A stretch of 64,000 nucleotides of DNA from Nitrospirota bacterium. GTDB lineage: Bacteria > Nitrospirota > JACRHJ01. Position 1 is the first letter of the stretch. Every line of letters starts with the position of its first letter. Below are positions 1 to 64,000 of this stretch, one piece after another. The stretch spans positions 160,001-224,000 of the forward strand of contig CAVTDB010000003.1 of the NCBI GenBank assembly GCA_963733375.1. Reading direction: 5' to 3'. The position numbers and the translations under genes are program-made. The notes under the pieces were generated by a model that worked only from the letters and a program-made list of their open reading frames with translations, ran no database searches and was not told the origin of the DNA.

Positions 1-63
1 TCAAGAATGCACGCCTATCAACATCTGAGCAGCATCTTCACGGCTTCACGCATTGTCATTGCC

Positions 64-432
64 CTATTCTTTCATGACCGGCAATCCGAGCTCGGCAAGG
101 CGCTTCTCCTCGCCATCGGCCCAATAACTCTTAGTGTTGGGGTCGTACAAGAGGTTTATGTCTTTCATTATCGGCGGTATTGGGCCTGTGTTTTTTGCAA
201 GTCTGAAGAGACGCTCCCTGCCCGGCTTTGGAGATCTACTCCTGTAGCCGACTAGGGTAATATATCCTGCAGTTTTGAGCGTGCCCAAATAGTGGGTCAG
301 ATTCTCGACCTCGGATTCTGAAAGCCTTGCAATGTCCCGAATAGCGAATGGGCCTCTAATGATCCTCATCACTTGCCAGGCGCGTTCACGCGCGGTATTT
401 CTAACCCGCTTGTTTTTGGTAGTGCCTTTCAC
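64..432 (-). CDS. Winged-HTH-like protein of Mu-like element A, downstream of the ATPase
   Basis: 122 aa; AWQVMRI...F.IRDIARLS...YLGTLKTAGYI...RLFRLAKNTGPIPP pattern typical of the gene after MuB in transposable phages; start overlaps the ATPase stop. Confidence 0.65.
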   Translation of the reverse strand: MKGTTKNKRVRNTARERAWQVMRIIRGPFAIRDIARLSESEVENLTHYLGTLKTAGYITLVGYRSRSPKPGRERLFRLAKNTGPIPPIMKDINLLYDPNTKSYWADGEEKRLAELGLPVMKE

Positions 433-1133
433 TTCTTTGCCCGCCAGTCCAGGTCTTTGATGTGGGAAGCATCTATCTGCTTCAGGTTGTTTCGCCTGGC
501 GAGGACCTCTAGGTGGTTGATTATTATCTTCAGGGAGCGGAAACAGCCTGACGATGCTTTTGCCATGGCATCAGAGGCTTCTTCTGTCATGCTTACCTCG
601 CATAGCTCTTTGGCAGCTTTCATTATGTCCTCGTTATCCAGAGGCTGGAACTTGTTTATCTGACTTATGCGCGAGAAGAAGTGCGGGTGGCGCATCAGCT
701 TCTTGTCTACGGACCCCATACCGATTAGAAGGATCGGGGTACCGCATTCGTCGTGAAGGTCACGTAAGGATTCCAGAACCCTTGAGTCATGGCAGCAGAA
801 GTCAGCCTCGTCGACAATCAGCATGACGTTATTTCCTATGAGCAGTTCTACCGCCTGACCGAATAAGTTTGAAAACCTGTAATATGGCTCGGCTCCAAGG
901 GCATTGACGATCATCTCGAAAAACCACCTATGAGAGATTGCGGCCCTTGCCCGGACGTATACGGCATTTGAGCCTTTGCGTCCGACGAACCATGTGCAGG
1001 TCTCTGTCTTGCCGAGGCCGGGGTCAGAGTAGATTAGTCCGAAGCCGGGGACTCCATTGCCGCGCTCTTTCAGGTTGTCGATCATCTCGACGGACCTCAT
1101 GACGTTCTTAGTCTTGACAAACACGTTGTGCAT
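429..1133 (-). CDS. MuB-like AAA+ transposition ATPase (element A)
   Basis: Walker A-like SDPGLGKT, Walker B LIVDEAD, LRDLHD, FSRI; start moved to ATG at 1133 behind an AAGGAGG RBS. Confidence 0.9.
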   Translation of the reverse strand: MHNVFVKTKNVMRSVEMIDNLKERGNGVPGFGLIYSDPGLGKTETCTWFVGRKGSNAVYVRARAAISHRWFFEMIVNALGAEPYYRFSNLFGQAVELLIGNNVMLIVDEADFCCHDSRVLESLRDLHDECGTPILLIGMGSVDKKLMRHPHFFSRISQINKFQPLDNEDIMKAAKELCEVSMTEEASDAMAKASSGCFRSLKIIINHLEVLARRNNLKQIDASHIKDLDWRAKK

Positions 1134-1155
1134 GATGCACCTCCTTGTTAAATGG

Positions 1156-1178
1156 AAAAGGCCCCAAGAGGGGCCTTT
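1156..1178 (-). terminator. Hairpin between transposase and ATPase genes
   Basis: AAAAGGCCCC-AAGA-GGGGCCTTT; T-run follows on the minus strand. Confidence 0.55.
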
Positions 1179-1180
1179 CA

Positions 1181-3181
1181 TCAGACATACGAGGCGAGCC
1201 TTGCCTCATATTCGGTTAGCCAGCTTCTTTCGTCAGGGCTTAAGTCCTGCCTGCTTTTGAGTGCCAGATATTTGTCGTAGTCTGATTTGTATAGGCCATT
1301 GCTTTTTGTTTTTTTACTTCTTACTATTCCGTCTGCAACCGTCATATGACTGGAGGCAAGCTTTGCCTCCAGTGCCTCGACGTGTTCCGCTATCCTGGGA
1401 ACTGTGGGCACAATCTCATGCCAGGGCAGCACCGCATCCTTGGAGGCGGCCTTGGCCATTTTAACGACCTTTAGAGTCTGGCGCTTAAGGGAGCGTTTCC
1501 TGCGGATGCCTTCCTTCACCGCGTCCATAGTCACCGGGTTGCCGGTAAGCTTTGCCATCGAGTGGACCGCCTCTACCAGCTTAGCTGCGCCCAGGTATTC
1601 GCCACGTGTTGTGTAAACCAAAATCTGAGTGAGGTCGAAGAAGCTGTAGCGTATGCGGACTTTGTCTCGTAAACCGTAAAGGGCCTCGTGGAAGTACTCG
1701 TTGCCGAGGAACCTGATGCCGTTCCTGCCGATGGACGCCGTCTCAACGGATAGCATAAGGTAATCAAGCTCACGTGCATTTATTCCATTACCACGTCCTG
1801 CATTAAGGACCTCGCCCGGTGTGTGCCCATCGAGGCCGCCGTGTGGCTGTGTGCGGTAATATTCCCGCCACTTGCCTATCATGGCCATAGTCTCCGGTAT
1901 TGTGGGTACCCAGTCGTTATGCAGGCTCTTGAGGAATTTTTCATTCCGTTTCATGTAGCCGGGTTTATCCTCTATGGAAGCGCCAGTAAACGAGGGCATT
2001 AGCCTCTCAAACGAATCGGAGAACGTCCCGAAGAAGCGCTCAATCGGTTTGCTCTGCGCGTTATATGGCCAGGCAAAGGACGTAATAATGCCGAGCCTCG
2101 CAAACATCCCGTAGAAGCCGCACTCCTCAAGGCTCAACTCGCTTGTAAATACCTTCGCCTTGAACGCCTTGCCATTGTCGAGCAGGGCTGCCTTCGGAAA
2201 TTTGCCCAGCTCAAGGACTGCATTACGGAGCGCTCCAGCAACGGCCTGGATGTTCTCCTCGACCATAATCTCATAACCTAACAAGTCACGGCTGGCCCAG
2301 TCGTAGAAACCAACGAGTACCGCACGGCAAGGTTTTCCGGTGTACGGGTTTATCACCTGAAAATTAAGCCTGTGGCCGTCGGCGACCAGAACGTCGCCGA
2401 CATCAAGAAGGGATGAATCACGTTTCAGGAACGGGAGCACCTTGTCGTTTAGCGCCTTCTCACCTTCACGGAGCGCAATCCACAGGTCGTAATGGCGCTT
2501 CTTGAAGTTATCGACAAACCGGCGAAGGGTCATGCCTGATGAATGCGAGGGGAGGCCACGGCGTTCCAGAATATACTTTGTCAGTTTTATTGCCGTCTCG
2601 ACCTTGACCTGGTTCTGATGCAGAAGCTGCGTAAGGAGCAGGTTGGCCTCGTCTTCGGTGACCTTCGACCTCTCACCGCGATTATTGGTGGGTCCTGGGG
2701 CCAGGACACGGTAGTCGCTGTCCCCGTCCTTGTATGCCTTCTCCCACCGGTATAGCGTCCCGCGCGAGATGGTGCCCAAAACCTTGAATATCTCCGGAAG
2801 CAGATGGCCGGTATTGTATGAGAGCAGGAAACAGCCCAAAGCGTCTCCTACACTACACGATGCGATAGCGATTTTCTTGTCCTTGTGCCAGGCACCAAGC
2901 AGGTCGGCACGAGCAAGTGCCGATTTTTCGGTCCGTGCGGGCAGGTGCCTTTTATCGGCTGCACATATATTGGAAGATCGAGTCTGGTCCGTTTTACACT
3001 TAAGGTAGTTGTCTTGAACTTCAGGTGGGAGGGCGGAGAGAGGGATCAGGTACTTCCAGCCCGATGTGCCACGAGGGACTTTCTCGGCTGGCATTTTTCC
3101 CAGGCTGATGAGCCTCTGGACCGACCTGACCGTTATTCCCAGGAGGTCCGCTACCTCGGTAATCTCAAGTCTTGATTCCAT
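1181..3181 (-). CDS. MuA-like DDE transposase (element A)
   Basis: 666 aa; N-terminal HTH, VADGH (D), LLDNGKAF (D), SKPIERFF (E), Mu transposase C-terminal GIRF...Y...VRIRY. Confidence 0.92.
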   Translation of the reverse strand: MESRLEITEVADLLGITVRSVQRLISLGKMPAEKVPRGTSGWKYLIPLSALPPEVQDNYLKCKTDQTRSSNICAADKRHLPARTEKSALARADLLGAWHKDKKIAIASCSVGDALGCFLLSYNTGHLLPEIFKVLGTISRGTLYRWEKAYKDGDSDYRVLAPGPTNNRGERSKVTEDEANLLLTQLLHQNQVKVETAIKLTKYILERRGLPSHSSGMTLRRFVDNFKKRHYDLWIALREGEKALNDKVLPFLKRDSSLLDVGDVLVADGHRLNFQVINPYTGKPCRAVLVGFYDWASRDLLGYEIMVEENIQAVAGALRNAVLELGKFPKAALLDNGKAFKAKVFTSELSLEECGFYGMFARLGIITSFAWPYNAQSKPIERFFGTFSDSFERLMPSFTGASIEDKPGYMKRNEKFLKSLHNDWVPTIPETMAMIGKWREYYRTQPHGGLDGHTPGEVLNAGRGNGINARELDYLMLSVETASIGRNGIRFLGNEYFHEALYGLRDKVRIRYSFFDLTQILVYTTRGEYLGAAKLVEAVHSMAKLTGNPVTMDAVKEGIRRKRSLKRQTLKVVKMAKAASKDAVLPWHEIVPTVPRIAEHVEALEAKLASSHMTVADGIVRSKKTKSNGLYKSDYDKYLALKSRQDLSPDERSWLTEYEARLASYV

Positions 3182-3269
3182 GCGGCATTAAAATCTCCTA
3201 ACCCTTTGCCAATACTGCCGTTAAGTCGGACACACACTACCTCTGTGCCGGGGACATTGCAAGTGGATC

Positions 3270-3390
3270 TTGCGACAAGCGGAGACTACTTAATTAGTAA
3301 AAAGTCCTTATTTAAAGGTAGTTAGCTAAGCGACCTTTTGTGTCGCGACAGATGTCGCGATAATGTCGCAACATGGCTGAATATTGCGAC
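3270..3390. repeat. Cluster of TGTCGC(G/A)A repeats including the palindrome TGTCGCGACA
   Basis: Copies at 3341, 3353 and 3364; inverted TTGCGAC at 3270 and 3384; upstream of the transposase. Confidence 0.6.
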
Positions 3391-3565
3391 GCAGGGTTTT
3401 AAAGGCTAATCGGCAAAAGGCAAAAAAAATAAATAGCTTAGCGAGTTATGAGGACAGACAAAATCTCAAACCGAATGGCAGGAACTGGCCTGAACTGGCC
3501 GGTCAATCTCACTTTAAAAACTGCCTAATATGGCCCGTCTAACTCTTCCGATTTTCCTGAGTTTC

Positions 3566-3670
3566 AGTAAAGAAACTGTAAAGTTTTGTAGGGTTTCTGT
3601 AAAGTAATTGTAAAGTTTAATCCCACCTAATCCCTTTAAATCCCGCTACTTCCCACAATCTCCCCTCCTA
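3566..3670. repeat. Helically phased TGTAAAG and TCCC repeats near the end of element A
   Basis: TGTAAAG-like at ~10-11 bp spacing (3577, 3587, 3598, 3609); TCCC at 3621, 3631, 3641, 3651, 3661. Confidence 0.8.
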
Positions 3671-3722
3671 TGTCAAGTTATAGTGGCGTAAACGCTTTAG
3701 TTTCGGGGCATGTCTGAAATGA

Positions 3723-3800
3723 ATTGCTGCAATTTTGCTGCAGTTGCCGATTCTGGCAAAAAAAAGGACTCACGGAAGTCCGTAAGTCCTTGATTTAAAA
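3723..3800 (-). repeat. Diverged copy of the region downstream of tRNA-Val (arm-type repeats plus terminator)
   Basis: ATTGCTGCAATTTTGCTGCA...GGCAAAAAAAAGGACTCACGGAAGTCCGTAAGTCCTTGATTT is nearly identical to 39973-40049. Confidence 0.9.
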
Positions 3801-3845
3801 TGGTAGGCGATGGGGGGTTCGAACCCTCGACCCCTGCCGTGTGAA
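3801..3845 (-). repeat. att site: 45-bp exact duplicate of the tRNA-Val 3' end
   Basis: TGGTAGGCGATGGGGGGTTCGAACCCTCGACCCCTGCCGTGTGAA identical to 40050-40094; identity stops in the anticodon loop. Confidence 0.95.
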
Positions 3846-3942
3846 TTTCATTTAGGGAAACTTGCTAAGTGGGCTGCTGGTCTGGGAAATCGGCTATCCC
3901 ACTGGAATACATATGCTTTCATTTCCTTCCGATATTTACAAT

Positions 3943-3993
3943 GTTTCCATATTTTCCATATAGTCGGTAGAATTCTGCTACATTTTTGCTACA
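3943..3993. repeat. Putative integrase arm-type and accessory binding repeats
   Basis: TTTCCATA x2 (3943-3960); TGCTACATTTTTGCTACA (3976-3993) matches TGCTACAATTTTGCTACA at 39975-39992. Confidence 0.65.
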
Positions 3994-4167
3994 GTATGAA
4001 CACTGCTTTGCAATTCCAGCAAATGCTATAAACAAAAGAGCGGTTTTTAGGCCCCTCCCTTGCTGACGATTATCAGTTGTTTTGTCTCTTTCTCTTTGCA
4101 CTATTACTCGAACTGCCTCTCAGTGTCTGTTCTGGTAATCCATTTGCCGTCGCCGCCGAAACGTTTG

Positions 4168-4587
4168 TCATTGCCATTGGCTGGCGTCGCTATATGTCTC
4201 TGTCGGAGTTATATCGTTCGAGGGTTCCGACGCGGGCCCTGTACCCACCTCGTTAGTTGCCATAACAGTAAAAGTATAAACGGTCCCCTTTGTAAGGCCG
4301 GTTACAGTTATTGGGCTTGATGTCCCAGTCGCTACAAGCGTAATAACTCCGGGATTTGAGATAACAAAATATGATTTAATAGGACTGCCGCCGTCAGATT
4401 CAGGCGCGGCAAAACTCACGATAGCCTCCCCGTCGCCCGCCGTTACTTGAACATTGATCGGCGCGCTTGGGACAGTTGCAGGAAAACTTGAATGCTGGTC
4501 AAAGGCAAGTAAAACGAAGAATAAGAAAACAGTCATCTTTAGAATCTTCATGACTCTAAGCCTCCTTTTTATCATGAGAACTCCCAT
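4168..4587 (-). CDS. Secreted fibronectin type III domain protein
   Basis: Hydrophobic N-terminal signal; PSAPINVQVTAGDGEAIVSFAAPESDGGSPIKSY...GLTKGTVYTFTVMATNEVGTGPASEPS. Confidence 0.85.
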   Translation of the reverse strand: MGVLMIKRRLRVMKILKMTVFLFFVLLAFDQHSSFPATVPSAPINVQVTAGDGEAIVSFAAPESDGGSPIKSYFVISNPGVITLVATGTSSPITVTGLTKGTVYTFTVMATNEVGTGPASEPSNDITPTETYSDASQWQ

Positions 4588-7125
4588 ACTATTATTATCC
4601 CAGGTTGTCCGTCTGAACCGACATACCCGGTGCTGCTGGTTGAAGTCGCGCCGCTACCGCCCGACCCATAGCCATAGGCATTACTATTCGAGCCTTGCGT
4701 GGTACTACCCCAGCCGCCCGCGCCAAATTGCCCGCTCCCTCCAAACCCGCCTTTCGCGACAGAACCAGATAACCTTGTTCCGCACTCCCCGCTATGTCCA
4801 TAGTCGTTGATGTCTCCATTAACAGCGATCGAAGGCCCGCCCCCGTTAACTATGGCAACCGAGGTTCCATGCGCCATGCCGGCCCCGCCGTTACCCCCAT
4901 CTGCGGTATAGGTTATGCCATTATATGTAAAACTCGTGTTCCCGCCTGTGCCGCCACTACCCCCGGAACTACTGCCGTGGGTCCCATAAACTCCTACGGT
5001 ATATGTGCCCGTGCCTGAGAAACCGGTTATTCTTTTGAGCAGATATGCGGCTGAAGAGCCGCCCCCGCCAGCCGCCGCTTGAGATGACGCTCCCGACGCG
5101 CCGCCACCTCCACCGCCACCTCCAACCATTTGGATAATAATGGAATGCGTCCCCAACGTCGGCGTATAGGTTGCATTCGTACCGGAAGTAAGATATTGGA
5201 CATTTAAAAGACTACCCGATGTGCCGCTCGAAGAAGGCAGATTCCCGATCGTTATATATTTTTTCGCGCCGGAGGCTGCGCTGTCCTCTATCAAAAGTAC
5301 GTCGTTACTTGCCGGGGTAGTTTTTTGGCTGAAGGATGAGAAATCATTGGCCGAGCGTTTGAGCTGGGCATCATTTGTCACGCTGTTGAGGTTGACTTGT
5401 GAGGCAGTTATTCCAGTAAGCCCTGAGCCGTTGCCTGTCGGAGTCAAATAATCCGCCCCTGCCACGGCCGCGCTGATCGCCGTACCATTGCCCTTCAATA
5501 GCCCGTTGACATTAGTGGTTATGCTTATCGCGGGTGTGGATGTTGCATTCGCTACGCTTCCACCGAAGCCGTTGGCAGTCGTTACCGAAACAGATGTTAC
5601 AGTGCCGCTTCCGCCGCCACCTACATGCCTTGACGAATATCCTGAAAAAGCTGCCCAACTGTGCGGAATATAGCCGTTCCAAGTTGCACCCGTGACATTG
5701 CCGAATGTAGTTTCAGCCATCGTCCTGTGGCGAATAGCAATTGGAGACTGGTAATCAGTGTCAATAGCCGCGAGCGAGAACCCCCCCGAGCCGTCGCCTT
5801 TTAGGACCGATGCACCGGATGTGGCTGGAGCAAAGTCTACTCCGGACGTCGCCGCGCTGACGGCCGTGCCATTACCTTTCAATAAGCCGTTGACATTGGT
5901 GGTTATGCTTATCGCGGGTGTTGAATTCGCATTCGTTACGCTCCCGCCGAAGCCGTTACCACTCGTTACCGAAACCGAAGTTACCGTGCCACTACCAATG
6001 CCTGTAAGGTGCGAACCGTCGCCGTAGAAAGCGGTCCCCGATACGTTCCTGAATGTAACTTCCTGCGCATATGGGTTCCCCTCCCACCACTCTCCTTGAC
6101 TCTCTCCCCATCCGCGCATTGCCGTGTAAGGCATATTACCCCAGAAGCGGTTACTATCCACAAGAAAAGGCCCGTCTTCCAAGGATGTCGGTGCACCAGA
6201 GTATTTAACCCTACAGTTGTTCAGATCAGGGTCATACCAAATATAGATATTTCCAATACGAAGAGGAGTGCCATTCCAAACCATATCATATAAGGAAAGG
6301 CCGTTACCCACCTGTGCAGAGGTTATGCCTGTCAGATGTGAGCCATTGCCGTAAAAGATACCGGAAACATTCCCGAATGTAGCCTGTTTGCTACCCTTTA
6401 TCGCCCCAGTCATTGTCCCTCCTGACAGGGGTAAGCAAACGGTTGTCGGACTGGTAATCCAGGAGTTTAAAGTACCGCTTGCGTCAGCAACGGGAATTGC
6501 ACTTGGTGTCGGCATCGTGGCCTCTGCTGAGAACCGGTATCGCACCCACCTGGGAAGCTGTAATGCCCGTAAGCTGAGAGCCGCTGCCGTTAGGTATTAG
6601 ATAATCGGTTCCTGGTAAAGCGGCGCTTATTACGCCTGATGAGGCTTTTAATATGCCCGATGTTGCGGGGTCAATCGTGTTGCCCGCACCACCATTTCTT
6701 GCCCAGGTACGATCGTCGGTAATTGTGAGGACGCCGGAGGCATTTAAGACATTCCAAAGGGGAATGCCAGCGGGATTATATGATCCTGAGTCTACCGAAA
6801 GCGATGCCGTGCCTCCTGATGTAACAATGCTTACATAATGTGCAGAGGCACCCGTATAGTTAGAAAAATCGATGTTGCCATCAGGGACAGTATAGACGTT
6901 ATTTCCAAAGCAGGTTTTACCGCCTTTGTAGCTTACAGTCGTACCGCTTGTGGAATATGGATTAAAAGATCTTTTCGAAAACTGCCAGAGCTGGTTCAGG
7001 TTCTCCCGAAGCTGAGCAGATGATACAGAAGCTCCAGTGGCGGGATAATTTTCCTGGAAGTCGGCAAATGTTGCAGTCGATATAAAAAGGATTAGAAGAA
7101 CCAGTATAAAATATCTTTTCCCCAT
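4572..7125 (-). CDS. Signal-peptide-bearing tail-fibre-like protein with Gly-rich C-terminus (frameshift near 6535)
   Basis: ORFs 6484-7125 (signal peptide MGKRYFILVLLILFISTATFA) and 4572-6545 join; GNGSxLTGITASQV repeats, duplicated GTVTSVSV...TPAISITTNVNGLLKGNGTA, terminal VGGGGGGG...GQPGIIIVWEF domain. Confidence 0.7.
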
Positions 7126-7145
7126 ATCTCATTCCTCCTTTTACT

Positions 7146-10100
7146 TCAATTTGATGGATAACATGTAGCTGTGAAACTTGAAATCTGTCCTGCTGATGAT
7201 GTGTTTGAGGAAGTTACATCAGCTCTTATCTGGAAGAACCTCAAGGTTACGGGATTTTGCGTCAAAGGTTGCCAATCGCTCCACGGATCTGTGGCATTGG
7301 ATTTATAACTGATTTCGTATGATACAGTCAGATTTGGCGTGGTTGCCGCTTGCGCGCTTATTATAACCGATTGTATTTGACCCAAATCTATGGAAGAAGT
7401 TGTCCATGAGCCTGAAGATGCTGTCGGGACATCATAATTGATATTAGAGTCATAAACCAAATCAGCGTCATCATAATGATGCTGGGTATCCAATGCCAGA
7501 AGTCCTGCGGGCAGCCAAAATATGCCTGAACCCGTACCGCCAGCCTTAGAAACTATTATTGAATTGCCCGCGCCGGGAATCTCAGTATTTCCTGCACTAT
7601 CTGTCGCTCTAGACTTTAGAGTGTATGATCCGACCGCAGGCTGCACCCACGCATAGCTCCAAATAGCCCAGGTGCCATTGCCGGATGTATCCTGAACGCC
7701 GTCCGACTGGCCCTTCCATGTCGCGCCACCGTCTGTGGAAATTTCGATTTTGGATATTCCTGAGCCTACGGGGTCTGTAGCTGTGCCAGCAATGGTATCG
7801 GTGGCACCGCAAATATAATAAATGACCGCTCCATTTACAGGATTTGTAATTGCCGAGATTGGCGGAATAACGGTTGTCACATTTATGCCTGGCCCTGGAA
7901 ATTCAATATTCCCCTGGTTATCCATTGCCCTCGACTTAATATTAAATTGTCCGTTAGAAGTCGGTGTCCATGTATAGCTCCAATTATCGGTGCCAACCGC
8001 ATCTATCCAGTCAGAACCGTTTATCGATATCTGGACTTTTTTAATCCCCGCACCGCTTCTATCAGTTGCAGTGCCCGATATTGTGTTTGCCCCATTTATG
8101 GTAGCGCCGTTCAGAGGAGAGCTTATTATTGAAGATGGGTCGAAATTAGTCAGTTTCGAAAGGAAATAGCCAGCACCTACATTCCCGTCAAAATCGCTCT
8201 GATTTGTGCCGGAAATGAATATTGATCCGTCGTCTTCTACCGTTATGCCATCTATCGAATCCGCTGAAGTGTTACTAAATATGTATTGCCATATTTCGTT
8301 TCCATTTGGGTCGTACTTAGATGCAAACATATTACCTTCATAATCATATCCTACGACGTATGCATAGCCGTTAAGGTCTAAATCAACATCTCCCGCATAG
8401 GCCAGCTGGTCATTTTTCCATAATTGGTTGCCTTGACTGTCAAGTTTTGAAATATAATCGTCTCCGATTATATAAATATTCCCAGTCTTATCAGTTCTTA
8501 TCGCATTTATGGACTCAGCAAGCATTTTGTTCCATTGTAAGGCACTGTTTCCACTAAATTTTGCCATAAAATTTTGATTATTCATGGTTCCAGATACAAT
8601 TACATTGCCTCCCGGGTCCACGCATATCGGCCCAGAATAATCGAAAGAGCGGGATGAATCTCCGGAAATGCCGTAATTTTCTGTCCAAATATTATTGCCA
8701 TTATTGTCATATTTAGCCAGAACTAAACTCGCAACGTTAATGATTGAGGTTTCGTCTTGAGGATATGTGGTATAACCAGTAATATAGCAGTTACCCGAAC
8801 TATCTATCGCGATTCCCGAGGGAAGAAAGATATGGATTGTTTAATGAATTTGACCATAATAGATTTCCGTTTGGATCATATTTTTGAATATAAGTATTCC
8901 ATCCATCATTAATAGAGACAAAACTATTGCTATTTTGATCCCCAACTATATTTGTTATCCGGTCGTCGTAGTAGGCCCCGGTTATAATCCAGGTTCTATT
9001 CCCTGATGTGTCATATTTTGAAATAAAAGAACTCCCAAAAGATAAACCCGATATATAAAGACTTGCATTTTGATCGCAAGAAATTCCCTCTATACTTGGA
9101 TTTGAAAAATCAGAAAAAACCTTTGTCCATTCTGTTATAGGATTAATGTGATAAATATCTGTTTTCTCCGGTTCAACGTAATCATTGTTTTCGATCCCAA
9201 AATATTTCAATGTGGTATCGCTTAAAATAGGAATGGGCGACTGATATACGGAGGACGCAGTTGTGGGATTCGATCCGTCTGTAGTGTAATATTTCGTAGT
9301 AGTTGATGGAGATAATCTAACCACCTGTCGAAGATTATATGAGCCTCCGGCCGGGGTTGCTGTTGTTGTAGTTATGACCGTCACACCGGGTCCCGGTGTT
9401 TCAATATTTCCCGCTATATCGTAGGCTTCTGTTAAAATTGTAAAGGTTCCACCATCGGGGGGCACTGTCCATAAATAAGTCCAATTTGTCCCTGTAGGTA
9501 AAGTGTAATTCCACGTATTTCCTCCATCAGTAGAAATCGCTAATACGTATGCCCCGGAGCCAGCGCCATCGGATTCTGTACCTGTTATCGTATATGTCTC
9601 ACTGTTACTTATTTGTGCGCCGGGAAGCGGGTCTGTAATTGATGAAACGGGTGGCGTGGTGTCTAAAGTTATCGACGCTTGGTATACTTCAGATACATAA
9701 CCTGAGCTATCTTCATATTTAACAAAAACAGTCTTTAGGCCATCGCCTGATGTTAGTGACCAACTTTTTGTGGTATTATAGGGCTCCCATTGTCCTGTAG
9801 CGAATGACGCATCATTACTTATCATCATTTGAGTTACACCTATTGGTGCATAGGCGTTTAAAGAAAGAGCTACAGTTGGGTAGTTTGTAAACGCCTCCTG
9901 GCTATTAATAATTATAGAGCCTACTGGAAGTGTGCTATTATCAACATCAACCATTACTCCAATAGTCGGTTGTTCAACATTTTCACTGTTATCCGTAGCT
10001 CGCGATTTTAGAAAGTACGTTCCATCCGTCGGCAAAGTCCAGGTGTAGCTCCAATTAGTCGTCCCAGTGGCTTGATTCCAGGTGCTTCCTCCATCAGTTG

Positions 10101-12303
10101 AGATTTCAACTTTTTGGATACCATTGCCAGTCACATCCGTAGCAGTTCCTGAAACCGTATAGCTTGCTCCATTGACTACCGCACCATATGAAGGACTGGC
10201 TATCGTTGAGAAAGGCTCTGCCCGAAATTCGATTGCCCCAATATCAACAGCTGAACCTATAATTCTCGGATTACCCTCAAAATCTGTATCCGGTAAATTA
10301 GGTGCAGAATTATTGCCTATATCTATTAATTGCGAAGAACTATTCAGTCTGAGATCTCCAAAAGCGGAATTAATAAATCCTGCATCATAATTAAAATTAT
10401 TCGACTGAGTAAAAGATGTGCCGTTTTCGAGGTAAACCTTCGCAGGGTCGTAATCGTTGTTCTGGAAATACATGGATGGTGCATCATTATCATAATAACC
10501 GATGTCCCCACCATAGGTTGCTGTATTGTTTTCTAAAATATTATTATAGGCATTGATAACAGAAGAGCCTTCGTTTTGATAATACAATCCTCCGCCTGTC
10601 CCATTCGGTGACGTGCAATTATTTTGCGTAATTGTATTGTTGACAAGATTGATGCTGGCTGCGTAGTCGCTGTATATATAGATACCTCCTCCAAAGTTAC
10701 CTGCTGAATTATTGTAAAGCACATTATTCGTCATCAGGACATTCGAAGAATCGTAACTTTCGAGATATATACCACCACCCTCCGAACCTCCTGACGATGT
10801 ATTTCCTGCTATGGTATTTCCATTAAACGTTAATCCAGCACTATCAGAATAAATATGCAAGCCAGCTCCATCATTACTTGAAGAATTCTGGACCACCGTG
10901 TTTCCAGAGAAATCAAAGGTAGCATCCTCGGCACCAATAAAAATGCCTCCGTAATAACCGGAATTTCCATAAATAATATTATTATTTATCGTATAATTGC
11001 CTTTATAGCCATCAATTAAAACACCAGTACTTAAATTCTGAGCGACAATATTATTACTGAAATCAAGACTACCGTTATCTAAAGATATATAAAGCCCAGC
11101 CTCTTGTCCGCTTCCTTTCGTTATTGTCAATCCTTCTACTGTTATCCCAGAATCGGGCGAATCCGACCAACTATAAATATACAAAACATCGCCTTGTCCT
11201 TCCCCATCAAGCACCGTACCTGTGGGATCTTGGGTAGAACATGTAAAATCTCGACTATAACCGCCGATTAAAACCAATTTATATGGTTGCGCTGAAATAT
11301 ATTGGAATGCTTGATTTTGATTTGCCGATACTTTATATATTCCTTGCGCCAATAAAATTAGATTGTTAGTATTATTAGTCTGCGCCTCGGTTAAGGCGGA
11401 TTGCAGTTCCTGGCTGGTGCTTACTTTGTAAACTACACCGCTTTCATTACCAAAACCTGCGCCATTTATATCGCTCTTTGTAGTAAAGCTCCATATTGGC
11501 CCATCGGACTCCACGTTATGGCTGTCTTTTGCCACCACTTTCCAATAATAGGTAGTATGGAATTGATAGTAATCGAGTGTATAGCTCGTTGCCTCGCCGC
11601 TCCAGACCAAAGGTAAATTGTTAGGGTTCGTCCCGCAATATAAAGAGTATTTCGCAGTCGTATCCGAATCTTGCCAGGTCAATGGGGTATATTTAGGGTT
11701 AATTCCAGTTGAATTGTTGAATGGAGAAGTATAAGTAGGTACATTCGGAGGCAGCGATGACATTGTGGTAAAACTCCACACGGGTCCATCTGACTCCGAA
11801 TTTTGGCTGTCTTTCGCAATTACTTGCCAGTAGTAGGTAGTATGGGATTGATAAGAGTTTAGAGTATAACTTGTCGTAGTGCCGCTCCAGACCAAAGACA
11901 GGCTAGATGGAGATGTTCCGGAATATACATAATACGCCACCGTGTCGCCAGTGTCCGGATCTCCGCCCTGCCAGGTCAATGGTGTCTGCGCCGGATTAAT
12001 GCCTGTCGCATTGTTGAATGGAGAAGTATACGTAGGGACGTTCGGGGGCTGATTTACTGGTGCATCCGGCGTTGTTGTGGCCTGCGTAAGACGGTTCCCC
12101 ACATTATCATAGGTGTAATTAGCGGCCGTTGAATTATTGCCGAAGGTAGTTTTTATGAGTTGGTCGGTTACATCGTAGGTGTGGCGGATAACGTCACTGG
12201 CTGTGCCCCAAACGGGAAATGAAACTATCAGGGCCAGAGCGCATATTGAGGCAACTAGTATAATCTTGTGAATTGATCTTGCCAAGGACTGTACAGGGGT
12301 CAT
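7146..12303 (-). CDS. Large secreted adhesin-like protein (short YD module, FN3-like repeats, beta-helix, Ig-like, SBBP-type propeller); frameshift near 8810
   Basis: Signal peptide; YDVTDQL...YTYDNVGNRLTQ; two PPNVPTYTSPFNN...YYWxV.AKDS repeats; NNTITQN beta-helix ending GNPRIIGSAVDIGAIE; ISTDGG Ig repeats; KYD..GN..W propeller repeats continue into ORF 7146-8621. Confidence 0.75.
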
Positions 12304-12568
12304 AACGTCCTCTGATTTATTTTTCTCTACAATTTAAACTTACCTCTTTAAGTTCTTATTTATTCTCACTCTAAGTTCAGTTATCCTGTCCAAAAACCTA
12401 TTTAACTCCAGTCTCTTTTCTGATGATCGCTAATTTGTCACGTATCTGTGATGGTAACGTTGATTCATTGATACGGGATTCATTCAGGTTGCGAAGAAAT
12501 TTATCTTATTAGTCATGGTCTTAATGTCCCGAAAGTCAACGTGGCTCTGGCATTGTATGCAAAGGCGT

Positions 12569-12985
12569 TCATTTTCCACCTTTAATCATAGTTACGGTAA
12601 AATAAATAAACAGCAAACCTAACATTAAATTAAGCAGGGCGAAAATAATCCCGCTATAAGGAACCACAGAACCGGATACCAATATTCGAGTCCCGTCATA
12701 AATGAAATATCCGCCCGAGAAAAACATAAGAAATCCACTTAGACCAATATAAAGCAGAAAAAACCATTTTGCTGTTTTGTTATTTTTATAGAACAAGAAT
12801 GCCAATAAACTTAACAGAAAAAATTGGCCCAAAGCGACATATACAAGGTAGGACCTGTAGTCGTGTTTCCCTAAATAATTATTAAAAGCGCTTATAACTC
12901 TCACTAAATAATATGACAATACTACGCAGATGATTACTAATTTGTTTCTAAACAACTCGCGTATTATTAACATTGGTTTCCTCAT
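12569..12985 (-). CDS. Putative immunity protein (about 4 TM)
   Basis: Small hydrophobic AT-rich ORF whose ATG overlaps the Rhs stop codon. Confidence 0.6.
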   Translation of the reverse strand: MRKPMLIIRELFRNKLVIICVVLSYYLVRVISAFNNYLGKHDYRSYLVYVALGQFFLLSLLAFLFYKNNKTAKWFFLLYIGLSGFLMFFSGGYFIYDGTRILVSGSVVPYSGIIFALLNLMLGLLFIYFTVTMIKGGK

Positions 12986-15900
12986 TTGCATTTCTTGTTT
13001 ATCTTATCCTCATACTTTTTCAGGGTTTCATTGTAATCGTACCACCATGAATCGTTGAAAGCATCCCATATCCCATAATCTTGGCTTAACTCATACCATT
13101 CATAAGACTTCTGAATGTGCTCTTGGTATTCAGGTGGAGCATTAGGAAAATCAAAATTTTTGAATTTGTCGGCTTCCTTAGATTCTTCTTCTGCTTTCTC
13201 ACAAAACATCTTCCGCATAACATTCCTGAATCCATATGCCATAAAAGGACTAAATAATGGATCTACAACACGTTCGATTATTGTTTTTTCAGCTAAACCC
13301 AAAGGATCAATCCTATTCACAGGGCTGTTGCCTACGAACCCATATAAGTTCAATCCTCCTCTTTCTCTTAATGGGTCTCGTGTCATCCACTTCCCAATTA
13401 TCGGGTTATAAAACCTATACCCGTAGTAATTCGCCCCCAAGCTCGCATAGTAAGGCTTCGTCGAGAACTGATACGGCTGGTCGAGCGTCCCGCTCTTCGA
13501 TACAAGATTTCCAAAGTCGTCGTATTTATATGCCGCAACAACGTTCTGATTGCTGTCAATCACGGCGCTCACATTCCCTTTGCCGTCGTAGAGATAATTA
13601 TAATGCTGCCCGCCCTGAGCCAGTTCTAACAACCCCCCGATACCGCCAGGAGCTTTTGGATTCCAGAAGTAAGAGCGGGACACCGCGTTAGAGCTGTCCC
13701 TCTCCTGCACTACGTTAAAATTGTCATCCCTTATGAAGCGTGTTTCAACGCCATCAATAAATTGTTTTGCAAGCAAACCATCGCCGCTGTAAAAGAACTG
13801 ACAACTATGCTGTACGCTTTGTGAGTCCGTATACGATACAGTGCTCAACCTGTTCTCGGCATCATATGTCGCTGTAGCCGCATACCCGTCAGGCGTAAGC
13901 CAACTGGTCATGTTGCCGTCCGCGTCATAGGTATATGTTCTTGCCGGGTTGGTGGAATTTGTAAGCTGATTAACATTATTGTAGTTGTAATTTACAAGAT
14001 TGTTCGTCAGGCTCATCGGCTGTCCGTTAGTAATCGTCTCCGTGTCACGCATGTCCACGTTCGTTGGCGAATTATAAGTAAAGTCGGCCGCATTTATAAC
14101 TTGCGGTACGCTGTTCATATTAGATACTTCTGTTAGCCTTTGGAGTGGATCATACTGGTAGTTGGTTACGCTCCCATTCGGCCTCGTAAGACTAACAGGA
14201 ATCGGGCTCGGGCTGCCAGTAGAATACGCGGAGGTAAATACACGAGTGCCGCTCGTGATCTTATTTAATCTGCTAATCGTGTCATATCCGTAAGTAATGG
14301 AATCGCCGCCCTGTTGTTGCAGGTTCGCCCTTCTGCCGTTATCATCATACGAGTATGTAAGACTTGGACTGCTATCCCAAGGCGTCTGAACAGTGAGTAG
14401 CTTGGAATTAGCATCATAGCTATAATTCCATGCCCCAATGCCGTCGGTCCGGCTTGTTACGCGGTTATAAGTATCATAGGTGTAGCTAACATTCGGCGTA
14501 GTTTCATCTGAATATGTAATGCCAGTGAGCTTATTATTAGGGTCATATGAATAACTGGCCGTTATGCCCCGTGCATTCTTCTTGCTTATAAGCAGGTCCT
14601 CGCCATCATATACATAGACCTCGCCTTTTCCATCGGCATAAGACTTCCCTACAAGACGGTCGGATGAATCGTAAGAGAACCATGTAACATTGCCATTGGC
14701 ATCAGTCAGCGCCATCATATTACCGTCAGCATCATAGACATATTTGATTATAGTGTTGTCCGGATTTTTAACCTGCGTAAGGTGCTTCGTCGCGTCGTAG
14801 GTGTAATAGGTCGTGCGACCCGACCTGTCGGTATAGCTGTCTATCATTTTGGGGCAGCAGGAAGAATAGGTATATGCCTCCTGCTTTCCATCCGGGTAGG
14901 TTATGCTGGTTATCTGGTCGAGGTCATTATATAAATATGTGAGTATGAGTCCTGTTGTGTCGGTGACAGTTTGGATACGTCCTTTGCTATCATAAGAATA
15001 GCTGTAAAGGACAAGGCCCCCGCGTTCAATTGTGTGAAGCTTGTATTTTGCCGCACCTGTCGGACCGTAATAGGTATAAGTGGTGACGTTGCCAAGAGGG
15101 TTTGTCTTTGACGTTACCTGTCCAAAGCTGTTATATGTATAGCTCGTTTTTTTGCCGAGACGGTCAGTCAAAGAAGTTACATTATGAAAACCATCATAGC
15201 CAAAAGATACGGTTCCGAGACCATTAGAGATACCCGTAAGGTCTACATTATTCCCGGCATAATTCAGGATGGTTGTATTACCTTTGGCGTCTGTTACCGA
15301 AGTCTTATTGCCCATATTGTTATAGGAAAATGAAGTGGTATTACCCTTGGAATCCGTTATGGATGAACGCTCAGTGGTAGCCCAATCATATTGATAAGTG
15401 TTCACCCCGCCGCATTCATAATGCTCGGAATTAATTTCCCCTTTTTCATCTACAAGGACATAGTCGTATAAGGTCTTGGGTACATTGGACATGAAATTGT
15501 TATTTGAGCCATCAGCATATGGAATATAATTATTGGCGCTCACATGCCAACCTTCAATCAAATTTCCATCGTACTGATATTCCTGTTTATTGCCCACAGG
15601 ATTGGTTATAGTAATTCGATAATCCTGATCCATTGTCCCACCGGGCGCGGGATAGTCATTTGAATTATTAGGAATTCCATCCGGAAGTTCAGTATAGAAA
15701 CTCCAGGTTCCTCGCGAATTGCCTATAGAGGAGATATTTATGTTGCTATCGTAAGTCATTGTTGATGTATAACCGCCCATGTCAGTTATGCTTACGAGAT
15801 TTCCGTCGGTATCATATTCAAAAGAAGCGGATCTACCGAATGGGTCGGTTACCTGCTGAACAAGGTTAGCACCCGATTGGTAGGTAAGGGTAGTTACTTG

Positions 15901-17607
15901 ATTTAAGGCATCAGTAATTGTCACAAGCCTTACATTCGAATCGTAACCAAAGTTAAGGCTCTGTCCGTATCGATCTGTTATTTTCGTTAGAAAGGGCTGC
16001 AGAGAGTTCGTTCCGTCGGGAATATTGTATTCATAAACCGTGTCGTCTGGAAAGCGCAAGGTAAAATGATTTTCAGCTATTTTTGTTAAGGTATTGAAAA
16101 CGCCAAACGGACGAATATAGCCCCCGGAACCGTCGGGTGAATAAATATCACGTCTTCCATCCGGCATGAATAAAATCACCTGGCCACCAGTATCTACAAC
16201 AAAATAGCTCCCATAGTTTAACTGCCACTTATTGCCAAAAGGTTCATTTTGGTTTATGGCAGACTGCGAATTATAACTTAGCGTAATTTCAACAGAAGGC
16301 CCAACGGGGCTTTGGTACCACATGGGCGTGTCTTTAACATACATATTCATGTTTATGTTATTAACCCGCCACTTTGGTGAACCGCAGCCGTCGCCGCCAC
16401 CGCTATCACAACAGTCGCCTTCTTCACATTTAGGTGGTCCTAAATCATCTTCGGGCCTAGGTTCTCCACAGCAACCGCCAGTACAGCCCTCCATTTCTGA
16501 TGCAGATAATTTAATGCCTATATTGATGGGGGCATCCTTCGCTTGTAAAATAAGCACGTTCCCGTCCCATTCATTATCAAACTCTTGGGGCGCCTGATGA
16601 AATCTCCTGCCAGCTTGTGGATCAAAAAAGTCAAGACTCTTATCTTTTTTTATCTTATCTAATACCCAATAATGACCACCGTCTCCTGGATTGTGAGATT
16701 TTAACTGTACAATTGAGGGTAAGGGCAATTTGTTCAAGTCATCTTTCGTAATCTTAAGGCCGGCGACGCTATAGCCATATTTCAAAGCGATGTCTTTAAG
16801 TTCCTCCATACTGTAGCCTGAATCCGCAGTTGGTTTCATCATCCGCAGTTCATTTGCCTGTTTCACTTTGCCTTGCTTTTCCATTATGCTCGCCAGAGCA
16901 AGCGTTCCGCAATTCAGCATGGCTCTTTTATGAGCTTTGAAGAGCGACAGTCTATGAATCCAGTGACTGGCGTATGTCCTATCCCTCCAATCATCACTCT
17001 TGATAAGTTTTGTGAAAAGTTTACCGGCCTCGCCAAAGTTATTCTCATAAACCTTTAATACTCCGAGACGGAGCGAAGCTTTATTGACCATTTTCTTCGC
17101 CCCGTCATAAGTATTGTCTTTATCCTTGGTAAGGATTGTAGTGAAATAGGTTTCGGCCTCGCTGTAGCGGCCATTGTATTGAGCGTCGCAACCACAATGC
17201 AGCATGGCTTCCGAAGCCCATGGGCTTCGAGGGTATTCTGTGAGATGCTGCTTTAACAAAGAAGCCGCTTCCTTGTAATTGTGTTTGTTCCATTCCTGCA
17301 TGGCCTTTGCAAAGGACTTGTTAGCCCTGTCTACATCGGCAGCATGCCCTTTGTCTCCAATTGGCTTGATAATATCTTCTGTGGGATAGAGCTGCCCGCC
17401 TAATTGACCAGCTGCCATTATGTCGGTTGCAGTTGGATTTGTGAGGTCAAGGGGTTTTACCGAGTGTTTTACTCTGGGGATTTTAGAATCGGCATATAAA
17501 TAATTTGTATAGGGCGGCGAAAGAAGGAAGAGCAGCGATAAAACAGCTATGACAATAGAAGCTCTAAAAGATAGTTCTCTGCTAAACAATTTCTGCCTCC
17601 TTCGCAA
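12982..17607 (-). CDS. Rhs/YD-repeat protein: signal peptide, TPR, C39 peptidase, Rhs core, C-terminal toxin-like domain
   Basis: TPR (YPRSPWASEAM); C39 motifs NCGTLAL...HYWVL...DFFDP; many YD repeats; Rhs core YGYRFYNPIIGKWMTRDP...NLYGFVGNSPVNRIDPLGL. Confidence 0.92.
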   Translation of the reverse strand: MRRRQKLFSRELSFRASIVIAVLSLLFLLSPPYTNYLYADSKIPRVKHSVKPLDLTNPTATDIMAAGQLGGQLYPTEDIIKPIGDKGHAADVDRANKSFAKAMQEWNKHNYKEAASLLKQHLTEYPRSPWASEAMLHCGCDAQYNGRYSEAETYFTTILTKDKDNTYDGAKKMVNKASLRLGVLKVYENNFGEAGKLFTKLIKSDDWRDRTYASHWIHRLSLFKAHKRAMLNCGTLALASIMEKQGKVKQANELRMMKPTADSGYSMEELKDIALKYGYSVAGLKITKDDLNKLPLPSIVQLKSHNPGDGGHYWVLDKIKKDKSLDFFDPQAGRRFHQAPQEFDNEWDGNVLILQAKDAPINIGIKLSASEMEGCTGGCCGEPRPEDDLGPPKCEEGDCCDSGGGDGCGSPKWRVNNINMNMYVKDTPMWYQSPVGPSVEITLSYNSQSAINQNEPFGNKWQLNYGSYFVVDTGGQVILFMPDGRRDIYSPDGSGGYIRPFGVFNTLTKIAENHFTLRFPDDTVYEYNIPDGTNSLQPFLTKITDRYGQSLNFGYDSNVRLVTITDALNQVTTLTYQSGANLVQQVTDPFGRSASFEYDTDGNLVSITDMGGYTSTMTYDSNINISSIGNSRGTWSFYTELPDGIPNNSNDYPAPGGTMDQDYRITITNPVGNKQEYQYDGNLIEGWHVSANNYIPYADGSNNNFMSNVPKTLYDYVLVDEKGEINSEHYECGGVNTYQYDWATTERSSITDSKGNTTSFSYNNMGNKTSVTDAKGNTTILNYAGNNVDLTGISNGLGTVSFGYDGFHNVTSLTDRLGKKTSYTYNSFGQVTSKTNPLGNVTTYTYYGPTGAAKYKLHTIERGGLVLYSYSYDSKGRIQTVTDTTGLILTYLYNDLDQITSITYPDGKQEAYTYSSCCPKMIDSYTDRSGRTTYYTYDATKHLTQVKNPDNTIIKYVYDADGNMMALTDANGNVTWFSYDSSDRLVGKSYADGKGEVYVYDGEDLLISKKNARGITASYSYDPNNKLTGITYSDETTPNVSYTYDTYNRVTSRTDGIGAWNYSYDANSKLLTVQTPWDSSPSLTYSYDDNGRRANLQQQGGDSITYGYDTISRLNKITSGTRVFTSAYSTGSPSPIPVSLTRPNGSVTNYQYDPLQRLTEVSNMNSVPQVINAADFTYNSPTNVDMRDTETITNGQPMSLTNNLVNYNYNNVNQLTNSTNPARTYTYDADGNMTSWLTPDGYAATATYDAENRLSTVSYTDSQSVQHSCQFFYSGDGLLAKQFIDGVETRFIRDDNFNVVQERDSSNAVSRSYFWNPKAPGGIGGLLELAQGGQHYNYLYDGKGNVSAVIDSNQNVVAAYKYDDFGNLVSKSGTLDQPYQFSTKPYYASLGANYYGYRFYNPIIGKWMTRDPLRERGGLNLYGFVGNSPVNRIDPLGLAEKTIIERVVDPLFSPFMAYGFRNVMRKMFCEKAEEESKEADKFKNFDFPNAPPEYQEHIQKSYEWYELSQDYGIWDAFNDSWWYDYNETLKKYEDKINKKCK

Positions 17608-17984
17608 AAACTAATAATAAAACTTGATACTTAGATGCTTAAGATTTGAACTCTGTTAAAGCAAGAATATCGGGATTACGTAGGGCTCGGATAGAGCAAA
17701 GGGCTATTAAACAAAAACTATGACAATAGTATAAGCAAAAAACACGCCACATAGATTTGGCAAACTAAAAATTTTATTTAAGTTTATGATATTATTTAAT
17801 AATCTTTTCTCATTTAGATTACCTCAAAAAATGATTTTTTGCGCATTAACGCTCCAATATTATGCATTATCGCTCATTTTTAAGTATATTCTGTCAGATG
17901 TGAGCAGCCCCGCTTGTCGATATTGCAGGTTTATTTCAAAAAACAGTTTGAAGGGGGTGGGTCTATTGGGAGATTATAGTCAGA

Positions 17985-18070
17985 GAAGAGTTGACAAGCT
18001 CAGGGAAGCGGATGTGCTTTTAGGCAAAGGCGAGACGGTCGGTTAGGCGTCGGGTGATTGGTGTCGCTTT
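17985..18070 (+). pseudogene. IS3-family transposase OrfA remnant
   Basis: KLREADVLLGKGETVG* resembles the IS3-family OrfA N-terminus; in-frame stop and no OrfB. Confidence 0.5.
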
Positions 18071-18327
18071 AAGGAGTAGAAAAACCTTGAATTTCATTTA
18101 ATCTTCCAAAGTATTAAGAGTAAAGAAACTGAAAAAATTGTATAGATACCGTATATAAGGCAATTCAATTAAGGATTTTGTAAAAGAAAAAGGCTCCGTT
18201 GTAAGGGCCTTCAGATTATGCGGATTCTTTGAAGTAGGTTTTCTATATGGAGCACGGTTCGCCACAGCTTCTATTGGATCGCCTCTTTAATTTTTGACTA
18301 CAAGATAGTTATTGGAGTGAGGATGCC

Positions 18328-18362
18328 AAATGAGAGCCGGCTATTTAGGACGGCTCTCATTT
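18328..18362. terminator. Intrinsic terminator after the GH13 gene
   Basis: AAATGAGAGCCG-loop-CGGCTCTCATTT. Confidence 0.7.
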
Positions 18363-18374
18363 AAAGAGGCCTTA

Positions 18375-20291
18375 TTATAGAACGGGTGCAAAAATCTGTA
18401 TCTCCATAGGTGCAAGGTTTACATCCAGTGCGGCTGTGTCACTCGTGCCCTTCAAATTACCCGGACTGTCATAAAATTTTGCCTGGTTTATTATCCGTGC
18501 CGTAGCCGTACCGGATGTTCCGAGGTTGCTATAGACCAGGGACATCTTCCTCGGCGGCCGATTCAGGTCTAGGTCAAGCAGGATTTGGCCTTGGAAGTTC
18601 TGAGTAGGGCTGGTATTTGCGGCAATCATTATCTCGCGGTTATAAAGTATTCGAGAGAATGCCAACATGCCGCCTTTCCCGAACGAATGACCGAAATCAG
18701 ATCCGTTGCCTGATATTTCTCTGAAATATATCCTTCCATAACGGATGGCGGGCTCGCTCATGCGCAAACGCGCAATGGCCTGTATGTGTACAAACAGGGG
18801 GTTCGTTTGGTCGAATGCGGAAGGCCCTTTGCCCCAGAGCGCTTCACGGACCGATTCCAAGCTCCCATTGGCATCGATAGTCCCCTGTAGCCCTTGCTCC
18901 GTCCCATAGTACAGGCAGGGGACCCCTTGCAGACAAAAAAGCGCCGTTAAACCCAGACTGACCTGCTCTTTGGGAGTAGCTATATTATTAAATCGTCCCG
19001 GCTGATCATGGTTATCCAGGAAACTTACAAAATATTTGCCAGCTTCGCCATGCGAGCTGATAAGTCCTGTCTCCGCCTTTTTTCGGTTCTCAAAAACGGC
19101 GCGAACCTTCTCAACCTCGCAAAGTCCCTTGGCAGCCCAAGGCAAATTATAGAATGTCGGAAAATCAAGGGCCGCGTCGAGTCCGAAACCATCGACAGCG
19201 GAACTATGTCGCCCGATAAACTCATCGATAATGCTTTCCTGGTCGTAGACTTCAGCGAACGTAAAGAAATTCTTTTTGCCTATGCTCAACGCGAATTCTC
19301 TCATAGCGTTGCCAAATGTCTGTATCGCATCCGGGGCCACGTATTTTACGGTATCGAGCCTGAAACCATCAATGTCGTATTTTGCAATCATATTCTGGTA
19401 TATGCGGATAAGGATATTCAGCACAGGACTTCTGCCATATTTGTTGAGTAGGCCCGGTTGCGCGGGCTGTGCCGCGTCGTATTCCACGACGAGCTGGCGC
19501 ATTGTGCCGAAGTCTCCACGCACAAAACCATCGGGCGGAGGAGCATCTGTAAGTTTGTCCCCTCTTCTACGGAAAAATTCCTTTACTTGCAAGTCCGACG
19601 GCCAAACTGCATCGTCAGGAGAGAGCTTAAAACCGGAAGGAATATCATTCAATAAATTCGATTGCGGTTTTCCAGTTCGGTCTATCCACTCTATCGGAGG
19701 CTCCTGTCCAAAAGGGGCATCCATTATCTGCTGGCTTGCAAACTCGTTTACGAGAGAACCATTCAGTACGTAATTAAAAACCTGCGCCGAATGGTTCAGT
19801 ACGATGTCCAGGATTATGTAAATACCCCTTGCATGGGCCTCTTCCACCAATTCATTTAATTCCCGCTCGGCGGTAGCAACGGTGTGGTCGGATGCAAAGC
19901 GCGGGTCCAAATTCAAAAAATCCTGAATGGCATAACCGTAATAGGTGTTACTCCATTTTGCGTTTTTAAGTACCGGGCTCAGCCATATAGCCTTCGCTCC
20001 AAGGTTTTCGATGTAGCCAAGCTGCTCCTTCACGCCTTTAAATGTCCCGCCCTGCCAGCCGTCACATCTTTGGTTCCATGTAAATTGGGGGGGCACATCG
20101 GGATTATTGAAGCGATCCATCATTAAAAAATAGATCCAGCAATCACGCCAATCTTCGGGGGAAGGGAATGGATACGGAATAACTTTACTTACACCATCTA
20201 CAACAATCGTTTTTGTTTTTCCGTTCTTTGCCGCCTCCATTACATCATGTTCAATCTGGATCAATTCCGGACTTAAAATTTCCGTGGCCAT
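18375..20291 (-). CDS. GH13 alpha-amylase family glycoside hydrolase
   Basis: IYFLMMDRF, GGTFKG, DIVLNH, IDGFRLDTVKY (nucleophile), FAEVY, FLDNHD, PCLYYGTEQ. Confidence 0.92.
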   Translation of the reverse strand: MATEILSPELIQIEHDVMEAAKNGKTKTIVVDGVSKVIPYPFPSPEDWRDCWIYFLMMDRFNNPDVPPQFTWNQRCDGWQGGTFKGVKEQLGYIENLGAKAIWLSPVLKNAKWSNTYYGYAIQDFLNLDPRFASDHTVATAERELNELVEEAHARGIYIILDIVLNHSAQVFNYVLNGSLVNEFASQQIMDAPFGQEPPIEWIDRTGKPQSNLLNDIPSGFKLSPDDAVWPSDLQVKEFFRRRGDKLTDAPPPDGFVRGDFGTMRQLVVEYDAAQPAQPGLLNKYGRSPVLNILIRIYQNMIAKYDIDGFRLDTVKYVAPDAIQTFGNAMREFALSIGKKNFFTFAEVYDQESIIDEFIGRHSSAVDGFGLDAALDFPTFYNLPWAAKGLCEVEKVRAVFENRKKAETGLISSHGEAGKYFVSFLDNHDQPGRFNNIATPKEQVSLGLTALFCLQGVPCLYYGTEQGLQGTIDANGSLESVREALWGKGPSAFDQTNPLFVHIQAIARLRMSEPAIRYGRIYFREISGNGSDFGHSFGKGGMLAFSRILYNREIMIAANTSPTQNFQGQILLDLDLNRPPRKMSLVYSNLGTSGTATARIINQAKFYDSPGNLKGTSDTAALDVNLAPMEIQIFAPVL

Positions 20292-20354
20292 ACGATTCCC
20301 TCCATACCTATAGATTTTTTTATATAATTCTCTATGTCGCTCCCTTCCAGCCTA

Positions 20355-20673
20355 TTAAAGAACCGTTACCCTTATCCATATTTCTCTCAAAGGCTGTTTA
20401 TCGTGTTCCCACGGACGTTCGCAATGATAGATGGACTTTTACTATGCCGGGGGCCAAAGCGGTGATGATAAGCAATTGTTCTATACTGTACGAATCCGGA
20501 GCTGCACCTCCGGGCAGCGGGCGGATGGGAGGAGGCAGCGATTCCATAGACACTGCCACAATGCCCACCTCACCCTCAATGTCCTGTTCCCAGCGGTAAC
20601 CAGCACTACCCAAACCGCCAATCTTCAACTGATATTTTTCTCCAGGCCGAAGGCTGATCTCATACGTTTCCAA
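20355..20673 (-). CDS. Chagasin-family (I42) cysteine protease inhibitor (apparent frameshift near 20420)
   Basis: GLGSAGYRW motif; removing one base restores the RRPWE motif and a stop at 20355; overlaps the protease stop. Confidence 0.75.
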
Positions 20674-22616
20674 CGACAACCCCTTCGTGCCAGCCACTCC
20701 CGTCACGCCAGTAATGCTGCAGTTTATTATCAGTACGGAGCACAATAACTTCGAGATTAAACCCATAGCTTCCCTCAACCAAAGCGATAACTGCCCACAC
20801 ATCATGGCCGAAGGTGGCGCTTTGACGCCAGAGCATATCGCTGGAGTTAGCACACCACCAATGCTGTACGGTTCCCCCCGAAGTAGCAACACAGAGTTCA
20901 AAGTTTCCTACGGACGTTCTCGTCTTTAGCACCGTATTGTCCTTCAATCATGCAGGGGGGACTACTGACACTACTTCCAAAATTTGCACCTTCCTTCCAT
21001 GCCATACCATGGTCATTATCACGCCGCCAGTGTTGCATCTTTCCGGAGCTCAAAACACATACCAGTTCAAAATTGCCTTTATTATAATAATGGCTTTGTA
21101 TTAGTGTGGCTCCGCTGTGCATTACGTCGCTGGCAAAGCGACCGCCGTCGTGCCAACCCGCCCCATCTCGCCACCAATGATTCAACTTGCTGTCCGCCGT
21201 ACGTACCACGACTTCAAAGTTTCCGGGAGCATTATAATTACTTTGAATAAATCCAGGAACTCCTGCCGCATCGCTTGGACCGAAAATTCCTCCGTCGTTC
21301 CATTTCTGGCTTGACTGATCAAACCACCAATGATGAAGGCGTCCCGAACGTGTTAGATGGACAGACTCAAAATTGCGGTTAAAGGTAGTGCCTATGAATG
21401 TGGGACAGGACTTCAACGTATCATTTCCAAAAAGCGGCCCTTGGTGCCAGGGAAAACCTGTAGCCGAGTTGTCTCTCCACCAATGCCTGATCTGATTGCC
21501 CGGAGCTGCGGTCAACATCTCGAAATTCCGGTGCAAGGCTCCATTACCGCTTTCAATCATGCAGCCACTGTGAATGCGCCTTTTTGTCCATGGATCAGGA
21601 TTTGTACCCTGAAAACCTAACTTAGCGTAGGAATCAATGTCACATTCACCATAGCCGATACGGCCAAAACCACCCTGACCCCATGCAGGCCCCCAGGAGT
21701 TCTTTACAATCCAACAACTTAGAGAATCATCATAGCCGATGATCAACATAAAATGTCCACCCTCGGCTTTGTTAGGGGTAAACCCTATCATGTTTTGTTT
21801 GTGATAAACACCGGTGCCATATGAAAAGAAATCATCCCAGACTTCGATAAAAGTAGTTATGGGTCCGACAGTATCCAGCCATTTTTTCTGGTCAGCAATA
21901 TTACCAATTGGCGTATAATCCGGTATTTTGATCGTGCGGCCTGAGCGATCCGCTGTAGGTGTGTAGGCGACTTGGTCATACGGTCCGCCGCCCGTACCAC
22001 CGCAGCCTGAACATCCCGATGATGTAACAGGCCAAGCAAAGCAACCTGGATCGGCCGCACCATGATCCTTCATCCAGTCCAAAGCAGCGCCAGGGTTGCC
22101 GCAATCACAGCAGTGGCTACCCATACCCTTATGAACATCTCCTTCTGATATCCAGGGCCAAACGCAGTGCTCAATTCGGGCCATTGCTTCCACGAGGGCT
22201 ACCGCAGTGAAACACCAACAAGCCTCACAACCATTCTGATCGCGAAAACTGGTAATCCACGGCCAACCCCACCTGTTGCGCCAATCGAGGCTTGCCGGCA
22301 CTGTGCCTCCCGACGGTAAAATTCCCTCTCCGGGTTCTATTTCAGGCAGAGAACCTAAATGAAACTCTTTTTTGACGACAGATTCAGGAATGATGCCATG
22401 CGCTATCCTACGCTGAAGGATAAAAGGATTATTTGGTTGGATCTTAAAAAGATTTATAAAGTCGATTGGCTTTACATCTACCGATCGTATTAAACCCTCC
22501 TTTAGACCGCCTAGTGTACGTACAGGAATGTCCTGAATATCCAGAAGATTATCATTAACGGACCATCTTGCTTTGTTCTTTTCAAGAGTTTCCCTCAGAT
22601 CTTTTATTTTCGGCAT
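20660..22616 (-). CDS. Papain-family (C1A) cysteine protease with C-terminal Trp-rich repeat domain (frameshift near 20910)
   Basis: SLDWR, DQNGCEACWCF, GGHFMLIIGY, VKNSWG..WG..GF; GNFE.VV...L.HWWRD repeats continue in ORF 20660-20947. Confidence 0.88.
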
Positions 22617-23010
22617 ATTTTGCTCCTATTATTCTGCGTTAGGTTATATTCAATCCTTCCAATTTCAGTTGGACAAGTCTTTCTATCCGTTACCTATTCG
22701 CGCTCGTAACACAATCAAATATGGCCTCCCCCCAGCAAATTCTTCTGGTATAACACTCGACATTTGGTCGCTTTAAGGTGAATGCTGGCAAATATTTACA
22801 GAATCAATAAAATAGCGGAAGGACAAATGCAAGAACAATGCGGCATAGTAGCCTCCGACGCTCAAGATTTTGAGGATATTCTTGAGGATATTTTGTGAAT
22901 GCAGCTTTAACGTTACTTCCATCGATGGAAAGACAATTGTGAAATTAATCTCCGCGCCAGTAAATATTTATATTCGGGATAACAGAACAATTAAATTTTG
23001 TCAATTCTAA

Positions 23011-24586
23011 TTAAACTGGAATTTCAACAATAAATCTGGATCCATTTCCTTCTCCATCCGATTCAGCCCAAATCCTTCCGCCGTTATTTTCTATCATCTG
23101 CTTCCCGACATACAGCCCGAGTCCGGTACCGCCAGTATTGAGACGAGATGTATCCTTGCCCCTTGAGAATTTGGCGAAAAGGTACGGAAGCTCACTCTGT
23201 GGAATTCCGATTCCGGTATCCGAAACAGTGACCCGGATGTTCCCTTTGACCTGTTCAAGATTCAGTTTAACTCCGCCTTTTGGCGTATACTTAATCGCAT
23301 TATCTACAAGATTGGAAATCACCTCCCTAACTTTCAGGCCATCGATAGTGACTTCGGGTAGTGGACTTGCCGGTTTTATATATTCCAAGCCCAGGTTGTG
23401 CTCTTTGGCCTTCAAAGCCAGAGTATCTATGACCTCCTGACAAAGATCCTCCATCTTCCATTTGGCAAATGTGAACTCCATCCTGCCTGATTCAATCCGG
23501 GAGATGTTGAGGAGGTCCTCGACGAGGTTTACTGAGCGGTCGCCGCTATCATATATCTTACTTAAGGCATCACGTAATTGAGATTCGACGTTTCCATAAG
23601 CGCCTTCAAGAGCGAGTGAAGCATATCCCTTAATCGCGGTAAGCGGGGTTTTGAGTTGATGGGAGGCAATGGAAAGAAAATCCGATTTGGCGTTATCCAG
23701 TTTCCGGAGTTTATCATTGGCCTGAGCGAGCCTATTGGACATCAACTGAAGTTCTTCCTTACGCTTTACTTCGCTTAAAACACTCTTTACCATGAAAACG
23801 GATAATAGTGTAAGCACGACAAACATTATAGATTTATAAATTCTCTGTCCTATTGTATCCGCCACAAATATCTCCATTAAGGAAGCGCCTATAATGAAAA
23901 TGGACAATAGTTCAAAAGCGACCACCTTTATATTCATCCATCTATATTGCACTATGGCATAAGTGGTAAACCCCACAAAAATCAAAGAGCATGACACATC
24001 GAAGTTGGTAAATCTTTCATAACCCAAAGCCGGTAGGACCAGAACCAAACATGATGCTGCCCGCTCCATAAAGCAGGAATCCTGTCAGTATTGTCCGGTA
24101 ACGTTTCTTCTCTTCGCCGGAGCTTTTAAAGAAGTGCCCTACCAGCTTAATAAGCGCGAATAAATAAGCGAGTTCAAAGAAGGCCAGGAAGGGGATAAAT
24201 AACGGGCCTGCCTGCTCAGTAGTCCCCGTTATGCGATCAGGCTTGATGTTTGTAATGACCAGATTATTAATGAGCGGGGAAATGATAAATATAGACCCGA
24301 CAAGGCCTGTTAATATCTCTTTGGCTATTTTCCTTTTTGGGTCTAGTAAACCGTATATCCAGAATAATAAGAAAGTTGGGATTAGCGCGGCAGTCGAATA
24401 CGCTAATTCATCATAGAAGGCATGGCCGGTTTTATAGACAAAGAAATCAGCTAACGACCAGATAAAAGTGGAAATGGCAAAGAGGGCAAAAGGGATTTTC
24501 CCTTTTTCTGCCCGGGAATCAAAAATGACGACTATCCCTAGTATCAGGTTTATGATTCCCGTAAATATGATTATATATGCGGTCAT
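23011..24586 (-). CDS. Sensor histidine kinase with multi-TM (7TM-type) input domain (frameshift near 24040)
   Basis: Hydrophobic N-terminal ORF 24017-24586; H-box SIASHQLKTPL, NLVDNAIKY, DTGIG, GTGLGL. Confidence 0.88.
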
Positions 24587-24738
24587 TGATGGAAATAAAT
24601 TTAAGAATACTGAAGCAGGAAATAGAATCGAGCGGAGGAGATAAAATTATTTAAGAAGCTTTTCTCTTACGAAATTATAACACAAAAAAGACCGCCCCGT
24701 AATATGAGCCGGTCAAAGAAATGGACATGCTTTATTGT

Positions 24739-26004
24739 CTATATTCCAAACCTGGCCCCCAAATCAATACAGGCTTCGACAAGCCTTTCGAGTTGGGGTT
24801 GAGTATTGATCGCCATCGGCATGAAACGAATCAGCGCTTCACCTTTCGGCACTGCCGGATATCTTGCAGCAGGCGCAAGTATGCCTCGGTCTTCCAAACC
24901 CTGGGCAATCATCTGAGCCTTTTCTTCATCACCGATCAACCAAGGCACCACGTGGTAATCACCCAGAACTGTAAAGCCCTTAGCTTTCAGCTGGTTCCTG
25001 ATATAAGAGGCATTATTGAGTACAGCCTCGCGTCTCCACGGCTCTTGAGCCGCTACATCAAGAGCTTTGATTGCGGCTGCGGGTATGGAGGGCGGGAGAG
25101 TGGCGGAAAAGACGTAGCCGCGAGAACTGACCCTGAGATATTTGATAAAAGTTTCGCTCCCTACGGTGAAGCCACCTCTCACGCCAAACCCTTTTGAAAA
25201 GGAGCCTACTATAAAATCGACTTTATCCTCGACTCCGAAGTGTTCGGCGGTGCCGCGTCCGTTTTTCCCCAAAACCCCGCTGCCGTGCGCGTCGTCCACC
25301 ATTAGTAAGGCGCCGTACTTCTGGGCCAGTTCAACCAGTTCAGGAAGCGGTGCCAAGTCCGCGGCCATTGAAAAGTATCCGTCGGTCACGATTAGCTTAC
25401 GCTTATGAGAAAACCTCTTCAAATGGCTTTCCAGATGATTCATATCGCAATGCCTGTAAACGTAGAGTCTATCGGGCCTGGCAAGCTTCACCGCGTCAAA
25501 AAGGCTGGCATGATTTAATTTATCAAAAAAGATTGCCGTGCCGCCAGCCAATTCGAACTGTTCAACCATGTGGGGCGGGAAAAGCGAAGCTAGCGGAGGA
25601 TTAATTGCGGTTGTTATTAAGCCCTGGCTGGTTAAGGTTACCGAGTTGAAAAAGATTGCAGATTCGGATCCCATAAACTTAGCTATTGCTTCTTCGGCTG
25701 CGGCATGAATATCGGTATATCCGGAGATAATTCCAGAGCTTGTTGTGCCAACCCCATATTTATCGATTGCGTCTATTGCCGCTTTCTTCATGACGGGATG
25801 ATTAGACAATCCCAGATAGCTACAGCTGCAAAACTGTAGCATCTTTTTGCCGCCGACGTATATTTCTTCCGCAGCTGGTGATCCGTTTATCGTCCTGATA
25901 ACCGGATAAACACCCATAACAGCATCGGCCAGCTTTTTGGTAGCCGAGAAAGGATCAAACCCTTGTTTCTTTTCGGACCCCATTACGTCTTGTGCTCTTG
26001 ACAA
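24739..26004 (-). CDS. PLP-dependent alpha-oxoamine synthase (AONS/BioF/CqsA family)
   Basis: SYLGL, LNHASL.D, TDGYFSM, DDAHG.G, SFSKGFG (PLP Lys), VFSATLPP. Confidence 0.9.
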   Translation of the reverse strand: MSRAQDVMGSEKKQGFDPFSATKKLADAVMGVYPVIRTINGSPAAEEIYVGGKKMLQFCSCSYLGLSNHPVMKKAAIDAIDKYGVGTTSSGIISGYTDIHAAAEEAIAKFMGSESAIFFNSVTLTSQGLITTAINPPLASLFPPHMVEQFELAGGTAIFFDKLNHASLFDAVKLARPDRLYVYRHCDMNHLESHLKRFSHKRKLIVTDGYFSMAADLAPLPELVELAQKYGALLMVDDAHGSGVLGKNGRGTAEHFGVEDKVDFIVGSFSKGFGVRGGFTVGSETFIKYLRVSSRGYVFSATLPPSIPAAAIKALDVAAQEPWRREAVLNNASYIRNQLKAKGFTVLGDYHVVPWLIGDEEKAQMIAQGLEDRGILAPAARYPAVPKGEALIRFMPMAINTQPQLERLVEACIDLGARFGI

Positions 26005-26094
26005 TTCTCTACCCCTAATTATGATGAAGAAAACGCACTGAGCCTCTCTTTACAAAGCGGAGCTTAAAACAAGGGAGGCGGTGTAACCTATGAA

Positions 26095-26853
26095 ATGCAA
26101 AGCAAAAAAAAGAAAAAAGTTGTGGCGTATTGCAGGGTATCAACTTTAGAGCAGAAGAAAAAAGGGCATGGGATAGACATCCAGATTAGGGACGCTACTT
26201 TATTTGCAGAGAGGCATGGTTTATTGATTGAGAAATTCTACAGAGATGAGGGCGAGAGCGGCGTAAAGGAAGAGCGGAAGGCTTTAAAGCTATTGATGCG
26301 GGCTTGTAGGAATAACAGGATTGAGACGATTATCCTGCCGTCGCTCGACCGGCTCTCAAGGGAGGTCAGGATCGCCGAGAACATCTTTCATGAGCTTAAA
26401 AACCTGGGAGTGAAGGTTCTGATAGCTGACATGCCCTACTATAACGGAGAGCGCAAGGACATCCTGATTCGGCAGATTTTAGAGGCGATCGCTGAAGAAA
26501 ACAGAAGAGACATCATCGAACGGCTCTGGAAAGGACGGCAGGAAAGGACGAGGAAGGGCCTCTTCCCAGGCGGAAATCTGCCCTATGGCTATGTCCGAAA
26601 GAATAAGAAAATTTTAGTCCACCCTCACGAGGCCGATATTGTGAATCAAATTTATGCCTCGGCTTCTCACGGACTCTCAGGCGGGGCCATAGCGGATCGT
26701 TTAAATCAGTTTGGATACAGAAGAAGAAACGGCAAACCATGGACTCAGCGGCAGGTATGTCGAATACTGCACCACGTACGGATTTATCAAGGAGGATTAG
26801 TGCACTATGGAGAGGTTTTTGGAAGAATTAATTCCGCGGCTATTTTAGTTTAG
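26095..26853 (+). CDS. Serine recombinase (catalytic plus recombinase domain, short form)
   Basis: YCRVST..Q, SG..R, LDRLSR, PYGY, IADRLN..G...R.GKPW. Confidence 0.9.
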   Translation: MQSKKKKKVVAYCRVSTLEQKKKGHGIDIQIRDATLFAERHGLLIEKFYRDEGESGVKEERKALKLLMRACRNNRIETIILPSLDRLSREVRIAENIFHELKNLGVKVLIADMPYYNGERKDILIRQILEAIAEENRRDIIERLWKGRQERTRKGLFPGGNLPYGYVRKNKKILVHPHEADIVNQIYASASHGLSGGAIADRLNQFGYRRRNGKPWTQRQVCRILHHVRIYQGGLVHYGEVFGRINSAAILV

Positions 26854-26996
26854 CACTTAAAATTAAGAGCCTGTGCTGCGTTTGGGTTGTTGGTATACTG
26901 CTTATCCTTTATTTGAGTTATTCCAAGAGTTGTGGTAGAGTCAAATGTAGATATAGCCCTTATCCAAAGCTTACTTTTACTCTTGCGAGGGCTTTT

Positions 26997-27178
26997 ATGG
27001 CATCCTCACCCGCAAATTTTAAAATCATAGCAGATAACTCACAGACGTTGATAACTTGGAGCCTGACAGCTGTCGGGGGATCCATAGCCGCCATTGTCGG
27101 AACCTCATACCACAGCCCTGAACAATGTACGTATTGGCGTCTTATATATCTGCTCTTTATTCCAGGATGGATTTTCCT
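26997..27178 (+). pseudogene. Membrane protein gene truncated by element C
   Basis: MASSPANF...LITWSLTAVGGSIAAIV...LLFIPGWIFL runs into the TGTAG end of element C. Confidence 0.5.
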
Positions 27179-27248
27179 TGTAGCGCACCAAAATCTGTGT
27201 CAGTAAAGCCACATTATTTGTCAGTGTGATAGCCGAGATATTTGTCAG
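27179..27248 (+). repeat. End of element C with three transposase-binding-like TGTCAG sites
   Basis: TGTCAG at 27198, 27219 and 27243 (the latter two as TATTTGTCAG); the same 10-mer is inverted at 34791-34800. Confidence 0.8.
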
Positions 27249-27372
27249 AAATACTTCTCAAAGCTAACACCAAATTCTCAAATCATTTGGGAAATAATAT
27301 CACAAGGCGGGGCTTTAAAAAAGGTTTTAAAGGGGCCGAAAAGCCTCCTTTAAAACCTTTTTTAAACGGGGT

Positions 27373-28431
27373 TTATTCTACTCTTTTGCTGTATTTCTTG
27401 AAACTTTCAGCCGATATTCCGAAGCCCTTATTAACTTCCTGTTGTGTTGATCCGGCGATCAGGTTGGACTCAGGCAAGCGGCTCGCGCCGAACTCCCTGA
27501 GGGACACCACCACCGGCGCGACGGCGATAAAAGACTTTAACGCCTCTAAATCCTTCCCGGCCAGGTCGTCAGCCCAGGGACGCATAGCGGGCGTTATTTT
27601 ACCGGCCTGCATAGCCTCCTGTATGACGTTTTCAGTGTCCCGCACAACTATCTCTCTCCTTAGCTGTTCAAGTTCGCCCTGGGCCTCCTGTGCGTTCTCT
27701 TTATGCGCCTGTATTGTAGACGGAGGCCCGTTCTTGTCGATGCACTTTTTCCATGCGGCCTCTATCTTGTCCATGATTTCCTTTTGCTGCTCAGGAGTAT
27801 AAGCGGCGGCGTCTTCCTGGCGGTTGATGGAATCCCAAGCCGCCCGCACCCGCTCCGGGTCCAATTTGCCGCCCTTCTTTAACGGGTATCTGGGCATTCT
27901 GTCCGACTGATACCCCATATCAGCGTATCCGGCCTCTTTGTGCGTCCCGTACTCGCCTTTTGGGGGAGTATCATCAACACCCTCTTTGTTGACGACGGGG
28001 ATCATGCCGTCAATCGCGGGCGCATTTGTTAAGGCGGCGTTCACGAATTCAATAACCCGGCCTGTAGCCTTTTTTACGAAAACGACCGGAGAGAGATAAC
28101 GGTATTCGCGGTTTTTAAGATACTCCCGCGCCTTCTCGGTCCATTCCACGGTAGCCCAAATGCCGCCTTCCTTGCCGTCGCCCCTATCTTCAAGCCCCTT
28201 TATCCAACCCGCAGCCGGGGCCTGTGTCCCCGCTAAGGTTTGGTGTTCATAGTCAATCACCGTGTCATTTTGAAGCGCCGAATATTTAGCAAGAACCTCT
28301 TTCCTTGATTCGGCGTCCACCAGCATCTCAGGCTTCCCTTTCGGAGAGATTTTACCGCCCGGAAGAACCTGTATAAAGGTCGGAATCCCCTGTAAATCCG
28401 CACCAACTGAAAATGCTACTTTCTCCTTCAC
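27373..28431 (-). CDS. Mu gpI-like prohead protease/scaffold
   Basis: VIDYEHQTL, AAGWI, VEWT..A...L...EYRYLSPV, AALTNAPAIDGM, GKITPAMRPWA. Confidence 0.9.
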   Translation of the reverse strand: MKEKVAFSVGADLQGIPTFIQVLPGGKISPKGKPEMLVDAESRKEVLAKYSALQNDTVIDYEHQTLAGTQAPAAGWIKGLEDRGDGKEGGIWATVEWTEKAREYLKNREYRYLSPVVFVKKATGRVIEFVNAALTNAPAIDGMIPVVNKEGVDDTPPKGEYGTHKEAGYADMGYQSDRMPRYPLKKGGKLDPERVRAAWDSINRQEDAAAYTPEQQKEIMDKIEAAWKKCIDKNGPPSTIQAHKENAQEAQGELEQLRREIVVRDTENVIQEAMQAGKITPAMRPWADDLAGKDLEALKSFIAVAPVVVSLREFGASRLPESNLIAGSTQQEVNKGFGISAESFKKYSKRVE

Positions 28432-28447
28432 TTAAACCTCCTATTCA

Positions 28448-28999
28448 TCACACCCCCTTCAACAAAAAGTCTTCAAGCTCTTCACCAATCTCCCGCCAGT
28501 CCTCGTCCTGGACAACCAGGAAGGGCCTGGCGGGGATGGTTACCTTTTTGCCGCGCCCAGCCTTGCCGCCGAAGTTCTGAATCGCGGCGTATTTTTTATC
28601 CGACCCGACCACAATACCGCCGTCACTTGCCCTAACAACAATATCATCTGAGAGTTGCCCCGACTTAATGAGGATTTTGCGCCTCTTGCGTATCTCTTCG
28701 GGGCTCATGCCTTTCTGATAGCCGCCGCTCTTCTTTAGGACGCCGCCTTGGCCGTACTTATTTTTCCCCGCGTACAGCGACGCTACTGAAAGTTCTTTCC
28801 ACTTCTCGTTGCCGCCTTTCGCGCTGCCCGGCTCCGAGTACCGGCCCCCGACCTCGAAGTTTTTTATGACGGAGGTCCTGACCGTCTCGCCCATTTTCTT
28901 AAAAGCGGGCAGGAGCTTGCCCGTGCGGCGTCCAATTTCGAGGAGTTTTTTAATTCCCGTATCGTCTATTTCGACCTTTAACGGCTCAAATCCCGACAT
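28448..28999 (-). CDS. Mu gpG-like virion morphogenesis protein
   Basis: KILIKSGQL, VGSDKKYAAIQNFGG, IPARPFL. Confidence 0.88.
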   Translation of the reverse strand: MSGFEPLKVEIDDTGIKKLLEIGRRTGKLLPAFKKMGETVRTSVIKNFEVGGRYSEPGSAKGGNEKWKELSVASLYAGKNKYGQGGVLKKSGGYQKGMSPEEIRKRRKILIKSGQLSDDIVVRASDGGIVVGSDKKYAAIQNFGGKAGRGKKVTIPARPFLVVQDEDWREIGEELEDFLLKGV

Positions 29000-29063
29000 G
29001 ATCTCCTCTCCCTCTGTAAAAATTCCATTTTTAAGTGCCCCTTAAACGCTGGTGCTGCCCTCT

Positions 29064-29101
29064 CTCCCCCGGAGGGCTACATTCGTAGCCCTCCGGGGGA
29101 G
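29064..29101. terminator. 17-bp perfect hairpin after the capsid gene
   Basis: CTCCCCCGGAGGGCTAC-ATTC-GTAGCCCTCCGGGGGAG; no clear T tail, so possibly an mRNA stabiliser. Confidence 0.55.
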
Positions 29102-29136
29102 TCGGCGCAACGGGCGAGAAGGGTCCCCGGTGCGGC

Positions 29137-30027
29137 CTATTGAGTGCCGTCGCTGCCGTATGCTAACTGCCAAAGGCCATAGCCCGCGTTATCGCGGCTG
29201 TCCACGCCGAACTTGTACTCTTTCTTCATAAACACGGAATCTTCATCCGGGCGGTTGATCATTGTCACCACCGGCGCTTTGCGCTGCTGGAATACGAGCG
29301 CCTTAACCGCCTTCTTGCTATCTAAGAGATACCAGGCGGTCGGACTGGCGGACAGGCCGGGAACCACCAAAAGTTCGGCGCTGCCCTTCCATTGATTTGA
29401 TGTTGCGTCGATCAAGTCGTTATGGAGGAGAATGCGGCCAACCTCCTCAAGTTGCGGCGGCACGGCGAGAAGATCGGGCACGATGTTTAATATCTTTCCC
29501 TGGTCATCCTTCAAGGACATCATCTGCGACCTGGCAAGCGCATAACTGTTTGAGGCGAGGATGCCGTGGCCGAGATTCGATTGTATCGCGCCATCGAGGC
29601 CATAAGGGTGTGCAGCGGTGAAAAAGGGTAGGCCGTCGTAACATAAGCCTGTGAAACCGCCAAGGAGAAGCTCATATAAAAGCTCGTCCGGGTGGTATTT
29701 CGCGGCCTCTGCCATTGAAGCCACAAGCGGCTTATATACGCCATACCTGTCGTCTTCAATGTCATTCCTGTCGATCGCGACGGTTGATTCCCAGTCCCGG
29801 TTCTTTATGCTGTAGTCATACAGCTTCATGTTAGCCAGGACCCTTTCACCTATCCATTCCCGCATCCTGGGGAACCTGCCGAGCCATGCGTAAATTTCTT
29901 CCCGCGTGGCAGAGGGAACCGTCGTGGCGAGCTTATTTAAGACGCTGGGCGTCGTCTCAAACACCTCATTAAAGATCGTTGCGACACTTTGGTAAACGAT
30001 CTGCAAATTCGCCTGATTGATAATCAT
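29137..30027 (-). CDS. Mu gpT-like major capsid protein
   Basis: YAWLGRFPRMREWIGER, IKNRDWESTVAIDRNDIEDD, CYDGLPFF, FGVDSRDNAGYGLWQLAYGS. Confidence 0.93.
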   Translation of the reverse strand: MIINQANLQIVYQSVATIFNEVFETTPSVLNKLATTVPSATREEIYAWLGRFPRMREWIGERVLANMKLYDYSIKNRDWESTVAIDRNDIEDDRYGVYKPLVASMAEAAKYHPDELLYELLLGGFTGLCYDGLPFFTAAHPYGLDGAIQSNLGHGILASNSYALARSQMMSLKDDQGKILNIVPDLLAVPPQLEEVGRILLHNDLIDATSNQWKGSAELLVVPGLSASPTAWYLLDSKKAVKALVFQQRKAPVVTMINRPDEDSVFMKKEYKFGVDSRDNAGYGLWQLAYGSDGTQ

Positions 30028-30040
30028 ACTTCTCTGCCTC

Positions 30041-30313
30041 CTATTGAGATTGTTTTTGCCGCATTATTGCGGAACCTTCACGCCGTCTTTCATAAGCTTC
30101 TTTATAAAGCCTAAAAAGCTCTTCCTCTTCATAGCCCAATTTAGTAATAGCAACTGCCAATTTTTCATAGGTAGAAAACTGCGGCACGGCCCCATGTTCT
30201 ATATCGCTCAACGTCTGGTTAGAAAAATTGAAACGCTTCTCAAAGTCCACGATTGTCAGCCCCGCCCGGAGACGAGCTTCAAGGATATATTTTGCCAGGG
30301 TGGAAGCTTTCAT
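30041..30313 (-). CDS. XRE-type HTH protein
   Basis: ARLRAGLT...FSNQTLSDIEHG..P. Confidence 0.7.
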   Translation of the reverse strand: MKASTLAKYILEARLRAGLTIVDFEKRFNFSNQTLSDIEHGAVPQFSTYEKLAVAITKLGYEEEELFRLYKEAYERRREGSAIMRQKQSQ

Positions 30314-30591
30314 TTCGGGGGCCTTTTGATTCCCTTCACGACGTAATTAATCCAGCGAGTAGTTTTTTCATATTTCCTTGCTAATTTTCTCACGTCCGCC
30401 CCTGTGCTGAATTCTTCTCTAATGCTCCTGTTTCTTGCCCTTGCCGTGCAACGCTTAAAAATCGGAACATACATGGCAGTACCGCCTATTTTTTCGCAAA
30501 GCTGTACCGCCATATCCAGCCCGATCACGTCCGCCACCCTTAAATAATAGTCAGGGAAATCTTCTATCTTTATTTCTTCTTTAAGGTCCAT
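30310..30591 (-). CDS. Mor/C-family transcription activator
   Basis: IGGTAMYVP...RNRSIREEF..G..VRKLARKY..T.RWI. Confidence 0.85.
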   Translation of the reverse strand: MDLKEEIKIEDFPDYYLRVADVIGLDMAVQLCEKIGGTAMYVPIFKRCTARARNRSIREEFSTGADVRKLARKYEKTTRWINYVVKGIKRPPK

Positions 30592-30694
30592 TAAATTGCT
30601 CCCTTAAGTTTAGGGCCGGACCCGATAGACGGTGCGGGTCCGGCCCCCATTGCCAGGGGAGAGAGGAGGAAGTCCCCGGCAAATTATAAATCAC

Positions 30695-31060
30695 TCAAAC
30701 TTCCCCCGATGAAACTAACATTTCCGATATCTCTACAAGGCGCTTTATCTGGTCCTCCAAAAGATAAGCGATACCTGTTAATCGTCGGATATTGAAATTT
30801 TGCGTCTCTCCAAGGGCAAGTAGAGATTCAGTAATTCCCTCAAGCCGGAAAGTGACATTATCAATTTCATCACGCTGATCTGCCGCTATGGGAAAAAGCT
30901 CTCGAAGCGTTTTAGCCGTTGGAGTAATCTTAAGCTTCGGCGTTAAAGACCTGCTTCTTTTCTCAATCTCCTTGCCTATAGTCTGAATTAAGCTTGTCAG
31001 CTTTTTATCACTCGCAGTGCTGATTTCATGTTTAAACTCGCGGCCCATTGTCTCCCCCAC
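30695..31060 (-). CDS. Hypothetical protein (element C)
   Basis: 121 aa ORF co-oriented in the operon. Confidence 0.55.
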   Translation of the reverse strand: MGETMGREFKHEISTASDKKLTSLIQTIGKEIEKRSRSLTPKLKITPTAKTLRELFPIAADQRDEIDNVTFRLEGITESLLALGETQNFNIRRLTGIAYLLEDQIKRLVEISEMLVSSGEV

Positions 31061-31130
31061 TCTAAACCTCGTTTAAAAGGCGTTTAAAAGCCTCTGCGCG
31101 GTCCTTAAAACGCAACCGCCTCCCTTACCC

Positions 31131-31802
31131 CTAAACAAGCACCAAATCCTCAGCAGCGGCCTTTATAAGCTCCGGGGTAGTTTCCTTAATTCCGTTTACT
31201 TCTTTAAGGCCCGCTATATTTTTTAATAGCTGAGACAAAATGCGAAGATTTCCCCTTGAAGCTTTGTGTAAAAGCTTTGTCGTTTCGGAATCCAGTTCCG
31301 GTAAAGCTAACCGCATTTCCGAAAGGTCCAGGTTAGAAAAATCAGCCCGGAACTGTAACCTTGAGCTTAATTGGTCCAGGCGCTGTTTTCTTAACCGGCC
31401 CGTGAATTTCCTGGACCCGATGAAAAGGACCGGCGCGCCGCTTGCGTCGTGAAGGCCGCGAATCAGTTCCAAAACGTCTGTGCTTAGAAGGTCCACTTCA
31501 TCAACAATGGTTATACCGTGCTGCCATTTGTAATGCTTTAAGGCTTGTTCATACCGGGCCGAAAGTGTCCAGTCCCGGTATTGAACCATCTTGTCCAGGA
31601 GCGCATTTAAATACTCGCTCGGTGTCATTAAGTTATGCCCGGAGACGAAATAACACCGTGCATGGCCTTGTTCTGCATAAAGATTTGCAGCTGTGGTTTT
31701 GCCTGTCCCGGCAGAACCTATAACCAGCGCCATTGATTTGTTATCAATGACCCTCGCCGCGATCTCGCGGAATTTCCTTGTGTACGTCGTCTCCAAAACC
31801 AT
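31131..31802 (-). CDS. MuB-like AAA+ ATPase (element C)
   Basis: GSAGTGKT, IVDEVD, IRGLHD, LSSR, SRGNLRIL. Confidence 0.9.
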   Translation of the reverse strand: MVLETTYTRKFREIAARVIDNKSMALVIGSAGTGKTTAANLYAEQGHARCYFVSGHNLMTPSEYLNALLDKMVQYRDWTLSARYEQALKHYKWQHGITIVDEVDLLSTDVLELIRGLHDASGAPVLFIGSRKFTGRLRKQRLDQLSSRLQFRADFSNLDLSEMRLALPELDSETTKLLHKASRGNLRILSQLLKNIAGLKEVNGIKETTPELIKAAAEDLVLV

Positions 31803-31822
31803 AAATCCTCCTTTTACGGTTC

Positions 31823-33713
31823 TTAAGAGTTTGCCGCCTTAGCCTCAGCGGCTTCCTTGTCTGCTACAAATCTATAAATATTGTTTTTCTTAACTTGCGG
31901 CGCGCGATCTTCCTCGTGTTTTGCTTTTACTGCCTTACGTTCTTTTTTCAGATGCATAGGGACGGTTACAAATCCAGGGACTATAACCGGATCGGAAGCC
32001 CGTTTTATAGCCTCGTCTCTCACGTCCTCAATGATCGCGCCTTTATCAACCAGGGCGATATAATCTTCAATCTGCTTTTTCTGATTTTTCTTCTCTCTTG
32101 CTATCGCCCTGTAATCCTCTTCCGTGATGTGATAGCCCATTAATTCGCGGTCCTTTGCATGGCAGATATATTCACCCCTAAAGAAGCAAATAATTTCGCC
32201 CTTGTTTTTATATACCGGCCTGATTTCAACGCTCTGCCCGATGAACTCAAAAAGCGCCTCATGCTGATATAAAATATTGTCGTATTGAATTCCTTGAGTA
32301 GTAACCTTCCTGGGCACTCTTGAAGCGGCCACCACTTCAAGGACTTCGGGCGGCGCTGTTACTTTCGCTACCTTGGAAAATTCACAATGCCTTTCAAGGC
32401 ATGATTTTTTAAGCGGCCTTCTAAATTCCTTGTGGTACTTGTCTTTTATGTAGCTGTAAATGATCCGTTCCAGGTCAGCCATTGTTAAAAGCGGCTTTAT
32501 ATCGTCCGGGCGATTTTCGGGGTTTCTGCCGCAATAGCCCGGCAGTTTTGAGATACACTGTCCTTCAAAGGTCCTAAAAAATCTTTCAATCGGTTTCGAT
32601 GATCCTCTATATGGAATAGCATGAGTTTTATCAACTCCCATGTCATTAAGAAGCGCTTCAAAATCGGCGCTTAAGTAGTCCTTGCCGTTATCGACATAGA
32701 CGGATGCCGGAACTCCAAACATTGGATAATCCTTATCCGGCTTGGGCGCGACTCCATTCATAAAGCTCTGCATAATGGTTAAAGAGTTGCCCTGAAAGGT
32801 CAGACTATAACCGACAATGCTCATATCACATAGGTCCATCCATGCGGATAGCCAGGGCCTTACTGCCTTGCCATTTTTGTTCTTTATAAAGAGGTCCAGC
32901 TTATGATGATCGCCGCACCAAATATCATTTATGAAGTCCGGTTTCTTACGCGCGGTTTTTACTTCAAATTTATCCGTAAAGGTTTTTTTGGTTTCGCGCT
33001 CATGGGCTATTACAGCCGGGGGATACTTCCGATGATCCTCCGGGCGGCGGTATAAGACAATTTCTCGCCCCGCGCATCCGCAATCGGTAGCGTCTTTTCA
33101 TAAACTTCCAAAATGGAATATTTAGGCTTGCTTAAATAAAATTTCTGGAGCGTCTTTTGAACTTCATCGGATACCGCCCGGATAATGCCTTTGTCTTTGC
33201 GGTCCTTACGGCAGAGGGCTTTATAGTCTTTTTCTTTCCAGGCGCGCACCCACCTGAAAACGGTGCGGGGCGACACCTCGTTAGCAGTCTGCGATTTTCC
33301 CGGCCAAAACGGTTCTTATCCGTGGCGTCCGAAAAAAGGAGCGGCTGTATAATTTCTATCTTTTCGCTTACCTCGTTTTTTTCCTCATTGCTTAAATAAA
33401 GCCATTGGCTATCAGTCGGCTTTTGTTCAGGTGCGGGGGACGTGGGCTTTATTGGAAGGTTTGCATTTGCGAGATATTTAGCGGGCAGGTTATACAGGCT
33501 TTCCAATAAAATCAGCGTCTGCCTTTTTCCATTGCGGGACGTGCGGGGGGCCGGGCGAGCGACAAGCGAATATTTTTTAGGAAGACGTTTAGCGGTCCTC
33601 AAGGGGGTTTTGAGGATGTTCGCCATTTCTCCTATGGTTATATACTTATCGTCCACGCCGGGCCCCTTGTGATTAAAAATCCAGCAGGTGTTTTTTATCG
33701 CAGAGGTCCTCAA
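31823..33713 (-). CDS. MuA-like DDE transposase (element C), split by two frameshifts (~33015, ~33290)
   Basis: Consecutive frames give an N-terminal HTH, SPRTVFRWVRAW HTH, WCGDHHKLD...RPWLSAWMD, VDNGKDY, SKPIERFF; one added C in the run at ~33020 rejoins the frames. Confidence 0.85.
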
Positions 33714-33984
33714 GGGCGGCTTTCATCTCCTGCGCATACGCTATGGCATTACCCGTCTCCAGGAGGTCCCGCTTGTGGTACTCGTAAAGCTCGATCTCCT
33801 TTACGTCGTGGCTCCCGCTCATAAGGGCTTTTCTTTCCTTCTCCACCCTTGCGATGGTGTCCTTCATGTTTGCCTTTTCTTCGGCAATGAACGTGTCTAT
33901 GCCGCCCTGGATGTAGCGGCTCAGTTTCAGGCTCATTTTCTTCGGGCTGATAATCAGCCTCTTTTTAGTGTTTTCCATCTCCAT
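33673..33984 (-). CDS. Hypothetical protein, first early gene of element C
   Basis: 103 aa helical ORF with an AAGGAG RBS. Confidence 0.6.
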   Translation of the reverse strand: MEMENTKKRLIISPKKMSLKLSRYIQGGIDTFIAEEKANMKDTIARVEKERKALMSGSHDVKEIELYEYHKRDLLETGNAIAYAQEMKAALEDLCDKKHLLDF

Positions 33985-34080
33985 CTCCTTAATCTCCTTT
34001 CATTGTTTACTGTTTACAGCGCCCTTAAGATTTGTTAAACTCCCAGTTAATTTTTTCTTGTAGCGGAATATAAATGCAAT

Positions 34081-34123
34081 AATATTTCATTAAACGAAAT
34101 ATGTCAAATAAAATATTTCATTA
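34081..34123. promoter_or_regulatory. Divergent promoter/operator region of element C
   Basis: AATATTTCATTA twice; ATATTTC-N7-GAAATAT inverted repeat; TTGACA on the minus strand (34101-34106). Confidence 0.55.
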
Positions 34124-34146
34124 TTTACAACTTCATTTAAATTCTA

Positions 34147-34545
34147 ATGCCGCCTTCTTTTAAAGTTGAATTAGGTCAAAGACTTAAAAAAGTGCGCCAA
34201 TCTATGGAAATGACGCAAAAACGATTTTGTCTTCATTTTGGGCCTACTGTTGAAAGTCCAAGCCTGTTAAGCCGGTATGAATCCGGCGATATTAACCCGC
34301 CGATATATCTTTTTAAGCTCCTTGCGGATCAAACGATTAATCTTAATTGGCTGTTTACAGGCGAGGGTCCTATGTACCTCGACGGTGATAAGCCTTTATC
34401 GGTTCCCGACTCTGCTACACGGCGAGAACTTGACGCAATATGGAAAACACATCGGATTTTTAAAGAGTGTGGGGCCGATAAGGTTAAGGCTTTAACGGTC
34501 TTCTTAAATTCCCTTGATCCTGGCCGGGATAATAAAGAGAAGTAA
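34147..34545 (+). CDS. XRE/CI-like repressor (element C)
   Basis: RLKKVRQ...MTQKRF...LLSRYESG..NP...INLNWLFTGEGPM; divergent from the early operon. Confidence 0.85.
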   Translation: MPPSFKVELGQRLKKVRQSMEMTQKRFCLHFGPTVESPSLLSRYESGDINPPIYLFKLLADQTINLNWLFTGEGPMYLDGDKPLSVPDSATRRELDAIWKTHRIFKECGADKVKALTVFLNSLDPGRDNKEK

Positions 34546-34594
34546 ACATACTTTTTTAGAAATCGTAACAAACAGGGGCCACAATTTAAAAAGC

Positions 34595-34824
34595 AAAAGT
34601 GGCCCTGGGATAATTCCTAATAATCGGCACCTAAGAGCCGAAACTCCTTTAAATGTTTAGTTTTTTAGATTTTGGCCCTTGGATTCAAGGTTTTTTAATA
34701 AAAGTGGCCCTGGGATAATTCCTAACAAAGCTTATCCTATTGTAAAATTTAGGCTATCCCGTTTTGAGAGTTTACATAACATTTCCGTTACTGACAAATA
34801 AACTGGCTATTTGGCCCTTGGATT
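34595..34824. repeat. TGGCCCT(G/T)GGAT repeats near the end of element C
   Basis: 26-bp exact repeat at 34595-34620 and 34700-34725; TTTGGCCCTTGGATT at 34671 and 34810. Confidence 0.85.
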
Positions 34825-35019
34825 TGGGCGGCTTTCCGATGCCTGGGGCGATAAAATCAGGGGTTTTAAAGGTTTTTTAAAGGAGGGTTAATCTATTGCA
34901 TTATAAGGGATTTAATTTCTCTTTAAATCTCGTTTAAGAGGTTCCATTTCCCACGTAATCCCGCGTTTTCTCGTTTTTTCCCGCGATTTTAATATTGACA
35001 TATAAAGTGACTACCTACA

Positions 35020-35595
35020 GCCGTGGAGTACCTTGCAGGCGTCTTTCGTCAGCTCCACCTCGCATAGCTCCTTGACCGCCGTGGCCACGTCGTCTTCGTC
35101 CAGCGGCCGGAACTTGTATATCTGGCTTATCCGGGAGAAGAAGTGGGGGTGCCTCTTCAGCATCCGGTCCACCTTGCCCATCCCGATAAGGACGATGGGC
35201 GTGCCGCATTCGTCGTGCAGGTCCCTGAGCGATTCCAGCACCCGCGTATCACGGCAGCAGAAATCTATCTCGTCCACCAGGAGCATGGTTTCCTGTTTCA
35301 TCAGTTTCTCTTTCGCCTGCTCGAAGAGCTTCGCGTAGTTGTATTTGGGCTCCTCGCCCAGTTCCGCGACTATCAGCTCCATCAGCCAGCGCGCGCTTAT
35401 GTTGGCCTTGGCGCGGATGTATTTCGCGTTAGACCCCTTGCGGCCGACGAGCCACGAGCAGGTCTCCGTCTTGCCGAGCCCCGGGTCGCTATAGACAAGC
35501 CCCAGCCCCGGCACGCTTGGCTTCTTATCGCGCAGGTTCTTCACCAGCTCCAGCGTCCGCATCACGTTTTTTGTCTTTACAATGGCATTGCGCAT
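35020..35595 (-). pseudogene. MuB-like ATPase of element B, C-terminally truncated by element C
   Basis: Clear paralogue of 429-1133 (SDPGLGKTETC, LRDLHDECGTP, RHPHFFSRISQI); similarity ends at the element C end. Confidence 0.88.
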
Positions 35596-35670
35596 CTGGT
35601 ATTGTTTCCTCCATTCGTCGTTCGTACTGCTCGGTTTGTTAGGCCCTCGTTGCCGCGGGGGCCATGCTTT

Positions 35671-37794
35671 TTACGCGTACTGAAGTTCCTTTTCGTATCG
35701 CTCCAACCACCCCCTTTCATCCTTCGTCATGGTTGCCTTGCCCTTCAAGTCCTCGTATTTTTCGTAGTCCGACTGGTAGAGCTTGCGGGATAGCTTCGGC
35801 GGCACCGCCTCGGTAGAGGGGCCTGCTGTTTCGCTGGCAGGCATATAAGCTTGTCGGCAAGGGAAGTAGCCGCGCACCGGCGTTCCGTCTCTAACGTGGC
35901 AACGTCCGCTATCAGCCTCGGCATCTCGCGTGTCAGCCTCGCCTGTGACCAGGGCGTCCGGGACTCCGTACCCGGCCGCAAGATATGCCCGCGCGGTTTT
36001 AATCGTCTGTTTTCGGAGGTGGGCCTTGTTCTTGTTCGCCTGGCTGACCGCCTCCATATCCACCTTGCTTCCGGTGAGAGCCGCCATCGCGGGCACGGCC
36101 GTCTGGAGGCTTGCGGAGCAGAGATAGCCGCCGTTCGGAAGATAGACATGCACCTGTTCTACATCGAAGACCGAATACCGGATTTCCGCCCGGCCAGCAT
36201 ATCCGTAGAGGGCGTCGTGCCAGTAGTTCAGGCCGCGCCAGCGTATGCCCTCGCGGGTCACCTTGGTCACCTCGGCTGACATCATCAGGTAGTCGAGTTG
36301 ACGGGCGTCGATGCCGGAGCCGCGTCCAGCGGCGAAGACCTCGGCGGGAATCCGGCCCTGTAGTCCCTTGTGCGGCTGGGAGTGGTGGAACTTGAGCCAC
36401 CGGCCTATCATCTCCACGGCCTGCGGGATGCTGGGGACGAAGTCCCCGTGGGCCTGTTTATGGAATTTCTCGTTGCGCATCATCCAGGTGGGCTTGTCTT
36501 CTATGGAGGCTCCGGTAAAAGACTCGATCATCCGTTCGCACTGGTCCCCGAACGTGCCCCAGAAGCGCTCTATTATCTTCGCCTGGGCGTTGTACGGCCT
36601 GGAGAAAACGGGCTTGATGCCGAGCCTGCCGAAGAGGCCGACTATGCCGCATTGCTCCAGGTCCACATCCGACGTGAAGAACTTCGCCCTGAATGATTTG
36701 CCGTTGTCCTGATAGGCTATGCGCGGGAATTTGCCGAGCGTAAGGATCGCGTTCCGCAGCGCCCCCGCGATTACCTGTGTGGTCTCCTCTATCATGATCT
36801 CGTAGCCGCAGAGGTAACGCGAGGCCCAGTCTATGTAGCCTATCAAGGTCGCCCGGCAGGGCTTGCCGGTCCAGGGATTAATCACGAGGAAGTTCAGCCT
36901 GTGCCCGTCCGTTATGAGCACGTCCCCGACCTCCAGCATCGAGCTATCGCGCTTGATATACGGCGATACCTTGTCGTTTAGGGCCTTCTCGCCCTCGCGC
37001 ATCAGCACCCACAGGTCCCGCTGGGTATCCATGAATTCTTTGATATGGCGCTCTAACGTTTTCGGGGACGAGGGGGAAGGGATTCCCTTCTCTTCGAGGA
37101 CGTACTTCATAAGCCTTATAGCCGTCTGCACCGGGCGTTTCTGGGGGGTAAGCAGGATATTCAGGAGAGTCGTGGACTCGTGGGCCATGACCGAACGGGA
37201 GCCCTTGCTTGTGCCCCACTCCGGCGCCAGGGCGCGGTAGTCGTTGCCCGACTCGATGTATGTCTTTTCCCAGCGGTAAAGGGTGCCCTGGCTGACCGTG
37301 TCCAGCTCCTTGAAAATCTCTTCCAGCAGGACTCCGGAATTGTAGGCCGCGAGGAAACGGCTGAGCGCGATCTTCGTCTTGCGTTCCTTCTTGGCGTCGT
37401 CTTTCGCCTTGTGCCAGGCATGCACGAGGTCCGCTCTGGCAAGGGCCTTTTTCTGGGCCCAGGGCGGGAGGATTCCTGAAGCAACACCGGGAATCATAAC
37501 GCCCCTCCCAGCCCCACTCCCTGCGGCGGGAGGGGGCGTGGCGATGGAGGAGCGGCCCAAGGCCGGAGGAGCCACCGACTGGCCTTGCAATTTAAGATAT
37601 TCAGCCTGGGCGGAAGGGGGAAGGGAGGATAGCGGGACGAGATATTTCATGCCGCCCCGGCCGCCGCGTGAGGGGACTTCTTTGGCGGCGAGTTTCCCGG
37701 AAATTATTTGACGCCGGAGGGTCCGTTCCGTTGTCTGTAAACCTATCGTTCCTAAAAGCTCTGCTACTTGTTTTACTTCAAGTAGTGCCTGCAT
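35671..37794 (-). CDS. MuA-like DDE transposase (element B)
   Basis: ITDGHRLNF, QDNGKSF, KIIERFW; shares many blocks with 1181-3181; ATG at 37794 with an RBS. Confidence 0.9.
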   Translation of the reverse strand: MQALLEVKQVAELLGTIGLQTTERTLRRQIISGKLAAKEVPSRGGRGGMKYLVPLSSLPPSAQAEYLKLQGQSVAPPALGRSSIATPPPAAGSGAGRGVMIPGVASGILPPWAQKKALARADLVHAWHKAKDDAKKERKTKIALSRFLAAYNSGVLLEEIFKELDTVSQGTLYRWEKTYIESGNDYRALAPEWGTSKGSRSVMAHESTTLLNILLTPQKRPVQTAIRLMKYVLEEKGIPSPSSPKTLERHIKEFMDTQRDLWVLMREGEKALNDKVSPYIKRDSSMLEVGDVLITDGHRLNFLVINPWTGKPCRATLIGYIDWASRYLCGYEIMIEETTQVIAGALRNAILTLGKFPRIAYQDNGKSFRAKFFTSDVDLEQCGIVGLFGRLGIKPVFSRPYNAQAKIIERFWGTFGDQCERMIESFTGASIEDKPTWMMRNEKFHKQAHGDFVPSIPQAVEMIGRWLKFHHSQPHKGLQGRIPAEVFAAGRGSGIDARQLDYLMMSAEVTKVTREGIRWRGLNYWHDALYGYAGRAEIRYSVFDVEQVHVYLPNGGYLCSASLQTAVPAMAALTGSKVDMEAVSQANKNKAHLRKQTIKTARAYLAAGYGVPDALVTGEADTRDAEADSGRCHVRDGTPVRGYFPCRQAYMPASETAGPSTEAVPPKLSRKLYQSDYEKYEDLKGKATMTKDERGWLERYEKELQYA

Positions 37795-37861
37795 ATCCAC
37801 CCTCGGTTTTAGCCGTTGACATTCGCGTTGGGACGTTTTAAAATCCAGTTCAATCTTGAAC

Positions 37862-38146
37862 TCAGGCGGCGCAGTCGTCCGCGCGGTAACGGAGCGGCCA
37901 GAGGGTTTCCTTCGGCACGCCCAGTATGGCGGCGACGTAGGTCTGTACCCGCTCCGATTTGTCCCGGTCGTATACGGCGTACTTAACGCCGTTGCAGGAC
38001 ACACCCATTTGGCGGCCTATTTTCGACCAGTTAAGGTTCCTGCGGCGAAGCTCGTGGTAGATGATCCGGCCCCGTTCCTGGCGGTCCGTCTCAAGATTGA
38101 GCTGGCGGAGGAAGAGCTTCATGTGGGATTTTTCTCTTACTGTCAT
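37862..38146 (-). CDS. Ner-like HTH regulator
   Basis: ELRRRNLNWSKIGRQMGVS...VAAILGVPKETLWPLRY. Confidence 0.75.
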   Translation of the reverse strand: MTVREKSHMKLFLRQLNLETDRQERGRIIYHELRRRNLNWSKIGRQMGVSCNGVKYAVYDRDKSERVQTYVAAILGVPKETLWPLRYRADDCAA

Positions 38147-38164
38147 GTCGGGTACTCCTTAACT

Positions 38165-38581
38165 ATGAGCGGTTATGCCACATACGCGTACTCAAGTAGC
38201 GAACACGTAGCGGAATTAAAAGGATCTCTAACCAAAGAAGATATAGACGCCTTGCGAGAGGACTGCGCCACTCTCGGTAGACCCGCCTGGTACGCCTGGA
38301 TGCGGGATAACAGCGAGGCGATATTTGAATTCCTACTGGCAACACAATCGGTTCGGGACAGGAAGAAGAAATGGAAAGATAAGGTTTACAGGCGGCGGAT
38401 CGTTTACGCCGCCCTACAACAGGCCCGCTGGTCGAAGTCGCTTCTCGACCTACTGGATAGTCGCCCCCTGCAACCGGGGCTTTCATATCGGGAAATGACG
38501 GCAAGGGCCGGGCTGACGTGCCTTGAGATGCTTTTTTTATACAGCCCGGAGTGGCCTTTTGATGCTCCAGTTCCATTTTAA
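38165..38581 (+). CDS. Hypothetical protein antisense to the early operon
   Basis: 138 aa from ATG 38165 (MSGYATYAYSS...). Confidence 0.5.
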   Translation: MSGYATYAYSSSEHVAELKGSLTKEDIDALREDCATLGRPAWYAWMRDNSEAIFEFLLATQSVRDRKKKWKDKVYRRRIVYAALQQARWSKSLLDLLDSRPLQPGLSYREMTARAGLTCLEMLFLYSPEWPFDAPVPF

Positions 38582-38638
38582 CGTGCTCCCTTGTGAATTA
38601 ATTCTCTAATGCGGGTGATGTTGAACTGAAAATACACT

Positions 38639-38672
38639 ATTAATTTATTACTGTCAAGCTAAATAAATTAAT
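38639..38672. promoter_or_regulatory. Operator-like palindrome around a minus-strand TTGACA
   Basis: ATTAATTTATT-ACTGTCAAGCTA-AATAAATTAAT. Confidence 0.55.
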
Positions 38673-38741
38673 AATTTATCGTCCGCAATGATTTTTGATA
38701 TACTTTGGCGACTTCCCGCCTAACCTATTATTTTATTTAGA

Positions 38742-39203
38742 ATGTTTACTATGTCCGCAAAAGAAAAAACGTCCGCAAAAATGTCCGCAAAAGGGCGCGG
38801 AATGCGGACACGTGTTTCTTTTCCTATGGATGTCGATGAAATCCTTGACCGGATTAAGCGATTTGAGGGTATTACGGAAGACAAAGAGGTGGCTGATAAA
38901 TTATTAATGAAGCCCCAGTCTTTATTTAACGCCAAACTTGCGAGAAGAATTCCCCTTGATATATTAGCTATTTACGCACAGGAAAAGGGTATATTATTCG
39001 AGTGGCTTTTAACCGGCGAAGGCCCTGAGCGGCTGGCCCCACTGGCTTTGAAGGAGGAATACCAGGACATCCGCCTGGCTAATATGATACATCTCGTGCG
39101 GAAAATCTATAAAGAGGGGAAGGCGGCGAAGATCGAGGCGATAGAGTCTCTTTTAAAGGCGCTTAATCCGGAGGAGCCTAAAAGGAGGGGGAAAAAAATA
39201 TGA
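38742..39203 (+). CDS. Phage CI-like repressor (element B); true start possibly 38826
   Basis: ILDRIKRFEGITEDKEVA..L...RRIP...FEWLLTGEG. Confidence 0.8.
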   Translation: MFTMSAKEKTSAKMSAKGRGMRTRVSFPMDVDEILDRIKRFEGITEDKEVADKLLMKPQSLFNAKLARRIPLDILAIYAQEKGILFEWLLTGEGPERLAPLALKEEYQDIRLANMIHLVRKIYKEGKAAKIEAIESLLKALNPEEPKRRGKKI

Positions 39204-39763
39204 TAACTATGACGAGGTTTTTACAATGCGTGTTCGATCCACAGCCGGAGGAAAACCATCTTGCAAGCCGGTACGATGCCTTTATTGAAGAGGCACAACG
39301 GCTTAAAGGGATTATAGACCGTCACATGCAGGCTGCAAGAGATGGTAAGACCATTAAAACTATAGAAAATAACGTCGAAAAAGCGAAAGCAGCGGCCATA
39401 CAACTAATAAAGATTACGCCGCCTGGACATAAAAATAGCGTCTTTGCAAAAATCATAATTTTTACGGTGATAAATTTTAGACATATAACGACTCTTGAGG
39501 AGATTGTTTTTTTCGATGAGGCAAAAAAGGAATTATTTCAAGCGTTTTATGAAGGTAAAATTACTGACGAAATGCCGCGACCGGGCATAGGAAAGCATCC
39601 AGAATTAAAAATTTTACAATATAAGAAAGCGTTGAGATGGACTTTAAAGGCTTTGGATTTTTTCCCTAATAATGAATGTTTTAATGAATATAAGAGCGAT
39701 ATTACGGAATGCATTGACGAATTAAAACCCATAGCGGGAGCGATAAAGAAGGTGAAAAAATAA
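39200..39763 (+). CDS. Hypothetical protein co-transcribed with the repressor
   Basis: 187 aa AT-rich ORF with an ATGA overlap. Confidence 0.6.
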   Translation: MITMTRFLQCVFDPQPEENHLASRYDAFIEEAQRLKGIIDRHMQAARDGKTIKTIENNVEKAKAAAIQLIKITPPGHKNSVFAKIIIFTVINFRHITTLEEIVFFDEAKKELFQAFYEGKITDEMPRPGIGKHPELKILQYKKALRWTLKALDFFPNNECFNEYKSDITECIDELKPIAGAIKKVKK

Positions 39764-40007
39764 GGCGGCCTGTGCCGCCCTCTTACATGCGCCGAGCGCA
39801 CGGTTTAAAATTCTCAAATTGCTTGTCTAAAACTGCCCTTCCGAGCCGTTTATTCTCAAATTGGCTTTTCCCGGCGATTTTCAGAATAGTCCTTTAAATC
39901 CCGTTATTTCCCATGTATTCCCGCCTTTTCCCGGCGTTTTCAGATTACTTGTCTTACTATAGTTGGATGAAAATTGCTACAATTTTGCTACATTGCCCGT
40001 TTTTGGC

Positions 40008-40041
40008 AAAAAAAAGGACTCACGGAAATCCGTAAGTCCTT
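40008..40041 (-). terminator. Terminator downstream of tRNA-Val
   Basis: AAGGACTCACGG-AAAT-CCGTAAGTCCTT preceded by an A-run (T-run on the minus strand). Confidence 0.7.
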
Positions 40042-40049
40042 GATTTTAA

Positions 40050-40124
40050 TGGTAGGCGATGGGGGGTTCGAACCCTCGACCCCTGCCGTGTGAAGGCAGT
40101 GCTCTCCCGCTGAGCTAATCGCCC
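40050..40124 (-). tRNA. tRNA-Val(CAC)
   Basis: Reverse complement GGGCGATTAGCTCAGCGGGAGAGCACTGCCTT-CAC-ACGGCAGGGGTCGAGGGTTCGAACCCCCCATCGCCTACCA; cloverleaf with encoded CCA. Confidence 0.97.
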
Positions 40125-40206
40125 GTGTTACCTGTACTGATACCATAAAGTACGCCCGTTAGTCAACAGCTTTCGGAAAATGCGGTTGCAGTCTCGATGG
40201 ATGTAT

Positions 40207-40407
40207 GTTAGCATTTTTTTTAAAATGGAGGATACGTTGACCAAACCGGGCTCGAAAGATATAGATAACGTGGCGAGGATCCTTACCGCGCTCCCGCCGG
40301 ATGAGGCGAAAAAGGTAATCCGCGAGATAAAGAATGAAAAAGACCCGGCGGGCAAGAAGAGGATTATAGAACTCGCGCTTAAGAAGAAGGGCATTAAACC
40401 GCTTTAG
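40207..40407 (+). CDS. Small basic hypothetical protein
   Basis: Short helical ORF; start uncertain (GGAGG at 40227-40231 suggests TTG 40237). Confidence 0.5.
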   Translation, partial: VSIFFKMEDTLTKPGSKDIDNVARILTALPPDEAKKVIREIKNEKDPAGKKRIIELALKKKGIKPL

Positions 40408-41507
40408 GGGAATTCTTTAAACCTCGTTCCGGCCCTCGAAAGGACCAGAATCTCTCCGAACATCTCGCCTTGCGATTCCGGTTTTATTATTGAGCTTACG
40501 GCTGTCAGGGACCTGCCCATTATTTTTATTTCCCTGGGCCTTCTGAAAGCCTCCGCCGCGGAGCCGATTACTTCACATTTTGAACACTGGCCCCAGAGTT
40601 TTGCGCTGTCTTTCCCGATGAAGCTTCCGCCGCTGCAACTATATCCTTCAGAGTTTGCCCAACACCTGACGTAGTCTTTCTTGTACATGGGGCACGTCGG
40701 GCAGTTGCATTCCTTGACCTCCCAGCATCTCTTGCCGGTGGGGGCCGCGACGTTCCAGCCAAATACCTCGTCAAGCGGCGGGAGATTTATGAACTCCTGC
40801 ACGGACGTCCCCAGGAGTTCGTGGGACTTAAGCGGCAGATAGTTCTCCACCGATTTGTTCGCCTTCAGCACCACGCCTTCATGGGATAATAAAATAATAC
40901 CGTCCTCCACCTCGTCGAAAATAGTATTCAGCTTCTTCCGCTCCCTGGAGAGTTCCTGCATAAGGTGCGCGTTATCTATGACCACCGCCGCGTAATTGGC
41001 AAGCCTGGCCAGTTCCGCCTTATCTTCGTCCGTAAAGGGCGGGCCGCCCCTGAACGCGGATAGGCCGCCCATTATCTTGCCGTGCGCGATAAGCGGGGCC
41101 AGCGCGGCGGTCGTATAGCCAAGCTCTTTCGCCAGGTCCTTTGAGACGCGGGGGTCGTCGGTTAAATTTTCGCAGAGGATGGATTTCCTGTTTTCCAGCA
41201 CCCAGCCGCAAAGGCCGGACTTCTCTATGGGGAGCCGGATGGAAAGGAATTTCTCCTTGTTCCTGCCGTAGACATGTCCATAATGGATTTCCAGGTTATC
41301 CGGGGAAAGCATGGGGACCGCGACGGTATCTGCGCGTATCATGCGGGCGGCGGTCTGCGCTACAATGTCGATAAGCCTTGCGGGATCAGACTCCTCGGCG
41401 AAGTGCAGCAGGTTCGATTCAAGACTTTCGTATTTTTCGAGCTTGTCTTTAAGGTCTTGAATCTCTCTTTCGTACGGGTTTTGAAGTTCTTCCATCTCTT
41501 GTTCCAT
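40404..41507 (-). CDS. GAF-PAS sensor protein with a Cys-rich (two-CW-type) insert and no output domain
   Basis: GAF (GLCGWV...APLIAHGKIMG...FTDED...AAVVIDNA), PAS (IFDEVEDGIILL), CWE..C.C..CP...CW...C...C..C. Confidence 0.75.
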   Translation of the reverse strand: MEQEMEELQNPYEREIQDLKDKLEKYESLESNLLHFAEESDPARLIDIVAQTAARMIRADTVAVPMLSPDNLEIHYGHVYGRNKEKFLSIRLPIEKSGLCGWVLENRKSILCENLTDDPRVSKDLAKELGYTTAALAPLIAHGKIMGGLSAFRGGPPFTDEDKAELARLANYAAVVIDNAHLMQELSRERKKLNTIFDEVEDGIILLSHEGVVLKANKSVENYLPLKSHELLGTSVQEFINLPPLDEVFGWNVAAPTGKRCWEVKECNCPTCPMYKKDYVRCWANSEGYSCSGGSFIGKDSAKLWGQCSKCEVIGSAAEAFRRPREIKIMGRSLTAVSSIIKPESQGEMFGEILVLSRAGTRFKEFP

Positions 41508-41840
41508 TTCTCTTTTAAAACATAAAACTAAAAAAAAATTCTAAACAAACATTTTTGCATTATATTTCCGGAAGATAAGCATGTCAACATTTATATAAAT
41601 AAATACTTGAAATTTATTTGTAGAATCTATATAATCTAACCCTAAAGTGTTAGAGGAAACTTAAAAAGAGTTTTTTATTAAGCAAAATCAAAGAGATAGC
41701 ATTTAGGAAAAACTCTCATTTAAGTCTCCGTGACGGTTCCTTGGCAACATAAAAATAAGTAAACCCGCTTGAGGACGGGTTGAAAAAAACCGGAAGTTAG
41801 AGTAAAATAGTTTGTATAACGGGCGGCAAACAAAAAGAAA

Positions 41841-42266
41841 TTGGAGCAAAATATGACTAACAATTTGATTTATCAGGAAATCGGCAAGCGGATAAGGGAA
41901 CTGAGGGGGAACGAAAGACAGAAGGACTGGGCTTCAAAGATAGGTTGCGACCAGGGTTATATCTCCCAGGTGGAGAACGGCGTGACGAAGCCTTCGCTCT
42001 CGTTCCTTAAAGGGGTCTCCGGCATCACCAACTCGAGCATCGACTGGATGCTGACCGGCAGGGGTGACAGGTGGTGCGGCTTCAAGAGTTATTCCGCGCC
42101 CTCCGGAGACGACACTATCCAGAAGCTGAAGGACAACCCCAAGCTCCTCTTGGCGGTGGACAAGCTCCTTCGGATGAAGGATACCGGTATGGGCGTCCTG
42201 GAAGCCTTCTACGATATGGACGAACTTCGGATCGAGGGGCTTGCCGAGTTCATCGGGGCGAAATAA
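41841..42266 (+). CDS. XRE-family transcriptional regulator
   Basis: IGKRIRELRG..RQKDWA..IG..QGYISQVENG..KPS...IDWMLTG. Confidence 0.85.
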   Translation: MEQNMTNNLIYQEIGKRIRELRGNERQKDWASKIGCDQGYISQVENGVTKPSLSFLKGVSGITNSSIDWMLTGRGDRWCGFKSYSAPSGDDTIQKLKDNPKLLLAVDKLLRMKDTGMGVLEAFYDMDELRIEGLAEFIGAK

Positions 42267-42398
42267 CGGCGTTAACCCGTTGCTTATCATCTCCGGACCC
42301 GTTACGAAGATGATCGCCCATCGGCATACTACAGCACGCGCATGCCGCCCCTGGAATGGATGGCCTGATTACGCGAATGCGTGACGAGGGGCGAACAG

Positions 42399-42887
42399 TT
42401 ATGTGTCCTTCAGCAGCCGCCCGAGGAGGTCGATAAGACCGCCTACTATTGCGCCCTCTAACGCGAACACGAATAAAAAGATAATAAAGATAAGGCCGCC
42501 TTCCAGCGAGAAAAGCTGGGCGGCCTCTTTTTTTGCTCCGGAAAAAAATGCCGCAGCGACCGCAACCACTATAAATGCCGCCCATGCCGCCGGCATCAGG
42601 AGCATCAGCCTGAACCAGAACCCCCGCCGGTAGAGCCAGCAGCCCGGGAAAAACGGTTCCAGGGGAGACCTTCTCCGGATGACCAGGTCCAGTATCCCTC
42701 CCAGAAGCGCCCCCGCCCAGCCCGCAAACAGCATCAGCAGGAAAACGTCGAATAATTCCGCCTGGCCTTTGCAACTCCCGGAATAAACATAGTACGAGTA
42801 TCCCGCCCCGGGCAGAAGGGCGGCAAGCGAAAAAACCCACCAGAGCGGCTTTTTCGGCTTTTTTATTCCGGCTGCATCAGCGCACAC
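42399..42887 (-). CDS. Hypothetical membrane protein (about 4 TM)
   Basis: Four hydrophobic segments; follows the methyltransferase. Confidence 0.55.
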   Translation of the reverse strand: MCADAAGIKKPKKPLWWVFSLAALLPGAGYSYYVYSGSCKGQAELFDVFLLMLFAGWAGALLGGILDLVIRRRSPLEPFFPGCWLYRRGFWFRLMLLMPAAWAAFIVVAVAAAFFSGAKKEAAQLFSLEGGLIFIIFLFVFALEGAIVGGLIDLLGRLLKDT

Positions 42888-44053
42888 TTCAGGTACTCCG
42901 TCTCCGGCGCGCTCAAAAGCACTGGATGGTCCTTCGATTGGGAACGCGTCTCGATTATCCGGACTCCCCTGCCCGTCCCCGACGCACTCGCCCGTAGCAT
43001 TTCATAGAAATCTTCTCTGCCCAGGTGGTGAGAACAGGAACAGGAAATGAAAAATCCCCCCGGCCTGACGAGCCTTAAGGCCTTGGCGTTTAAATCCTTA
43101 TACCCGCGCAGCCCTTCGGCGATTTTGGCCCGGCTCTTTATAAAGGCTGGCGGGTCGGCCACTACCACGTCGAATTTTTTCCCCTCATCCGACATTCTTT
43201 TAAGGGCCGTCAGCGCGTCTTCCCGTATAAAATCCGCCCGCTCCGAACATCCGTTTAATTGTGCATTCTCCCTCGCGAAAGCCAGGGCGGGCGCGGACGA
43301 ATCCACGAAGGTTGCGCCCTTCGCCCCGAATTTAAGCGCTGAGATGCCCCAGGCCCCGGTATGGCAGAAGAGGTCCAGGACATCGGCATTGGCGGATATT
43401 TTCTCAAGCAGGGAATAGTTGTCCGCCTGGTCCAGGAAGAATCCGGTCTTCTGGCCTTCCAGCAGGTCGGCCTTCAGCTTCAGGCCTGATAAATCAATCT
43501 CTACAGCCCCGCCGTATTCACCGTACGCGATTTTTTTCTCCAGCGGCAGGCCCTCCAGGGCACGTAGCTTCGAGTCGTTCCTGAGCACTATGCCGGAAGG
43601 CTTGTAAACCTCCTTCAGCGCGTCCAGCACGTCCGGCAGGAGCCTCTCCATCCCCTGTGTCAGCGCCTGCACGGACAGCCAGTCTCCATACCTGTCCACG
43701 ATAAGCCCCGGCAGGAAATCAGACTCCGAGAACACCGCGCGCCAGGAATTTCTGTCTGGATAAAACCTCTCCCGGAGACGCTTTGCGTCTTCTATCCTTT
43801 TCTTCAAAAGAGCTACTGTAAACGGCTCGTCCCCGCGGGTAAGGAGCCTGACGGCGATCAGGCTGTGCGGGTTGACGTATCCCGTGCCGACGGGCCGTCC
43901 GGCGTAATCGGCCACCAGCACCATATCGCCCGGCGTAAGGCCCTTGGGGATATCCTCGAACTCGTTTGAGAACGCCCACGGGTGCCCACGGCGGATGCGG
44001 CGGTCTTCTTTCTTCTTCAGGCGAAGTGTCTTAATGGATGTATAGTTATTCAA
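42863..44053 (-). CDS. rlmI: RlmI-family SAM-dependent rRNA methyltransferase
   Basis: GHPWAFSNE, SESDFLPGLIVDRY, GQKTGFFLDQ, VLDLFCHTG, DPPAF, SCSCS, DHP...ETEYLK. Confidence 0.85.
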   Translation of the reverse strand: MNNYTSIKTLRLKKKEDRRIRRGHPWAFSNEFEDIPKGLTPGDMVLVADYAGRPVGTGYVNPHSLIAVRLLTRGDEPFTVALLKKRIEDAKRLRERFYPDRNSWRAVFSESDFLPGLIVDRYGDWLSVQALTQGMERLLPDVLDALKEVYKPSGIVLRNDSKLRALEGLPLEKKIAYGEYGGAVEIDLSGLKLKADLLEGQKTGFFLDQADNYSLLEKISANADVLDLFCHTGAWGISALKFGAKGATFVDSSAPALAFARENAQLNGCSERADFIREDALTALKRMSDEGKKFDVVVADPPAFIKSRAKIAEGLRGYKDLNAKALRLVRPGGFFISCSCSHHLGREDFYEMLRASASGTGRGVRIIETRSQSKDHPVLLSAPETEYLKCALMQPE

Positions 44054-44147
44054 AATTATTCCTTTTTATAAATAAGTTTAAGGGAGATTTATCAAGAAAG
44101 GGCATAGATGTAAAAAAGGAAACTTGATGTGAGGAAGAAATATCTTA

Positions 44148-45140
44148 TCACTTTTTCTTGTGAGTAAGTATAAAGGCTGTTGCAATAATTACAATACCAA
44201 TAGCCACCGCGAAATTTGCACGAGCGCTATCACTAAGATTCTTAATTTTAAGGAAGCTATTAGCACCATACATAAGAGGGATAAGTCCGACTACAACCCC
44301 GGCAATTTTTGTAAACTTCTTCGTAAAAATTGTTTCAATGCTATCCAAAAAACTTTGCTGTAATTCTTTAAGTTTCCCCGAAAGGTGCTCCGTCTCATTA
44401 TCAATTTTAGTGGATAATTCTCCAGTTCTTTTTTCAAACTGCTCTTTCATTAGTAAGACATCTTTTGAAACCATCTCAAATTTTCCATCAAGCGCGACGA
44501 GTTCAGTGCCGATATGATCAAATGGATACCCGGCTTCACGAAGTTGTTTTTTGGGATCAAGTTTAGCAAATGATGACGATATAATTTTATTTTTAGGAAT
44601 GTCGGCTGGAATTTGACGTGTAGAGCGAACTATGCCATCTGAATCTTGATATTTGTCGGTTTCTCGTTCACCGTATGGTAGATTTGGTACTTCATTCCCT
44701 TCGAGAAGAAAGATAGTAAGTTTGAAAATTGGTTCGCCATATTGAACAACGAGTTCTTTATTGGAATTATTTCGAAGGCTCCAATTTAATTTACCTCGAA
44801 ATCCCGCGTCTATTTTAGTTGTAAGTTGAGAAATACCCTCTCGCATCATTGTAGTTGTGGGCGTAATTAAACCCATCAACATGGAATTAGGATAAATCTT
44901 ATTAACCGTGTCAGGCGTAAAATCAATTTTTTCTAAGCTAGAGATAAGTACCGTTTCACCCGGATTGACTTGAAGAAACGTGCCGGGTTTGAGTTCATTT
45001 TCTTCACCCGTCGAACTAAATTTGACATGCGCTCCAAGCCTTAGCTCGATACTATTAGGTTTGATACGATTTTCATCGGAGTCTACAATGATAGAATCCA
45101 ATAATTTCTTAATTTCGTGGTCGGCAAGTACCTGAGCCAT
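44148..45140 (-). CDS. dCTP deaminase/dUTPase-fold protein with coiled coil and 2 C-terminal TM helices
   Basis: LADHEI, IKPNSIELRLG, IDAGFRG, GEPIFKL, KYQ; AT-rich. Confidence 0.75.
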   Translation of the reverse strand: MAQVLADHEIKKLLDSIIVDSDENRIKPNSIELRLGAHVKFSSTGEENELKPGTFLQVNPGETVLISSLEKIDFTPDTVNKIYPNSMLMGLITPTTTMMREGISQLTTKIDAGFRGKLNWSLRNNSNKELVVQYGEPIFKLTIFLLEGNEVPNLPYGERETDKYQDSDGIVRSTRQIPADIPKNKIISSSFAKLDPKKQLREAGYPFDHIGTELVALDGKFEMVSKDVLLMKEQFEKRTGELSTKIDNETEHLSGKLKELQQSFLDSIETIFTKKFTKIAGVVVGLIPLMYGANSFLKIKNLSDSARANFAVAIGIVIIATAFILTHKKK

Positions 45141-45173
45141 AGAGAATCCTTAATCTGCCCTTAACTAGGCCTG

Positions 45174-46200
45174 TTACTCCCGGACATCGACATACGCCTT
45201 TTCCCGCAGTTCGCCTATCCATTTCGCGAACAGCTTCTCGCCCTGCTGTGCGGAAAGCTCCTCGACTATCTCGGGCCGGGCGTCATCAAGGGTCTTGGAC
45301 GACGCCTCCGTCTTCTCCATCACCTTTATAAGCTGGTATCCTTTATCGTCTGATTTTATCGGCTGGCTAACCTCTCCCTGCTTCATGCCGAACGCGGCGG
45401 CTTCGATATCCGGGGCGAGTTCCCCTTTGCCGAACGTGCCCAGGACACAGCGTCTTGGACGCGCCCTCGTCCCCGGTGCATTTCGCGGCCATCTCCTCGA
45501 ACGGCGTCCCCTTTTCTATCTCCGCCCTCGCCTCGTTCGCGGCCTTTAGCGCCCCGTCCATATCTCCGTCTTTAGCGGGGAACAGGATATGCGCCACCTT
45601 GACGGACGCGGGGATTACGAACTTCGATTTATTCTCGTTATAGTATTTTACGATGTCCTCGTCCTTGATGGATATCCTCGATTTTACGTCGTGGCCGACG
45701 AGCCTCATTATCAGGAGCTGGTCGCCCAGGTTCTGCTTATAGTCGTCGGCGACATATCCCTCGTTCTCCAGCGCGGCGTCGAAGGCGGCTTTATCCATGT
45801 GGTTCTTCTTCATGATGTCATCGATGGCCGCGTCCACCTCTTCCTTGGATACCTCTATCCCCTCTTTCTTCGCCTCCTGGACCTGGAGGTATTTGTCCAC
45901 CAGGCCGTTAACGGTCGCCTTCCTTAGCTTCTCCTCAGCTCTCGCCAGGTCCTCGCCGTCGTAACGCTGTTTAAGCTGGCTAAGCGACGGGGCCATCTCG
46001 CTCTGGAGTTCGCTTAAGGTTATCAACGTCCGGCCCGACTATCGCCACTACCCGGTCTATCTCGACCGCAGACGAAGTCGAAACAAAAAATAGCATCGGC
46101 AAAAGCGCGCCTATGACAAGGCTTAACTTCTTCATAATGGAACACCTTCCGTAGAGATTGCAAACATACCGAAAACTCCCGAAAAGATAACATGAAAGGG
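45174..46200 (-). CDS. SurA/PpiC-type peptidyl-prolyl isomerase (several frameshifts; start approximate)
   Basis: ITLSELQ, LQVQEAKKEGIEVS, VAHILF, FEEMA, GEVSQPIKS..GY.LIKV, LREKAYV across ORFs 45174-45386 and 45367-46026. Confidence 0.8.
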
Positions 46201-46327
46201 GCTGTCAAAGCAAGCGATATCATAAATACCGGGAACGAGGGCGGACATGAAGCCGATTAAGAATAACAAGCAGGGGTGGACAGATACATGTTGAACGGGC
46301 TTTTCAACTCTGCTAAAGTGCTCTGTC

Positions 46328-47356
46328 ATGAAAAAGCGCCATCTCATGAAAAAAATATTCCTTCTGCTCATCATTTTGGCCCTCGTTTCCTCCTGCTCCA
46401 AAAAAGAAGGGCTGTATCAGGAAACCCGGGTGATAATGGGGACGTATGTCACCATTACCTTAAACGAGAACGGCAAAAGCCAGGACGATTTGACTAAGGC
46501 TGCCAGTGACGCGTTTGCGCAGATTACGAAGGTGGACGAGCTTATGAGCACCTATAAGCCCGAGTCCAACCTGAGCCGGATAAACCAGTCCGCCGGAATA
46601 GCGCCCGTCCATGCGGACCCGGAGGTCATCGATAACATCGAGAAGGCGCTATATGTCGCCAAACTCACGGACGGCGCGTTCGACGTGACCGTCGGGCCGC
46701 TGGTTAATGCCTGGAAGATAGGCTCCAAAGGTGCGCGTGTGCCCTCGCCGGACGAGATAAGGAAGGCGCTCACACTAGTGGGCTGGCGGAATATCGAAAT
46801 CGATAAACACGCCGGGACGGTTTTCATAAAGAAACGGGGCGCATCGATCGACCTTGGCGGTATAGCGAAGGGCTACGCCTCCGACATGGCGGTTTCAGTC
46901 CTGAAGAAGGCGGGCATAAAGGGCGGCATCGTCGCCTGCGCCGGGGATATAAAAGTCTTCGGCGTCCGTCCTGACGGCACGCTCTGGACGGTCGGCATAC
47001 AGCACCCGCGCAAGAAAGATGGCGAGCTGATGGCCAAGCTCACCCTGACAGACTGCGCGCTATCTACCTCCGGCGATTACGAGCGATACTTTCTAAAGGA
47101 CGGCGTGCGCTACCACCATATCCTGGACCCCAGGACGGGCTATCCCGCGCGGGGGCTGATGAGCGTCACGGTGCTGTCGAAGGAGTCGTGGCTCTCGGAC
47201 TCAATGGGTAAGTTGTTCGTCCTCGGGCCGGATAAGGCTTACGCGCTGGCCCTAAAGCATCCGGAAATCGAGGTCCTGATGATAACCGACGCGGGTAAGG
47301 TCCTGGCGACGGGCAGGTTCAAGGGATTAAAGGTGGCGCCGGTAGGGGCCGGATAA
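46328..47356 (+). CDS. apbE: FAD:protein FMN transferase lipoprotein
   Basis: Lipobox VSSC, MGT, GAFDVTVGPL, IDLGGIAKGY, STSGDYERYF...YHHILDP.TG. Confidence 0.92.
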   Translation: MKKRHLMKKIFLLLIILALVSSCSKKEGLYQETRVIMGTYVTITLNENGKSQDDLTKAASDAFAQITKVDELMSTYKPESNLSRINQSAGIAPVHADPEVIDNIEKALYVAKLTDGAFDVTVGPLVNAWKIGSKGARVPSPDEIRKALTLVGWRNIEIDKHAGTVFIKKRGASIDLGGIAKGYASDMAVSVLKKAGIKGGIVACAGDIKVFGVRPDGTLWTVGIQHPRKKDGELMAKLTLTDCALSTSGDYERYFLKDGVRYHHILDPRTGYPARGLMSVTVLSKESWLSDSMGKLFVLGPDKAYALALKHPEIEVLMITDAGKVLATGRFKGLKVAPVGAG

Positions 47357-47379
47357 AAAATAAATTTAGGAGATTTCCA

Positions 47380-48072
47380 ATGCAAACTGATTGGCAGAAA
47401 CAGGTAAGTGCTAGTACTTTAGAGGGTGCCGCTATTAGTGTAGTTTTAAAAGGTTTACCTAATACATGTCCAGTATGTAGTCATAAAATGACTCCTCATA
47501 TTCAAGCTATTATTATTATTCCATTTCCGCCGGTGAAAAAGGTACAAGTTGCTTTTAGGTGTGCAAATTCCGCATGTCAAGAATTGTTTATTGGAACTTA
47601 TAATTTACTTCCGGGAAGAACTTCTGACTATTTGTTTTTTAAATCTGAACCCCTAAAATACAGAGAAAAAGAATTTCCCGCAACAATTAAAGAGATTTCG
47701 GTCGATTTTGTCAAAATTTATAACCAAGCACTAGCTGCCGAAGCAGCCAATTTAAACGAAATTGTTGGTATTGGTCTTAGAAAGTCTCTTGAATTTTTAA
47801 TAAAAGATTTTGCTTTGAAAATGAATCCCGATAAGGATGAGGAAATAAAAAAATGCTCGCTTGCATCGTGCATTAGTAATTATGTTGCTGATACAAATAT
47901 TAAAGAATGTGCCAAAAGGGCAACCTGGCTCGGAAACGATGAAACTCACTACATAAAAAAATGGGAAGACAAGGATATTGAGGACTTAAAACGACTTGTT
48001 CATTTAACCGTGAATTGGATAGACAGTGTAATACTAACAAAAAAATATACTGACGAAATGGCAAGTTCTTAA
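47380..48072 (+). CDS. Zn-ribbon plus DUF4145/HEPN-like protein
   Basis: CPVC...C..SAC, GLRKSLEFLIKD, RATWLGNDETH; AT-rich. Confidence 0.65.
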   Translation: MQTDWQKQVSASTLEGAAISVVLKGLPNTCPVCSHKMTPHIQAIIIIPFPPVKKVQVAFRCANSACQELFIGTYNLLPGRTSDYLFFKSEPLKYREKEFPATIKEISVDFVKIYNQALAAEAANLNEIVGIGLRKSLEFLIKDFALKMNPDKDEEIKKCSLASCISNYVADTNIKECAKRATWLGNDETHYIKKWEDKDIEDLKRLVHLTVNWIDSVILTKKYTDEMASS

Positions 48073-48116
48073 GGTTGAAACCTTCTTGCCTATAAGGAGC
48101 TATTGATTAAATATGG

Positions 48117-48144
48117 AAAAGGCCCGGCAATAGCCGGGCCTTTT
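48117..48144. terminator. Bidirectional intrinsic terminator
   Basis: AAAAGGCCCGGC-AATA-GCCGGGCCTTTT between convergent genes. Confidence 0.85.
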
Positions 48145-48163
48145 GTTGTAGCGTAACAGTGGG

Positions 48164-49963
48164 TTAATCGTCCCCGCCGCGTCCGGACACCCCGGCGAGC
48201 GCCTGAGATATGGCCTGTATCTGCGCGCTCGTAAGAGAGGAACTTAACGAACTCATCTGGTACACGGAGTTCAGTGCGCTCTGTATCGTCGAGGTCGATG
48301 AGCCTCCTATCGACGAAGTTGCGAGCGCTCCATGACAGCTTGAGCAGTACGTCGTGTAAAGGGTCGGCCCATCCAGGGTCGTGGTGCCTCCTCCCCCGGA
48401 GGTGCCGCCTCCGGACGTGGACCCGCTGAGCGCCTGCGCTATGGCCTGTATCTGCGTGGTCGTGAGGGAACTGAGCGAACTCATCTGGGACACGGAGCTT
48501 ATGCCTGTTTGTATCAGCGCGGCGGTTGCGCCTGATTTAGACGAGGTAGCAAGCGGGCCGTGGCAGCCGGAGCAGTATGTGCCGTAAAGCGTTGCCCCGT
48601 CCGTTGTCGTCGTGCCTCCCCCGGTCGAGCCACCGGAAGTGCCGCCCCCGAAGGTGCCTGAAGTGACGTTGCTGTTCTTCCACTGGTACTGGTGCGGCCA
48701 GTTCGTCGTGTCGGTCGAGTTTATCGCGGTATGGCAGATATTGCAGCCGTTTTTTCTCTGCGGGTTCTGGTAGCCGTGCTCTTCGAGATAATCCGACAGG
48801 CCTTCCCCTTTCGAACTGCTGTGGCAGGCCCCGCAACTCCCGATTGTCTTTGCCGCGCCCTGATACTGGTTGGCCTGGTAGTTGTCGGAGGCTTCCCTCG
48901 ACGGCAACATCGCGTGCGGCGAGTTGTGGCAGGCCGAGCAGTGAAGCCCGCCGTGCCCGGCCGCGTTCCTGTACAGGGTCGTGCCCGTATCTACCTCGGC
49001 GACACCCTGATGGCACGTGACGCATTTCGGCTCGCTCATCCAGGGTATCCTGCCGCCGGTCATTGCCGTATTGGCTACGTTCGCCATATCGCCGTGGCAG
49101 GTGGTGCAGCCGCCGTCGGCATTGGTATGCGCAAGGCTCCTGCTGCACTGGGTCTTGTCGCCGGGATGGCAGTCGTAGCAGGTCGCGCCCTTGTCGCTGT
49201 GGAATTTATGCATCGCCACGGAGAGGTATTCCGTCGCGCCGCCCTGGTTGACGGTATGCAGTACCGGGTCGGCATGGCAGCCGGCGCAGAGCACCGGGCC
49301 ACTGCCGGATAAGTGCGTGCCCTGCGCTGCGTCATGTTTTTTAAGGATATCGCCAAGCGGGTCCGTACTGCCGTGGCACTTGGCGCAGTTTATCTCGTCC
49401 GATACCGGCAGCGTCGTCCGCGTCTGGGCGACGACCGTACCGGCCTTGTTCTTCACGGTAATGATTGCGACCTGGTACGGGTTCCATACTCCTTTGTCGT
49501 TGAGCGGAGTGGCGGGTATACCGTCGGCCTCGAACTGAGAGCCGTGAACGACCATTTTGCCGGCAAGCCCGTTGTGTATCGTCGGGTCGACCAAGTTCAG
49601 CCCCGTGTTCGCCTTAAGGGTGATCCCGAACAGCTTCATGCAATTGGCCCAGAACTGTCCAAAGAGACCCTTGCCGGAGGAATAGGTGTTGCCGACTAAG
49701 CTGTAACTTACGGTCAGGCCCGTCGTGACCACCGTCGGCGGGTCGCCTCGCTTTACCACCTGGACTATCAGCGTATTATAAGGCGGCAGGATGACCGCCT
49801 TGTCGAATTCATTGTTGGCGCAGTGCATGCCGAGGTCGTTCCAGGCAAACACCACGTAATTTGATTTAACGGTTACACTTCCAGCCAATGCCGACTGCGC
49901 CAGCATTATAGTGGCAAAAGAAACTACGGTAATCGTCGCTATCATGCGCCTAATTCCAAACAT
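48164..49963 (-). CDS. Multiheme c-type cytochrome (10 CxxCH)
   Basis: Signal peptide, VFAWNDLGMHC, 8 CxxCH in the core plus two tandem monoheme domains (CSGCH, CSSCH) on Gly/Thr linkers. Confidence 0.9.
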   Translation of the reverse strand: MFGIRRMIATITVVSFATIMLAQSALAGSVTVKSNYVVFAWNDLGMHCANNEFDKAVILPPYNTLIVQVVKRGDPPTVVTTGLTVSYSLVGNTYSSGKGLFGQFWANCMKLFGITLKANTGLNLVDPTIHNGLAGKMVVHGSQFEADGIPATPLNDKGVWNPYQVAIITVKNKAGTVVAQTRTTLPVSDEINCAKCHGSTDPLGDILKKHDAAQGTHLSGSGPVLCAGCHADPVLHTVNQGGATEYLSVAMHKFHSDKGATCYDCHPGDKTQCSRSLAHTNADGGCTTCHGDMANVANTAMTGGRIPWMSEPKCVTCHQGVAEVDTGTTLYRNAAGHGGLHCSACHNSPHAMLPSREASDNYQANQYQGAAKTIGSCGACHSSSKGEGLSDYLEEHGYQNPQRKNGCNICHTAINSTDTTNWPHQYQWKNSNVTSGTFGGGTSGGSTGGGTTTTDGATLYGTYCSGCHGPLATSSKSGATAALIQTGISSVSQMSSLSSLTTTQIQAIAQALSGSTSGGGTSGGGGTTTLDGPTLYTTYCSSCHGALATSSIGGSSTSTIQSALNSVYQMSSLSSSLTSAQIQAISQALAGVSGRGGDD

Positions 49964-50397
49964 TGTCTTTCTCCTTTTCTTTCTGCTCCACTCGGTATTT
50001 CTTCCATCCGCCGCATTTGAGAAAGCTGCCGTCCGTGGTGCAGGCGTCCTGACCTTCACCTAGTTTATTACCTTTAAGGTAATGTAACCACGGTCCAGGG
50101 TGCGGGCGTCGCGACCTGCACTCCTTATGTCTTGCAAACCATGGTTAAAACTTGCGATAAAGCTACCAGCCGCCCCGCTCACTGTCAATAATAATTATTA
50201 TTAAAAACATTTAACTTGTATCGCATTATTTGGTTTTTGTTAGTGATCAAGGGCGGTTATATAACTGTTTGGCTTAGGATTTTTCTCACGGATTATTAAA
50301 ACCGCTTAAGGCGCATCGCGTTTGATTTTCCTGGTCATCGCGCTATACTTCTAGTTATGTGGGCTATTCTGAGTTTTAACGTGGAGAGGGGACGGCA

Positions 50398-50571
50398 ATG
50401 AAACGTATGCTGATTGCATTTATTGCAGCCCTTGTAGCGGCGGTATCGCTTTCGGGATGTTTCTTCGTGGAGCGTGACCACGATGACAGATACAGGGACA
50501 GGGACAGATACGAGCACCACGATCGCGACTACGACCACGACCGGGGATACCACCATTACAACGGTTTTTAA
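50398..50571 (+). CDS. Small His/Asp/Arg-rich lipoprotein (57 aa, absent from the ORF track)
   Basis: MKRMLIAFIAALVAAVSLSG-CFFVERDHDDRYRDRDRYEHHDRDYDHDRGYHHYNGF; GGAG RBS. Confidence 0.75.
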   Translation: MKRMLIAFIAALVAAVSLSGCFFVERDHDDRYRDRDRYEHHDRDYDHDRGYHHYNGF

Positions 50572-50616
50572 ACTAAGCAGTGATAATCAGGGCGGTTTCG
50601 GGCCGGACGGGAAAAG

Positions 50617-51348
50617 CTAAAATTCCTCACCCGGCCCAAGATATCTCCACTTCCCTTCAGGCAGGTTCGCGAGCATCACGTTCCCGATACGGACGCGTTT
50701 AAGGCCGGTCACCTTCAGCCCCACCTGCTCGCACATCCTTCGTATCTGGCGCTTTTTCCCTTGCTTTAGTATGAACTTAAGCTGGTCCTCGTTCAGCACG
50801 GTAACGACCGCCTTCTTAAGCAGCGCACCGTCCAGCGAGAGGCCGTGGTTCAGGAGCTTTAAGCCCTGTACGGTGAGTACCCCCTCAACGCGCACGACAT
50901 ACTCCTTCTCCACGTCCGACTTCTCGCCGATGAGCCTCTTCGCCACCCGCCCGTCCTGCGTGAATACGATAAGCCCTTGAGAATCAATGTCTAACCGGCC
51001 CGCGGGAGCGAGGTTCTTCAGGTGGTGCGGCGAGAACTTTATCTTTGACGGGTCCCCCTTGGCGCGGTTCGCGGGAGTGAGCAGGACGGAAGCGGGCTTG
51101 TAGCCCCTCTCCGCCTGGCCGGAGACGTAACCTGCCGGTTTATTCAGGATTATCGTAACCAGCCCGGTCTGCTCGGAGGCGGCTTTTTCGTCGAGAGTTA
51201 TCTCGGCGGAAGGGTCCACCTTGATACCCAGCTCGCTCACGCGAAGTCCGTCGACTAATACCAGGCCCCGCTCGATATACGAGTCCGCTTCGCGCCGGGA
51301 GCAAATCCCGCGCTCGGACATCACTTTTGACAGCCGTATTTTTTCCAT
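50617..51348 (-). CDS. RsuA/RluF-family pseudouridine synthase
   Basis: S4 domain [40 protein letters not shown]. Confidence 0.9.
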
Positions 51349-51363
51349 AAACTCCAGAAAAAC

Positions 51364-51497
51364 CGTTACTTTTCTTTCTGTCTTCGCTATCGCTCTGGAC
51401 AGGTAAATCATCTCGCGAGAAAGAAAAGTAACACAAAAGAAAGCGGGGCTTTTCAGTCCAAAAGTTTTTGGCGTTACCTTTTTACAAAAAGGTAACG
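51364..51497. repeat. Palindromic interspersed repeat, copy 1
   Basis: GTTACTTTTCTTT...AAAGAAAAGTAACACAAAAGAAAGC plus GTTACCTTTTT-AC-AAAAAGGTAAC. Confidence 0.8.
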
Positions 51498-51505
51498 GTC
51501 TTACG

Positions 51506-51916
51506 CTACTTTACTCCCAGCAGTTCTACTTCGAATTTCAGCGTCGCATTCGGCGGAATGGCCCCGCCCGCGCCCTGCGCACCGTATCCAAGGCTTGGCG
51601 GTATCGTGAGGTTCCGGACTCCGCCTACCTTCATCCCCTGGACTCCCTCGTCCCAGCCCTTTATGACTTCCCCGGCGCCGAGATGAAAGGTGAAGGGCTC
51701 GTTCCTGTCCTTGCTGGAATCGAACTTCTTCCCGTTGGTGAGCCAGCCGGTATAATGTACCGTTACCGTCTGCCCCGCCTTCGCCTCCGCGCCCGTACCC
51801 ACCTTCACGTCATCTATTACGAGTCCGTCCTTCATCTTCTTCTCCTTTGCGCATGCAGCCATCGGTATTACCACGACCAGGACGGCCGCAGCCACGACTA
51901 ACAAAAACTTTTTCAT
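51506..51916 (-). CDS. FKBP-type peptidyl-prolyl isomerase
   Basis: [36 protein letters not shown]; signal peptide. Confidence 0.93.
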
Positions 51917-51992
51917 TTCCTCCCCTTTCGTAAGAGTTATGTCTTGACCCCCGTAAAGTTTAGTTAATTGGCCGGATTAAGTCAATTTATTC

Positions 51993-52038
51993 TTGACAGG
52001 TTCTGCCTATGGTGTTACGTTTTCTTTAAAAGTATTAC
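51993..52038 (+). promoter_or_regulatory. Sigma70-type promoter overlapped by a NikR-like operator
   Basis: TTGACA-17bp-TACGTT; GTGTTAC-N13-GTATTAC at 52012-52038. Confidence 0.65.
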
Positions 52039-52064
52039 TAATTCAGGAAAAACTCAGGACTAAC

Positions 52065-53060
52065 ATGCACATACCCGACGGGTATCTCTCGCCTCAGACA
52101 TTCGTGCCGCTTTACGGCGTTTCCGCGGGTTTCTGGACGGTGGGCTTAAGGAAACTGAAGCGCGAACTGGCCGTGAAGCAGGTGCCTTATCTCTCGATGG
52201 CCGCCGCTTTTTCATTCCTCATCATGATGTTCAACATACCCATCCCCGGCGGCACGTCCGGACACGCCGTCGGTGCGGGGATTATCGCCATACTGCTCGG
52301 GCCGTGGACTGCCGTTATCGCAGTCTCCGTCGTCCTGGTCATACAGGCGCTGGTATTCGGGGACGGCGGCATAACGGCAATCGGCGCTAACTGTTTCAAT
52401 ATGGCAGTCGTCATGCCGTTTGTTTCGTGGTGGGTCTTCCGCGCCTTCGCTGGAAGGGAGAAGGGCGGCTTCAGACTCATGGCGGGCGCGTTCCTGTCAG
52501 GCTGGATAGGTCTTTCCGCCGCCGCCTTCGCCGCGGGAGTGGAGTTAGGCATCCAGCCGGTAATCGCCCACGGTCCGGGCGGCGCGCCGCTTTACGCCCC
52601 CTACCCGCTTTCGATCGCCCTGCCCGCGATGTTCCTGGAGCACCTGCTCGTATTCGGCCTCCTGGAGGGGATCATAACGATGCTCCTGGTGAAATATTTC
52701 TACTCAATGGACCCTGATTTTGCGGCTGCGTCAGCCAGGACGGGGCCGAAATTCAATTGGAAACTCTGGCTGGCCCTGCTGGCTGCTTGCGGCGCTGACC
52801 CCGCTTGGGATTATAATCCCGGAAAAGCTGGGCGGGGGAGCGGCATGGGGTGAGTGGGGGCCGGAGAAGCTTCGGCGAGATGTATCGGTTACGTCCCTGC
52901 CGGGTTACAGAAGATGAACACGCTGTGGAACCCCCCCATACCCGATTACGGTACTGGCGCCGGGGCGGCCGCATCCGGCGCCGGCGGATACTTGGCGTCG
53001 GGGTTCGCCGGCGCGGTCCTGGCGGTAGCAATAATTTACGTCCTCGTGAGGCTTTTGAGG
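52065..53060 (+). CDS. nikM: ECF Ni/Co transporter NikM(CbiM)-NikN fusion (frameshifted; 3' end approximate)
   Basis: MHIPDGYLSP N-terminus, GGTSGHAVG, GDGGITAIGAN; PDGLE-like LTPLG...GAAWGEW...PIPDY in later frames. Confidence 0.8.
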
Positions 53061-53927
53061 GGCGGGCCTAAGGCCCCGCGCTCGTATCTTGAGAAAAGCC
53101 TTGACCATATAGCGAAGTTGGTGAAGAACTCGTACGTGCAGTGGGAGCTTTCATCCCGCAAGGGTTTTTTTCAGGAGCTGGACGCGCGGGTAAAGGTTAT
53201 ATTCATGCTTTTGATGCTCATAGCGGTAAACGTCCGCAAGGACCTGCCCACGGAGCTGATTATAGCGGCCTTTGTCCTTATCCTCGCGCTGGCGTCGGGG
53301 GTCGGCCTTAAAGTCATGTATGCCCGGGTGGCCTTCGTCGGGTTCTTTTTCGGCTTCCTTATCGCCCTGCCGTCTTCACTGAACGTAATCACGCCGGGCA
53401 GGGTAGTGTTGCCTCTGCTGTCTCTCCACGAGGCCCACTCGCTCTGGATATATAAAATACCGAAAGAGGTCGGAGTGACGGCCGGGGGGCTATTCGGCGT
53501 GGCAATGCTTACCTTGCGCGTGATAAACTCCGTGTCGCTTGCCATGCTCGTCCTTTTTACCACCCCGTTCACGGAGATAATGCGCGCGCTTAAGATGTTC
53601 CGGGTGCCGGACTCCGTACTGGCGGTCGTCAACCTCACTTATAAATACATCTTTATTTTCGCAAATACCGTGGAGGACATGCACCTGGCGAAGATGAGCA
53701 GGACCGCCGGGGCGCTGGACGGCTCCGAGGCCAGGCGGTGGGCGGCTGGCAGGATGGGCATTATTTTCAAGAAGACTCAAGGGAAGTGCGACGAGATATT
53801 CAAGGCCATGTTGGCTCGCGGGTTTACGGGTGAGATAAAGCTCCGGGGCGGGGGGTCTATGAAAAAATCGGATTGGCTGGTTTTGACGGCAGCGCTAACG
53901 GCAGGTATTGTCCTGATAATCGTTTGA
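53046..53927 (+). CDS. ECF transporter T component (NikQ/CbiQ); start uncertain
   Basis: LDARVK, TTPF..IMRAL..FRVP, YKYIF, AMLARGF.G. Confidence 0.85.
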   Translation: MRLLRGGPKAPRSYLEKSLDHIAKLVKNSYVQWELSSRKGFFQELDARVKVIFMLLMLIAVNVRKDLPTELIIAAFVLILALASGVGLKVMYARVAFVGFFFGFLIALPSSLNVITPGRVVLPLLSLHEAHSLWIYKIPKEVGVTAGGLFGVAMLTLRVINSVSLAMLVLFTTPFTEIMRALKMFRVPDSVLAVVNLTYKYIFIFANTVEDMHLAKMSRTAGALDGSEARRWAAGRMGIIFKKTQGKCDEIFKAMLARGFTGEIKLRGGGSMKKSDWLVLTAALTAGIVLIIV

Positions 53928-53937
53928 GGGATAAAAA

Positions 53938-54747
53938 ATGGAGACCGCGGTTAAGGCGGAAAACGTAAGCTACAGCTATTACGGCAAGATAGCCGCCCTC
54001 CGCGGCGTGAACATCGAGATAGGCCGCGGGGACCGGCTGGCAATCATCGGCTCCAACGGATGCGGGAAGTCAACACTGCTTCAGACGCTGGACGGGCTGA
54101 TAACTCCCGATACGGGCAAAGTCTTTTACATGGGCCGGGAACTCAGCCAGGAAAGCCTGAAGGAACGGGAGTTCCAGAAATTCTTTCGCGGCGGGATGGG
54201 CTACGTCTTCCAGGACTCGGACGTCCAGCTCTTCTGCCCGACGGTGCTGGACGAGATGGTGTTCGGCCCGATGCAGCTTGGGCTCTCCGAGGAAGAGTCG
54301 CTCTCAAGAGCCCACCGCGTGATGGCCGACCTGGGTGTGGAGGCGCTCAAGGACCGTCCGTCTTATATGCTTTCGGGAGGCGAGAAAAAGCGCGTGGCGC
54401 TCGGGTCCGTGCTGGTGATGGACCCGGAGGTCCTGCTCCTGGACGAGCCGACAAGCGGGCTGGACCCGAAGTCCCAGATGTTCTTAATCGAGCTGATGTT
54501 CAGCCTGAACCAGGCCGGGAAAACCATCGTGGTGGCGACGCACGACCTGGCGCTGGTTGACGAGTTAAACGGTACGGTCGCGGTGCTCTCCGAAGAGCAC
54601 AGGATTGAGAAGGTCGGCCCGGCGGACGTCGTGCTTTCCGACCAGGAACTCCTGCTGAAGGTTAACCTGATCCACGAACACGTCCATGCCCACGGCGGCA
54701 CTACCCACCGCCACGTCCATTCCCACTACCAGTTCCACAGGCATTAA
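53938..54747 (+). CDS. ECF transporter ATPase (NikO/CbiO) with a His-rich tail
   Basis: GSNGCGKST, LSGGEKKR, LLLDEP, HEHVHAH...HRHVHSH. Confidence 0.92.
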   Translation: METAVKAENVSYSYYGKIAALRGVNIEIGRGDRLAIIGSNGCGKSTLLQTLDGLITPDTGKVFYMGRELSQESLKEREFQKFFRGGMGYVFQDSDVQLFCPTVLDEMVFGPMQLGLSEEESLSRAHRVMADLGVEALKDRPSYMLSGGEKKRVALGSVLVMDPEVLLLDEPTSGLDPKSQMFLIELMFSLNQAGKTIVVATHDLALVDELNGTVAVLSEEHRIEKVGPADVVLSDQELLLKVNLIHEHVHAHGGTTHRHVHSHYQFHRH

Positions 54748-54788
54748 ATAATTTAAAATTTCCATTCCAGATGGTATCCTATCTCTAA

Positions 54789-57700
54789 ATGGGAATTCTT
54801 GAATCTATCATATCCGGAGATGAAGGGCTTTCCCGATATCTCGCCGGAAAAGGCTTCTCCGACCCCGCGAAAGCCGTCTCGAACCTGCGGCTCATCTCCG
54901 AGAGGGTGGACGAGGGGCTCTTAAGAGAAAACCTCACGCCGCTTGTCCATTACTGTTCGCGCTCGGCGAACCCCGATGTCTGCCTCAACAACTTCGAGAG
55001 GGTCTGCGCCGCCTTCCCGACGCCGGCCGATTTTTTTAAATCAATAGCCGGCCGGCCGGACGCCCTGAAGGTCCTGGCCCCGCTCTTCGCCTCGTCTTTG
55101 TTCCTCGTGAGGTTTATCCTGTCGGAGCCCTTGCATCTGGTCAACTGGCTGACCGGGCCGGGAGTGCTGGACGCGCCCCGGGATAGAGAGGCAGTACGGA
55201 AAGAAATGTTGACGGCATGCCCGCCGCAGACGCCGCTCGTTGATGCATCAAGACTGCTGAGAAGATTTAAATACACCGAGTTCCTCCGGATTACCGCGCG
55301 CGACCTGCTTGGAATCGCGGGGGTTTCGGAGACCACGGCGGAGCTGTCCAACCTGGCGGACGCGGTCCTGGAGGCGGCGTATCGCGCGGGCCGCCATATA
55401 CTTGACAAAAAATACGGACTGCCCCAATACAAAGCTTCGAGCGGGAAAACGTCCCGCTGTCCGTTTACCGTCATAGCGATGGGGAAGCTTGGCGGACGGG
55501 AGCTGAACTTCTCGTCGGACATCGACATACTGTTTTTATATGGAAAGGACGGGAACACGTCCGGCCCCCAGGTAATAACCAACCACCAGTACTTTGTGGA
55601 ACTCTCCGAGATCATCGTGAAGCTTATCGGGGAGAGAACGCCCGACGGGTTCGTGTTCCGTGTGGATACGCGCCTGCGGCCCGAAGGTGAAAGGGGCGAC
55701 CTTGCCCAGAGCCTCGCCGGATACGAGACCTATTACGAGTCCTGGGGCCGCACCTGGGAACGCTCCGCGCTTATCAAGGCGCGCCCGTGCGCCGGGGACA
55801 TGGAACTTGGACGCGATTTCATCCTTGCCCTCAGGCCGTTCGTATTCAGGAAATATCTCGATTACTCAGCCATCGCCGAAATCCGGGACTTGAAGCTCCG
55901 CATCGAAAGCTCGCCGTCGCACGAGGCAAAGGCCCTGGACGTAAAGCTCGGTCCCGGAGGCATCAGGGAGATAGAATTTTTTATATCCACCCTGCATCTC
56001 GTTTATGGAGGCCGCGAGCCGGGTATCCGGGAGCTGGGCACGCTCCGGGCGCTCCACCGGCTTGCGCTTGCGGGCCTTATAACATTCGGGGAACAGGGCG
56101 AGCTCTCCCGCGCGTACGAGTTCCTGCGTCTTGCCGAGCACAGGCTCCAGGTGGTGGACGAGAGGCAGGTCCACTCCTGTCCCCGAAACGATGAAAGCAT
56201 CCGGGCGCTGGCGCTTCGGATGGGATACCGGGATGCGGGGGAGAAGGACGCGGGGGCGGCGTTCATTGAAGACTTCAAAAAGCATACCGGGAAAGTGCGC
56301 GAGATATATGACAGGCTCTTCATGGAACAGCCTGTTGACGTGCGGGAACGGGGCGCCGGAAGCGAATTTGAGCGACTGCTGTCGGAGGATTTAACCGAGC
56401 GGGAAGCGGTGGAGACCTTCCGTCTGGCCGGTTTCAAAGACACGCGCCAGGCATACCGGAATTTTATTCTGCTGAAGGAAGGCACGTCGGAGAGCCCGAT
56501 CACCCCGAGGAGCAGGAACCTTTTCCTCAGGATACTCCCGGCGCTCCTCACGGGTTGCAAGGACGCGCCCGACCCGGACATGGCCTTGAACAACCTGGAG
56601 TCTTTCATAACCTCTTTCGGTTCGCGGGAAGCTATCCACGACCTTGTGACCGAGACACCTCAGGCGGCGGAGCGGATGACCAGGCTGTTCGGTTCGAGCG
56701 AATATTTCTCGCGCCTTCTTGTCTCCCGTCCGGAGATGAGCGACGCGCTTCTCTTCATGGACCCGGGCAGACTTAAAAAGTCCAAAGAAGAATTATCCCG
56801 TGAGCTTGCGGCTAATCTGTCTCACTCCGAGAGTTTCGCGGCCAGGATGGACGCGCTACGCGAGTTCAAGCAATCGGAAGAGCTGCGGGTGGGAATCCGG
56901 GACGTATTCATGGACCCGGGCTGGGTAGAAATCTCGTCTGAATTATCGGCTCTTGCGGAAGTCGTACTGGAAGCGGCTCTTCTGGCCTCAGTCCGGGACA
57001 TGGGTGAGAAATACGGCCTGCCTAAGGACGTGGAAAACGCCAGGGATATCGCGGTAATCGGCTTCGGGAAACTGGGCGGACGGGAGCTGATTTACGGTTC
57101 GGACCTGGACATAACCTTCATCCACGGGAAATTCGCGCCAAACATCTCAGGGAGGGAACATCGGCGGACATGAATTTTACGACCGTCTCTCCGAACGTGT
57201 AATTTTCGCGTTGACCGCGCTGACGCATGAAGGCACGGCATACCGGGTGGACTTAAGGCTTAGGCCGGGCGGCTCCAAGGGTATGCTTACCCATACGCTG
57301 GACGGGCTCACGGAATATTACGCCGCGGCCCCGGTCTGGGAGTTGCAGGCTTTAACCCGCGCGCGCGGGATTGCGGGCGATAAGGAGTTGCTCGCGGGGT
57401 TTGAGCGGATGCGTCAACTTATTCTATCTGCGGCCAGAGAGAAAACGTCACTGGCAAACGAAGTACTGTCCATGCGAAGACGCCTGGAGCGCGAGTCCGC
57501 GAAAAGCAAGGGGATAGACATAAAACGGGGCAGAGGCGGCATCGTGGACGTCGAGTTCGCTGTGCAGTACTTGCAGCTCCTGCACGGACGGACGCACCCG
57601 GAATTACTGGTGCCGGGGACGCTTGCCGCGCTCGATGAGATTATTGAGCAGAAGACTTGTCCCGAAGGCGGAAGGGGCGGCATTTCGCAGTTCATATTTC

Positions 57701-57904
57701 TTTATGAAAGAGCTGGAGTCGCGTCTTCGGATGATAATGGGGGCCGCAGAAACGACGCTCCCGCCGGACGAGGAGAAGCTGGAGCTGACTTCCGCGAGGA
57801 TGGGCTATAAAGGACATGGCCCGGACGCGGCAAAGGCCCTTCTTCACGATTATCAAAAGCATGCCGCGCGGATAAGAGAGATTTTTGATAGAATAATCTC
57901 ATAG
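54789..57904 (+). CDS. glnE: Glutamine synthetase adenylyltransferase (frameshifts near 57150 and 57660)
   Basis: MGKLGGRELNFSSDID, RVDTRLRPEG, WERSALIKAR, DVKLG.GGIREIEF; second domain GKLGGREL.YGSDLD, DLRLRP, DIK.GRGGIVDVEF. Confidence 0.9.
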
Positions 57905-57932
57905 CTTTTAGCGTAAATGCCGGTTTTTATAC

Positions 57933-57982
57933 CCGGCTTTCTTTTGGTACTTTTCTTTCACCCGAAAGAAAAGTACGACTTT
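57933..57982. repeat. Palindromic interspersed repeat, copy 2 (inverted relative to copy 3)
   Basis: GGCTTTCTTTTGGTACTTTTCTTTCACCCGAAAGAAAAGTACGACTTT. Confidence 0.8.
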
Positions 57983-57997
57983 GCAAGGAGGCGTTTG

Positions 57998-59119
57998 ATG
58001 TCCAAAGGTGTATTTCACGTCCGCGCGCGGCACACGCTGGGACTACCGCTACAGCGTCCTTGGGCGCTTCGAGAGGATGCTCGGTGAATGCGGCCTGATG
58101 AATTCGACAAGGGCGAGTACGTTGCGGTAAAGACGCACTTCGGCTCCGAGGGCGCGCACCGGATTGTAAGGCCATCGTTCCTCAGGAAAACGACCGACGC
58201 CGTAAAGAACGCGGGCGGAAAACCCTTCGTAACGGACACCGTGCGGATTATGGGCGTGGATTATCTGGAGGTAGCCAATTCAAACGGAATAAACCACCTG
58301 TCCGTAGGCGCGCCGGTGATCCTCGCGGACGGTCCGTTCGGCAAGGACAGCCTGATAATAGCCGCGCCGGGTGACATACTGGGCGAGATTGCCGTCGCGT
58401 CCGCCATTCACGACGCACCCGCGATGGTAGTCTGCTCGCATGTCAAGGGGCATATACAGGCGGGATATGCCGGGGCGTTAAAGAACCTCGCAATGGGCGG
58501 GGTCTCGGCGGCGCACAGGGAAGGCGGCTGGAAGAAGGGGCGCGGGCACATGCACTGCCATGGAGAAGTGCCTCTTTCGTGGGACCCGGAGGTCTGTACG
58601 TACTGCCAGCAGTGCGAGAACGTCTGCCCGAAGGACGCCATAAAATTCGTTGACGAGAAGCTCGTGCACGACGCGTCCCAGTGCTGGTTCTGCGGGAGGT
58701 GCGTCCGCGTCTGCCCGTCCGGCGGGCTGACCCTTCCGGTGGACGACGAGACATTCCAGAAATCGCTTGCCGAGAGCGCCGGCGCGGTGCTTTCCACGTT
58801 CAAGCCGGGCAGGGTAATCTATATCAATTTCATGTTCGAGATCCAGCCGGAGTGCGACTGCATGCCGTCTTGCGACACGCCGATGCTCCAGGACCAGGGG
58901 ATACTGATTTCGGACGATCTGGTCGCCATTGAACAGGCAACTGTCGATATGCTCCGGAAGGCAAACCCTCTGCCGCAGTCGGCGGCCCAGGAGCGGGAAT
59001 GCAAACCCGGTGACGACGTGATGAGCATGGTGAACCCGAGGAACTACTCCCTGTGCATCGAACACGCCGAGAAGCTCGGCCTGGGCAGCAGGGAGTATGC
59101 GTTGGAGGAAATTACTTAA
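57998..59119 (+). CDS. DUF362-family Fe-S protein with a 2x[4Fe-4S] ferredoxin domain (5' frameshift)
   Basis: VAVKTHFG, SHVKGH..AGYAGALKNLAMG, CTYCQQCENVCP, CWFCGRCVRVCP, PECDC; RBS and ATG at 57998 in another frame. Confidence 0.85.
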
Positions 59120-59215
59120 AGTCGTTACTTTTCTTTCGGGTGAAAGAAAAGTAACACAAAAGAAAGCCGGACAGTTTAAAAGTTTTTGGCGCTACCTTTT
59201 TACCAAAAAGGTAGC
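59118..59215. repeat. Palindromic interspersed repeat, copy 3
   Basis: AAAGTCGTTACTTTTCTTTCGGGTGAAAGAAAAGTAACACAAAAGAAAGCCGG...GCTACCTTTTTACCAAAAAGGTAGC. Confidence 0.8.
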
Positions 59216-59222
59216 AAAGGTC

Positions 59223-59622
59223 TTACGGCCCCTGCACCGTCCGGAGCATGTTATAAACGAACAGAACTATAGAGATGAACATCACCACGCCGAAGACGAT
59301 AAGTATCTCGTTTCCGCCTGGATTACCAGGCTGCGCAGCAGCCAGCCGATTGCCATCCCCATCATGCCCGCGGACGCCAGCCAGAACTGGACGGTCATCA
59401 GTTTCCGGTTGAATATGGGCTTGCCGGAGAACCTGGGAAGGATATGGTAGCCCACGCCGAATATCATCATGGACATCCAGCCGATCAGGTTCATGTGGAC
59501 GTGCAGGGAAATCCTGTCCTGGTTGGCCGAATCAGGGAAAAAAGAAAGATGACTCCGAGCAGCGTGCCCAGCAGGAAATAGATGACGCTCTGGCGAATAA
59601 ACCAGACGACTTCCTTATCCAT
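59223..59622 (-). CDS. Small membrane protein with a heme-copper oxidase-like HxH motif (frameshifted)
   Basis: MDKEVVWFIRQSVIYF...LHVHMNLIGWMSMMIFGVGYHILPRFSGKP. Confidence 0.65.
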
Positions 59623-59753
59623 TTAAAAGACCTCCAATATGTTATCGGGAGGGAGCATTCTCTTTCGAAAAATTATTATTCACAATTACGCTTTAACCGC
59701 TGCCGTTCTGTTTTACGTTCAACGATAATTTTTCTCCGAGAATACTCCTTCCC

Positions 59754-59891
59754 TTAGTGGGCTCCGTGGATGAACATCGGCAGGCAGCGCGCGCACACCC
59801 AGACCGCCTTTCCTTCCTGTTCGCACGATATCAGAAGCTTCGCCGAGCTGTCCGCCCCGCAACTTACGCATATATGTTTTTCCTCTGCCAT
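59754..59891 (-). CDS. Small CxxC...CxxC protein
   Basis: MAEEKHICVSCG...VCARCLPMFIHGAH; GGAGG RBS. Confidence 0.7.
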   Translation of the reverse strand: MAEEKHICVSCGADSSAKLLISCEQEGKAVWVCARCLPMFIHGAH

Positions 59892-59914
59892 GCCGATTAC
59901 CTCCGTTGAAAATT

Positions 59915-60010
59915 CCGTCCTTTTCTTTCTGTCTTCGCTTTCTGTCTTCGCTTTCGCTCTGGACAGGCAAATCATAATCGAGAAAGAAAAAGGACCAAAA
60001 GAAAGCTGGG
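59915..60010. repeat. Palindromic interspersed repeat, copy 4
   Basis: TTTTCTTTCTGTCTTCGC...CGCTCTGGACAGG.AAATCAT...GAGAAAGAAAA...CAAAAGAAAGC; shares its loop with copy 1. Confidence 0.75.
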
Positions 60011-60094
60011 CTATTAACCAGGGCTATTCACACCAATTTATCATCTCCCAGTGCCGGGGTCGCTGATTTCGCGCTGGTTAATAGATGATATTTG

Positions 60095-61411
60095 TCAGGC
60101 CCGGCCCTCGCGAAAGGTGAAGAAGTCATAGATGAACATATATGCCCCGGCGGCGAACCAGCAGGCCGCGACCAAGTCCACGATGAACCAGATCCGCATG
60201 TAGTCCTGAGTAGTGAGGAAGTCTATCCCTACCACCCTGTTAAGATAAGCCTGCACAATGCCTGCGACGGCCAGCGCAAGCCCCATCAGGAACATCCCGG
60301 AGACCATAGCCCAGAAAGAGAACATCCCCCGCCACTGGTTGTAGTTCTCATGGCCTTTAAGCTTCGGAAGGGCGAAATAGAACATCGTGAAGTTCAGCAT
60401 GGCATAAGCTCCGAAGAACGCCATATGACCATGCGACGCGGTAACCTGGGTGCCGTGCGACCACTGGTTTATCTGCGGGAGCGTATGCGCGAAGCCCCAT
60501 ACCCCCGCTCCGACGAAATGGAACCACGCCCCGCCTACCACCCAATAGAGCGCGACCCGGTTGGTTATCTCTATCTTCTTCTGACGGACGTGGCGCATCG
60601 TGTCCATCACCATGAGCAGTATCGGGAGCGGCTCCAGGGCCGAGAATGCCCCGCCCCACCAGTACCAGTACTTCGGCGTCCCTATCCAGTAGTAATGGTG
60701 CCCGGTGCCGATTATGCCGGTAAAAAGCACCAGCCCCACTTCCACGTAAAGCCACTTCTCTATATGTACCCTTTCGATGCCCGTGAGCTTCAGGAGCAGG
60801 AACGCGAGTATCGCCCCCGCGATAAGTTCCCAGGCCCCCTCCACCCAGAGATGAATCACCCACCACCAGAAGAAATACTGCGTGGAGAGGTTTTTCATGA
60901 AGAATATGCCGAATAGGAACATCACGGCCAGGAAAACCATCCCGGCCAGAAGCACCCCCTGTATCGCGGTCCATTTGCCGGTCTTCAATATCGTCATGAA
61001 TACGTTGAAAAGGAATATGAGCGCGGCTATCACTATGACCACTTTAATTATCGTCGGCTGCTCCAGAAACGGCATCCCCCACGAGTAGCCAAGCAGGTAA
61101 GAGACTACGGCCGACACCCCTGCCGCGGCCAGCAGCCAGAACTGGAGCCTTGCCAGTCTCACGCTGTAAAGCTCAGTCTCGGACTCCTCCGGGATCATAT
61201 AATACGTGCCGCCCATGAAACCCAGCAGGAGCCAGAACACGAGGAGGTTTATGTGGATTGCGCGCGAGGTATTGAACGGGATGTAGTAAAGAAGCGGGTC
61301 CGGCCATATGTACTTGACGATTGTCAGGAGGCCGAATATTATCTGGAGTCCGAATAACAGGACCGCCAGGACGAAGTACGGGTAAGCTTCTTTCTGCGTC
61401 GCGCGGGTCAT
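60095..61411 (-). CDS. norB: Nitric oxide reductase large subunit (cNOR)
   Basis: RAIHINL, WWVIHLWVEGAWE, GTGHHYYWIG, FSALEP, HGTQVTASHGHMAFFG. Confidence 0.95.
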   Translation of the reverse strand: MTRATQKEAYPYFVLAVLLFGLQIIFGLLTIVKYIWPDPLLYYIPFNTSRAIHINLLVFWLLLGFMGGTYYMIPEESETELYSVRLARLQFWLLAAAGVSAVVSYLLGYSWGMPFLEQPTIIKVVIVIAALIFLFNVFMTILKTGKWTAIQGVLLAGMVFLAVMFLFGIFFMKNLSTQYFFWWWVIHLWVEGAWELIAGAILAFLLLKLTGIERVHIEKWLYVEVGLVLFTGIIGTGHHYYWIGTPKYWYWWGGAFSALEPLPILLMVMDTMRHVRQKKIEITNRVALYWVVGGAWFHFVGAGVWGFAHTLPQINQWSHGTQVTASHGHMAFFGAYAMLNFTMFYFALPKLKGHENYNQWRGMFSFWAMVSGMFLMGLALAVAGIVQAYLNRVVGIDFLTTQDYMRIWFIVDLVAACWFAAGAYMFIYDFFTFREGRA

Positions 61412-61433
61412 GTTAAAGGGCTCCTCCCAGAGT

Positions 61434-62168
61434 TCATTTCAGCGACACCAGGTAATCCGCCAGCTTCTCCAGGTCGCTTTCGGATAATTTAGCGAATGCG
61501 GGCATAGCCGACTGCGGATGCACCGAGCGCGGGTCCCTCAGGTGCTTTATATGCCACTCCCTGTCCGGGAGCCTTGTCCCCACGTGAGTCAAATCGGGGC
61601 CGACCTTGCCGCCGATGCCGTTCACGGTATGGCAGCTCTGGCAACCCTCCTGTGCGAAAAGCCTCGCCCCCTTTTGCTCCGGCATCTTCCCTTGGCTGCT
61701 GCCGGATACTTCGGGCGCGGCGGCGGCCATCATCGGCGTGGGCGGCCAGTTGTTCGTATCCACAGTGCTTACCCATTTTATAAATGCCACCAGGTTCTCC
61801 ACCTCGCCCGGCCTGAAATTAAATTTCGGCATCCGCCTCTTCGCCGCCCAAACGCCATGCGGGTCCCTAAGGAACCGGGCCAGCCACTCCGGGTCCCTGT
61901 ATTTCGCGACTTTCGTCACATCCGGCGCGTAATATCCGCCGATGCCCAGTATCGTATGGCAGTCGTTGCAATTGTATTTCTGCCACACGCGCTTCCCGGC
62001 CACGACCTCCGAAGTCAATCCGGCCTCGTCCGTGCGCACCGGCATCTGTTTCAGAGAATCATATGAAAGATAAAGGAAGATTATGGAGAAAAAAACGGTG
62101 CCCCAGATAAACATGTATTTGAGCGAGTTCTGGGTCATCCCGGCCTCCGGATTTATAAGGATTTTCAA
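61434..62168 (-). CDS. norC: Nitric oxide reductase cytochrome c subunit with an extra C-terminal heme domain
   Basis: TM anchor, CNDCHTILG.GGYYAPD, RRMP, DTNNWPP, second CQSCH...MP. Confidence 0.9.
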   Translation of the reverse strand: MKILINPEAGMTQNSLKYMFIWGTVFFSIIFLYLSYDSLKQMPVRTDEAGLTSEVVAGKRVWQKYNCNDCHTILGIGGYYAPDVTKVAKYRDPEWLARFLRDPHGVWAAKRRMPKFNFRPGEVENLVAFIKWVSTVDTNNWPPTPMMAAAAPEVSGSSQGKMPEQKGARLFAQEGCQSCHTVNGIGGKVGPDLTHVGTRLPDREWHIKHLRDPRSVHPQSAMPAFAKLSESDLEKLADYLVSLK

Positions 62169-62243
62169 AAGTATAGCAAAAAATGAGATTTCTGCTTGCG
62201 CCGTGGACGATAATGTGGGGGATGCGGGACAGAAGGGGCGTTA

Positions 62244-62546
62244 CTATGAAAGAATTTTACTGAGCTCTGCGGCGTCAATCCCTGAGGCCATTATGGTCTT
62301 CGATTTTGACGACTGGCCGCGTACGATGGATATTTTCGATTTGGAGATTTTCAGCTTATCCGACAGGAACTCTATAAGCATCTCGTTGGCCGCGCCTTCT
62401 ACCGGAGGGGCGGTAAGCTTTATTTTCAGTACCCCTTCGGATACTCCGGCGACCTGGTTTCTGGACGAGCGGGGCAGGACGCGGACCTGGAACGTAATAC
62501 CTTCCGGCCCTTCCTTTAAGGAGAGGGCGCCGGACGGTTCGCTCAC
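62244..62546 (-). CDS. yggU: DUF167/YggU family protein
   Basis: VRVLPRSSR, LKIKLTAPPVEGAAN, G.SSKSK. Confidence 0.9.
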   Translation of the reverse strand: MSEPSGALSLKEGPEGITFQVRVLPRSSRNQVAGVSEGVLKIKLTAPPVEGAANEMLIEFLSDKLKISKSKISIVRGQSSKSKTIMASGIDAAELSKILS

Positions 62547-63016
62547 TCCCGGCCCTCCTGCTTCTGCTCGTAGTCCAGCATCTTCAGGTGGTCCTCTATG
62601 ACCCCTTTTATCTTCAGGGCGAACCGCTCCTTTATGCGGTTAAGCTCCGTTATCTCCTGCTCTATCTTCGCAAGCTCCTGGCGGGACTTGCGCATCAGGT
62701 CCTCCGCATCCATCTCCGCCTGCTTAAGCCTGAGAGCCGCCTCCTTCTCCGTGCCGAGGCGCATCTCCTCGGACATCTTCTGCGCCGACATCAGGGTGTC
62801 CCGCAGGTTTTTTTCAGTATCCTTGAATTCTGAAAGCGACGCCTGGAGTGTCTGGTTTTCCGTGCGTAGCTGGTCGTTCTCCCGCATCAGCGTCTCCATC
62901 TCGGCGGTAACGTCTTCCAGGAAAGAGTCCACCTCGCTCATGTCGAAGCCGCGGAACTTGAGGCGGAACTGCTTCTGCTTTATGTCGAGGGGCGTAATGT
63001 TCATGTACTCCTCCAT
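62543..63016 (-). CDS. divIVA: DivIVA domain protein
   Basis: ITPLDIKQKQF...RGFD..EVDSFL followed by coiled coil. Confidence 0.9.
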   Translation of the reverse strand: MEEYMNITPLDIKQKQFRLKFRGFDMSEVDSFLEDVTAEMETLMRENDQLRTENQTLQASLSEFKDTEKNLRDTLMSAQKMSEEMRLGTEKEAALRLKQAEMDAEDLMRKSRQELAKIEQEITELNRIKERFALKIKGVIEDHLKMLDYEQKQEGRE

Positions 63017-63043
63017 CCTAATGCATTCTTATCGCCAAGATCG

Positions 63044-63310
63044 CTAAGCGCGCAACGAGGAAATATTTAAGAAAATAAATACAGCTATTACAATAAGCGG
63101 CGAGAAGTCTATACCCATCGCCGGGAGCCTTCTGCGGATAGGCCGGAGCACCGGCTCCGTCGCCGCGTACAGGAACCGGACGATAGGGTTGTAGGGGTCA
63201 GGGTTTACCCATGATAGAATAGCCCTTGCGGCTATGATGATTATATATACCCAGATAATTGTATGCAGCACATAGGCCGCAGCATTTAAAAAATTTCCGA
63301 GAATGAACAT
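63044..63310 (-). CDS. yggT: YggT family membrane protein (3' end possibly frameshifted)
   Basis: ILSWVNPDPYNPIVRFL...TEPVL.PIRR...IDFSPL. Confidence 0.9.
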   Translation of the reverse strand: MFILGNFLNAAAYVLHTIIWVYIIIIAARAILSWVNPDPYNPIVRFLYAATEPVLRPIRRRLPAMGIDFSPLIVIAVFIFLNISSLRA

Positions 63311-63329
63311 TAAGACTCCTTTAATGGCA

Positions 63330-64000
63330 TCAAAAATAAATGACCGCCACGACGGCAATCACCCATAAACCGATATCGACCAGCAGGGGCCTGTCCCCCA
63401 GGAGCGTTGTCGTGGGGCTCCCGCCTTCCTTTTTCTGGTGGATTAGATAAAGGTAGCGGAATATCCCGTATATGACAAATGGCACCGTATAAATCATGCG
63501 CTGGCCAAACTGGATTACCGCGTCCCCGGAAAGGGTGTACAGTATGTAAGCCATAAGCGACGACGCGGTCGTCACGGCGATCATCTGGTCCAGGAAGTAG
63601 GCGCTATACTCGTCGAGGGTCCTCCTGTACCTGATAGCGCATCCTGCGTCATCGGCTGCAGCCGACAGGTCCGGCGGCAGGATTGAAAGCTCGCCCAGCA
63701 ATGTCAGCTCGTGTCTCCTCTTTGCGATCGTAAGGAACAGCGCTATGAGAATAGTGCAGACCAGAAGCCACGACGATACCCTCACAGAGATCGCGACCCC
63801 GCCGGCGGCCGCCCTCAGTACAAACCCCAATGATACCACCATGACATCCACAATGGCTATGCGCTTTAAGTATGACGAATAACAAACGTTCATGATGAAA
63901 TAAACCGCGGCAATTATCCCGAACCCCGTATTTAACGCAAAGGAAAGCGCGAGGGACACAGCGGACATCAGCCCGAAAATGATGCCGGCGCTGTATTTTG
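63330..64000 (-). CDS. UbiA-family (decaprenyl-phosphate phosphoribosyltransferase-like) protein, 5' end outside the window
   Basis: YS..LK....VDV....GFVLR, KRRHEL, R..L..Y, TVPFVIYGIFRY, GGSPT. Confidence 0.88.
   Translation of the reverse strand, partial: KYSAGIIFGLMSAVSLALSFALNTGFGIIAAVYFIMNVCYSSYLKRIAIVDVMVVSLGFVLRAAAGGVAISVRVSSWLLVCTILIALFLTIAKRRHELTLLGELSILPPDLSAAADDAGCAIRYRRTLDEYSAYFLDQMIAVTTASSLMAYILYTLSGDAVIQFGQRMIYTVPFVIYGIFRYLYLIHQKKEGGSPTTTLLGDRPLLVDIGLWVIAVVAVIYF

Follow-up and report, generated by a model that had tools for sequence, protein, structure and literature searches.

Mu has the termini 5'-TG...CA-3', produces a 5-bp target duplication and inserts in a near-random manner. 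The transposons Tn5053 and Tn402, the "res hunters", reportedly use a TniA/TniB pair for oriented insertion in or near res, at somewhat variable positions. They are said to require TniQ and a res site to which the resolvase is bound. For Tn7-like elements with protein selectors (TnsD/TniQ; TnsF of Tn6022), tRNA homing sites and defence cargo are described by Faure et al. 2023 (PMC10293859). The paper also points to a conserved gene that shares an operon with MuB and gives a homing spacing of 30–33 nt for CyCAST.

We analyzed a window of 64,000 nt from a Nitrospirota bacterium (GTDB lineage Bacteria; Nitrospirota; JACRHJ01), which corresponds to positions 160,001 to 224,000 of contig CAVTDB010000003.1 (C3) of assembly GCA_963733375.1. 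It carries the Mu-like elements A, B and C. The locus resembles Mu and Mu-like prophages in its DDE transposase with a Mu C-terminal domain, its AAA+ partner, the repressor of B that is read towards the left end and the Mu-type head genes nearby. It differs from Mu in the non-random placement of the elements in this genus, in the termini of A and B, which finish in TA and not in the CA familiar from Mu, and in the defence cargo of A. With Tn5053/Tn402 it shares a MuA/MuB-like pair and an apparently targeted insertion, in one orientation, beside a site that is used by a recombinase. However, no TniQ was found in the scanned ORFs, and the site is here the tRNA/island junction of tyrosine or serine integrases. 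Tn7-like elements are comparable in the transposase-ATPase core with an added DNA-binding candidate selector, in their tRNA sites and in their defence cargo. In contrast to them, our scan revealed no TnsA, TniQ or TnsD, the spacing is far looser (88–516 bp), and a winged-helix protein of 122 aa is the candidate adaptor. Islands of the tandem tRNA-linked integrase type likewise repeat the tRNA 3' end directly and have arm repeats on both sides, whereas the island recombinase genes in the window have been shortened by Mu ends to tails of 3 and 13 codons, the stop included.

The tRNA-Val island stack and its Mu-like elements

The live attachment site is a tRNA-Val(cac) gene at 40050..40124 on the minus strand. 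Direct repeats of its 3' end occur in four copies on C3, with arms conserved on both sides. One of these copies is an att core at 3803..3847 (minus strand) that matches the 3' 45 nt of tRNA-Val. Comparison of positions 3722–3845 with 39972–40094 revealed 92.8% identity over 125 bp. This stretch consists of the 45 nt of the tRNA and 78 bp downstream, which include a 12-pair terminator hairpin and two TTGCT(A/G)CA repeats 11 bp apart, located at 3724–3731 and 3735–3742 beside the att copy and at 39974–39981 and 39985–39992 at the live tRNA-Val. These sequences mark the tRNA-side arm of island 2 (3722..3802, minus strand), with two TTGCTGCA repeats (3724–3742) and the hairpin (3764–3791), and that of island 1 (39972..40049, minus strand), with two TTGCTACA repeats (39974–39992) and the terminator (40014–40041). 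The far-side arm of island 1 (3848..4071) carries two further (C/T)TGCTACA repeats at 3975–3993 and was recognized by its similarity to the flank of the next att copy: positions 3865–3951 are 96.6% identical to C3:125440–125526, and the alignment goes on at 80%. A search for a further att copy beyond the window had been proposed; two were found upstream of it, at C3:125341–125436 and C3:118536–118628. Arm identity in islands 1 and 2 is 91–97% on both sides. The four att copies and the conserved two-sided arms therefore indicate a tandem stack of three recombinase-type islands. Thus, the locus is an 81-kb stack of three integrase-type tRNA-Val islands, and the window contains its tRNA-proximal part. 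The att_125k and att_163k junctions are also present in Logan contigs of a public run.

The MuA-like DDE transposase of element A (1181..3181, minus strand) is an intact protein of 666 aa with Mu-transpos_C, rve and HTH domains and a match to phrog_310. It is followed by a 250-aa MuB-like AAA+ ATPase (429..1181, minus strand; AAA_22, TniB; phrog_296 'DNA transposition protein') and a third gene (64..432, minus strand), which overlaps the MuB stop by 4 bp and encodes a 122-aa winged-helix protein matching phrog_2030 'transcriptional regulator' (E 2e-21). Copies of this MuA with 89–97% identity were found on C20 and C1 and in the genomes G001 and G002. The left-end region (3182..3682) finishes with ...TGTCAAGTTATA at 3682, 120 bp from the tRNA copy. 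This terminus (...TTATA) was fixed by comparing A-type copies, since their homology at different loci ends there. Next to it lies a probable tail remnant of the island recombinase gene (3684..3722, plus strand; 12 codons and a stop), read towards the att copy. The assignment is based on position: the frame ends in TGA, and its place relative to the arm repeats is that of the integrase stop in G001:C28. Downstream of A there is defence cargo and no phage structural gene, and A is devoid of the repressor genes present in B.

The MuA of element B (35671..38004, minus strand; 777 aa) was assigned by its Pfam domains and phrog_310. The MuB of B (35011..35595, minus strand; 194 aa) lacks about 37 C-terminal residues, its alignment to the MuB of A stopping at A residue 213 of 250. 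A CI-like repressor gene (Phage_CI_repr) and a gene for 187 aa (38742..39763, plus strand) both point towards the left end, which is the arrangement in Mu. The left-end region (39764..39961) finishes with ...TGTCTTACTATA at 39961, 88 bp from tRNA-Val. This terminus (...CTATA) was fixed by the matches of G002:C1 and G001:C28 to the window, which end at C3:199961 and 199965, and by the motif common to A. The next 9 bp (39962..39970, plus strand), Val-Gly-stop, are the end of a tyrosine integrase gene. They match the tail ...PEKIG* of an integrase remnant of 50 codons in the corresponding position of G001:C28, where the flank reads VGTILGHKDVRMAKRYAHL...KIG*. The B junction also adjoins an att copy in G001:C27, and at the live tRNA-Val of G001 a different Mu end is cut into the tail of a newer integrase. 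Both observations fit a recurring sequence in which an island arrives and is then hit by Mu.

In element C, MuA is split across several frames (31823..33713, minus strand), with a 338-aa piece that carries Mu-transpos_C and N-terminal HTH pieces in other frames. The element further contains a MuB-like ATPase of 223 aa (31131..31802, minus strand; AAA_22, phrog_296) and a repressor-like HTH_3 gene (34147..34545, plus strand). Mu-like head genes for protease I, a virion morphogenesis protein and the major head protein gpT are located at 27373..30027 (minus strand) in a non-Mu order; these and the HTH_3 gene were assigned by Pfam and phrog matches. The left-end region of C (34788..35004) ends with ...TTGACATATA at about 35004; the stop codon of B's truncated MuB is 6 bp away, and the left end lies inside that MuB, 5 kb from the tRNA. 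On the right side a repeat search found three TTTGTCAG sites (27196..27370), inverted relative to 34788–34810. The inverted repeats 27207–27367 and 34788–34889 suggest the two sides of C; no right terminus or target duplication was fixed from these repeat comparisons. A 5' fragment (252 aa) of a large serine recombinase gene (26095..26853, plus strand), with Resolvase and Recombinase domains and a match to positions 83–319 of 651 of phrog_95, points at C.

All three elements match PF09299, and their rve matches lie below the Pfam curated cutoff. A and B match phrog_310, and A, B and C match phrog_296. The ATPase directly downstream of MuA contains AAA_22 in all three elements and TniB in A and B. 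Three protein blocks named in the original prediction are present in the MuA of both A and B and are conserved across the whole family. The two MuA proteins are 48% identical, the two MuB proteins 64%, and the Mu genes about 70–75% in DNA; the closest cultured phage is 28.5% identical. As had been noticed from the sequence, no TniQ/TnsD is visible: a Pfam scan of 32 ORFs (window 1–41500, nearly all of at least 100 aa) yielded neither these nor TnsA.

Left-end junctions and recombinase remnants in the genus

The original prediction described the Mu-like ends of A and B beside tRNA-Val copies, in the same orientation and accompanied by the arm repeats and the terminator, and sequence comparison confirmed this arrangement. 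The common end motif TGTC-N4-TATAGT is indeed present at 3671–3684 (A) and 39950–39963 (B). In place of the proposed 100–130 bp, the distances to the tRNA copy are 120 bp (A) and 88 bp (B). The end positions deduced before, 3694 and 39973, were not correct; multi-copy and sister-genome comparison places the true termini at 3682 and 39961. An end type finishing in TA is common to A, C1 copy 2 and G001:C65, a sister type, likewise finishing in TA, to C1 copy 1, C20, G002:C2 and G002:C3, and two variants (G001:C28, C3:132657) finish in CA. TA ends recur at several different loci, so the earlier idea of immobilised ends is not supported.

A census of left-end junctions was performed in three genomes of the genus (G000, G001 and G002). 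Eight of the 11 junctions, all from this one genus and some possibly of shared history, lie downstream of tRNA-Val, Met, Leu or Asn or of the att copies of these tRNAs, at distances of 88, 120, 190, 234, 239, 397, 424 and 516 bp, and the orientation of these eight is identical. One further junction abuts an orphan 158-aa integrase C-terminal fragment, and two are located elsewhere. Counted together, the nine junctions in contact with a tRNA, an att copy or a recombinase tail share one orientation. Behind tRNA-Met a second left end stands 234 bp from the first. Copies with about 91% DNA identity to A adjoin four different tRNAs and one non-tRNA site, and no island junction was found within cargo genes at intermediate distances. 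The recurrence of 8 out of 11 junctions at four tRNAs in one orientation favours targeting over chance. Near-random site choice is not observed in this genus, though same-subtype relatives outside it look random. Insertion at random loci, which had been named as a refuting case for the earlier interpretation, does occur in part: one A-type copy (C20, orthologous to G002:C3) sits between sigma-54 regulator genes.

The recombinase tails at the Mu ends are cut at 3, 13, about 50, about 100 and 158 codons from the stop and represent two recombinase classes. The tail in G002:C2 matches PF00589 (E 3e-5) and phrog_1 (E 4e-10), and the tRNA-Asn flank shows a weak match to the serine-integrase family phrog_95 (E 0.003). 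Between Mu end and arm repeats the last 13 codons (A) or 3 codons (B) are left, stop included, and at the tRNA-side arms the window holds these tails and no intact recombinase gene. Mu modules occupy the integrase position, since their left ends have removed the island recombinase gene up to its final codons. For the 5' parts, PF00239 gave no match in G001 and G002, and G000 has only fragments. Therefore, the events were not simple insertions that stayed intact. The starting state is visible in an un-hit island of this kind (G001:C61): tRNA-Ala, a terminator and two TTGGGCTAA repeats are followed by an intact 353-aa integrase frame read towards the tRNA, and no Mu module is present. Truncated integrase tails of 20–60 codons were also found without any Mu end, at tRNA-Ala(ggc) on C25 and at tRNA-Val on G002:C1. 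Consequently, plain decay can leave such tails.

Inverted matches to the left-end regions of A and B were searched over 115 kb, and no right end was obtained. Searches with terminal motifs over G000, G001 and G002 yielded neither right ends nor a target-site duplication, and the 5-bp target duplication considered for A was not found. The B motif has six matches in the window (2.8 expected), one of them exact, and none marks a right end. At 16 related loci, searches for inverted repeats returned nothing but chance matches rich in AT; two right-end candidates, in the loci L077 and L078, were read and are not ends. Among public runs the best share was 0.22 of the words sampled from window 39000–41000, and none reaches a quarter; within their covered parts, public-run contigs contained no new junction, empty site or joint. 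In the literature outside subscription journals we found no paper on Mu-like elements homing to tRNA or att sites.

The third gene and its relatives

In 20 related loci a member of the third-gene family stands behind MuB; among the 19 MuB/third-gene pairs listed, 17 have a third gene that overlaps the stop of MuB. A complex of MuB and the winged-helix protein was predicted with a score of 0.83 (best control 0.00). Among solved complexes 116 of 157 reached that mark, and among mismatched pairs 2 of 215; these counts apply only roughly here, since own alignments were used. Agreement between the runs covers at least 69% of contacts, and the pLDDT of the partner is at least 77. MuB is thus predicted by modelling to bind the winged-helix product of the third gene. 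The family is common in transposable phages (phrog_2030), so its product need not be a tRNA selector.

In the subtype of the window, which has a winged-helix-only third gene, one of 15 informative loci is tRNA-linked, and that one is within the genus. The flanks of these relatives contain unrelated genes in a scan that would miss recombinase tails below 60 aa. A sister subtype has a third gene with an integrase core-binding domain; of its 36 informative loci, 26 carry a tRNA or tmRNA on the same strand at most 4 kb upstream. The sister subtype shares the MuA family, the operon position and tRNA adjacency in one orientation. The third gene of A gave no Pfam match, and no core-binding domain was seen in it. 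Profile comparison with the core-binding type gave a weak match (probability 12%, E 0.0025) confined to the winged-helix part.

Explanations for the placement of the Mu ends

The explanation that we prefer, at somewhat less than even chances, is an oriented, regional targeting of the tRNA-proximal island edge by the Mu-like elements of this genus. Normally, each of the two large islands has its recombinase gene against the tRNA-side arm, read towards the tRNA, and in both this gene was hit by a Mu left end, A and B being separate lineages. Transposition would occur preferentially and in one orientation into the first 0.1–0.5 kb downstream of a tRNA gene or an island junction. The MuB ATPase would capture the target DNA, the MuB-bound product of the third gene may serve as adaptor, and the recognised feature might be the tRNA gene or a recombinase-bound junction. 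A Mu hit would kill the island recombinase and ground the island. The next island would then integrate into the intact tRNA and be hit in turn, leaving two Mu modules, each beside an att copy. More tentatively, we propose "att hunters", in which a MuB-bound winged-helix adaptor steers oriented transposition to the recombinase side of tRNA/island junctions, the hits grounding islands that pile up. Each of the two readings first put forward accounts for part of the observations. The originally suggested Mu lineage that targets tRNA or att arms agrees with the eight junctions; the C20 site, the unlinked relatives of the same subtype and the failure to find a right end or duplication speak against it.

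Targeting of this kind would represent protein-guided homing in the Mu/Tn7 superfamily without TniQ, TnsD or Cas, and thus a new insertion-site choice. It would also be a bacterial counterpart of tRNA-directed retroelement insertion. If real, it would explain how islands lose their integrases, become fixed and stack at one tRNA.

The main rival, rather unlikely though worth serious consideration, is that no targeting took place. Mu would have inserted at random, recombinase knock-outs would have been kept as stabilising useful islands, and transposase-mediated deletions anchored at the left end, together with decay, would have eaten towards the tRNA, where the need for the tRNA and its terminator would halt them. 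The loss of the 5' parts of the cut recombinase genes, the integrase tails beside tRNAs without a Mu end and the seemingly random placement of same-subtype relatives elsewhere agree with such a course, and the left end of C, joined to the truncated MuB of B, demonstrates end-anchored rearrangement. However, the single orientation of nine junctions and the absence of island junctions from cargo genes at intermediate distance are difficult to reconcile with it. Moreover, the A junction stops 120 bp from an att copy that is non-essential, and eight undirected approaches to less than 0.5 kb would probably need many events per copy. Even if targeting is not real, the locus is a clear example of transposase-anchored rearrangement and decay shaping tRNA island arrays in small genomes.

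Targeting also has to be weighed against a hybrid island family, in which MuA/MuB are built in (e.g., for replication), the recombinase acts in trans and Mu stands beside the arm by descent. This alternative, already raised in the original prediction, is improbable. The integrase position is indeed occupied by Mu modules, the arms of islands 1 and 2 are both conserved, and A is followed by defence cargo and not by phage genes. The islands are ordinary recombinase-type tRNA islands. Mu ends that cut the tails of two recombinase classes at varying codons, A copies of about 91% DNA identity at four different tRNAs and a non-tRNA site, and an intact integrase in a Mu-free island whose arms are of the same type all argue against descent as the cause. 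The derivation of A and B from one old insertion, copied by duplication of an att-plus-Mu segment, would account for the same orientation and for the arms and tRNA fragment common to both, but it is hardly credible and was rejected on the gap between the identity of the att arms (92.8%) and that of the Mu genes, MuA and MuB, and on the different junctions, with 13 residual codons at A and 3 at B and repressor genes in B only.

Mu-type modules and their left ends

The window, C3:160001-224000, belongs to a 2.39-Mb genome of 26 contigs. Pfam analysis revealed three Mu-type modules in it, all on the minus strand. Module A carries the genes for MuA (1181-3181; phrog_310) and MuB (429-1181; phrog_296). 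Module B encodes MuA (35671-38004; phrog_310), MuB (35011-35595; phrog_296) and a CI-like repressor (38742-39203), and module C a broken MuA (31823-33713) and MuB (31131-31802; phrog_296). Three peptide blocks which had been quoted from the sequence were recovered in MuA of both A and B and are conserved across the family. Module C is adjoined by Mu-type head genes (27373-30027) in the minus-strand order gpT, G-like, protease I. This order differs from that of Mu, so the remnant is rearranged. A large serine recombinase gene is represented by its 5' half (26095-26853), which is directed towards C and ends approximately 0.35 kb short of the right-side repeats of C; this would fit a Mu-type insertion into the recombinase gene with survival of its 5' part.

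Further copies of A were found on contigs C20 and C1 of the same genome and in two other genomes of the genus, G001 and G002. Homology among the aligned A copies ends at window position 3682 (...TGTCAAGTTATA), which marks the left end, the terminus upstream of MuA. Similarity between the window and the tRNA-Val loci of G002 and G001 ceases at C3:199961 and C3:199965, respectively, which places the end of B at window position 39961 (...TGTCTTACTATA). Consequently, the motif TGTC-N4-TATAGT is the terminus itself. The original prediction placed the ends about 100-130 bp from a tRNA copy; the adjacency was confirmed, and the measured distances are 120 bp for A and 88 bp for B. The suspicion that these ends are immobilised was not borne out: the TA-ending terminus is common to copies at different loci, and the ends are therefore not obviously dead. 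An inverted left-end search over 115 kb and terminal-motif searches in the three genomes detected neither a right end nor a target-site duplication.

Tandem islands and recombinase remnants

The sole tRNA gene found in the window by ARAGORN is tRNA-Val(cac) (40050-40124, minus strand). Self-comparison revealed 92.8% identity between 3722-3845 and 39972-40094, which consist of the 3' 45 nt of the tRNA and 78 bp downstream. The downstream part contains a terminator hairpin of 12 pairs and two TTGCT(A/G)CA repeats spaced 11 bp. Further att copies are located at C3:125341-125436 and C3:118536-118628. On the other side of the att copies at 163.8k and 125.4k lies a second conserved arm (96.6% identity over 87 bp, then 80%), with two more repeats of the same TTGCT-type word at window 3975-3993. 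The att copies and arms are those of classic recombinase-type islands, tandemly integrated into the tRNA: island 1 (C3:163846-200049), island 2 (C3:125437-163802) and island 3 (C3:118629-125340). Logan contigs from one public run show the same junctions at 163.8k and 125.4k.

Recombinase remnants were observed between the Mu ends and the arms. On G001:C28 tRNA-Val and the Mu end are separated by 234 bp, which in the direction of the tRNA encode VGTILGHKDVRMAKRYAHL...PEKIG*, the C-terminus of a tyrosine integrase; this tail matched PF00589 weakly and also phrog_1. Of such a tail only the last 9 bp (VG*) are left in the flank of B, and the flank of A retains 12 codons and a stop in the same position relative to the repeats. 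At tRNA-Leu (G002:C2) about 100 integrase codons are left, the open 71-codon end of which matches PF00589 (E 3e-5) and phrog_1 (E 4e-10). A C-terminal integrase piece of 158 aa (C3:132664-133140) abuts a Mu-end remnant. The two tRNA-Asn flanks of G001 are alike, and one matches the serine-integrase family phrog_95 weakly (E 0.003). The starting state before Mu arrival is seen in a comparable island that was not hit, where tRNA-Ala, the terminator and a pair of TTGGGCTAA repeats precede a 353-aa integrase frame that is intact and read towards the tRNA. Contig C25 (8008-8331) carries tRNA-Ala(ggc) with a terminator, a pair of TTGGGCTAA repeats and about 60 codons of a tyrosine-integrase tail, which no Mu end adjoins; likewise, an integrase tail on G002:C1 lies beside a tRNA without any Mu end. 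The 5' parts of the cut recombinase genes were missing in all three genomes, with only fragments in the window's own.

Downstream of A, outside the window, island 2 encodes an N6 methylase with a type I S subunit, a 1602-aa NACHT protein, and TIR and SLATT proteins (C3:142000-156000), cargo which looks like a defence island. Island 1 contains genes for very large surface proteins with Ig-domains and beta-helices (7146-12303). At 12982-17607 it encodes a 1541-aa RHS-repeat protein with an N-terminal Peptidase_C39 domain and DUF6531, after which comes a 140-aa ORF. The coding sequence of a histidine kinase is divided between two overlapping frames at 23011-24586 (7TM part 24017-24586, HisKA/HATPase part 23011-24069), probably owing to a frameshift or misassembly. 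A MITE-like repeat (about 165 bp; terminal inverted repeats GTTGATCGGCGTGCAATAATGACCCAC...) is present at some eight positions within or next to island 2 (window 1-29 with C3:159554-160029; C3:132419-132581, 135447-135602, 138861-139021, 141852-142009, 150073-150221 and others), with a trace on C20; one copy interrupts the Mu-end remnant at the orphan integrase fragment. On contig C8 (102808-103017) a tRNA-Met att copy with arm repeats on its far side adjoins a gene for an archaeal-type S-adenosylmethionine synthetase (PF01941). The chromosomal part of the window contains direct and inverted repeats of 75-94% identity (48191-48622 and 51374-51505 versus 59136-60012; 57933-57982 versus 59118-59170) which have no relation to the islands.

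The MuA family and the third gene of the operon

A profile built on 16 MuA proteins yielded 80 loci in reference genomes. Within 543 kb of sequence upstream of MuA, 42 tRNA/tmRNA genes were found on the same strand and 1 on the other; the 594 kb downstream contained 0 and 1, respectively. A same-strand tRNA/tmRNA within 4 kb was present at 32 of 60 informative loci. The tRNA link varies with the gene following MuB. Where this third gene encodes a winged-helix and an integrase core-binding (SAM-like) domain, a subtype found mostly in Melainabacteria, tRNA linkage was seen at 26 of 36 informative loci. For the winged-helix-only type of the window 1 of 15 informative loci is linked, namely that of G002, from the same genus. 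The only locus matching both third-gene profiles (L035) has a tRNA within 4 kb, and four of the eight informative loci whose available sequence showed no third gene are linked. Outside the genus, the flanks of winged-helix-only loci contained unrelated genes and no recombinase among ORFs of at least 60 aa, a scan which shorter tails escape (76 ORFs from 16 loci: 13 winged-helix-only, L035 and two without a detected third gene).

Among the 19 MuB/third-gene pairs listed, 17 show an overlap of the third gene with the MuB stop, usually by 4 bp. In A it encodes a 122-aa protein (phrog_2030). Its predicted complex with MuB of A, each protein being given an 18-row alignment, scored 0.83 compared to 0.00 for the best control. 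Of 157 solved complexes 116 scored this high, as did 2 of 215 mismatched pairs; these counts apply approximately, since custom alignments served as input. Contact agreement between runs was at least 69% and the pLDDT of the partner at least 77. The model supports the 122-aa protein as a candidate MuB-bound DNA-binding partner and does not address the DNA read by it. In the one A-type copy away from tRNAs (C20:15893-17452 and L027:12741-14294) the third gene product, of 517-519 aa, combines the winged-helix N-terminus with a sigma-54 activator (AAA+ plus HTH_8) in a fusion protein. This element lies directly downstream of another sigma-54 response-regulator gene.

Junctions in the genus and their explanation

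The three genomes yielded eleven left-end junctions. Of these, eight are situated behind tRNA-Val, Met, Leu or Asn or att copies of these tRNAs, at 88, 120, 190, 234, 239, 397, 424 and 516 bp, and one abuts an orphan integrase piece. The remaining two lie elsewhere, on C20 (orthologous to G002:C3) between sigma-54 regulator genes and, for the left end of C, within the MuB gene of B. At all nine recombinase- or tRNA-linked junctions the Mu operon is directed away from the tRNA. At tRNA-Met two left ends follow one another in a stack, separated by 234 bp. The B junction is also present on G001:C27 beside an att copy, and at the live tRNA-Val of G001 the tail of a newer integrase holds a different Mu end. 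Thus, there has apparently been more than one round of the cycle in which an island arrives and its integrase tail receives a Mu end.

The core of these elements is Mu-like, the closest cultured phage being merely 28.5% identical. The Tn5053 'res hunters' are among the nearest behavioural parallels; the other is provided by Tn7-like elements with protein selectors, including TnsF. No description of Mu-like elements homing to tRNA or att sites was found in the literature searched, the coverage of which lies outside subscription journals. Faure et al. 2023 (PMC10293859) describe TnsF as an inactivated tyrosine recombinase serving as selector and mention a conserved gene in operon with MuB, regarded there as a phage gene.

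Chance cannot explain the placement of the junctions: by an estimate from the tRNA list, the regions behind all tRNAs amount to about 1% of the genome. We tentatively favour the original suggestion that the Mu-like elements target the tRNA-proximal zone, which is a real possibility: it fits ends that share one orientation within a narrow zone, recur at four tRNAs and in two classes of recombinase, and can be stacked. Against targeting count the apparently random placement of the same subtype elsewhere, the loose spacing, the Mu-less integrase tails at tRNAs (C25, G002:C1), the loss of the recombinase 5' parts and the failure to find a right end or duplication. Much of this could be accounted for if insertions are random, selection favours grounded islands, and deletions anchored at the ends, or decay, follow. 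This model explains the single orientation and the absent intermediate junctions less well than the remainder, and we regard it as rather unlikely. A hybrid island with a built-in Mu module, also proposed originally, appears improbable. Derivation of A and B from one duplication was rejected as very improbable, since their Mu genes (protein identity 48% for MuA and 64% for MuB; DNA matches of at most 70-75%) are far more diverged than the 92.8% identical att arms, their junctions differ and repressor genes occur only in B.

Follow-up and report, generated by a model that had tools for sequence, protein, structure and literature searches.

The window analysed here, the whole stretch of 64,000 nucleotides, contains a cluster of five genes at 4168-17607, all of them on the minus strand. 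A sequence-only reading had described them as co-oriented genes for an Rhs toxin, an immunity-like membrane protein, a giant adhesin, a tail-fibre-like protein and an FN3 protein. Both the co-orientation and the reality of the genes are confirmed; the adhesin (here called the partner) and the fibre are present, but each is split into two frames by a one-base change. The layout is as follows.

12982-17607, minus strand: Rhs gene (open frame; likely start at 17589), 1535 aa
12569-12991, minus strand: membrane protein gene, 140 aa, overlapping the Rhs stop by 10 nt
7146-12303, minus strand: partner ('adhesin') gene, coding for about 1718 aa when the frame change is bridged
4572-7125, minus strand: tail-fibre-like gene, in the frames 6484-7125 and 4572-6545 with a frame change near 6531
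4168-4587, minus strand: FN3 gene, 139 aa, overlapping the end of the fibre gene by 16 nt
3764-3791, minus strand: candidate terminator-like hairpin with a 12-bp stem and a T run behind it, the nearest strong one past the end of the cluster

The likely start codon of the Rhs gene is the TTG at 17589, with GAAGGAGG as ribosome-binding site (RBS) upstream of it. Partner and fibre genes are separated by 20 nt, and within the cluster no strong terminator-like site was found ahead of 3791-3764; the total count of such sites was not above that of shuffled sequences. The signal-like N-termini that had been claimed for the four non-membrane products were recovered in a Kyte-Doolittle scan as a single N-terminal hydrophobic stretch in each, but without a clear cleavage site in the case of the FN3 protein.

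The Rhs protein comprises seven parts, given here from the N- to the C-terminus.

17491..17589, minus strand: export signal, residues 1-33, with a basic start, a 15-residue hydrophobic core and ...LYA before DSK
17395..17490, minus strand: leader-like segment with AGQLGG, residues 34-65, the GG being residues 64-65
16933..17352, minus strand: TPR-like helical repeat domain, residues ~80-219, with weak matches to TPR, YfiO and YbgF
16537..16914, minus strand: C39 double-glycine-type cysteine peptidase, residues 226-351 (PF03412, E 9.6e-18)
16297..16485, minus strand: Cys-rich linker, residues ~369-431, with GGCCG... and then CG.P.W conserved
13294..16296, minus strand: DUF6531 plug, RHS/YD cage and Rhs-associated core, residues 432-1432, ending in DPLGL
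12985..13293, minus strand: variable C-terminal domain, presumed toxin, residues 1433-1535

The export signal forms one hydrophobic peak (residues 6-24), and cleavage would be expected at LYA/DSK. Behind it, the stretch A60-G65 is invariant in alignments of 20 and of 31 sequences, and AGQLGG was picked as the most conserved pattern; in an AF2 model of the N-terminal part of the protein this segment has a pLDDT of 79-89. We regard AGQLGG as a candidate cut site for the C39 domain. The spacing of this leader is unlike the classical double-glycine leader pattern. Across the loci the position of the GG ranges from frame residue 21 to 272, and the region upstream of AGQLGG varies in length and content; some members carry extra domains ahead of C39, e.g. 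a GH2-like barrel, DUF1573/Ig or CHB_HEX_C.

The TPR-like domain appears as helices at 47-186 of the AF2 model, for which Foldseek returned YbgF and BamD. The fold of the C39 domain resembles the peptidase domains of PCAT1, ComA and LahT150 (Foldseek TM 0.71-0.75). Its triad, Cys227, His306 and Asp323, is intact, does not vary in the alignments of 20 and 31 sequences, and lines up with the corresponding motifs of a solved ComA chain. Domain family searches found no ABC domain on the Rhs protein, and the ABC ATPases present in four related loci are generic and far from the Rhs gene. In the linker, which is disordered in the isolated N-terminal model, C373, C374 and G375 are invariant or nearly so. 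The cage matches PF20148, PF05593 (12 stretches, E 4e-75) and TIGR03696 (E 7e-19). By its domain content the protein belongs to the Rhs/YD polymorphic toxins, with a cage, a DPxGL core and a variable C-terminus.

The last ~100 residues have no match in Pfam, NCBIfam or PHROG. This end recurs in 0 of the 60 related loci, gave one weak match among 1.84 billion representatives and no usable match in the protein atlas. Other C39-Rhs members end in Tlde1, Peptidase_M91, Tox-PAAR-like or DUF4329. The overlapping 140-aa membrane protein has about four hydrophobic segments and the lowest G+C of the cluster (0.331); no family matched it, and the protein atlas gave only unnamed clusters at 0.90-0.91. 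From their positions, the C-terminal end is presumed to be the toxin and the membrane protein is a candidate for its immunity protein. A protector of this kind, being itself a membrane protein, would point to the envelope or the membrane as the target of the toxin. Among 26 related loci with a downstream partner, a frame lies between the Rhs and the partner gene in 10 and none in 16, so that an immunity gene may not always be at the expected place.

The partner protein is composed of a signal, a YD tag, two FN3-like domains, a beta-helix, Ig-like domains, CHB_HEX_C, an SBBP-type propeller and further Ig-like domains, the SBBP beta-propeller repeats being read by eye with no family match. Two of its parts are central here.

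12073..12189, minus strand: YD tag, made up of two YD repeats that follow immediately on the signal peptide, partner residues 39-77
11764..12033, minus strand: FN3-like domain behind the tag, partner residues 91-180, conserved in 21 sequences

The tag stands at the start of the mature protein in an alignment of 29 partners, and its residues Y10, D11, Y32, D33, G36 and N37 are invariant (alignment A3). It is predicted as four strands (pLDDT 80-92), followed by a beta-sandwich for the FN3-like domain (pLDDT >= 90 in the model). The motif is specific: it was met in one of the 6768 frames of the own genome and in one of 600 other frames of the loci, the latter itself a partner. The Foldseek matches listed for the model of tag and FN3 domain are generic FN3 ones, and none of them is a chain of Rhs, Tc or teneurin type. 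The C-termini of the partners are highly diverse between genomes, and short partners of 118-256 aa keep the tag and have no FN3 domain. The partner was also considered as a substrate of C39 and rejected as such, since an ordinary signal-peptidase junction (Ala-x-Ala, then Glu-Thr) and no Gly-Gly precedes the tag. A complex prediction of Rhs residues 66-378 with the tag and FN3 domain scored 0.00, which equals 'no answer' and weighs neither way.

Searches with the N-terminal region of the Rhs protein yielded 144 clusters of relatives at E <= 0.001; among the 120 listed, C39 and RHS occur together without exception (120/120). Sixty C39-Rhs genome loci were compiled, from at least eight phyla as named in the records. 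The partner family is the only widely common neighbour, with 33 loci including the window versus at most five for any other specific family. Of the 36 loci that could be assessed, 27 have a tagged partner right beside the C39-Rhs gene and the other 9 do not. Downstream partners follow directly behind the Rhs stop in 16 of 26 cases; the distances run from -50 to +246 bp, and in several cases the genes overlap. The search in the opposite direction, starting from the partner, gave nine loci with 4.4 kb or more of DNA upstream. In 8 of these 9 a same-strand Rhs gene precedes the partner, and in seven of these eight the C39 end is visible; at the partner locus L084 there is no Rhs gene in the 5 kb upstream. 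The conserved core consists of two to three genes: Rhs, the tagged partner and the overlapping membrane protein. In the full-text literature outside the subscription journals, no paper was found with C39 and RHS/YD repeats as an N-terminal architecture.

The sequence-only reading had further proposed that the toxin is delivered independently of a type VI secretion system (T6SS) and of Tc. Independence of T6SS agrees with all searches: searches of the assembly (81% complete) for VgrG, PAAR and TssC detected none of them, and no T6SS marker occurs among 86 flanking frames of 13 related loci. Regarding Tc, the part that stands concerns the Rhs protein, on which domain searches found no SpvB or TcdB-mid domain and, equally, no PAAR or VgrG; the search of the genome for TcA (VRP1) came back empty, but so did its control genomes. 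The genome encodes Omp85 and secretins, and no dedicated exporter is linked to the Rhs module, whose particle would have ~170 kDa.

With a G+C of 0.33-0.44 the module departs from the genome (0.554). Its Rhs N-terminal region occurs in 0 of 11 genomes of the same family and in 2 of 400 of the phylum, and next to the cluster lie a transposase and a defence island. On the basis of low G+C, patchy occurrence and mobile-DNA neighbours, the module is regarded as horizontally acquired. A comparison with the same-genus genome G030 revealed no shared gene order that would date the insertion.

Taken as a whole, we consider it fairly likely that the locus holds a self-contained, horizontally acquired Rhs toxin module, independent of T6SS and Tc, whose partner is docked via its tag, and that two phage-derived genes lie behind it. 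According to its signal, the Rhs protein would be exported by Sec. Its own C39 domain would then cut behind AGQLGG, by which the body of TPR, C39 and cage may be freed from the variable N-terminal anchor or pro-region. The cage would enclose the orphan toxin of ~100 residues, and the membrane protein, as suggested by its position, would protect the producer. The partner would be a Sec-exported surface protein that begins with a two-hairpin YD tag and an FN3-like domain and continues with genome-specific adhesin-type domains. By means of the tag, this targeting partner may be docked to the Rhs particle; toxin and targeting functions would then reside on two exchangeable polypeptides. The proposal of a two-component, Sec-dependent 'split teneurin-like' toxin, consisting of a C39 self-released cage and an exchangeable receptor-binding protein plugged in via the YD tag, is put forward tentatively and may well not hold.

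The partnership might instead be functional and non-physical. The tagged protein would then be an independent adhesin or matrix protein, co-inherited and co-expressed with the toxin and, for example, holding cells together for its action, while the YD repeats would merely cap the FN3 domain. The folding of tag and FN3 domain as one unit on their own (pLDDT 90.6, pTM 0.81) is in line with such a cap, and the linkage data fit co-regulation as well as binding. However, the two YD repeats open the mature protein in all 29 aligned partners while everything downstream varies, the short partners retain a tag with no FN3 domain to be capped, and the frequent overlap of Rhs stop and partner start suggests matched production. 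We consider this alternative unlikely.

A second alternative regards the module as a decaying island, in which the frame changes are real and the intact Rhs frame is due to chance. It draws on two frame changes in two adjacent large genes and on a site adjoining a transposase and mobile DNA. The partner gene is read in two open frames, 8800-12303 and 7146-8621, with a one-base frame change at the C run 8820-8822. Against decay speaks an independent contig, from run X1, in which one base is missing exactly at 8820 and the partner frames are thereby rejoined (one contig, depth 2.8); the partner frame change is probably an assembly error. In the fibre gene, both frames are covered by P0122, an intact relative of 999 aa. 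Other genes of the assembly are fragmented too: the secretin matches fall within frames of 63-234 aa, and a stop interrupts an Omp85 match, a pattern that fits assembly indel errors. Moreover, the Rhs frame of 1535 aa and its catalytic residues are intact, and decay is judged very improbable.

Downstream of the partner, the tail-fibre-like gene encodes a protein that begins like a signal sequence, continues with repeats of fibre modules and ends in a domain rich in glycine. It matches phrog_863 (E 5e-19), phrog_6202 and phrog_454, and weakly PF21722; its N-terminal 213 residues have no relative in viral contigs, and no other phage genes stand beside it in the window. The FN3 gene matches PF00041 (E 3.6e-11) and PHROG minor-tail FN3 families. 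The suggestion of the sequence-only reading that Rhs, immunity protein, adhesin, tail fibre and FN3 protein form one delivery machine deserves hardly any credence: common orientation, tight spacing, the lack of a strong terminator-like site before 3791-3764 and the signal-like N-termini would suit it, but none of the 60 C39-Rhs loci and none of the 72 loci from the partner search holds a relative of the fibre or FN3 gene, their G+C (0.52 for the fibre, 0.47 for the FN3 gene) is unlike that of the Rhs module, and fibre relatives are present in genomes that lack C39-Rhs, one of them in a same-genus prophage tail module beside a tape-measure gene. Thus, the five-gene unit falls; conserved linkage holds for the adhesin-like partner, in both directions of search, and not for the fibre and FN3 genes. 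These two are local extras outside the conserved system, probably phage-derived and unrelated to the module, here probably co-transcribed with the Rhs module.

The preferred reading, a self-contained module with a tag-docked partner, can be compared with several known systems. T6SS Rhs effectors such as RhsA of Pseudomonas protegens share the DUF6531-type plug, the YD cage, the DPxGL core and the variable toxin as well as an adjacent small immunity-type gene. In contrast to them, the N-terminus of the Rhs protein described here is not of the PAAR or VgrG-binding type, and T6SS genes were not found in genome or flanks; in their place there are a Sec signal, the AGQLGG leader, TPR, C39 with an intact triad and a conserved gene for a tagged partner. 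With the leader peptidases of the PCAT/AMS type (ComA, PCAT1, LahT150) the C39 domain has the fold and the Cys/His/Asp residues in common, and a Gly-Gly motif lies upstream as a possible substrate. It differs from them in that it is not fused to an ABC exporter, its presumed substrate is on its own chain and an Rhs cage serves as cargo. Located behind a Sec signal, it would act outside the cytoplasm. The TcB-TcC cocoon of Tc toxins likewise surrounds a toxic C-terminus by a YD-repeat cage. In Tc toxins one shell receives strands from two polypeptides, which sets a precedent for a second protein contributing YD strands. Unlike Tc, the Rhs protein described here has no SpvB or TcdB-mid domains, and its cage is complete in one polypeptide.

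A C39-related domain, Tox-PL-C39, has been listed as a toxin domain within RHS-repeat polymorphic toxins by Zhang et al. 2012 (PMC3482391). Compared with that listing, the C39 domain of the window is N-terminal, conserved throughout the family and placed beside a conserved GG motif, which makes a processing enzyme more likely than a toxin. Bacterial teneurin-like proteins (TLPs) are presented in a 2026 paper (PMC13018210) as Sec-dependent YD-shell toxins with polymorphic C-termini, immunity genes and adhesion modules, for which a delivery machine is not known. Their shell, too, goes together with FN-type and beta-propeller domains, but TLPs, which also have a TIP domain, bear the adhesion modules, the FN-plug and an NHL propeller on the shell polypeptide, whereas the window has them on a second protein: its Rhs protein has no NHL or FN match, and FN3-like and propeller domains lie on the separate partner. 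Neither C39 nor TPR occurs in the main text of the TLP paper, whose Discussion calls it an open question by what route Rhs and teneurin-like toxins arrive at their targets in the absence of T6SS or Tc machinery (PMC13018210).

For the widespread C39-Rhs family, the analysis brings together a built-in protease with a candidate cut site and a conserved tag, predicted to be of the docking type, on an adhesin that otherwise varies greatly. Binding of the tag to the cage would mean that the choice of target and the toxic effect can be swapped independently of one another. Should the 'split teneurin-like' reading be true, it would describe an Rhs delivery route for double-membraned bacteria without T6SS, in which toxin and specificity may evolve as separate cassettes.

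The Rhs cluster lies on the minus strand, where seven head-to-tail open frames of at least 120 aa run from 17607 to 4168. The co-orientation described in the sequence-only reading is real, but two of its "genes", the adhesin and the fibre, are each split in the assembly; its signal-like N-termini are supported by hydropathy and inspection. The Rhs start was placed at the TTG at 17589 because a GAAGGAGG box is found six bases 5′ of it and because P0001, a matching gene call in the protein collection, has 1535 aa. The features are as follows.

12982–17607, minus strand: open frame of the Rhs protein, likely start TTG 17589, 1535 aa
Rhs residues 6–24, minus strand: basic, hydrophobic N-terminus with a single Kyte-Doolittle peak
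12569–12991, minus strand: membrane protein of 140 aa, about four hydrophobic segments, 10-nt overlap with the Rhs stop
8800–12303 and 7146–8621, minus strand: adhesin (partner), one gene in two frames, repeats continuing over the break
6484–7125 and 4572–6545, minus strand: tail fibre, one gene in two frames, junction spanned by P0122
4168–4587, minus strand: FN3 gene, protein with fn3 domain match and hydrophobic N-terminus

In the partner, SBBP β-propeller-type repeats (recognised by eye; a family search gave no match) continue directly in the other frame at the C run 8820–8822. A contig of the public sequencing run X1 has exactly one base fewer at 8820 (one contig, depth 2.8). Furthermore, secretin matches in frames of 63–234 aa, some in pieces, and an Omp85 match with one internal TAA (contigs C18, C20, C21 and C26 of the window's genome, loci L147–L155) suggest that single-base indel errors are frequent throughout this assembly. 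For these reasons the partner frame change is probably an assembly indel. An X1 contig shows a second one-base difference, a missing base at 17666, in non-coding DNA upstream of the Rhs start; none of the aligned contigs extends over the tail-fibre break near 6531. That junction is crossed by GAIPVSAEAAMPTPS of P0122 (999 aa, 85% identity to the first fibre frame), which joins GAIPV, where the first frame ends, to SAEATMPTPS, where the second begins. On the same strand, 20898–22616 encodes a papain-family (Peptidase_C1) protein of 572 aa, upstream of Rhs by a few kb.

Domain searches of the Rhs protein gave weak TPR, YfiO and YbgF matches, a Peptidase_C39 domain (E 9.6e-18), DUF6531, twelve RHS-repeat stretches (E 4e-75) and the Rhs-associated core (E 7e-19). 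The motif AGQLGG (residues 60–65), as well as Cys227, His306, Asp323 and a CCG cluster, is unchanged across 20 full-length and 31 N-terminal C39-Rhs sequences. Aligned to solved chains, the three residues land on the ComA motifs QMDCG, HYY and ADP, whose Cys, His and Asp we take to be catalytic; at the position of Cys227, chain 7n87 of the PCAT1 peptidase domain has an Ala and is presumably a catalytic-Cys-to-Ala variant. An AF2 model of residues 34–445 (pLDDT 82, pTM 0.79) begins with helical repeats, which lead into a C39 fold. Foldseek ranked the peptidase domains of PCAT1, ComA and LahT150 at the top for the C39 part (TM 0.71–0.75), and the helices matched YbgF and BamD. The GG-bearing leader segment has a pLDDT of 79–89 and is therefore predicted to be placed rather than floppy. 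Ahead of AGQLGG the reading frame varies among loci from 21 to 272 residues, a pattern of a putative processing site between a variable anchor or pro-region and a conserved body. Since motif and triad are invariant, the modelled leader is placed and the preceding part varies, the C39 domain is read as a candidate self-releasing peptidase. The classical double-glycine leader follows LSxxELxxIxGG, and the spacing of the Rhs leader is unlike it. In three relatives (P0003, P0007, P0077) extra domains stand ahead of TPR/C39, namely CHB_HEX_C, a GH2-like TIM barrel or DUF1573/Ig-like. In the relevant part of Zhang et al. (2012; PMC3482391) a C39-like domain is listed as a toxin domain only.

A family search with Rhs residues 30–440 returned 144 proteins at E ≤ 0.001; among the matches listed, 120/120 carry C39 and RHS domains and most have a length of ~1500 aa. 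A genome scan yielded 60 C39-Rhs loci, which belong, as named in the records, to Nitrospirae, Desulfobacterota-type lineages, anammox Planctomycetes, Verrucomicrobia, Kiritimatiellales, purple and colourless sulfur Gammaproteobacteria, Poribacteria, Zixibacteria and Sphingobacteriales.

Frames called in these loci and in the window were clustered all-against-all. Besides Rhs genes, a single family is widely shared, with 35 members in 33 loci, and the adhesin of the window belongs to it; next in size come generic histidine kinases, in 16 loci, and a DUF7948-SBBP propeller protein, in 5. The N-terminus of these partners (29 aligned) comprises a signal peptide, an Ala-x-Ala-type junction and directly thereafter two YD repeats, the YD tag (consensus ...ETIxYTYDxMxRLTxVxYxDGTxxEYVYDNLGNRL...), followed by a Pro-rich linker and, in most, an FN3-like domain. 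The remainder varies freely, with total lengths from 118 to 2453 aa and PKD, TSP3, β-helix, CarboxypepD_reg, cadherin-like, CARDB, PA14, RCC1, FG-GAP, NHL/teneurin-NHL and Big_5 domains among the loci. The ~734-aa DUF7948-SBBP protein lies close to the Rhs gene (L053, L061, L069, L047, L067) and in four of the five loci adjoins a short partner (223–256 aa; YD tag, no FN3), as though the targeting part had been divided a second time.

Linkage was counted in the 36 loci that include the Rhs stop with 1 kb or more of downstream DNA. The gene-neighbourhood survey proposed with the sequence-only reading bears out the adhesin: a tagged frame is linked in 27/36 loci, downstream on the same strand in 26 and directly upstream in one, and nine have no tagged neighbour (L016, L022, L027, L035, L046, L055, L062, L064, L067). 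Three further loci below assessable length also carry a tagged frame. Among 600 other frames of the loci the tag motif occurs once, in a frame that is itself a partner, and among the 6768 frames of the window's genome only in the partner. In 16 of the 26 downstream cases no frame intervenes between Rhs stop and partner (gaps −50 to +246 bp), and in 10 there are intervening frames. Conversely, when metagenomes were scanned with the tag + FN3 alignment, 20 strong loci emerged, 11 of them with an Rhs gene upstream; where at least 4.4 kb upstream is available, Rhs is present in 8/9, seven of these with the C39 end (L084 has none). In 13 loci, the 86 flanking frames have unrelated housekeeping, sensor or transposase functions, and components of T6SS, Tc, two-partner secretion or ABC-C39 exporters were not found among them. 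The Rhs-partner module is therefore self-contained and mobile.

Folded alone, the tag + FN3 region is predicted as four strands followed by a β-sandwich (pLDDT 90.6, pTM 0.81). A physical link between tag and Rhs cage would be the most economical reading, because the tag is conserved at the mature N-terminus of an otherwise variable partner, is retained in short partners without FN3 and belongs to a gene tightly coupled to Rhs. Bacterial teneurin-like proteins, in the relevant parts of PMC13018210, combine adhesion modules, FN-plug, NHL propeller and YD shell in one chain, and their delivery route is given there as unknown. By analogy, the pair may functionally resemble such a protein divided over two chains. 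However, in domain searches the Rhs chain lacks adhesion modules, FN-plug and NHL propeller, and the system is thus not a member of that family.

The proposed five-gene assembly did not hold, nor did conserved linkage of the fibre and FN3 genes to C39-Rhs: relatives of both were found in 0/60 C39-Rhs loci and 0/72 partner-search loci. In PHROG, the fibre has matches to tail-fibre families (phrog_863, E 5e-19) and the FN3 protein to FN3 parts of phage tail proteins. Metagenomes contain thousands of partial fibre relatives: of 8000 scored, 2803 have E ≤ 0.001. A relative of the fibre C-terminal part is present in 3/400 other genomes of the phylum, including G030 (same genus) and G054 (same family), and the Rhs N-terminal query matched none of the three. 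The nearest in-phylum relative is a 491-aa tail fibre of G030, two genes behind a tape-measure gene; the prophage tail module there (L165, contig C25, ~9705–16559) encodes a 796-aa tape-measure, a 140-aa and an 849-aa protein. Co-transcription with the partner is plausible, since both genes are tightly packed behind it and the first strong terminator-like hairpin follows them; apart from this, nothing ties them to the Rhs module. That a tail-fibre-like protein should bear a signal and be exported, as in the window and P0122, is a curiosity by itself.

Behind the Rhs-associated core, the C-terminal ~100 residues form a variable end. It has no match in Pfam, NCBIfam or PHROG, no relative in the 60 C39-Rhs loci and one weak match (E 9e-6) in 1.84 billion representative proteins. 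Other members end in Tlde1, Peptidase_M91, Tox-PAAR-like or DUF4329, and several loci carry extra Rhs-end fragments behind the main Rhs gene; such exchange and fragments are usual polymorphic-toxin behaviour. In L013, L046 and L050 the fragments lie between Rhs gene and partner and look like orphan toxin-end cassettes. Overlap with the Rhs stop, very low G+C and membrane nature point to the 140-aa protein as a candidate immunity protein; several other loci likewise have small membrane frames at this place.

The assembly of the window's genome (2.39 Mb, 26 contigs, 81% complete) contains Omp85 and secretins, and the organism therefore has two membranes. Its only Rhs gene is that of the window. 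VgrG, PAAR and TssC were not found in this 81%-complete assembly. The idea of an adhesin-linked Rhs toxin independent of T6SS and Tc stands in so far as the linkage held in both search directions. A TcA search gave no match, the control genomes being equally silent. Downstream of the cluster, at 429–3181, lie a Mu/Tn7-type transposase (rve, Mu-transpos_C) and a TniB-like ATPase; past the window start (L074, G000:C3:142001-161000) follow an integrase fragment, type I restriction-modification, a 1602-aa DUF4062-NACHT protein and a TIR protein. These genes make up an island of mobile and defence functions directly beside the Rhs cluster. A search for the Rhs N-terminal region matched 0/11 same-family genomes and, in the rest of the phylum, 2/400 genomes, one of the two only distantly related. 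G+C is 0.554 in the genome, 0.441 in Rhs, 0.331 in the membrane protein, 0.422 in the partner, 0.523 in the fibre and 0.474 in the FN3 gene. Low G+C compared with the genome, the adjoining mobile and defence genes and near-absence from family and phylum identify the Rhs module as an acquired island.

Taken together, the initial observation is partly confirmed and its interpretation partly supported. Full-text searches, with subscription journals and supplements outside their scope, found neither an N-terminal Gly-Gly leader with TPR and C39 on Rhs proteins nor a description of the YD-tagged partner. With this leader-TPR-C39 architecture and tagged partner, the C39-Rhs module is classed as a variant of the Rhs polymorphic toxins.

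Follow-up and report, generated by a model that had tools for sequence, protein, structure and literature searches.

A predicted double-glycine cut site for a C39 peptidase within the same chain of an Rhs protein that probably cuts off its own front part

Little is known about how Rhs cages mature and are released when no T6SS carries them. An Rhs gene in the window (the whole stretch of 64,000 nucleotides of Nitrospirota DNA analysed here) raises the question of whether such a protein could process itself, its product having a C39 peptidase domain ahead of the Rhs shell and, between the two, a motif resembling the double-glycine leaders of bacteriocins. Both the C39 domain and its predicted cut site are kept in hundreds of relatives, and on the evidence of these sequences it is therefore probable that the toxin cuts off its own front part. 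In the openly accessible literature, no paper was found in which a C39 domain serves an Rhs protein as a module for N-terminal processing, and a literature search for 'peptidase C39' and 'RHS repeat' together returned 0 papers.

The gene (12982..17607, reverse strand, as are all features described below) encodes 1541 aa from a TTG start; in the database version of the protein (P0003) the start is 6 codons later, giving 1535 aa. A Sec-type signal peptide can be recognized by eye (aa 1-39, 17491..17607), with a basic n-region, a hydrophobic core and a predicted end at LYA/DSK, and a hydrophobic N-terminal stretch is present in 132 of 163 full-length relatives. It is followed by a conserved segment that runs from VKPLDL to MAAGQLGGQLYPT (aa 50-76, 17380..17460; pLDDT ~90), in which G67, Q68, G70, G71, L73 and T76 are invariant in alignment A1, making this the second invariant GG of the protein. 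Profile matches (tol_pal_ybgF, E 2.1e-6; BamD, E 1.8e-5) and Foldseek (2xev_C, TMt 0.78) identify a YbgF/BamD-like TPR domain at aa 93-215 (16963..17331), within which H137 and C140 are invariant.

Downstream of the C39 domain and the motif, the start of the Rhs shell, or N-terminal plug, occupies aa 409-487 (16147..16383; Pfam), with DUF6531 at 438-487. The RHS/YD-repeat shell itself (aa 488-1361, 13525..16146) contains 13 RHS_repeat stretches in Pfam (E 4.3e-75) and matches YD_repeat_2x in NCBIfam (E 5.1e-53), and leads into the Rhs-associated core (aa 1362-1438, 13294..13524; NCBIfam Rhs_assc_core, TIGR03696, E 7e-19). The usual DPxG element, which the first-pass annotation had assumed for this protein, is present in the core as DPLRE at 1411 and DPLGL at 1434-1438, the latter being the putative C-terminal aspartyl autocleavage site. 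The last ~103 aa (12985..13293) are a putative toxin domain, for which there were 0 matches in Pfam and no usable match in an Atlas structure search. By position only, an ORF of 140 aa (12569..12991), encoding a hydrophobic or membrane protein without a Pfam family and overlapping the Rhs stop codon by 10 nt, is a candidate immunity gene. The extra Pfam domains differ among relatives of the Rhs protein. From its sequence features, the best explanation of the protein is a Sec-exported polymorphic Rhs toxin, with a candidate toxin domain and a candidate immunity gene.

The peptidase C39 domain (aa 225-357, 16537..16935) is supported by Pfam, alignments and Foldseek. Its match to Peptidase_C39 (PF03412) covers aa 232-357 with E 9.6e-18 and 64.7 bits, the cut-off being 22, and the domain scores 70.1 bits in a profile search of the genome. 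The motifs NCG, GGHYWVL and FFDP, noticed earlier in the bare sequence, are all found at the expected places in the translation of 12982-17607, and contribute the predicted triad of Cys233 (MLNCG, 16909-16911), His312 (GGHYWVL, 16672-16674) and Asp329 (FFDP, 16621-16623). The best Foldseek matches of the domain are the peptidase domains of PCAT1, ComA, LahT150 and StbD (TMt 0.65-0.74), and the papain-like fold of the PCAT peptidase domain is indicated by matches to 7n87, 5xe8, 6mpz and 3k8u (probability 1.00, TMt 0.70-0.74). Across 231 C39 segments from the family, the triad Cys is present in every one, the His in 224 and the Asp in 220 (with N4, E2 and V1 among the others); four of the segments missing the His are alignment gaps, and BLAST recovers the residue in 2 of these 4 (P0236 and P0242). 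The position 6 residues before the catalytic Cys is Lys227 in the query and is Gln in 33 of the 231 relatives only; Gln21 of LahT150 is the proposed oxyanion residue, a role that is doubted in the accessible text of PMC6363468. There are no ABC transmembrane or ATPase domains in the protein according to Pfam and NCBIfam, and the full-length PCAT models of NCBIfam are far under their cut-offs (30.8 against 853 bits). A search of the 81%-complete genome brought up no other C39 domain and no other Rhs gene, and therefore no PCAT-type partner. Being predicted to be exported by Sec, the C39 domain would therefore be extracytoplasmic.

The arrangement is not peculiar to this protein. The order TPR, C39, motif and plug is seen in 205 of the 210 proteins that span the region, and C39 is present in 117 of the 120 best shell homologues, the other 3 being 5'-truncated gene calls. 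Judged by source names, the hundreds of proteins in the family come from Nitrospirota, Desulfobacterota, Planctomycetota, Verrucomicrobiota and further uncultured anaerobes. A related-locus search of genome contigs with a single-protein query, for which an alignment would be the better query, returned 2 loci. Short matches were inspected for split forms, in which a separate TPR-C39 protein would neighbour an Rhs protein with a leader at its start; those that reach the GG site all run on past GGCCG and resemble contig-end fragments.

The double-glycine leader-like motif, LSASEMEGCTGG, is recognized from the alignments and the published code at aa 367-378 (16474..16509), exactly where the first-pass annotation had located it, and the predicted scissile bond joins G378 and C379, between 16474 and 16473. 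In the accessible text of PMC6363468, the C39 recognition code is given as Leu(-12)-x3-Glu(-8)-Leu(-7), a hydrophobic residue at -4, and Gly-Gly/Ala/Ser. At -12, -8, -7, -4, -2 and -1 the query has L, E, M, C, G and G, the Cys at -4 not being aliphatic, and the residues of the family match the code with L-12, E-8, M/L-7, hydrophobic -4, G-2 and G/A/S-1. In alignment A2 (115 sequences, 24-55% identity to the query segment), no column of aa 215-385 is invariant except C233, H312, D329, G377, C379, C380 and G381; alignment A3 has these plus G234 and P297. An unbiased 120-sequence alignment has L367 in 101 of 112 sequences, E371 in 90 of 112, M372 in 73 with L in 14 more, I39/L16/F12/V12 at position 375, G377 in 110 of 112, G100/A12 at position 378, and both C379 and C380 in 112 of 112. 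The first-pass annotation had made its case depend on the conservation of the motif, and throughout the family the motif and the C39 triad are indeed kept together. Even the divergent clade, in which C39 is remodelled and P2' is different, retains LSxxEMxxIxG[GAT]C.

Chance occurrence of the motif after C39 is excluded. The strict pattern L-x3-E-[LMIV]-x2-[ILVFM]-x-G-[GAS] matches the site after C39 in 64 of 210 proteins of the family, against a single match elsewhere in the 305,971 residues of these proteins, and a loose pattern is found at the site in 115 of the 210. With a site pattern that fixes G-2 and C+1, the P1 residue is G182, A17, S4 and T2 in 205 proteins. Motif segments of 41 aa and 68 aa, which are short for such a comparison, matched no family at E <= 10 in NCBIfam, which may hold leader models. 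The N-terminal GQLGG was tried as a second canonical site and rejected, having Q, A, M and T at -4, -7, -8 and -12 in the A1 consensus, which is off-code. On the P' side of the motif, the alignments show a conserved stretch, CCGEPRPEDDLGPP (aa 379-392, 16432..16473), with C379, C380, G381 and G390 invariant or nearly so, and then a Cys/Gly/acidic linker (aa 393-408, 16384..16431; pLDDT 35-60) that varies between relatives in both length and composition. The whole of CCGEPRPEDDLGPPKCEEGDCCDSGGGDGC (aa 379-408), directly after the motif and followed by the Rhs shell, had been described as a Cys-rich segment with an N-terminal Cys cluster; C379-C380-G381 and PRPExDLG are indeed conserved, but the CEEGDCCDSGGGDGC part lies in the variable linker, and of the cluster CC alone is conserved among the Cys.

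An AlphaFold look at the active site had also been proposed, and here the motif is confidently modelled on C39, as judged from pLDDT and secondary structure. The AF2 model of aa 215-385, without the TPR domain, has a mean pLDDT of 91.8, with 98 for the block aa 365-374; the motif is helical over aa 369-374 (-10 to -5) and forms a strand or bridge at aa 376-377. Its pLDDT drops to 70 and then 51, starting at the block with the GG/CC junction, a pattern repeated in the AF2 model of aa 40-480 with blocks at 92, 91 and then 56. In the LahT150-leader crystal, the leader is linear from -1 to -3 and helical from -4 to -11, and the modelled motif has this geometry. From the same models, we infer that the motif is confidently docked on the C39 domain of its own chain. 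Packing of the leader helix on the TPR domain instead of on C39 was considered and rejected because the pLDDT remains 98 in the model that lacks TPR. A complex prediction between C39 (A1 150-322) and the leader segment (323-362), run without controls, scored 0.27 and 0.22 against a mark of 0.32, which weighs on neither side of the question of binding.

It is likely, based on the sequence and the models, that C39 removes the TPR-C39 prodomain by a predicted cut at GG/CC. The domain order, the intact triad, the conserved motif with its match to the code and the confident modelled docking are there to be seen, and we infer the cleavage of the bond itself, its cis mode, and its place and time. The TPR-C39 module would then be a built-in 'releasing' protease carrying its own substrate. 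After export and folding, aa 365-378 would lie in the substrate groove of the same-chain C39, like a bacteriocin leader in a PCAT peptidase, with the hydrophobic groove taking up L367, M372 and residue 375 and the narrow active-site channel taking up G377-G378. Cys233, His312 and Asp329 would cleave after G378, splitting the TPR-C39 prodomain, ending in GG, from the Rhs cage, starting with CCGxPRPExDLG. In this protein the C39 cut would stand in for the N-terminal autocleavage that is intrinsic to T6SS Rhs proteins, and within the cage the C-terminal toxin would be freed by the usual DPLGL cut.

Some points count against cleavage. The C39 leaders known so far form the N-termini of small peptides and are processed in the cytoplasm; the site here is internal and the enzyme is predicted to be extracytoplasmic, and an extracytoplasmic thiol protease may be oxidized. 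On the same side are the Lys in place of Gln at -6, the Cys at -4 in the query and the match of the strict pattern in only 64 of 210 relatives. A nicked, tethered two-chain toxin with a putative redox trigger at GG/CC is a tentative and rather unlikely elaboration, which would hold after the cut or instead of it. The Cys-Cys at P1'-P2' would be bound, through a disulfide or a metal, to C140/H137 of the TPR domain or to Cys233, and the cage would leave the TPR-C39 head only on thiol reduction. If true, an Rhs protein with a bacteriocin-leader protease would work on the principle of nicked AB toxins joined by a disulfide and of StbD with its redox gate.

Conservation of the bound segment is equally expected of an uncleaved pseudo-substrate. 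The leader-like segment could sit permanently in the C39 groove as a latch, uncut, keeping the protease shut or the TPR-C39 head stapled to the cage until the destination is reached, with the true substrates being other proteins, for example in the target cell. Such a latch fits the same conservation and docking data, and C39 domains can be toxins with protein targets, as in Tox-PL-C39 (described in the accessible text of PMC3482391) and in StbD-CT, which cuts GyrB/ParE. However, pseudo-substrates usually spoil the scissile residues, whereas P2 and P1 here retain the permitted G-G/A/S set; C39 is N-terminal and outside the cage, the C-terminal toxin slot being taken by polymorphic domains; and the GG linker adjoining C39 in StbD is cut, according to the available part of bioRxiv 10.64898/2026.05.07.723447. 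A latch is therefore considered quite improbable.

It is very unlikely that the cut is made in trans, by one Rhs protein on another, or that the main substrate is another secreted protein, such as an adhesin-like neighbour with YD repeats. Separate peptides are the normal substrates of C39 peptidases (PMC6363468, accessible text), and there is a candidate for such a partner downstream, identified by locus comparison: a secreted protein of 1167 aa (8800..12303), with one double YD repeat at the mature N-terminus followed by Fn3/Big/beta-helix modules. This secreted YD-repeat neighbour is conserved in 29 of 45 loci. Nevertheless, its mature N-terminus has no leader-like motif in 17 aligned sequences, the YD repeat coming directly after the signal peptide, whereas the motif of the Rhs protein is at a fixed short distance after C39 in nearly all members and is docked on the same-chain C39 with pLDDT 98 in the AF2 model. 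The auto-processing of StbD is also reported as cis (bioRxiv 10.64898/2026.05.07.723447, figure legend 4F, in the part of the preprint that is available).

It is extremely improbable that there is no proteolysis at all, with GGCCG and H137/C140 making up a structural site, disulfide or metal, by which the head is held to the linker, and with the likeness to a leader being convergent. This leaves L-12, E-8, M-7, the hydrophobic -4 and the invariant catalytic triad unexplained, and a cross-link and a cut are mutually compatible. In its favour, C140 and CC are mostly lost together: among 241 proteins both are present in 226 and neither in 10, with only C140 missing in 4 and only CC missing in 1. 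On the tree, however, this comes down to 3-4 changes, without significance (median p 0.5 for 2 independent pairs on supported branches), and the co-loss was set aside as evidence for having too few independent events.

Should self-cleavage be confirmed, a C39 peptidase would for the first time be seen to work in cis as the 'releasing peptidase' of a very large cargo, and the double-glycine code would be extended from small peptides to internal sites in giant proteins. In that case Cys233, G377/G378 and C379/C380 would be a simple testable handle on the maturation of Rhs proteins outside T6SS. For protein engineering, a tag could also be made of the self-excising TPR-C39-leader cassette, which has a defined P1'.

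Among known systems, the Rhs proteins of T6SS are cut at the same architectural place, just upstream of the N-terminal plug, which takes the head, for delivery or as an adaptor, off the cage. That cleavage occurs at PVYVASGE in P. laumondii Rhs1 and PVSMVTGE in A. dhakensis, with the signature P[VI]xxxxGE, and the C-terminal DPLGL cut, predicted here, is common to both (PMC8636562). The signature has 0 occurrences in the query and is found in 1 of 224 relatives within 250 aa after GGCC. There is no PAAR domain in the protein according to Pfam, and no match to PAAR or to the T6SS sheath protein VipB/TssC in the 81%-complete genome. The T6SS cut is an intrinsic Asp-dependent autoproteolysis, whereas here it would be the work of a dedicated, putative cysteine peptidase domain. 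The releasing peptidases of polymorphic toxins share the concept of a built-in protease that frees part of the toxin, and include HINT, ZU5, PrsW, caspase, MCF1-SHE, subtilisin, PVC-metallopeptidase and OTU (Zhang et al., 2012, PMC3482391, accessible text). The same text lists Sec/T2SS-dependent Rhs toxins with TPR repeats; in it the only role given to C39 is that of a C-terminal toxin domain (Tox-PL-C39), apart from the releasing peptidases, there is no mention of a double-glycine site in cis, and 'double-glycine' occurs 0 times in the main text available.

StbD-CT, a CdiA-like C39 toxin of Citrobacter rodentium (PDB 8ssk/8ssm), cuts its own chain in cis after GG in the adjacent linker, in a manner that depends on the catalytic Cys and is redox-sensitive (bioRxiv 10.64898/2026.05.07.723447, available part). 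The likeness lies in a C39 domain within a polymorphic toxin, an adjacent GG and a Foldseek match. In StbD, however, C39 is the C-terminal toxin and the GG is N-terminal to it, while here C39 is an N-terminal prodomain with the site on its C-terminal side, a full leader-type code, an invariant Cys-Cys at P1'-P2' and an Rhs carrier instead of CdiA. FapD of the Pseudomonas Fap amyloid system is an active periplasmic C39 peptidase (PMC5557850, accessible text), thus an active C39 outside the cytoplasm, and there is a weak match to NCBIfam C39_FapD here (E 9.2e-4); FapD is free-standing and has no canonical leader, whereas here the enzyme and a canonical motif are fused. The exporter peptidases of the AMS/PCAT type (LahT150, ComA and PCAT1) have the same fold (TMt 0.70-0.74), the same Cys/His/Asp triad, the same code next to a Gly-Gly/Ala/Ser site and, in the models, the same helix-plus-extended binding mode. 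In contrast to them, C39 here is not fused to an ABC transporter and is predicted to be Sec-exported, the Gln at -6 is unconserved, the motif is internal to the same polypeptide and lies on the C-terminal side of the enzyme, and the cargo is not a peptide but a cage of ~130 kDa. Double-glycine leaders, moreover, head small exported peptides, whereas the motif here occupies aa 367-378 of 1541 in a protein with a Sec signal peptide. The family appears to have imported the bacteriocin leader/C39 pair into a toxin for N-terminal processing.

All comparative tests run support, at the level of sequence, the interpretation proposed in the first-pass annotation, in which a C39 peptidase at the head of an Rhs protein cuts its own chain at GG|CC and removes the TPR-C39 prodomain; cleavage is predicted between G378 and C379. 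The Rhs gene (12982-17607, minus strand) is an uninterrupted ORF of 1541 residues, and its translation contains the C39 catalytic motifs, the double-glycine motif, the segment that follows it and the Rhs shell, each where that annotation had placed it. Cys233 lies in MLNCG (16909-16911, minus strand), His312 in GGHYWVL and Asp329 in FFDP. The leader-like motif, LSASEMEGCTGG, covers residues 367-378 (exactly 16474-16509, minus strand) and is directly followed by CCGEPRPEDDLGPPKCEEGDCCDSGGGDGC and then the shell. Pfam assigns Peptidase_C39 to residues 232-357 (E 9.6e-18), TPR/YfiO, with weak matches, to 95-167, DUF6531 to 438-487, and 13 RHS repeats; NCBIfam places the Rhs-associated core at 1362-1438 and also matches the TPR with YbgF- and BamD-type models. 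From N- to C-terminus, the protein consists of a signal peptide, a conserved segment that ends in MAAGQLGGQLYPT, TPR, C39, leader-like motif, CCGxPRPExDLG, a variable linker, plug, shell, DPLRE (residue 1411) and DPLGL (residue 1434), and a 103-residue C-terminal domain. The usual DPxG cleavage element, also claimed earlier, is thus present as DPLRE and DPLGL.

The N-terminus, in which basic residues precede a hydrophobic core and the sequence ...LYA|DSK, is read as a probable Sec signal peptide, so that the protein is predicted to be extracytoplasmic. A hydrophobic stretch falls within the first 70 residues of 132 out of 163 full-length relatives starting with M, many with AxA-type ends. The conserved segment ...EELMAAGQLGGQLYPT (residues 50-76; 17380-17460, minus strand) holds a second invariant glycine pair, is modelled at pLDDT ~90 and is duplicated in two relatives (P0014 and P0040); as a C39 leader site this pair was rejected because it does not fit the leader code. 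In some homologues (P0011, P0028, P0036, P0042, P0045, P0047, and P0065), an additional domain resembling glycoside hydrolases (PF02836, sometimes PF03198) stands between signal peptide and TPR, therefore the prodomain can hold further modules.

In a 120-sequence alignment of N-termini, built without reference to the motif, the catalytic residues are conserved (Cys233 in 119/119, His312 in 113/113, and Asp329 in 112/113). Across 231 C39 segments of the family, the Cys is present in all, the His in 224 and the Asp in 220, with Asn in four; four of the missing His residues are alignment gaps from an insertion, two of which (P0236 and P0242) are recovered by BLAST. In the same N-terminal alignment, the leader-like motif was conserved in homologues: L367 in 101/112 (M in six, I in five), E371 in 90/112, M372 in 73 plus L in 14, I39, L16, F12 and V12 at position 375, G377 in 110/112, G378 as G in 100 and A in 12, and C379, C380 and G381 in 112/112 each. 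When representatives down to ~25% identity were added (alignment A2, 115 sequences), C233, H312, D329, G377, C379, C380 and G381 were the only invariant columns across residues 215-385; a 63-row subset (A3) adds G234 and P297.

Of 266 proteins fetched, 210 reach from C39 to plug, and 205 of these have G-[GAST]-C in between. Two of the five exceptions read AGCCG or CGCCG, one has GGCCG beyond the span of the motif search, and two are without any Cys at the site (P0154, GGNGG; P0243, GTGY). The site profile (n=205), in which G-2 and C+1 are fixed by construction, gives L-12 in 164, E-8 in 144 (plus D in 16), M/L-7 in 136, I/L/V/F-4 in 133, and G182/A17/S4/T2 at -1. LSxxEMxxIxG[GAT]C[YF] is retained even in a divergent clade (P0211, P0228, P0236, P0242, P0257, and P0268), despite a large C39 insertion and with a different P2'. 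As a control for chance, matches to the strict pattern were counted: 64 proteins have one at the site, against a single match elsewhere in 305,971 residues. The consensus for ComA leaders, in the part of the source available, is Leu(-12)-x3-Glu(-8)-Leu(-7) followed by Gly-Gly/Ala/Ser (PMC6363468); the family motif matches this published C39 code at each of these positions.

AlphaFold (AF2) models place the motif on the C39 domain. For residues 40-480 (81-row alignment), mean pLDDT is 84.4 and pTM 0.82; TPR and C39 reach 90-98, the blocks holding the motif 92 (360-369) and 91 (370-379), and the block just past the GG|CC junction falls to 56. A helix (369-374) and a strand or bridge (376-377) are predicted. 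In Foldseek, the C39 domain matches the peptidases of PCAT1, ComA, LahT150 and StbD; for the TPR, the match is YbgF. The possibility that the helix only packs against the TPR was tested by modelling residues 215-385 without the latter (63 rows), and was rejected: helix and bridge persist, with mean pLDDT 91.8, 98 in block 365-374, then 70 and 51 in later blocks. The predicted contact is therefore with C39 itself, and the modelled motif takes up the secondary structure seen in a genuine leader.

It is likely that Cys233-dependent cleavage occurs at G378|C379, and most of this likelihood is given to cleavage in cis. After Sec export, the TPR-C39 head would fold, residues 365-378 would settle in the C39 groove, and Cys233 would attack the G378 carbonyl; the head, terminating in GG, would then part from the cage, leaving CCGxPRPExDLG as the cage N-terminus. 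Conservation of the 14 residues after the predicted cut suggests a new N-terminus with a role of its own, and through its YbgF/BamD-like TPR the precursor may stay attached to a partner in the envelope. The smaller remaining probability is split over an uncleaved latch, with the motif bound as modelled; action in trans or on different substrates; and a site with a structural role only. Apart from the query gene, neither a C39 nor an Rhs gene was found in the genome (81% complete), therefore no PCAT able to use the motif was found there.

The Cys-Cys after the glycines (residues 379-380; 16468-16473, minus strand) may have a counterpart in the TPR, where H137 and C140 (17188-17199, minus strand) are invariant in alignment A1. 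C140 and the Cys pair are both present in 226/241 proteins and both absent in ten; C140 alone is missing in four (three read CCC) and the pair alone in one. On a shell-based tree the losses come down to only four and three changes, and supported branches hold just two independent pairs (median p 0.5); because independent events are few, the co-loss is a lead, not evidence. As such, it points to a possible disulfide or metal bridge from TPR to P1'/P2', which, if true, would make a nicked but tethered toxin, redox-released. Another vicinal Cys-Cys, in YSSCCPKM of the shell (residues 917-918; 14854-14859, minus strand), is majority consensus in A1, with a strict regex match in 76/211 long relatives.

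A word-indexed search with residues 40-470 gave 234 proteins (847-2697 aa); among the matches listed, PF03412 and PF05593 are both present in 120/120, at 46-56% identity. Sources are named as Nitrospirae, Desulfobacterales, Thermodesulfobacteriota, Scalindua, Kiritimatiellales, Poribacteria, and others. An exhaustive phmmer scan of 1.84 billion representative sequences yielded 612 proteins at E <= 1e-3, of which 120 reach E <= 1e-30. A shell query (first 262 residues) had 786 matches, with C39 in 117/120 among those listed; the other three are 5'-truncated gene calls starting inside the plug, therefore the TPR-C39 head always accompanies this shell subfamily. Among 401 sampled genomes of the phylum, a true relative is present only in the window's genome and in G399 (E 1e-116; next-best match 1e-10), and is absent from both same-genus genomes. 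The first 40 residues of the G399 copy are identical to those of P0043 (NCBI label Nitrospirae). The window itself probably derives from Nitrospirota.

Overlapping the Rhs stop codon is a candidate immunity ORF (12569-12991, minus strand; 140 aa, hydrophobic, multi-pass membrane). Neither it nor the putative toxin domain (12985-13293, minus strand; ~103 aa, rich in W/Y/E/K) matches a Pfam family, and the latter has no usable match in ESM Atlas; a membrane-embedded immunity candidate points tentatively to a toxin that acts on membranes. Loci that carry a family ORF and extend over at least 7 kb number 45 (the window and 44 fetched loci); in 29 of them a large secreted protein from a single BLAST cluster recurs, usually as the +1 or +2 gene in the same orientation (L023:1538-8818, L003:6633-9776, and others; 8800-12303, minus strand, downstream of the Rhs gene here). 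In 17/30 members a single double YD repeat, ETINYTYDxMxRLTxVxYxDGTxVxYVYDxLGNRL, comes right after the signal peptide, then Fn3/PKD/Big/Ig/beta-helix modules; this neighbour may serve the Rhs cage as a partner or as an adhesin. G+C is 0.40-0.44 at 8-18 kb, against about 0.5 or more around, and a Mu-type transposase (Mu-transpos_C, rve; 1181-3181, minus strand) is encoded 5.6 kb past the gene of this partner candidate. The Rhs/immunity/partner block looks like an acquired island, and the patchy distribution, low G+C and transposase fit a mobile toxin. A papain-family C1 peptidase domain (E 2.4e-29) occurs in a protein of 572 aa encoded 3.3 kb upstream of the Rhs gene (20898-22616, minus strand), with an alpha-amylase-family gene (18375-20291) in between.

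The literature search found no description of a C39 head on Rhs proteins; Zhang et al., 2012 (PMC3482391), in the part available, includes many releasing peptidases, with C39 only as a C-terminal toxin. T6SS Rhs proteins are described, in the available text, as cutting themselves with an Asp just before the N-terminal plug, at P[VI]xxxxGE (PMC8636562). This motif has no match in the query and one in 224 relatives, and the genome, which is 81% complete, yielded neither a PAAR domain nor a T6SS sheath gene; the GG site occupies the equivalent place, ~30 residues before the plug. The C39 domains of PCAT exporters are not extracytoplasmic, unlike the location predicted for the query C39; FapD is an active periplasmic C39, according to the available part of its report (PMC5557850). 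The accessible part of a 2026 preprint shows that StbD, a CdiA-like protein, has a C39 toxin domain that cuts its own chain after Gly157-Gly158, dependent on the catalytic Cys and only under reducing conditions, with a figure legend giving the cut as cis (bioRxiv 10.64898/2026.05.07.723447).

Follow-up and report, generated by a model that had tools for sequence, protein, structure and literature searches.

A natural mini-Mu with head genes in a Nitrospirota genome, a candidate capsid-encoding phage satellite

Results

The window, a 64,000-nucleotide stretch of a Nitrospirota genome, harbors a Mu-type transposable element, hereafter element A, which spans positions 27179-35019 (7,841 bp) and carries its genes mostly on the minus strand (table 1). 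Along that strand the order is repressor (the gene itself lying on the plus strand), early gene, MuA, MuB, unknown gene, Mor, HTH, T, G, and I, as assigned by Pfam and PHROGs profile searches. These confirm the compact gene set of the original prediction, except that MuA is not one ORF but occupies three frames; the predicted gpG is likewise identified (PF05069/phrog_26), but as a tail-completion/Neck1 protein. The reading frames of the head genes T, G, and I are unbroken, as had been proposed, each with a GGAGG-type ribosome-binding site. No homologue of terminase, portal, F, tail, or lysis genes was recovered within element A by Pfam, PHROGs, or homology search, again in keeping with the prediction; intergenic gaps measure 70-193 bp and, since no unassigned stretch exceeds 193 bp, there is no room for a terminase, portal, tail, or lysis gene. 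Neither an integrase nor a portal was found inside element A, and no replicon belongs to it; a serine recombinase fragment (26095-26853) lies outside. An Atlas search with the 121-aa protein returned a best score of 0.85 and no lead.

Table 1. Features of element A and of the adjoining transposon B (window coordinates)
Feature	Position	Strand	Remarks
Right end	27179-27260	+	Terminal TGTAG, then 3 tandem (T)TGTCAG sites at 27196, 27217, 27241; spacing 21 and 24 bp
Perfect 20-bp palindrome, 3' of I	27314-27366		Same AT-rich element copied at 31063-31090 and 34863-34889
I, head protease/scaffold, 352 aa	27373-28431	-	PF10123 (Mu-like_Pro) 1.5e-67, full-length 1-330 of 330; RBS
G, virion morphogenesis/tail completion-Neck1 protein, 183 aa	28448-28999	-	PF05069 8.4e-16; phrog_26 2.2e-20
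Perfect 17-bp stem hairpin	29064-29101		Inside the 137-bp T-G gap
T, major head protein, 296 aa	29137-30027	-	PF10124 1.4e-93
Small HTH_3 protein, 90 aa	30041-30313	-	Between Mor and T
Mor/C-family transcription activator, 93 aa	30310-30591	-	PF08765 4.1e-15
121-aa protein without family	30695-31060	-	No Pfam or PHROG match
MuB-like AAA+ ATPase, 223 aa	31131-31802	-	AAA_22 1.5e-16
MuA transposase, three frames	31823-33713	-	Colinear with 612-aa P0122; Mu-transpos_C PF09299 4e-9, rve weak
First early gene, ner position, 103 aa	33673-33984	-	No family match
Early promoter-like site	34079-34107	-	TTGACA-17-TATTAT (11/12); between repressor and early operon
HTH repressor, position of Mu c, 132 aa	34147-34545	+	Divergent from early operon
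Two 29-nt direct repeats, 97% identical	34595-34728		Between repressor gene and left end
Left end	34790-35019	-	Terminal TGTAG; TATGTCAA site near tip; GCGGGA(T/A)TAC..TGGGAAAT motifs; internal TTTGTCAG at 34791-34798
B, left part (outside element A)	35011-39995	-	Adjoins left end of element A
B, truncated MuB/TniB-like gene	35011-35595	-	
B, 777-aa MuA/TnsB-like gene	35671-38004	-	
B, CI-like repressor	38742-39203	+	

Both tips of element A read TGTAG-N14-TGTCA (27179 on the plus strand, 35019 on the minus strand), giving TG...CA ends with several putative transposase-type subterminal sites in inverted orientation, tandem at one end and spaced at the other, just as originally described. The motif TTTGTCAG occurs six times in the window against 1.6 expected (one of 100 shuffles gave six), and three of these copies fall within the ends of element A, inverted (27217 and 27241 on the plus strand, 34791 on the minus strand); a variant of the site, TGTGTCAG, lies at 27196. 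A 19-nt inverted repeat, 89% complementary, pairs 27207-27225 with 34790-34808, and an AT-rich palindromic element is found 125-200 bp inward of each tip. The tips are also similar to those of two independent small elements, L102 and L099 (TGTA-N5-TCAC..ATATGT), described below. Element A is a discrete unit with matched ends, which upholds the initial description of a mini-Mu with both ends and only head genes. At its flanks, a 5-bp target duplication was sought and not found (TTCCT vs. GCCGT); at its left end, element A abuts an internal part of the truncated MuB/TniB-like gene of another transposon, the remainder of which is not on the other side of element A, and the genome holds a single copy. 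The GC content of T-G-I (53-56%) differs from that of the early genes (44-49%), suggesting that element A may be a recent chimera.

The MuA of element A is colinear with P0122, an intact relative of 612 aa (70% identity), of which residues 3-116, 129-215, and 214-599 are matched by the three frames; the frame changes fall near 33300-33280 (probably two) and at a C5 run near 33020. They are probably assembly error rather than decay, because 67 of 134 conserved genes are split across this indel-rich assembly, and we rejected them as proof of decay, frame breaks being uninformative at such a rate. The nine other ORFs of element A are all whole, with ribosome-binding sites present where checked. 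Could the juxtaposition itself be a chimera of error-prone long-read metagenome assembly? The very high indel rate and the state of the genome bin (81% complete, 5% contaminated) point that way; yet the two ends of element A match each other, elements of this type also occur on independent contigs, and in another collection a Mor fragment 97% identical to that of element A (P0210, the sole protein from the Mor search) and a T 88% identical (P0003) lie on contigs of equal size, 12,481 bp, which supports the linkage of Mor and T. We regard an artefact of this kind as exceedingly improbable.

Small elements with MuA, MuB, T, and I but neither large terminase nor portal, much like those for which the original prediction had proposed a search, are present in IMG/VR: 12 contigs of 4.0-10.1 kb (L099, L100, L102, L198-L202, L204-L206, and L021) carry T together with I, G, or both; most also have Mor, MuA, and MuB, and none has a large terminase, portal, or F. 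Those with both tips seen measure 7.3-8.2 kb between TGTA tips. L198 is a complete element of 7,285 bp, with TGTAAT tips and a perfect 5-bp duplication (TCCTC) on both sides; L199 spans 8,205 bp between tips, and L102 about 7,974-8,063 bp, with TGTAA tips and a colinear arrangement like that of element A (c-A-B-x-x-T-I-p436-TerS). The contigs of L099 and L199 end 1-36 nt beyond the element tips, and such breakage suggests many insertion contexts, that is, active spread; an inverted-repeat search on L100, whose contig ends inside MuA, gave nothing convincing. All ten IMG/VR contigs with a MuB at least 54% identical to that of L099 are short (4.8-10.1 kb), with early genes that converge on T, then I and/or G, and with Mor and/or the small terminase (TerS) before T; a match to the large terminase (TerL), portal, or F is found in none of the ten. 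Loci with a MuB at most 38% identical to that of L099 are mostly colinear, on contigs of 27-42 kb. TerS is kept in L100, L102, L201, L202, and L204, and weakly in L021. Element A has the size and gene set of these elements (TGTA tips, repressor, MuA, MuB, Mor, and T, G, and I), whereas its head module is colinear, Mor-HTH-T-G-I, instead of convergent in the order Mor-T-I-(G).

T and I of the small IMG/VR elements are under purifying selection. Between L201 and L202, dN/dS, a measure called for at the outset for the head genes and obtained here on the IMG/VR relatives, is 0.052 for T and 0.072 for I, with 0.068 for MuA and 0.008 for MuB; in all other pairs of small elements synonymous sites are saturated (pN 0.14-0.41). 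T modules are also common to elements with different transposases: T is 78% identical between L102 and L201, and the MuA of L102 is only about 35% identical to that of L099 (the sole pair measured).

The T proteins closest to that of element A, P0003 (88%), P0002 (86%), and P0014 (60% identical), come from contigs of 12,481, 4,606, and 8,182 bp, respectively. P0014 and the closest MuA, P0122, are each on a Logan contig of 8,182 bp, apparently the same one given the equal size, and the T and MuA of element A have co-diverged with this pair. In a T tree (IQ-TREE quick, 55 rows), element A groups with P0002 (SH-aLRT 100) and then P0014 (97), in a clade apart from the IMG/VR mini-elements, whose eight T proteins form one clade (99); the clade of element A is instead sister to a T type of the host family, that of contig C10 (97). 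Early proteins of element A are 25-31% identical to those of the small IMG/VR elements or show no detectable similarity. We count these three traits, a T outside the mini-element clade, an order of its own (T-G-I, colinear), and dissimilar early proteins, against a satellite reading. Further scans returned little: with the T of element A, only a 32%-identical match in the species genomes and a 29% match in IMG/VR; with P0122, nothing in IMG/VR, and among 401 phylum genomes (G000 included) the only MuAs hit beyond the present genome were 32% identical. When P0002 was used to scan metagenomes, its 4,606-bp contig was not retrieved. The 131 canonical T proteins share 100 conserved columns; five of these differ in all three T of the element A lineage and six in the IMG/VR elements, two being common to both lineages and one of these explained by ancestry. 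The other, residue 110 of the T of element A, is K or R in either small-element lineage; canonical T have Ala in 106 of 131 cases and K in 18, and all seven C10-type T have Ala. As an indication of convergence these residues were too weak to use. The alternative attached to the original prediction, a one-off arrangement under relaxed selection with full prophages as closest relatives, fails: small elements of this class recur in IMG/VR, one of them with a 5-bp target duplication, their head genes are under purifying selection, and their T proteins form a clade of their own.

The usual order in relatives is I-cement-T-gp36-G: of the 159 IMG/VR loci that bear T, 149 have I ahead of it, and in canonical relatives of element A's T clade G lies after T. 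T-then-G is therefore the native order and only I is displaced, so that the argument first made from T-G-I, that simple deletion could not produce it, keeps its force for I alone. A decaying Mu-like prophage, stripped of its late region by deletion and rearrangement and with head genes intact by chance, would account for a MuA in three frames, for the missing target duplication, single copy, and mismatched flanks, and for the GC heterogeneity, and degenerate Mu-like contigs do exist (in L113, T lies beside Mor-like and tape-measure genes and belongs to the canonical clade). But the MuA breaks fit the genome-wide error rate and the other nine ORFs are whole; element A retains its two ends, the internal sites of which match; its T and MuA have diverged in step with the pair that apparently shares the 8,182-bp contig; and no fewer than 12 independent contigs show the reduced gene set, their T and I being under purifying selection. 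Such a remnant seems to us quite unlikely.

The search for a full Mu-like helper, suggested in the original prediction, was unsuccessful in this genome (81% complete). Its sole TerL and portal, and its second T, sit in a transposase-less cluster on C10; this cluster has its own T and I, and none of its genes was recognised as a tail sheath, tube, or tape-measure gene. All 11 genomes of the host family have a T homologue (59-62% identity), and loci of 10 relatives, along with one metagenome contig, repeat the order portal (first ~370 residues)-cement-T; I is seen upstream of the portal only in C10 and in the metagenome contig L015, because the loci of the relatives are too short to show it. Element A might then be a partner of this resident head cluster, e.g. 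a mobile element supplying capsid components to particles of gene-transfer-agent type, as the conservation of the T-portal core of the cluster in the family, the sister position of the two T clades, and the 55% identity between the N-terminal domains of their I proteins would allow. However, the cluster already has a T and an I and would not obviously require those of element A, and no tail genes were recognised in it; element A was absent from the 60 relatives of the host searched, and phylogenetic proximity is the sole basis of the idea, which we judge very unlikely. Outside the host, a 34-kb full-length provirus (the record of L225) with the same metagenome prefix as L100 has no T homologue, hence no helper pairing.

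Transposon B, next to the left end of element A, ends in a TGTAG of its own, some 55 bp away from tRNA-Val (40050-40124). We rejected its reading as a Mu-like prophage: the cargo of a sister copy is restriction-modification (R-M) and NACHT genes, and virion genes are absent from it. The neighborhood consists of mobile elements and defense genes, the Mu/Tn7-like transposon next door having type I R-M and NACHT genes. This setting, with the purifying selection on T and I in the absence of the rest of the virion, would suit a defense or exclusion element in which T and I (and G) poison or misdirect the capsid assembly of infecting Mu-like phages to the benefit of the host, its own packaging being unneeded; phage satellites often interfere with helper capsids. 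Against this, several relatives keep TerS (those named above) and the neck protein G, which fits DNA packaging and tail joining and not interference alone, and contigs that break at element tips suggest active spread. A purely defensive role is, in our view, unlikely.

Discussion

Element A is a natural mini-Mu. With Mu-like transposable phages it shares a DDE MuA with Mu-transpos_C, a MuB ATPase, a divergent repressor, Mor, TG ends with several subterminal sites, and homologues of T, I, and G; the closest isolate found is Faecalibacterium phage FP_Mushu (36.6 kb), the T of which is 50% identical. Yet these phages measure 36-38 kb, against 7.8 kb in element A, and possess the full virion module (terminases, portal, F, tail, and lysis genes) that element A is without. 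T in Mushu comes some 13 kb after the transposase, whereas in element A it directly follows Mor, with only the small HTH_3 gene between, and I comes after T instead of before it. The 5-bp target duplication of Mu-like phages, absent at element A, is present at the related L198. Laboratory mini-Mu, with both Mu ends, with or without A and B, and a length of few kb, depends on MuA/MuB for transposition and on a helper Mu for packaging; its derivatives are engineered deletions without head genes. Element A and the IMG/VR elements, in contrast, are natural, keep the Mor-T-I(G) module, and have T clades of their own, selection having been measured in the IMG/VR elements. The latter are the closest in content: behind repressor, MuA, MuB, and Mor they have T plus I, G, or both, and they too are devoid of large terminase, portal, F, tail, and lysis genes; they differ from element A in a head module that is convergent in ten (L102 being colinear as in element A), in the order T-I-(G) instead of T-G-I, and in the TerS of some, which element A lacks.

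To our knowledge, known phage satellites insert by integrases and are copied by their own replicons. A literature search found no Mu-type satellite. The satellite kinds listed in a review (PMC11389934) include cfPICI, P4-like, PICI, PLE, PICMI, VEIME, and Tycheposons. The cfPICI and other satellites are, like element A, small and without a full virion gene set; cfPICI encode their own major capsid protein and protease, as does element A, and PICIs carry a small terminase, as do some of its relatives. The cfPICI, however, use an integrase and their own replication module where element A has MuA/MuB and transposon ends, and have a full capsid set (capsid protein, protease, portal, connectors, and TerS) where element A has a capsid protein, a protease/scaffold, and one neck protein.

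On balance, we lean toward the view that element A is a phage satellite that encodes its own capsid and relies on transposition in place of an integrase and replicon, and as such it may be an undescribed kind of satellite. Element A would replicate and move via MuA/MuB transposition, and on induction Mor would turn on T-G-I; the element would provide its own shell and scaffold, probably forming capsids sized for a ~8-kb genome. Given that large terminase, portal, F, tail, and lysis genes are all missing, we infer that it would exit the cell only in particles completed by a helper. It is possible, though more doubtful, that element A and the small IMG/VR elements together make up a new satellite family, integrating and replicating by Mu-type transposition, without integrase or replicon, with its own capsid shell and scaffold/protease, in some cases with TerS, and borrowing portal, large terminase, and tail.

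If this is true, satellites based on Mu transposition would represent a third way of being a satellite, linking the fields of transposable phages and of satellites, and a natural counterpart of the laboratory mini-Mu. The two T clades, together with T modules common to elements with different transposases, would then represent a long-lived, satellite-specialised capsid type, probably with small heads for ~8-kb genomes, and these small self-contained modules of capsid protein and scaffold/protease would be suited to work on the determinants of head size. L198, L199, L102, and element A provide complete examples with defined ends. Finally, Mu-type packaging carries flanking host DNA, so that such elements could be unrecognised vehicles of gene transfer.

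Gene Content and Ends of the Mini-Mu

The mini-Mu of the window (element A, 7,841 bp) is a discrete transposon-ended unit that combines a Mu early module with a module of the activator Mor, the major head protein T, the neck/tail-completion protein G and the head protease/scaffold I. Its gene families were assigned with Pfam and PHROGs, and the assignments are clear (table below). GGAGG-type ribosome-binding sites are seen for MuB and, in line with the original prediction, for all three of T, G and I. The predicted gpG is indeed a G homologue (Phage_tail_S), but its role is that of a tail-completion/Neck1 protein. Proteins of canonical relatives, used as queries, gave no match to terminase, portal, F or tail in element A, and its intergenic gaps measure 70-193 bp; thus, as first proposed, the element contains no gene for the missing virion functions, and no remnant of one.

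Features of element A and its surroundings (window positions unless a locus is named)
Feature	Position	Strand	Evidence or remark
Sister copy of B	456-3181 and leftwards (G000 C3:145001-161200, locus L203)		
Serine recombinase ORF, 252 aa	26095-26853		Resolvase + part of Recombinase domain
Element A	27179-35019	-	compact operon set
Variant of TTTGTCAG	27196		right end
TTTGTCAG sites	27217, 27241	+	right end
TTTGTCAG site	34791	-	left end
Inverted repeat	27207-27225 with 34790-34808		
GCGGGA-type motif	27280-27293, 34950-34985, 39900-39925; L099:180-240; right ends of L198 and L199		
I	28431-27373	-	Mu-like_Pro 1.5e-67, whole model covered
G	28999-28448	-	Phage_tail_S + phrog_26 (tail completion/Neck1)
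T	30027-29137	-	Mu-like_gpT 1.4e-93
HTH protein, 90 aa	between Mor and T	-	gene order
Mor	30591-30310	-	Pfam, 4.1e-15
Unknown protein, 121 aa	between MuB and Mor	-	gene order
MuB	31802-31131	-	AAA_22
MuA	between 103-aa early gene and MuB	-	Mu-transpos_C
First early gene, 103 aa	just ahead of MuA	-	gene order
Promoter-like site TTGACA-17-TATTAT, strong	34107-34079	-	sequence match
HTH repressor	34147-34545	+	divergent from promoter-like site
Transposon B	35011-39995		MuB/TniB-like gene 35011-35595; 777-aa MuA/TnsB-like gene; CI-like repressor; own TGTAG end

Both tips read TGTAG-N14-TGTCA. The window holds six copies of the TTTGTCAG site where 1.6 would be expected, and 1 of 100 shuffles had as many as six; three of the six copies lie inside the ends of element A, in inverted orientation. 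With the variant copy the right end holds three sites, spaced by 21 and 24 bp, and the left-end sites are spaced; the predicted matching ends, three sites at one and spaced sites at the other, are therefore borne out, one of the three being a variant. The ends also share a 19-nt inverted repeat (89% complementary) and an AT-rich palindromic element 125-200 bp inward of each tip, a third copy of which follows MuB, and the tips align with those of the independent small elements L102 and L099 (pattern TGTA-N5-TCAC...ATATGT). On their sequence, we take the ends to be real, and a pair. No 5-bp target duplication was found at element A, the flanks being TTCCT and GCCGT. At its left tip, element A runs into the interior of the MuB/TniB-like gene of the neighbouring transposon B. 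Compared with a 64%-identical copy found elsewhere in the window, this gene lacks about 40 residues, and the missing part does not lie on the other side of element A. Such mismatched flanks are as would be left by an adjacent deletion through intramolecular transposition, or by recombination between two copies. Just outside the right end lies a serine recombinase ORF, either truncated or broken by assembly error. A motif, GCGGGA(T/A)(T/A)AC(G/A)TGGGA(A/T)A, is found immediately inward of the ends in element A, in B and in unrelated small elements of IMG/VR, always between a tip and an HTH gene.

Transposon B, whose TGTAG end lies about 55 bp from a tRNA-Val gene, is no prophage but a cargo transposon, going by its sister copy. 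This copy, at the window start, carries MuA/TnsB-like and MuB/TniB-like genes, type I R-M methylase and specificity subunits, a metallophosphoesterase and a 1,602-aa DUF4062-NACHT protein, with no virion gene found; related copies are B itself (truncated) and others on contigs C20 and C1. Here a Mu-type transposition module moves defence cargo.

MuA does not form a single ORF. Set against P0122 (612 aa, 70% identity), the closest relative with an intact gene, it is complete and colinear, yet residues 3-116, 129-215 and 214-599 lie in three different frames; the DNA points to a pair of shifts near 33300-33280 and to another within a C5 run near 33020. Such breaks might be taken as proof of decay, a reading rejected on the state of the host assembly (G000). 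Fifteen 20-kb regions of the same-genus genome G002 yielded 145 ORFs of 300 aa or more; we kept the 134 whose orthologue in G000 is 60% or more identical, leaving out the other 11. Of these, 67 of the 134 conserved genes are split across more than one frame in G000, two close-set shifts being frequent. At about one shift per 2 kb, 3-4 are expected in 7.8 kb, so that the state of MuA is uninformative on decay, and any pseudogene call in G000 is unsafe. Frame-shifting indels occur throughout this assembly (e.g., on contigs C3, C9 and C26).

Gene Order and Related Small Elements

Among 159 IMG/VR loci retrieved through T, 149 have I upstream of T on the same strand, with a portal in 124 and a large terminase in 112 of them. 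Typically the genes run Mor, then about 6 kb, then portal, F, I, cement, T, gp36 and G. In only three loci (L021, L100, L102) does I lie downstream of T, and seven have no I match, five with T at the contig edge and the remaining two being L099 and L113. The order T-G-I had been held to lie beyond simple deletion. This stands in part: G follows T in the canonical relatives of element A's clade, so T-then-G is native, but deletion alone, judged from gene order, would give neither I after G nor T directly behind Mor.

The exceptions led to a set of small contigs. The MuA of L099 retrieved five further contigs of 5.0-10.1 kb, and its MuB retrieved 80 loci. Ten of these have MuB at least 54% identical to that of L099 (L197, which is L099 itself, L198-L202, L204-L206, and L207, which is L100) and lie on contigs of 4.8-10.1 kb, whereas loci at 38% identity or less lie on contigs mostly of 27-42 kb, with the colinear series Mor, TerS, TerL, portal, F. 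None of the ten matches TerL, portal or F. In all ten the early operon (where the contig covers it: repressor, small early gene, MuA, MuB, phrog_286, small ORF) converges on T, which is followed by I, G or both and preceded by Mor, a small terminase or both; in element A, by contrast, the head module is colinear with the early operon. Colinear too is L102 (8,063 bp), with repressor, MuA, MuB, two small ORFs, T, I, phrog_436 and a small terminase, although its order behind T differs from T-G-I; its tips, TGTAAAGCGGCACGCAAAATG and TGTAACCCGTCACGCAATATG, are 7,974 bp apart. L021 (4 kb) reads Mor-T-I-G-Arc followed by a weak small-terminase match. L198 is complete, running 7,285 bp from TGTAATGC... 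to ...TTACA with TCCTC flanking both sides. L199 measures 8,205 bp tip to tip, with flanks of 3 and 36 nt, and the L099 contig ends 1 nt outside its tip, short flanks that would be expected if such elements sit in many insertion contexts. Element A is thus no one-off, since small Mu-type elements with head genes recur in IMG/VR.

The head genes of the small elements are constrained like their transposition genes. In the only unsaturated pair, L201 and L202 (dS ~0.3), T has a dN/dS of 0.052, I of 0.072, MuA of 0.068 and MuB of 0.008, which speaks against relaxed selection; all other pairs are synonymously saturated (pN 0.14-0.41). L113 (12,186 bp) gives the picture of a truly decayed relative: its T falls within the canonical clade, its genes are scrambled (MuA, MuB, DnaC-like, Gam, phrog_286, endolysin, T, a Mor-like gene, a tape-measure gene), and it has no terminase, portal or I.

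We placed T in a quick IQ-TREE phylogeny of 55 proteins, picked from 185 rows to represent the clades of a 181-row FastTree. The T proteins of eight small elements of IMG/VR form one clade (SH-aLRT 99). That of element A groups with P0002 (100), then P0014 (97), and this trio is sister (97) to T of the host-family cluster. T modules appear to cross transposase types: T of L102 and L201 is 78% identical, MuA of L102 and L099 only about 35%. T residue 110 is K or R in both small-element lineages, and Ala in 106 of 131 canonical and 7 of 7 C10-type T proteins (those of the transposase-less host-family cluster); K also occurs in 18 canonical T proteins, and the K/R may be convergence or chance.

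The closest T proteins to that of element A are P0002 (86%, one 4,606-bp JGI contig) and P0003 (88%, one 12,481-bp ENA contig), the latter with stretches of frame-scrambled appearance; a Mor fragment, P0210, 97% identical to Mor of element A, also lies on a 12,481-bp contig. The closest MuA, P0122, and the T protein P0014 (60%) are each found on a single 8,182-bp Logan contig. Should the equal lengths reflect one and the same contig, this MuA and T would sit within 8.2 kb and have co-diverged with those of element A. No A-type MuA turned up among the 400 other genomes searched from the phylum (best 32%), and no A-type T among the 60 relatives searched. Within element A, GC is 53-56% in T-G-I and 44-49% in the early genes; together with the T tree, this suggests that the head module was acquired in the host's lineage. 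Element A is a divergent, single-copy member of the class, in a poor assembly.

Possible Partners and Mode of Life

A full Mu-like helper was looked for in G000 (81% complete, 26 contigs), and none was found. Phage_Mu_F, an HK97-type capsid, the common portal family and TerL_ATPase gave no match in this 81% complete genome; a Mu-type portal, a large terminase and a second T occur on contig C10 only. This cluster (C10:40000-53600, L018) holds TerL, I, the first ~370 residues of a portal, cement, T, gp36, unknowns, a 650-aa protein resembling a tail fibre and an M15 peptidase. A transposase is lacking, and sheath, tube and tape measure were not recognised. The odd order of its portal-cement-T core is shared by 10 loci from relatives and by one metagenome contig, and every one of 11 host-family genomes has a T homologue. 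The cluster could be a domesticated or gene-transfer-agent-like particle locus and, speculatively, is the sole candidate source of portal and terminase in G000.

We propose that the repressor would hold element A silent and that, upon induction, MuA and MuB would copy it by transposition while Mor switches on T-G-I, in which a perfect hairpin of 17 bp, placed after T, would favour this gene over G and I. Procapsids would be built from T and I, a helper supplying portal, large terminase, tail and lysis. Packaging by the headful, starting at one end, would take the 8-kb unit with host flanks, and a smaller shell would package this unit efficiently and exclude the helper genome. The small terminase of several relatives and the neck protein G would be better explained by packaging and tail joining than by interference alone. 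In the text returned by full-text literature searches there was no Mu-type or transposase-based satellite. As far as the available parts of each go, the sole satellite in 10.64898/2026.05.11.724261 is P4-like, PMC10689766 describes a satellite without structural genes, and a 2024 review (PMC11389934) names P4-like, PICI, cfPICI, PLE, PICMI, VEIME, Tycheposons, soil satellites and pDolos.

Overall, the observation behind the original prediction was largely right, and its reading of element A as a candidate satellite is plausible. Since small elements of this kind recur, that reading is now based on a class, not on a single locus: such units form a recurrent class under selection, with a true Mu-type insertion in one member.
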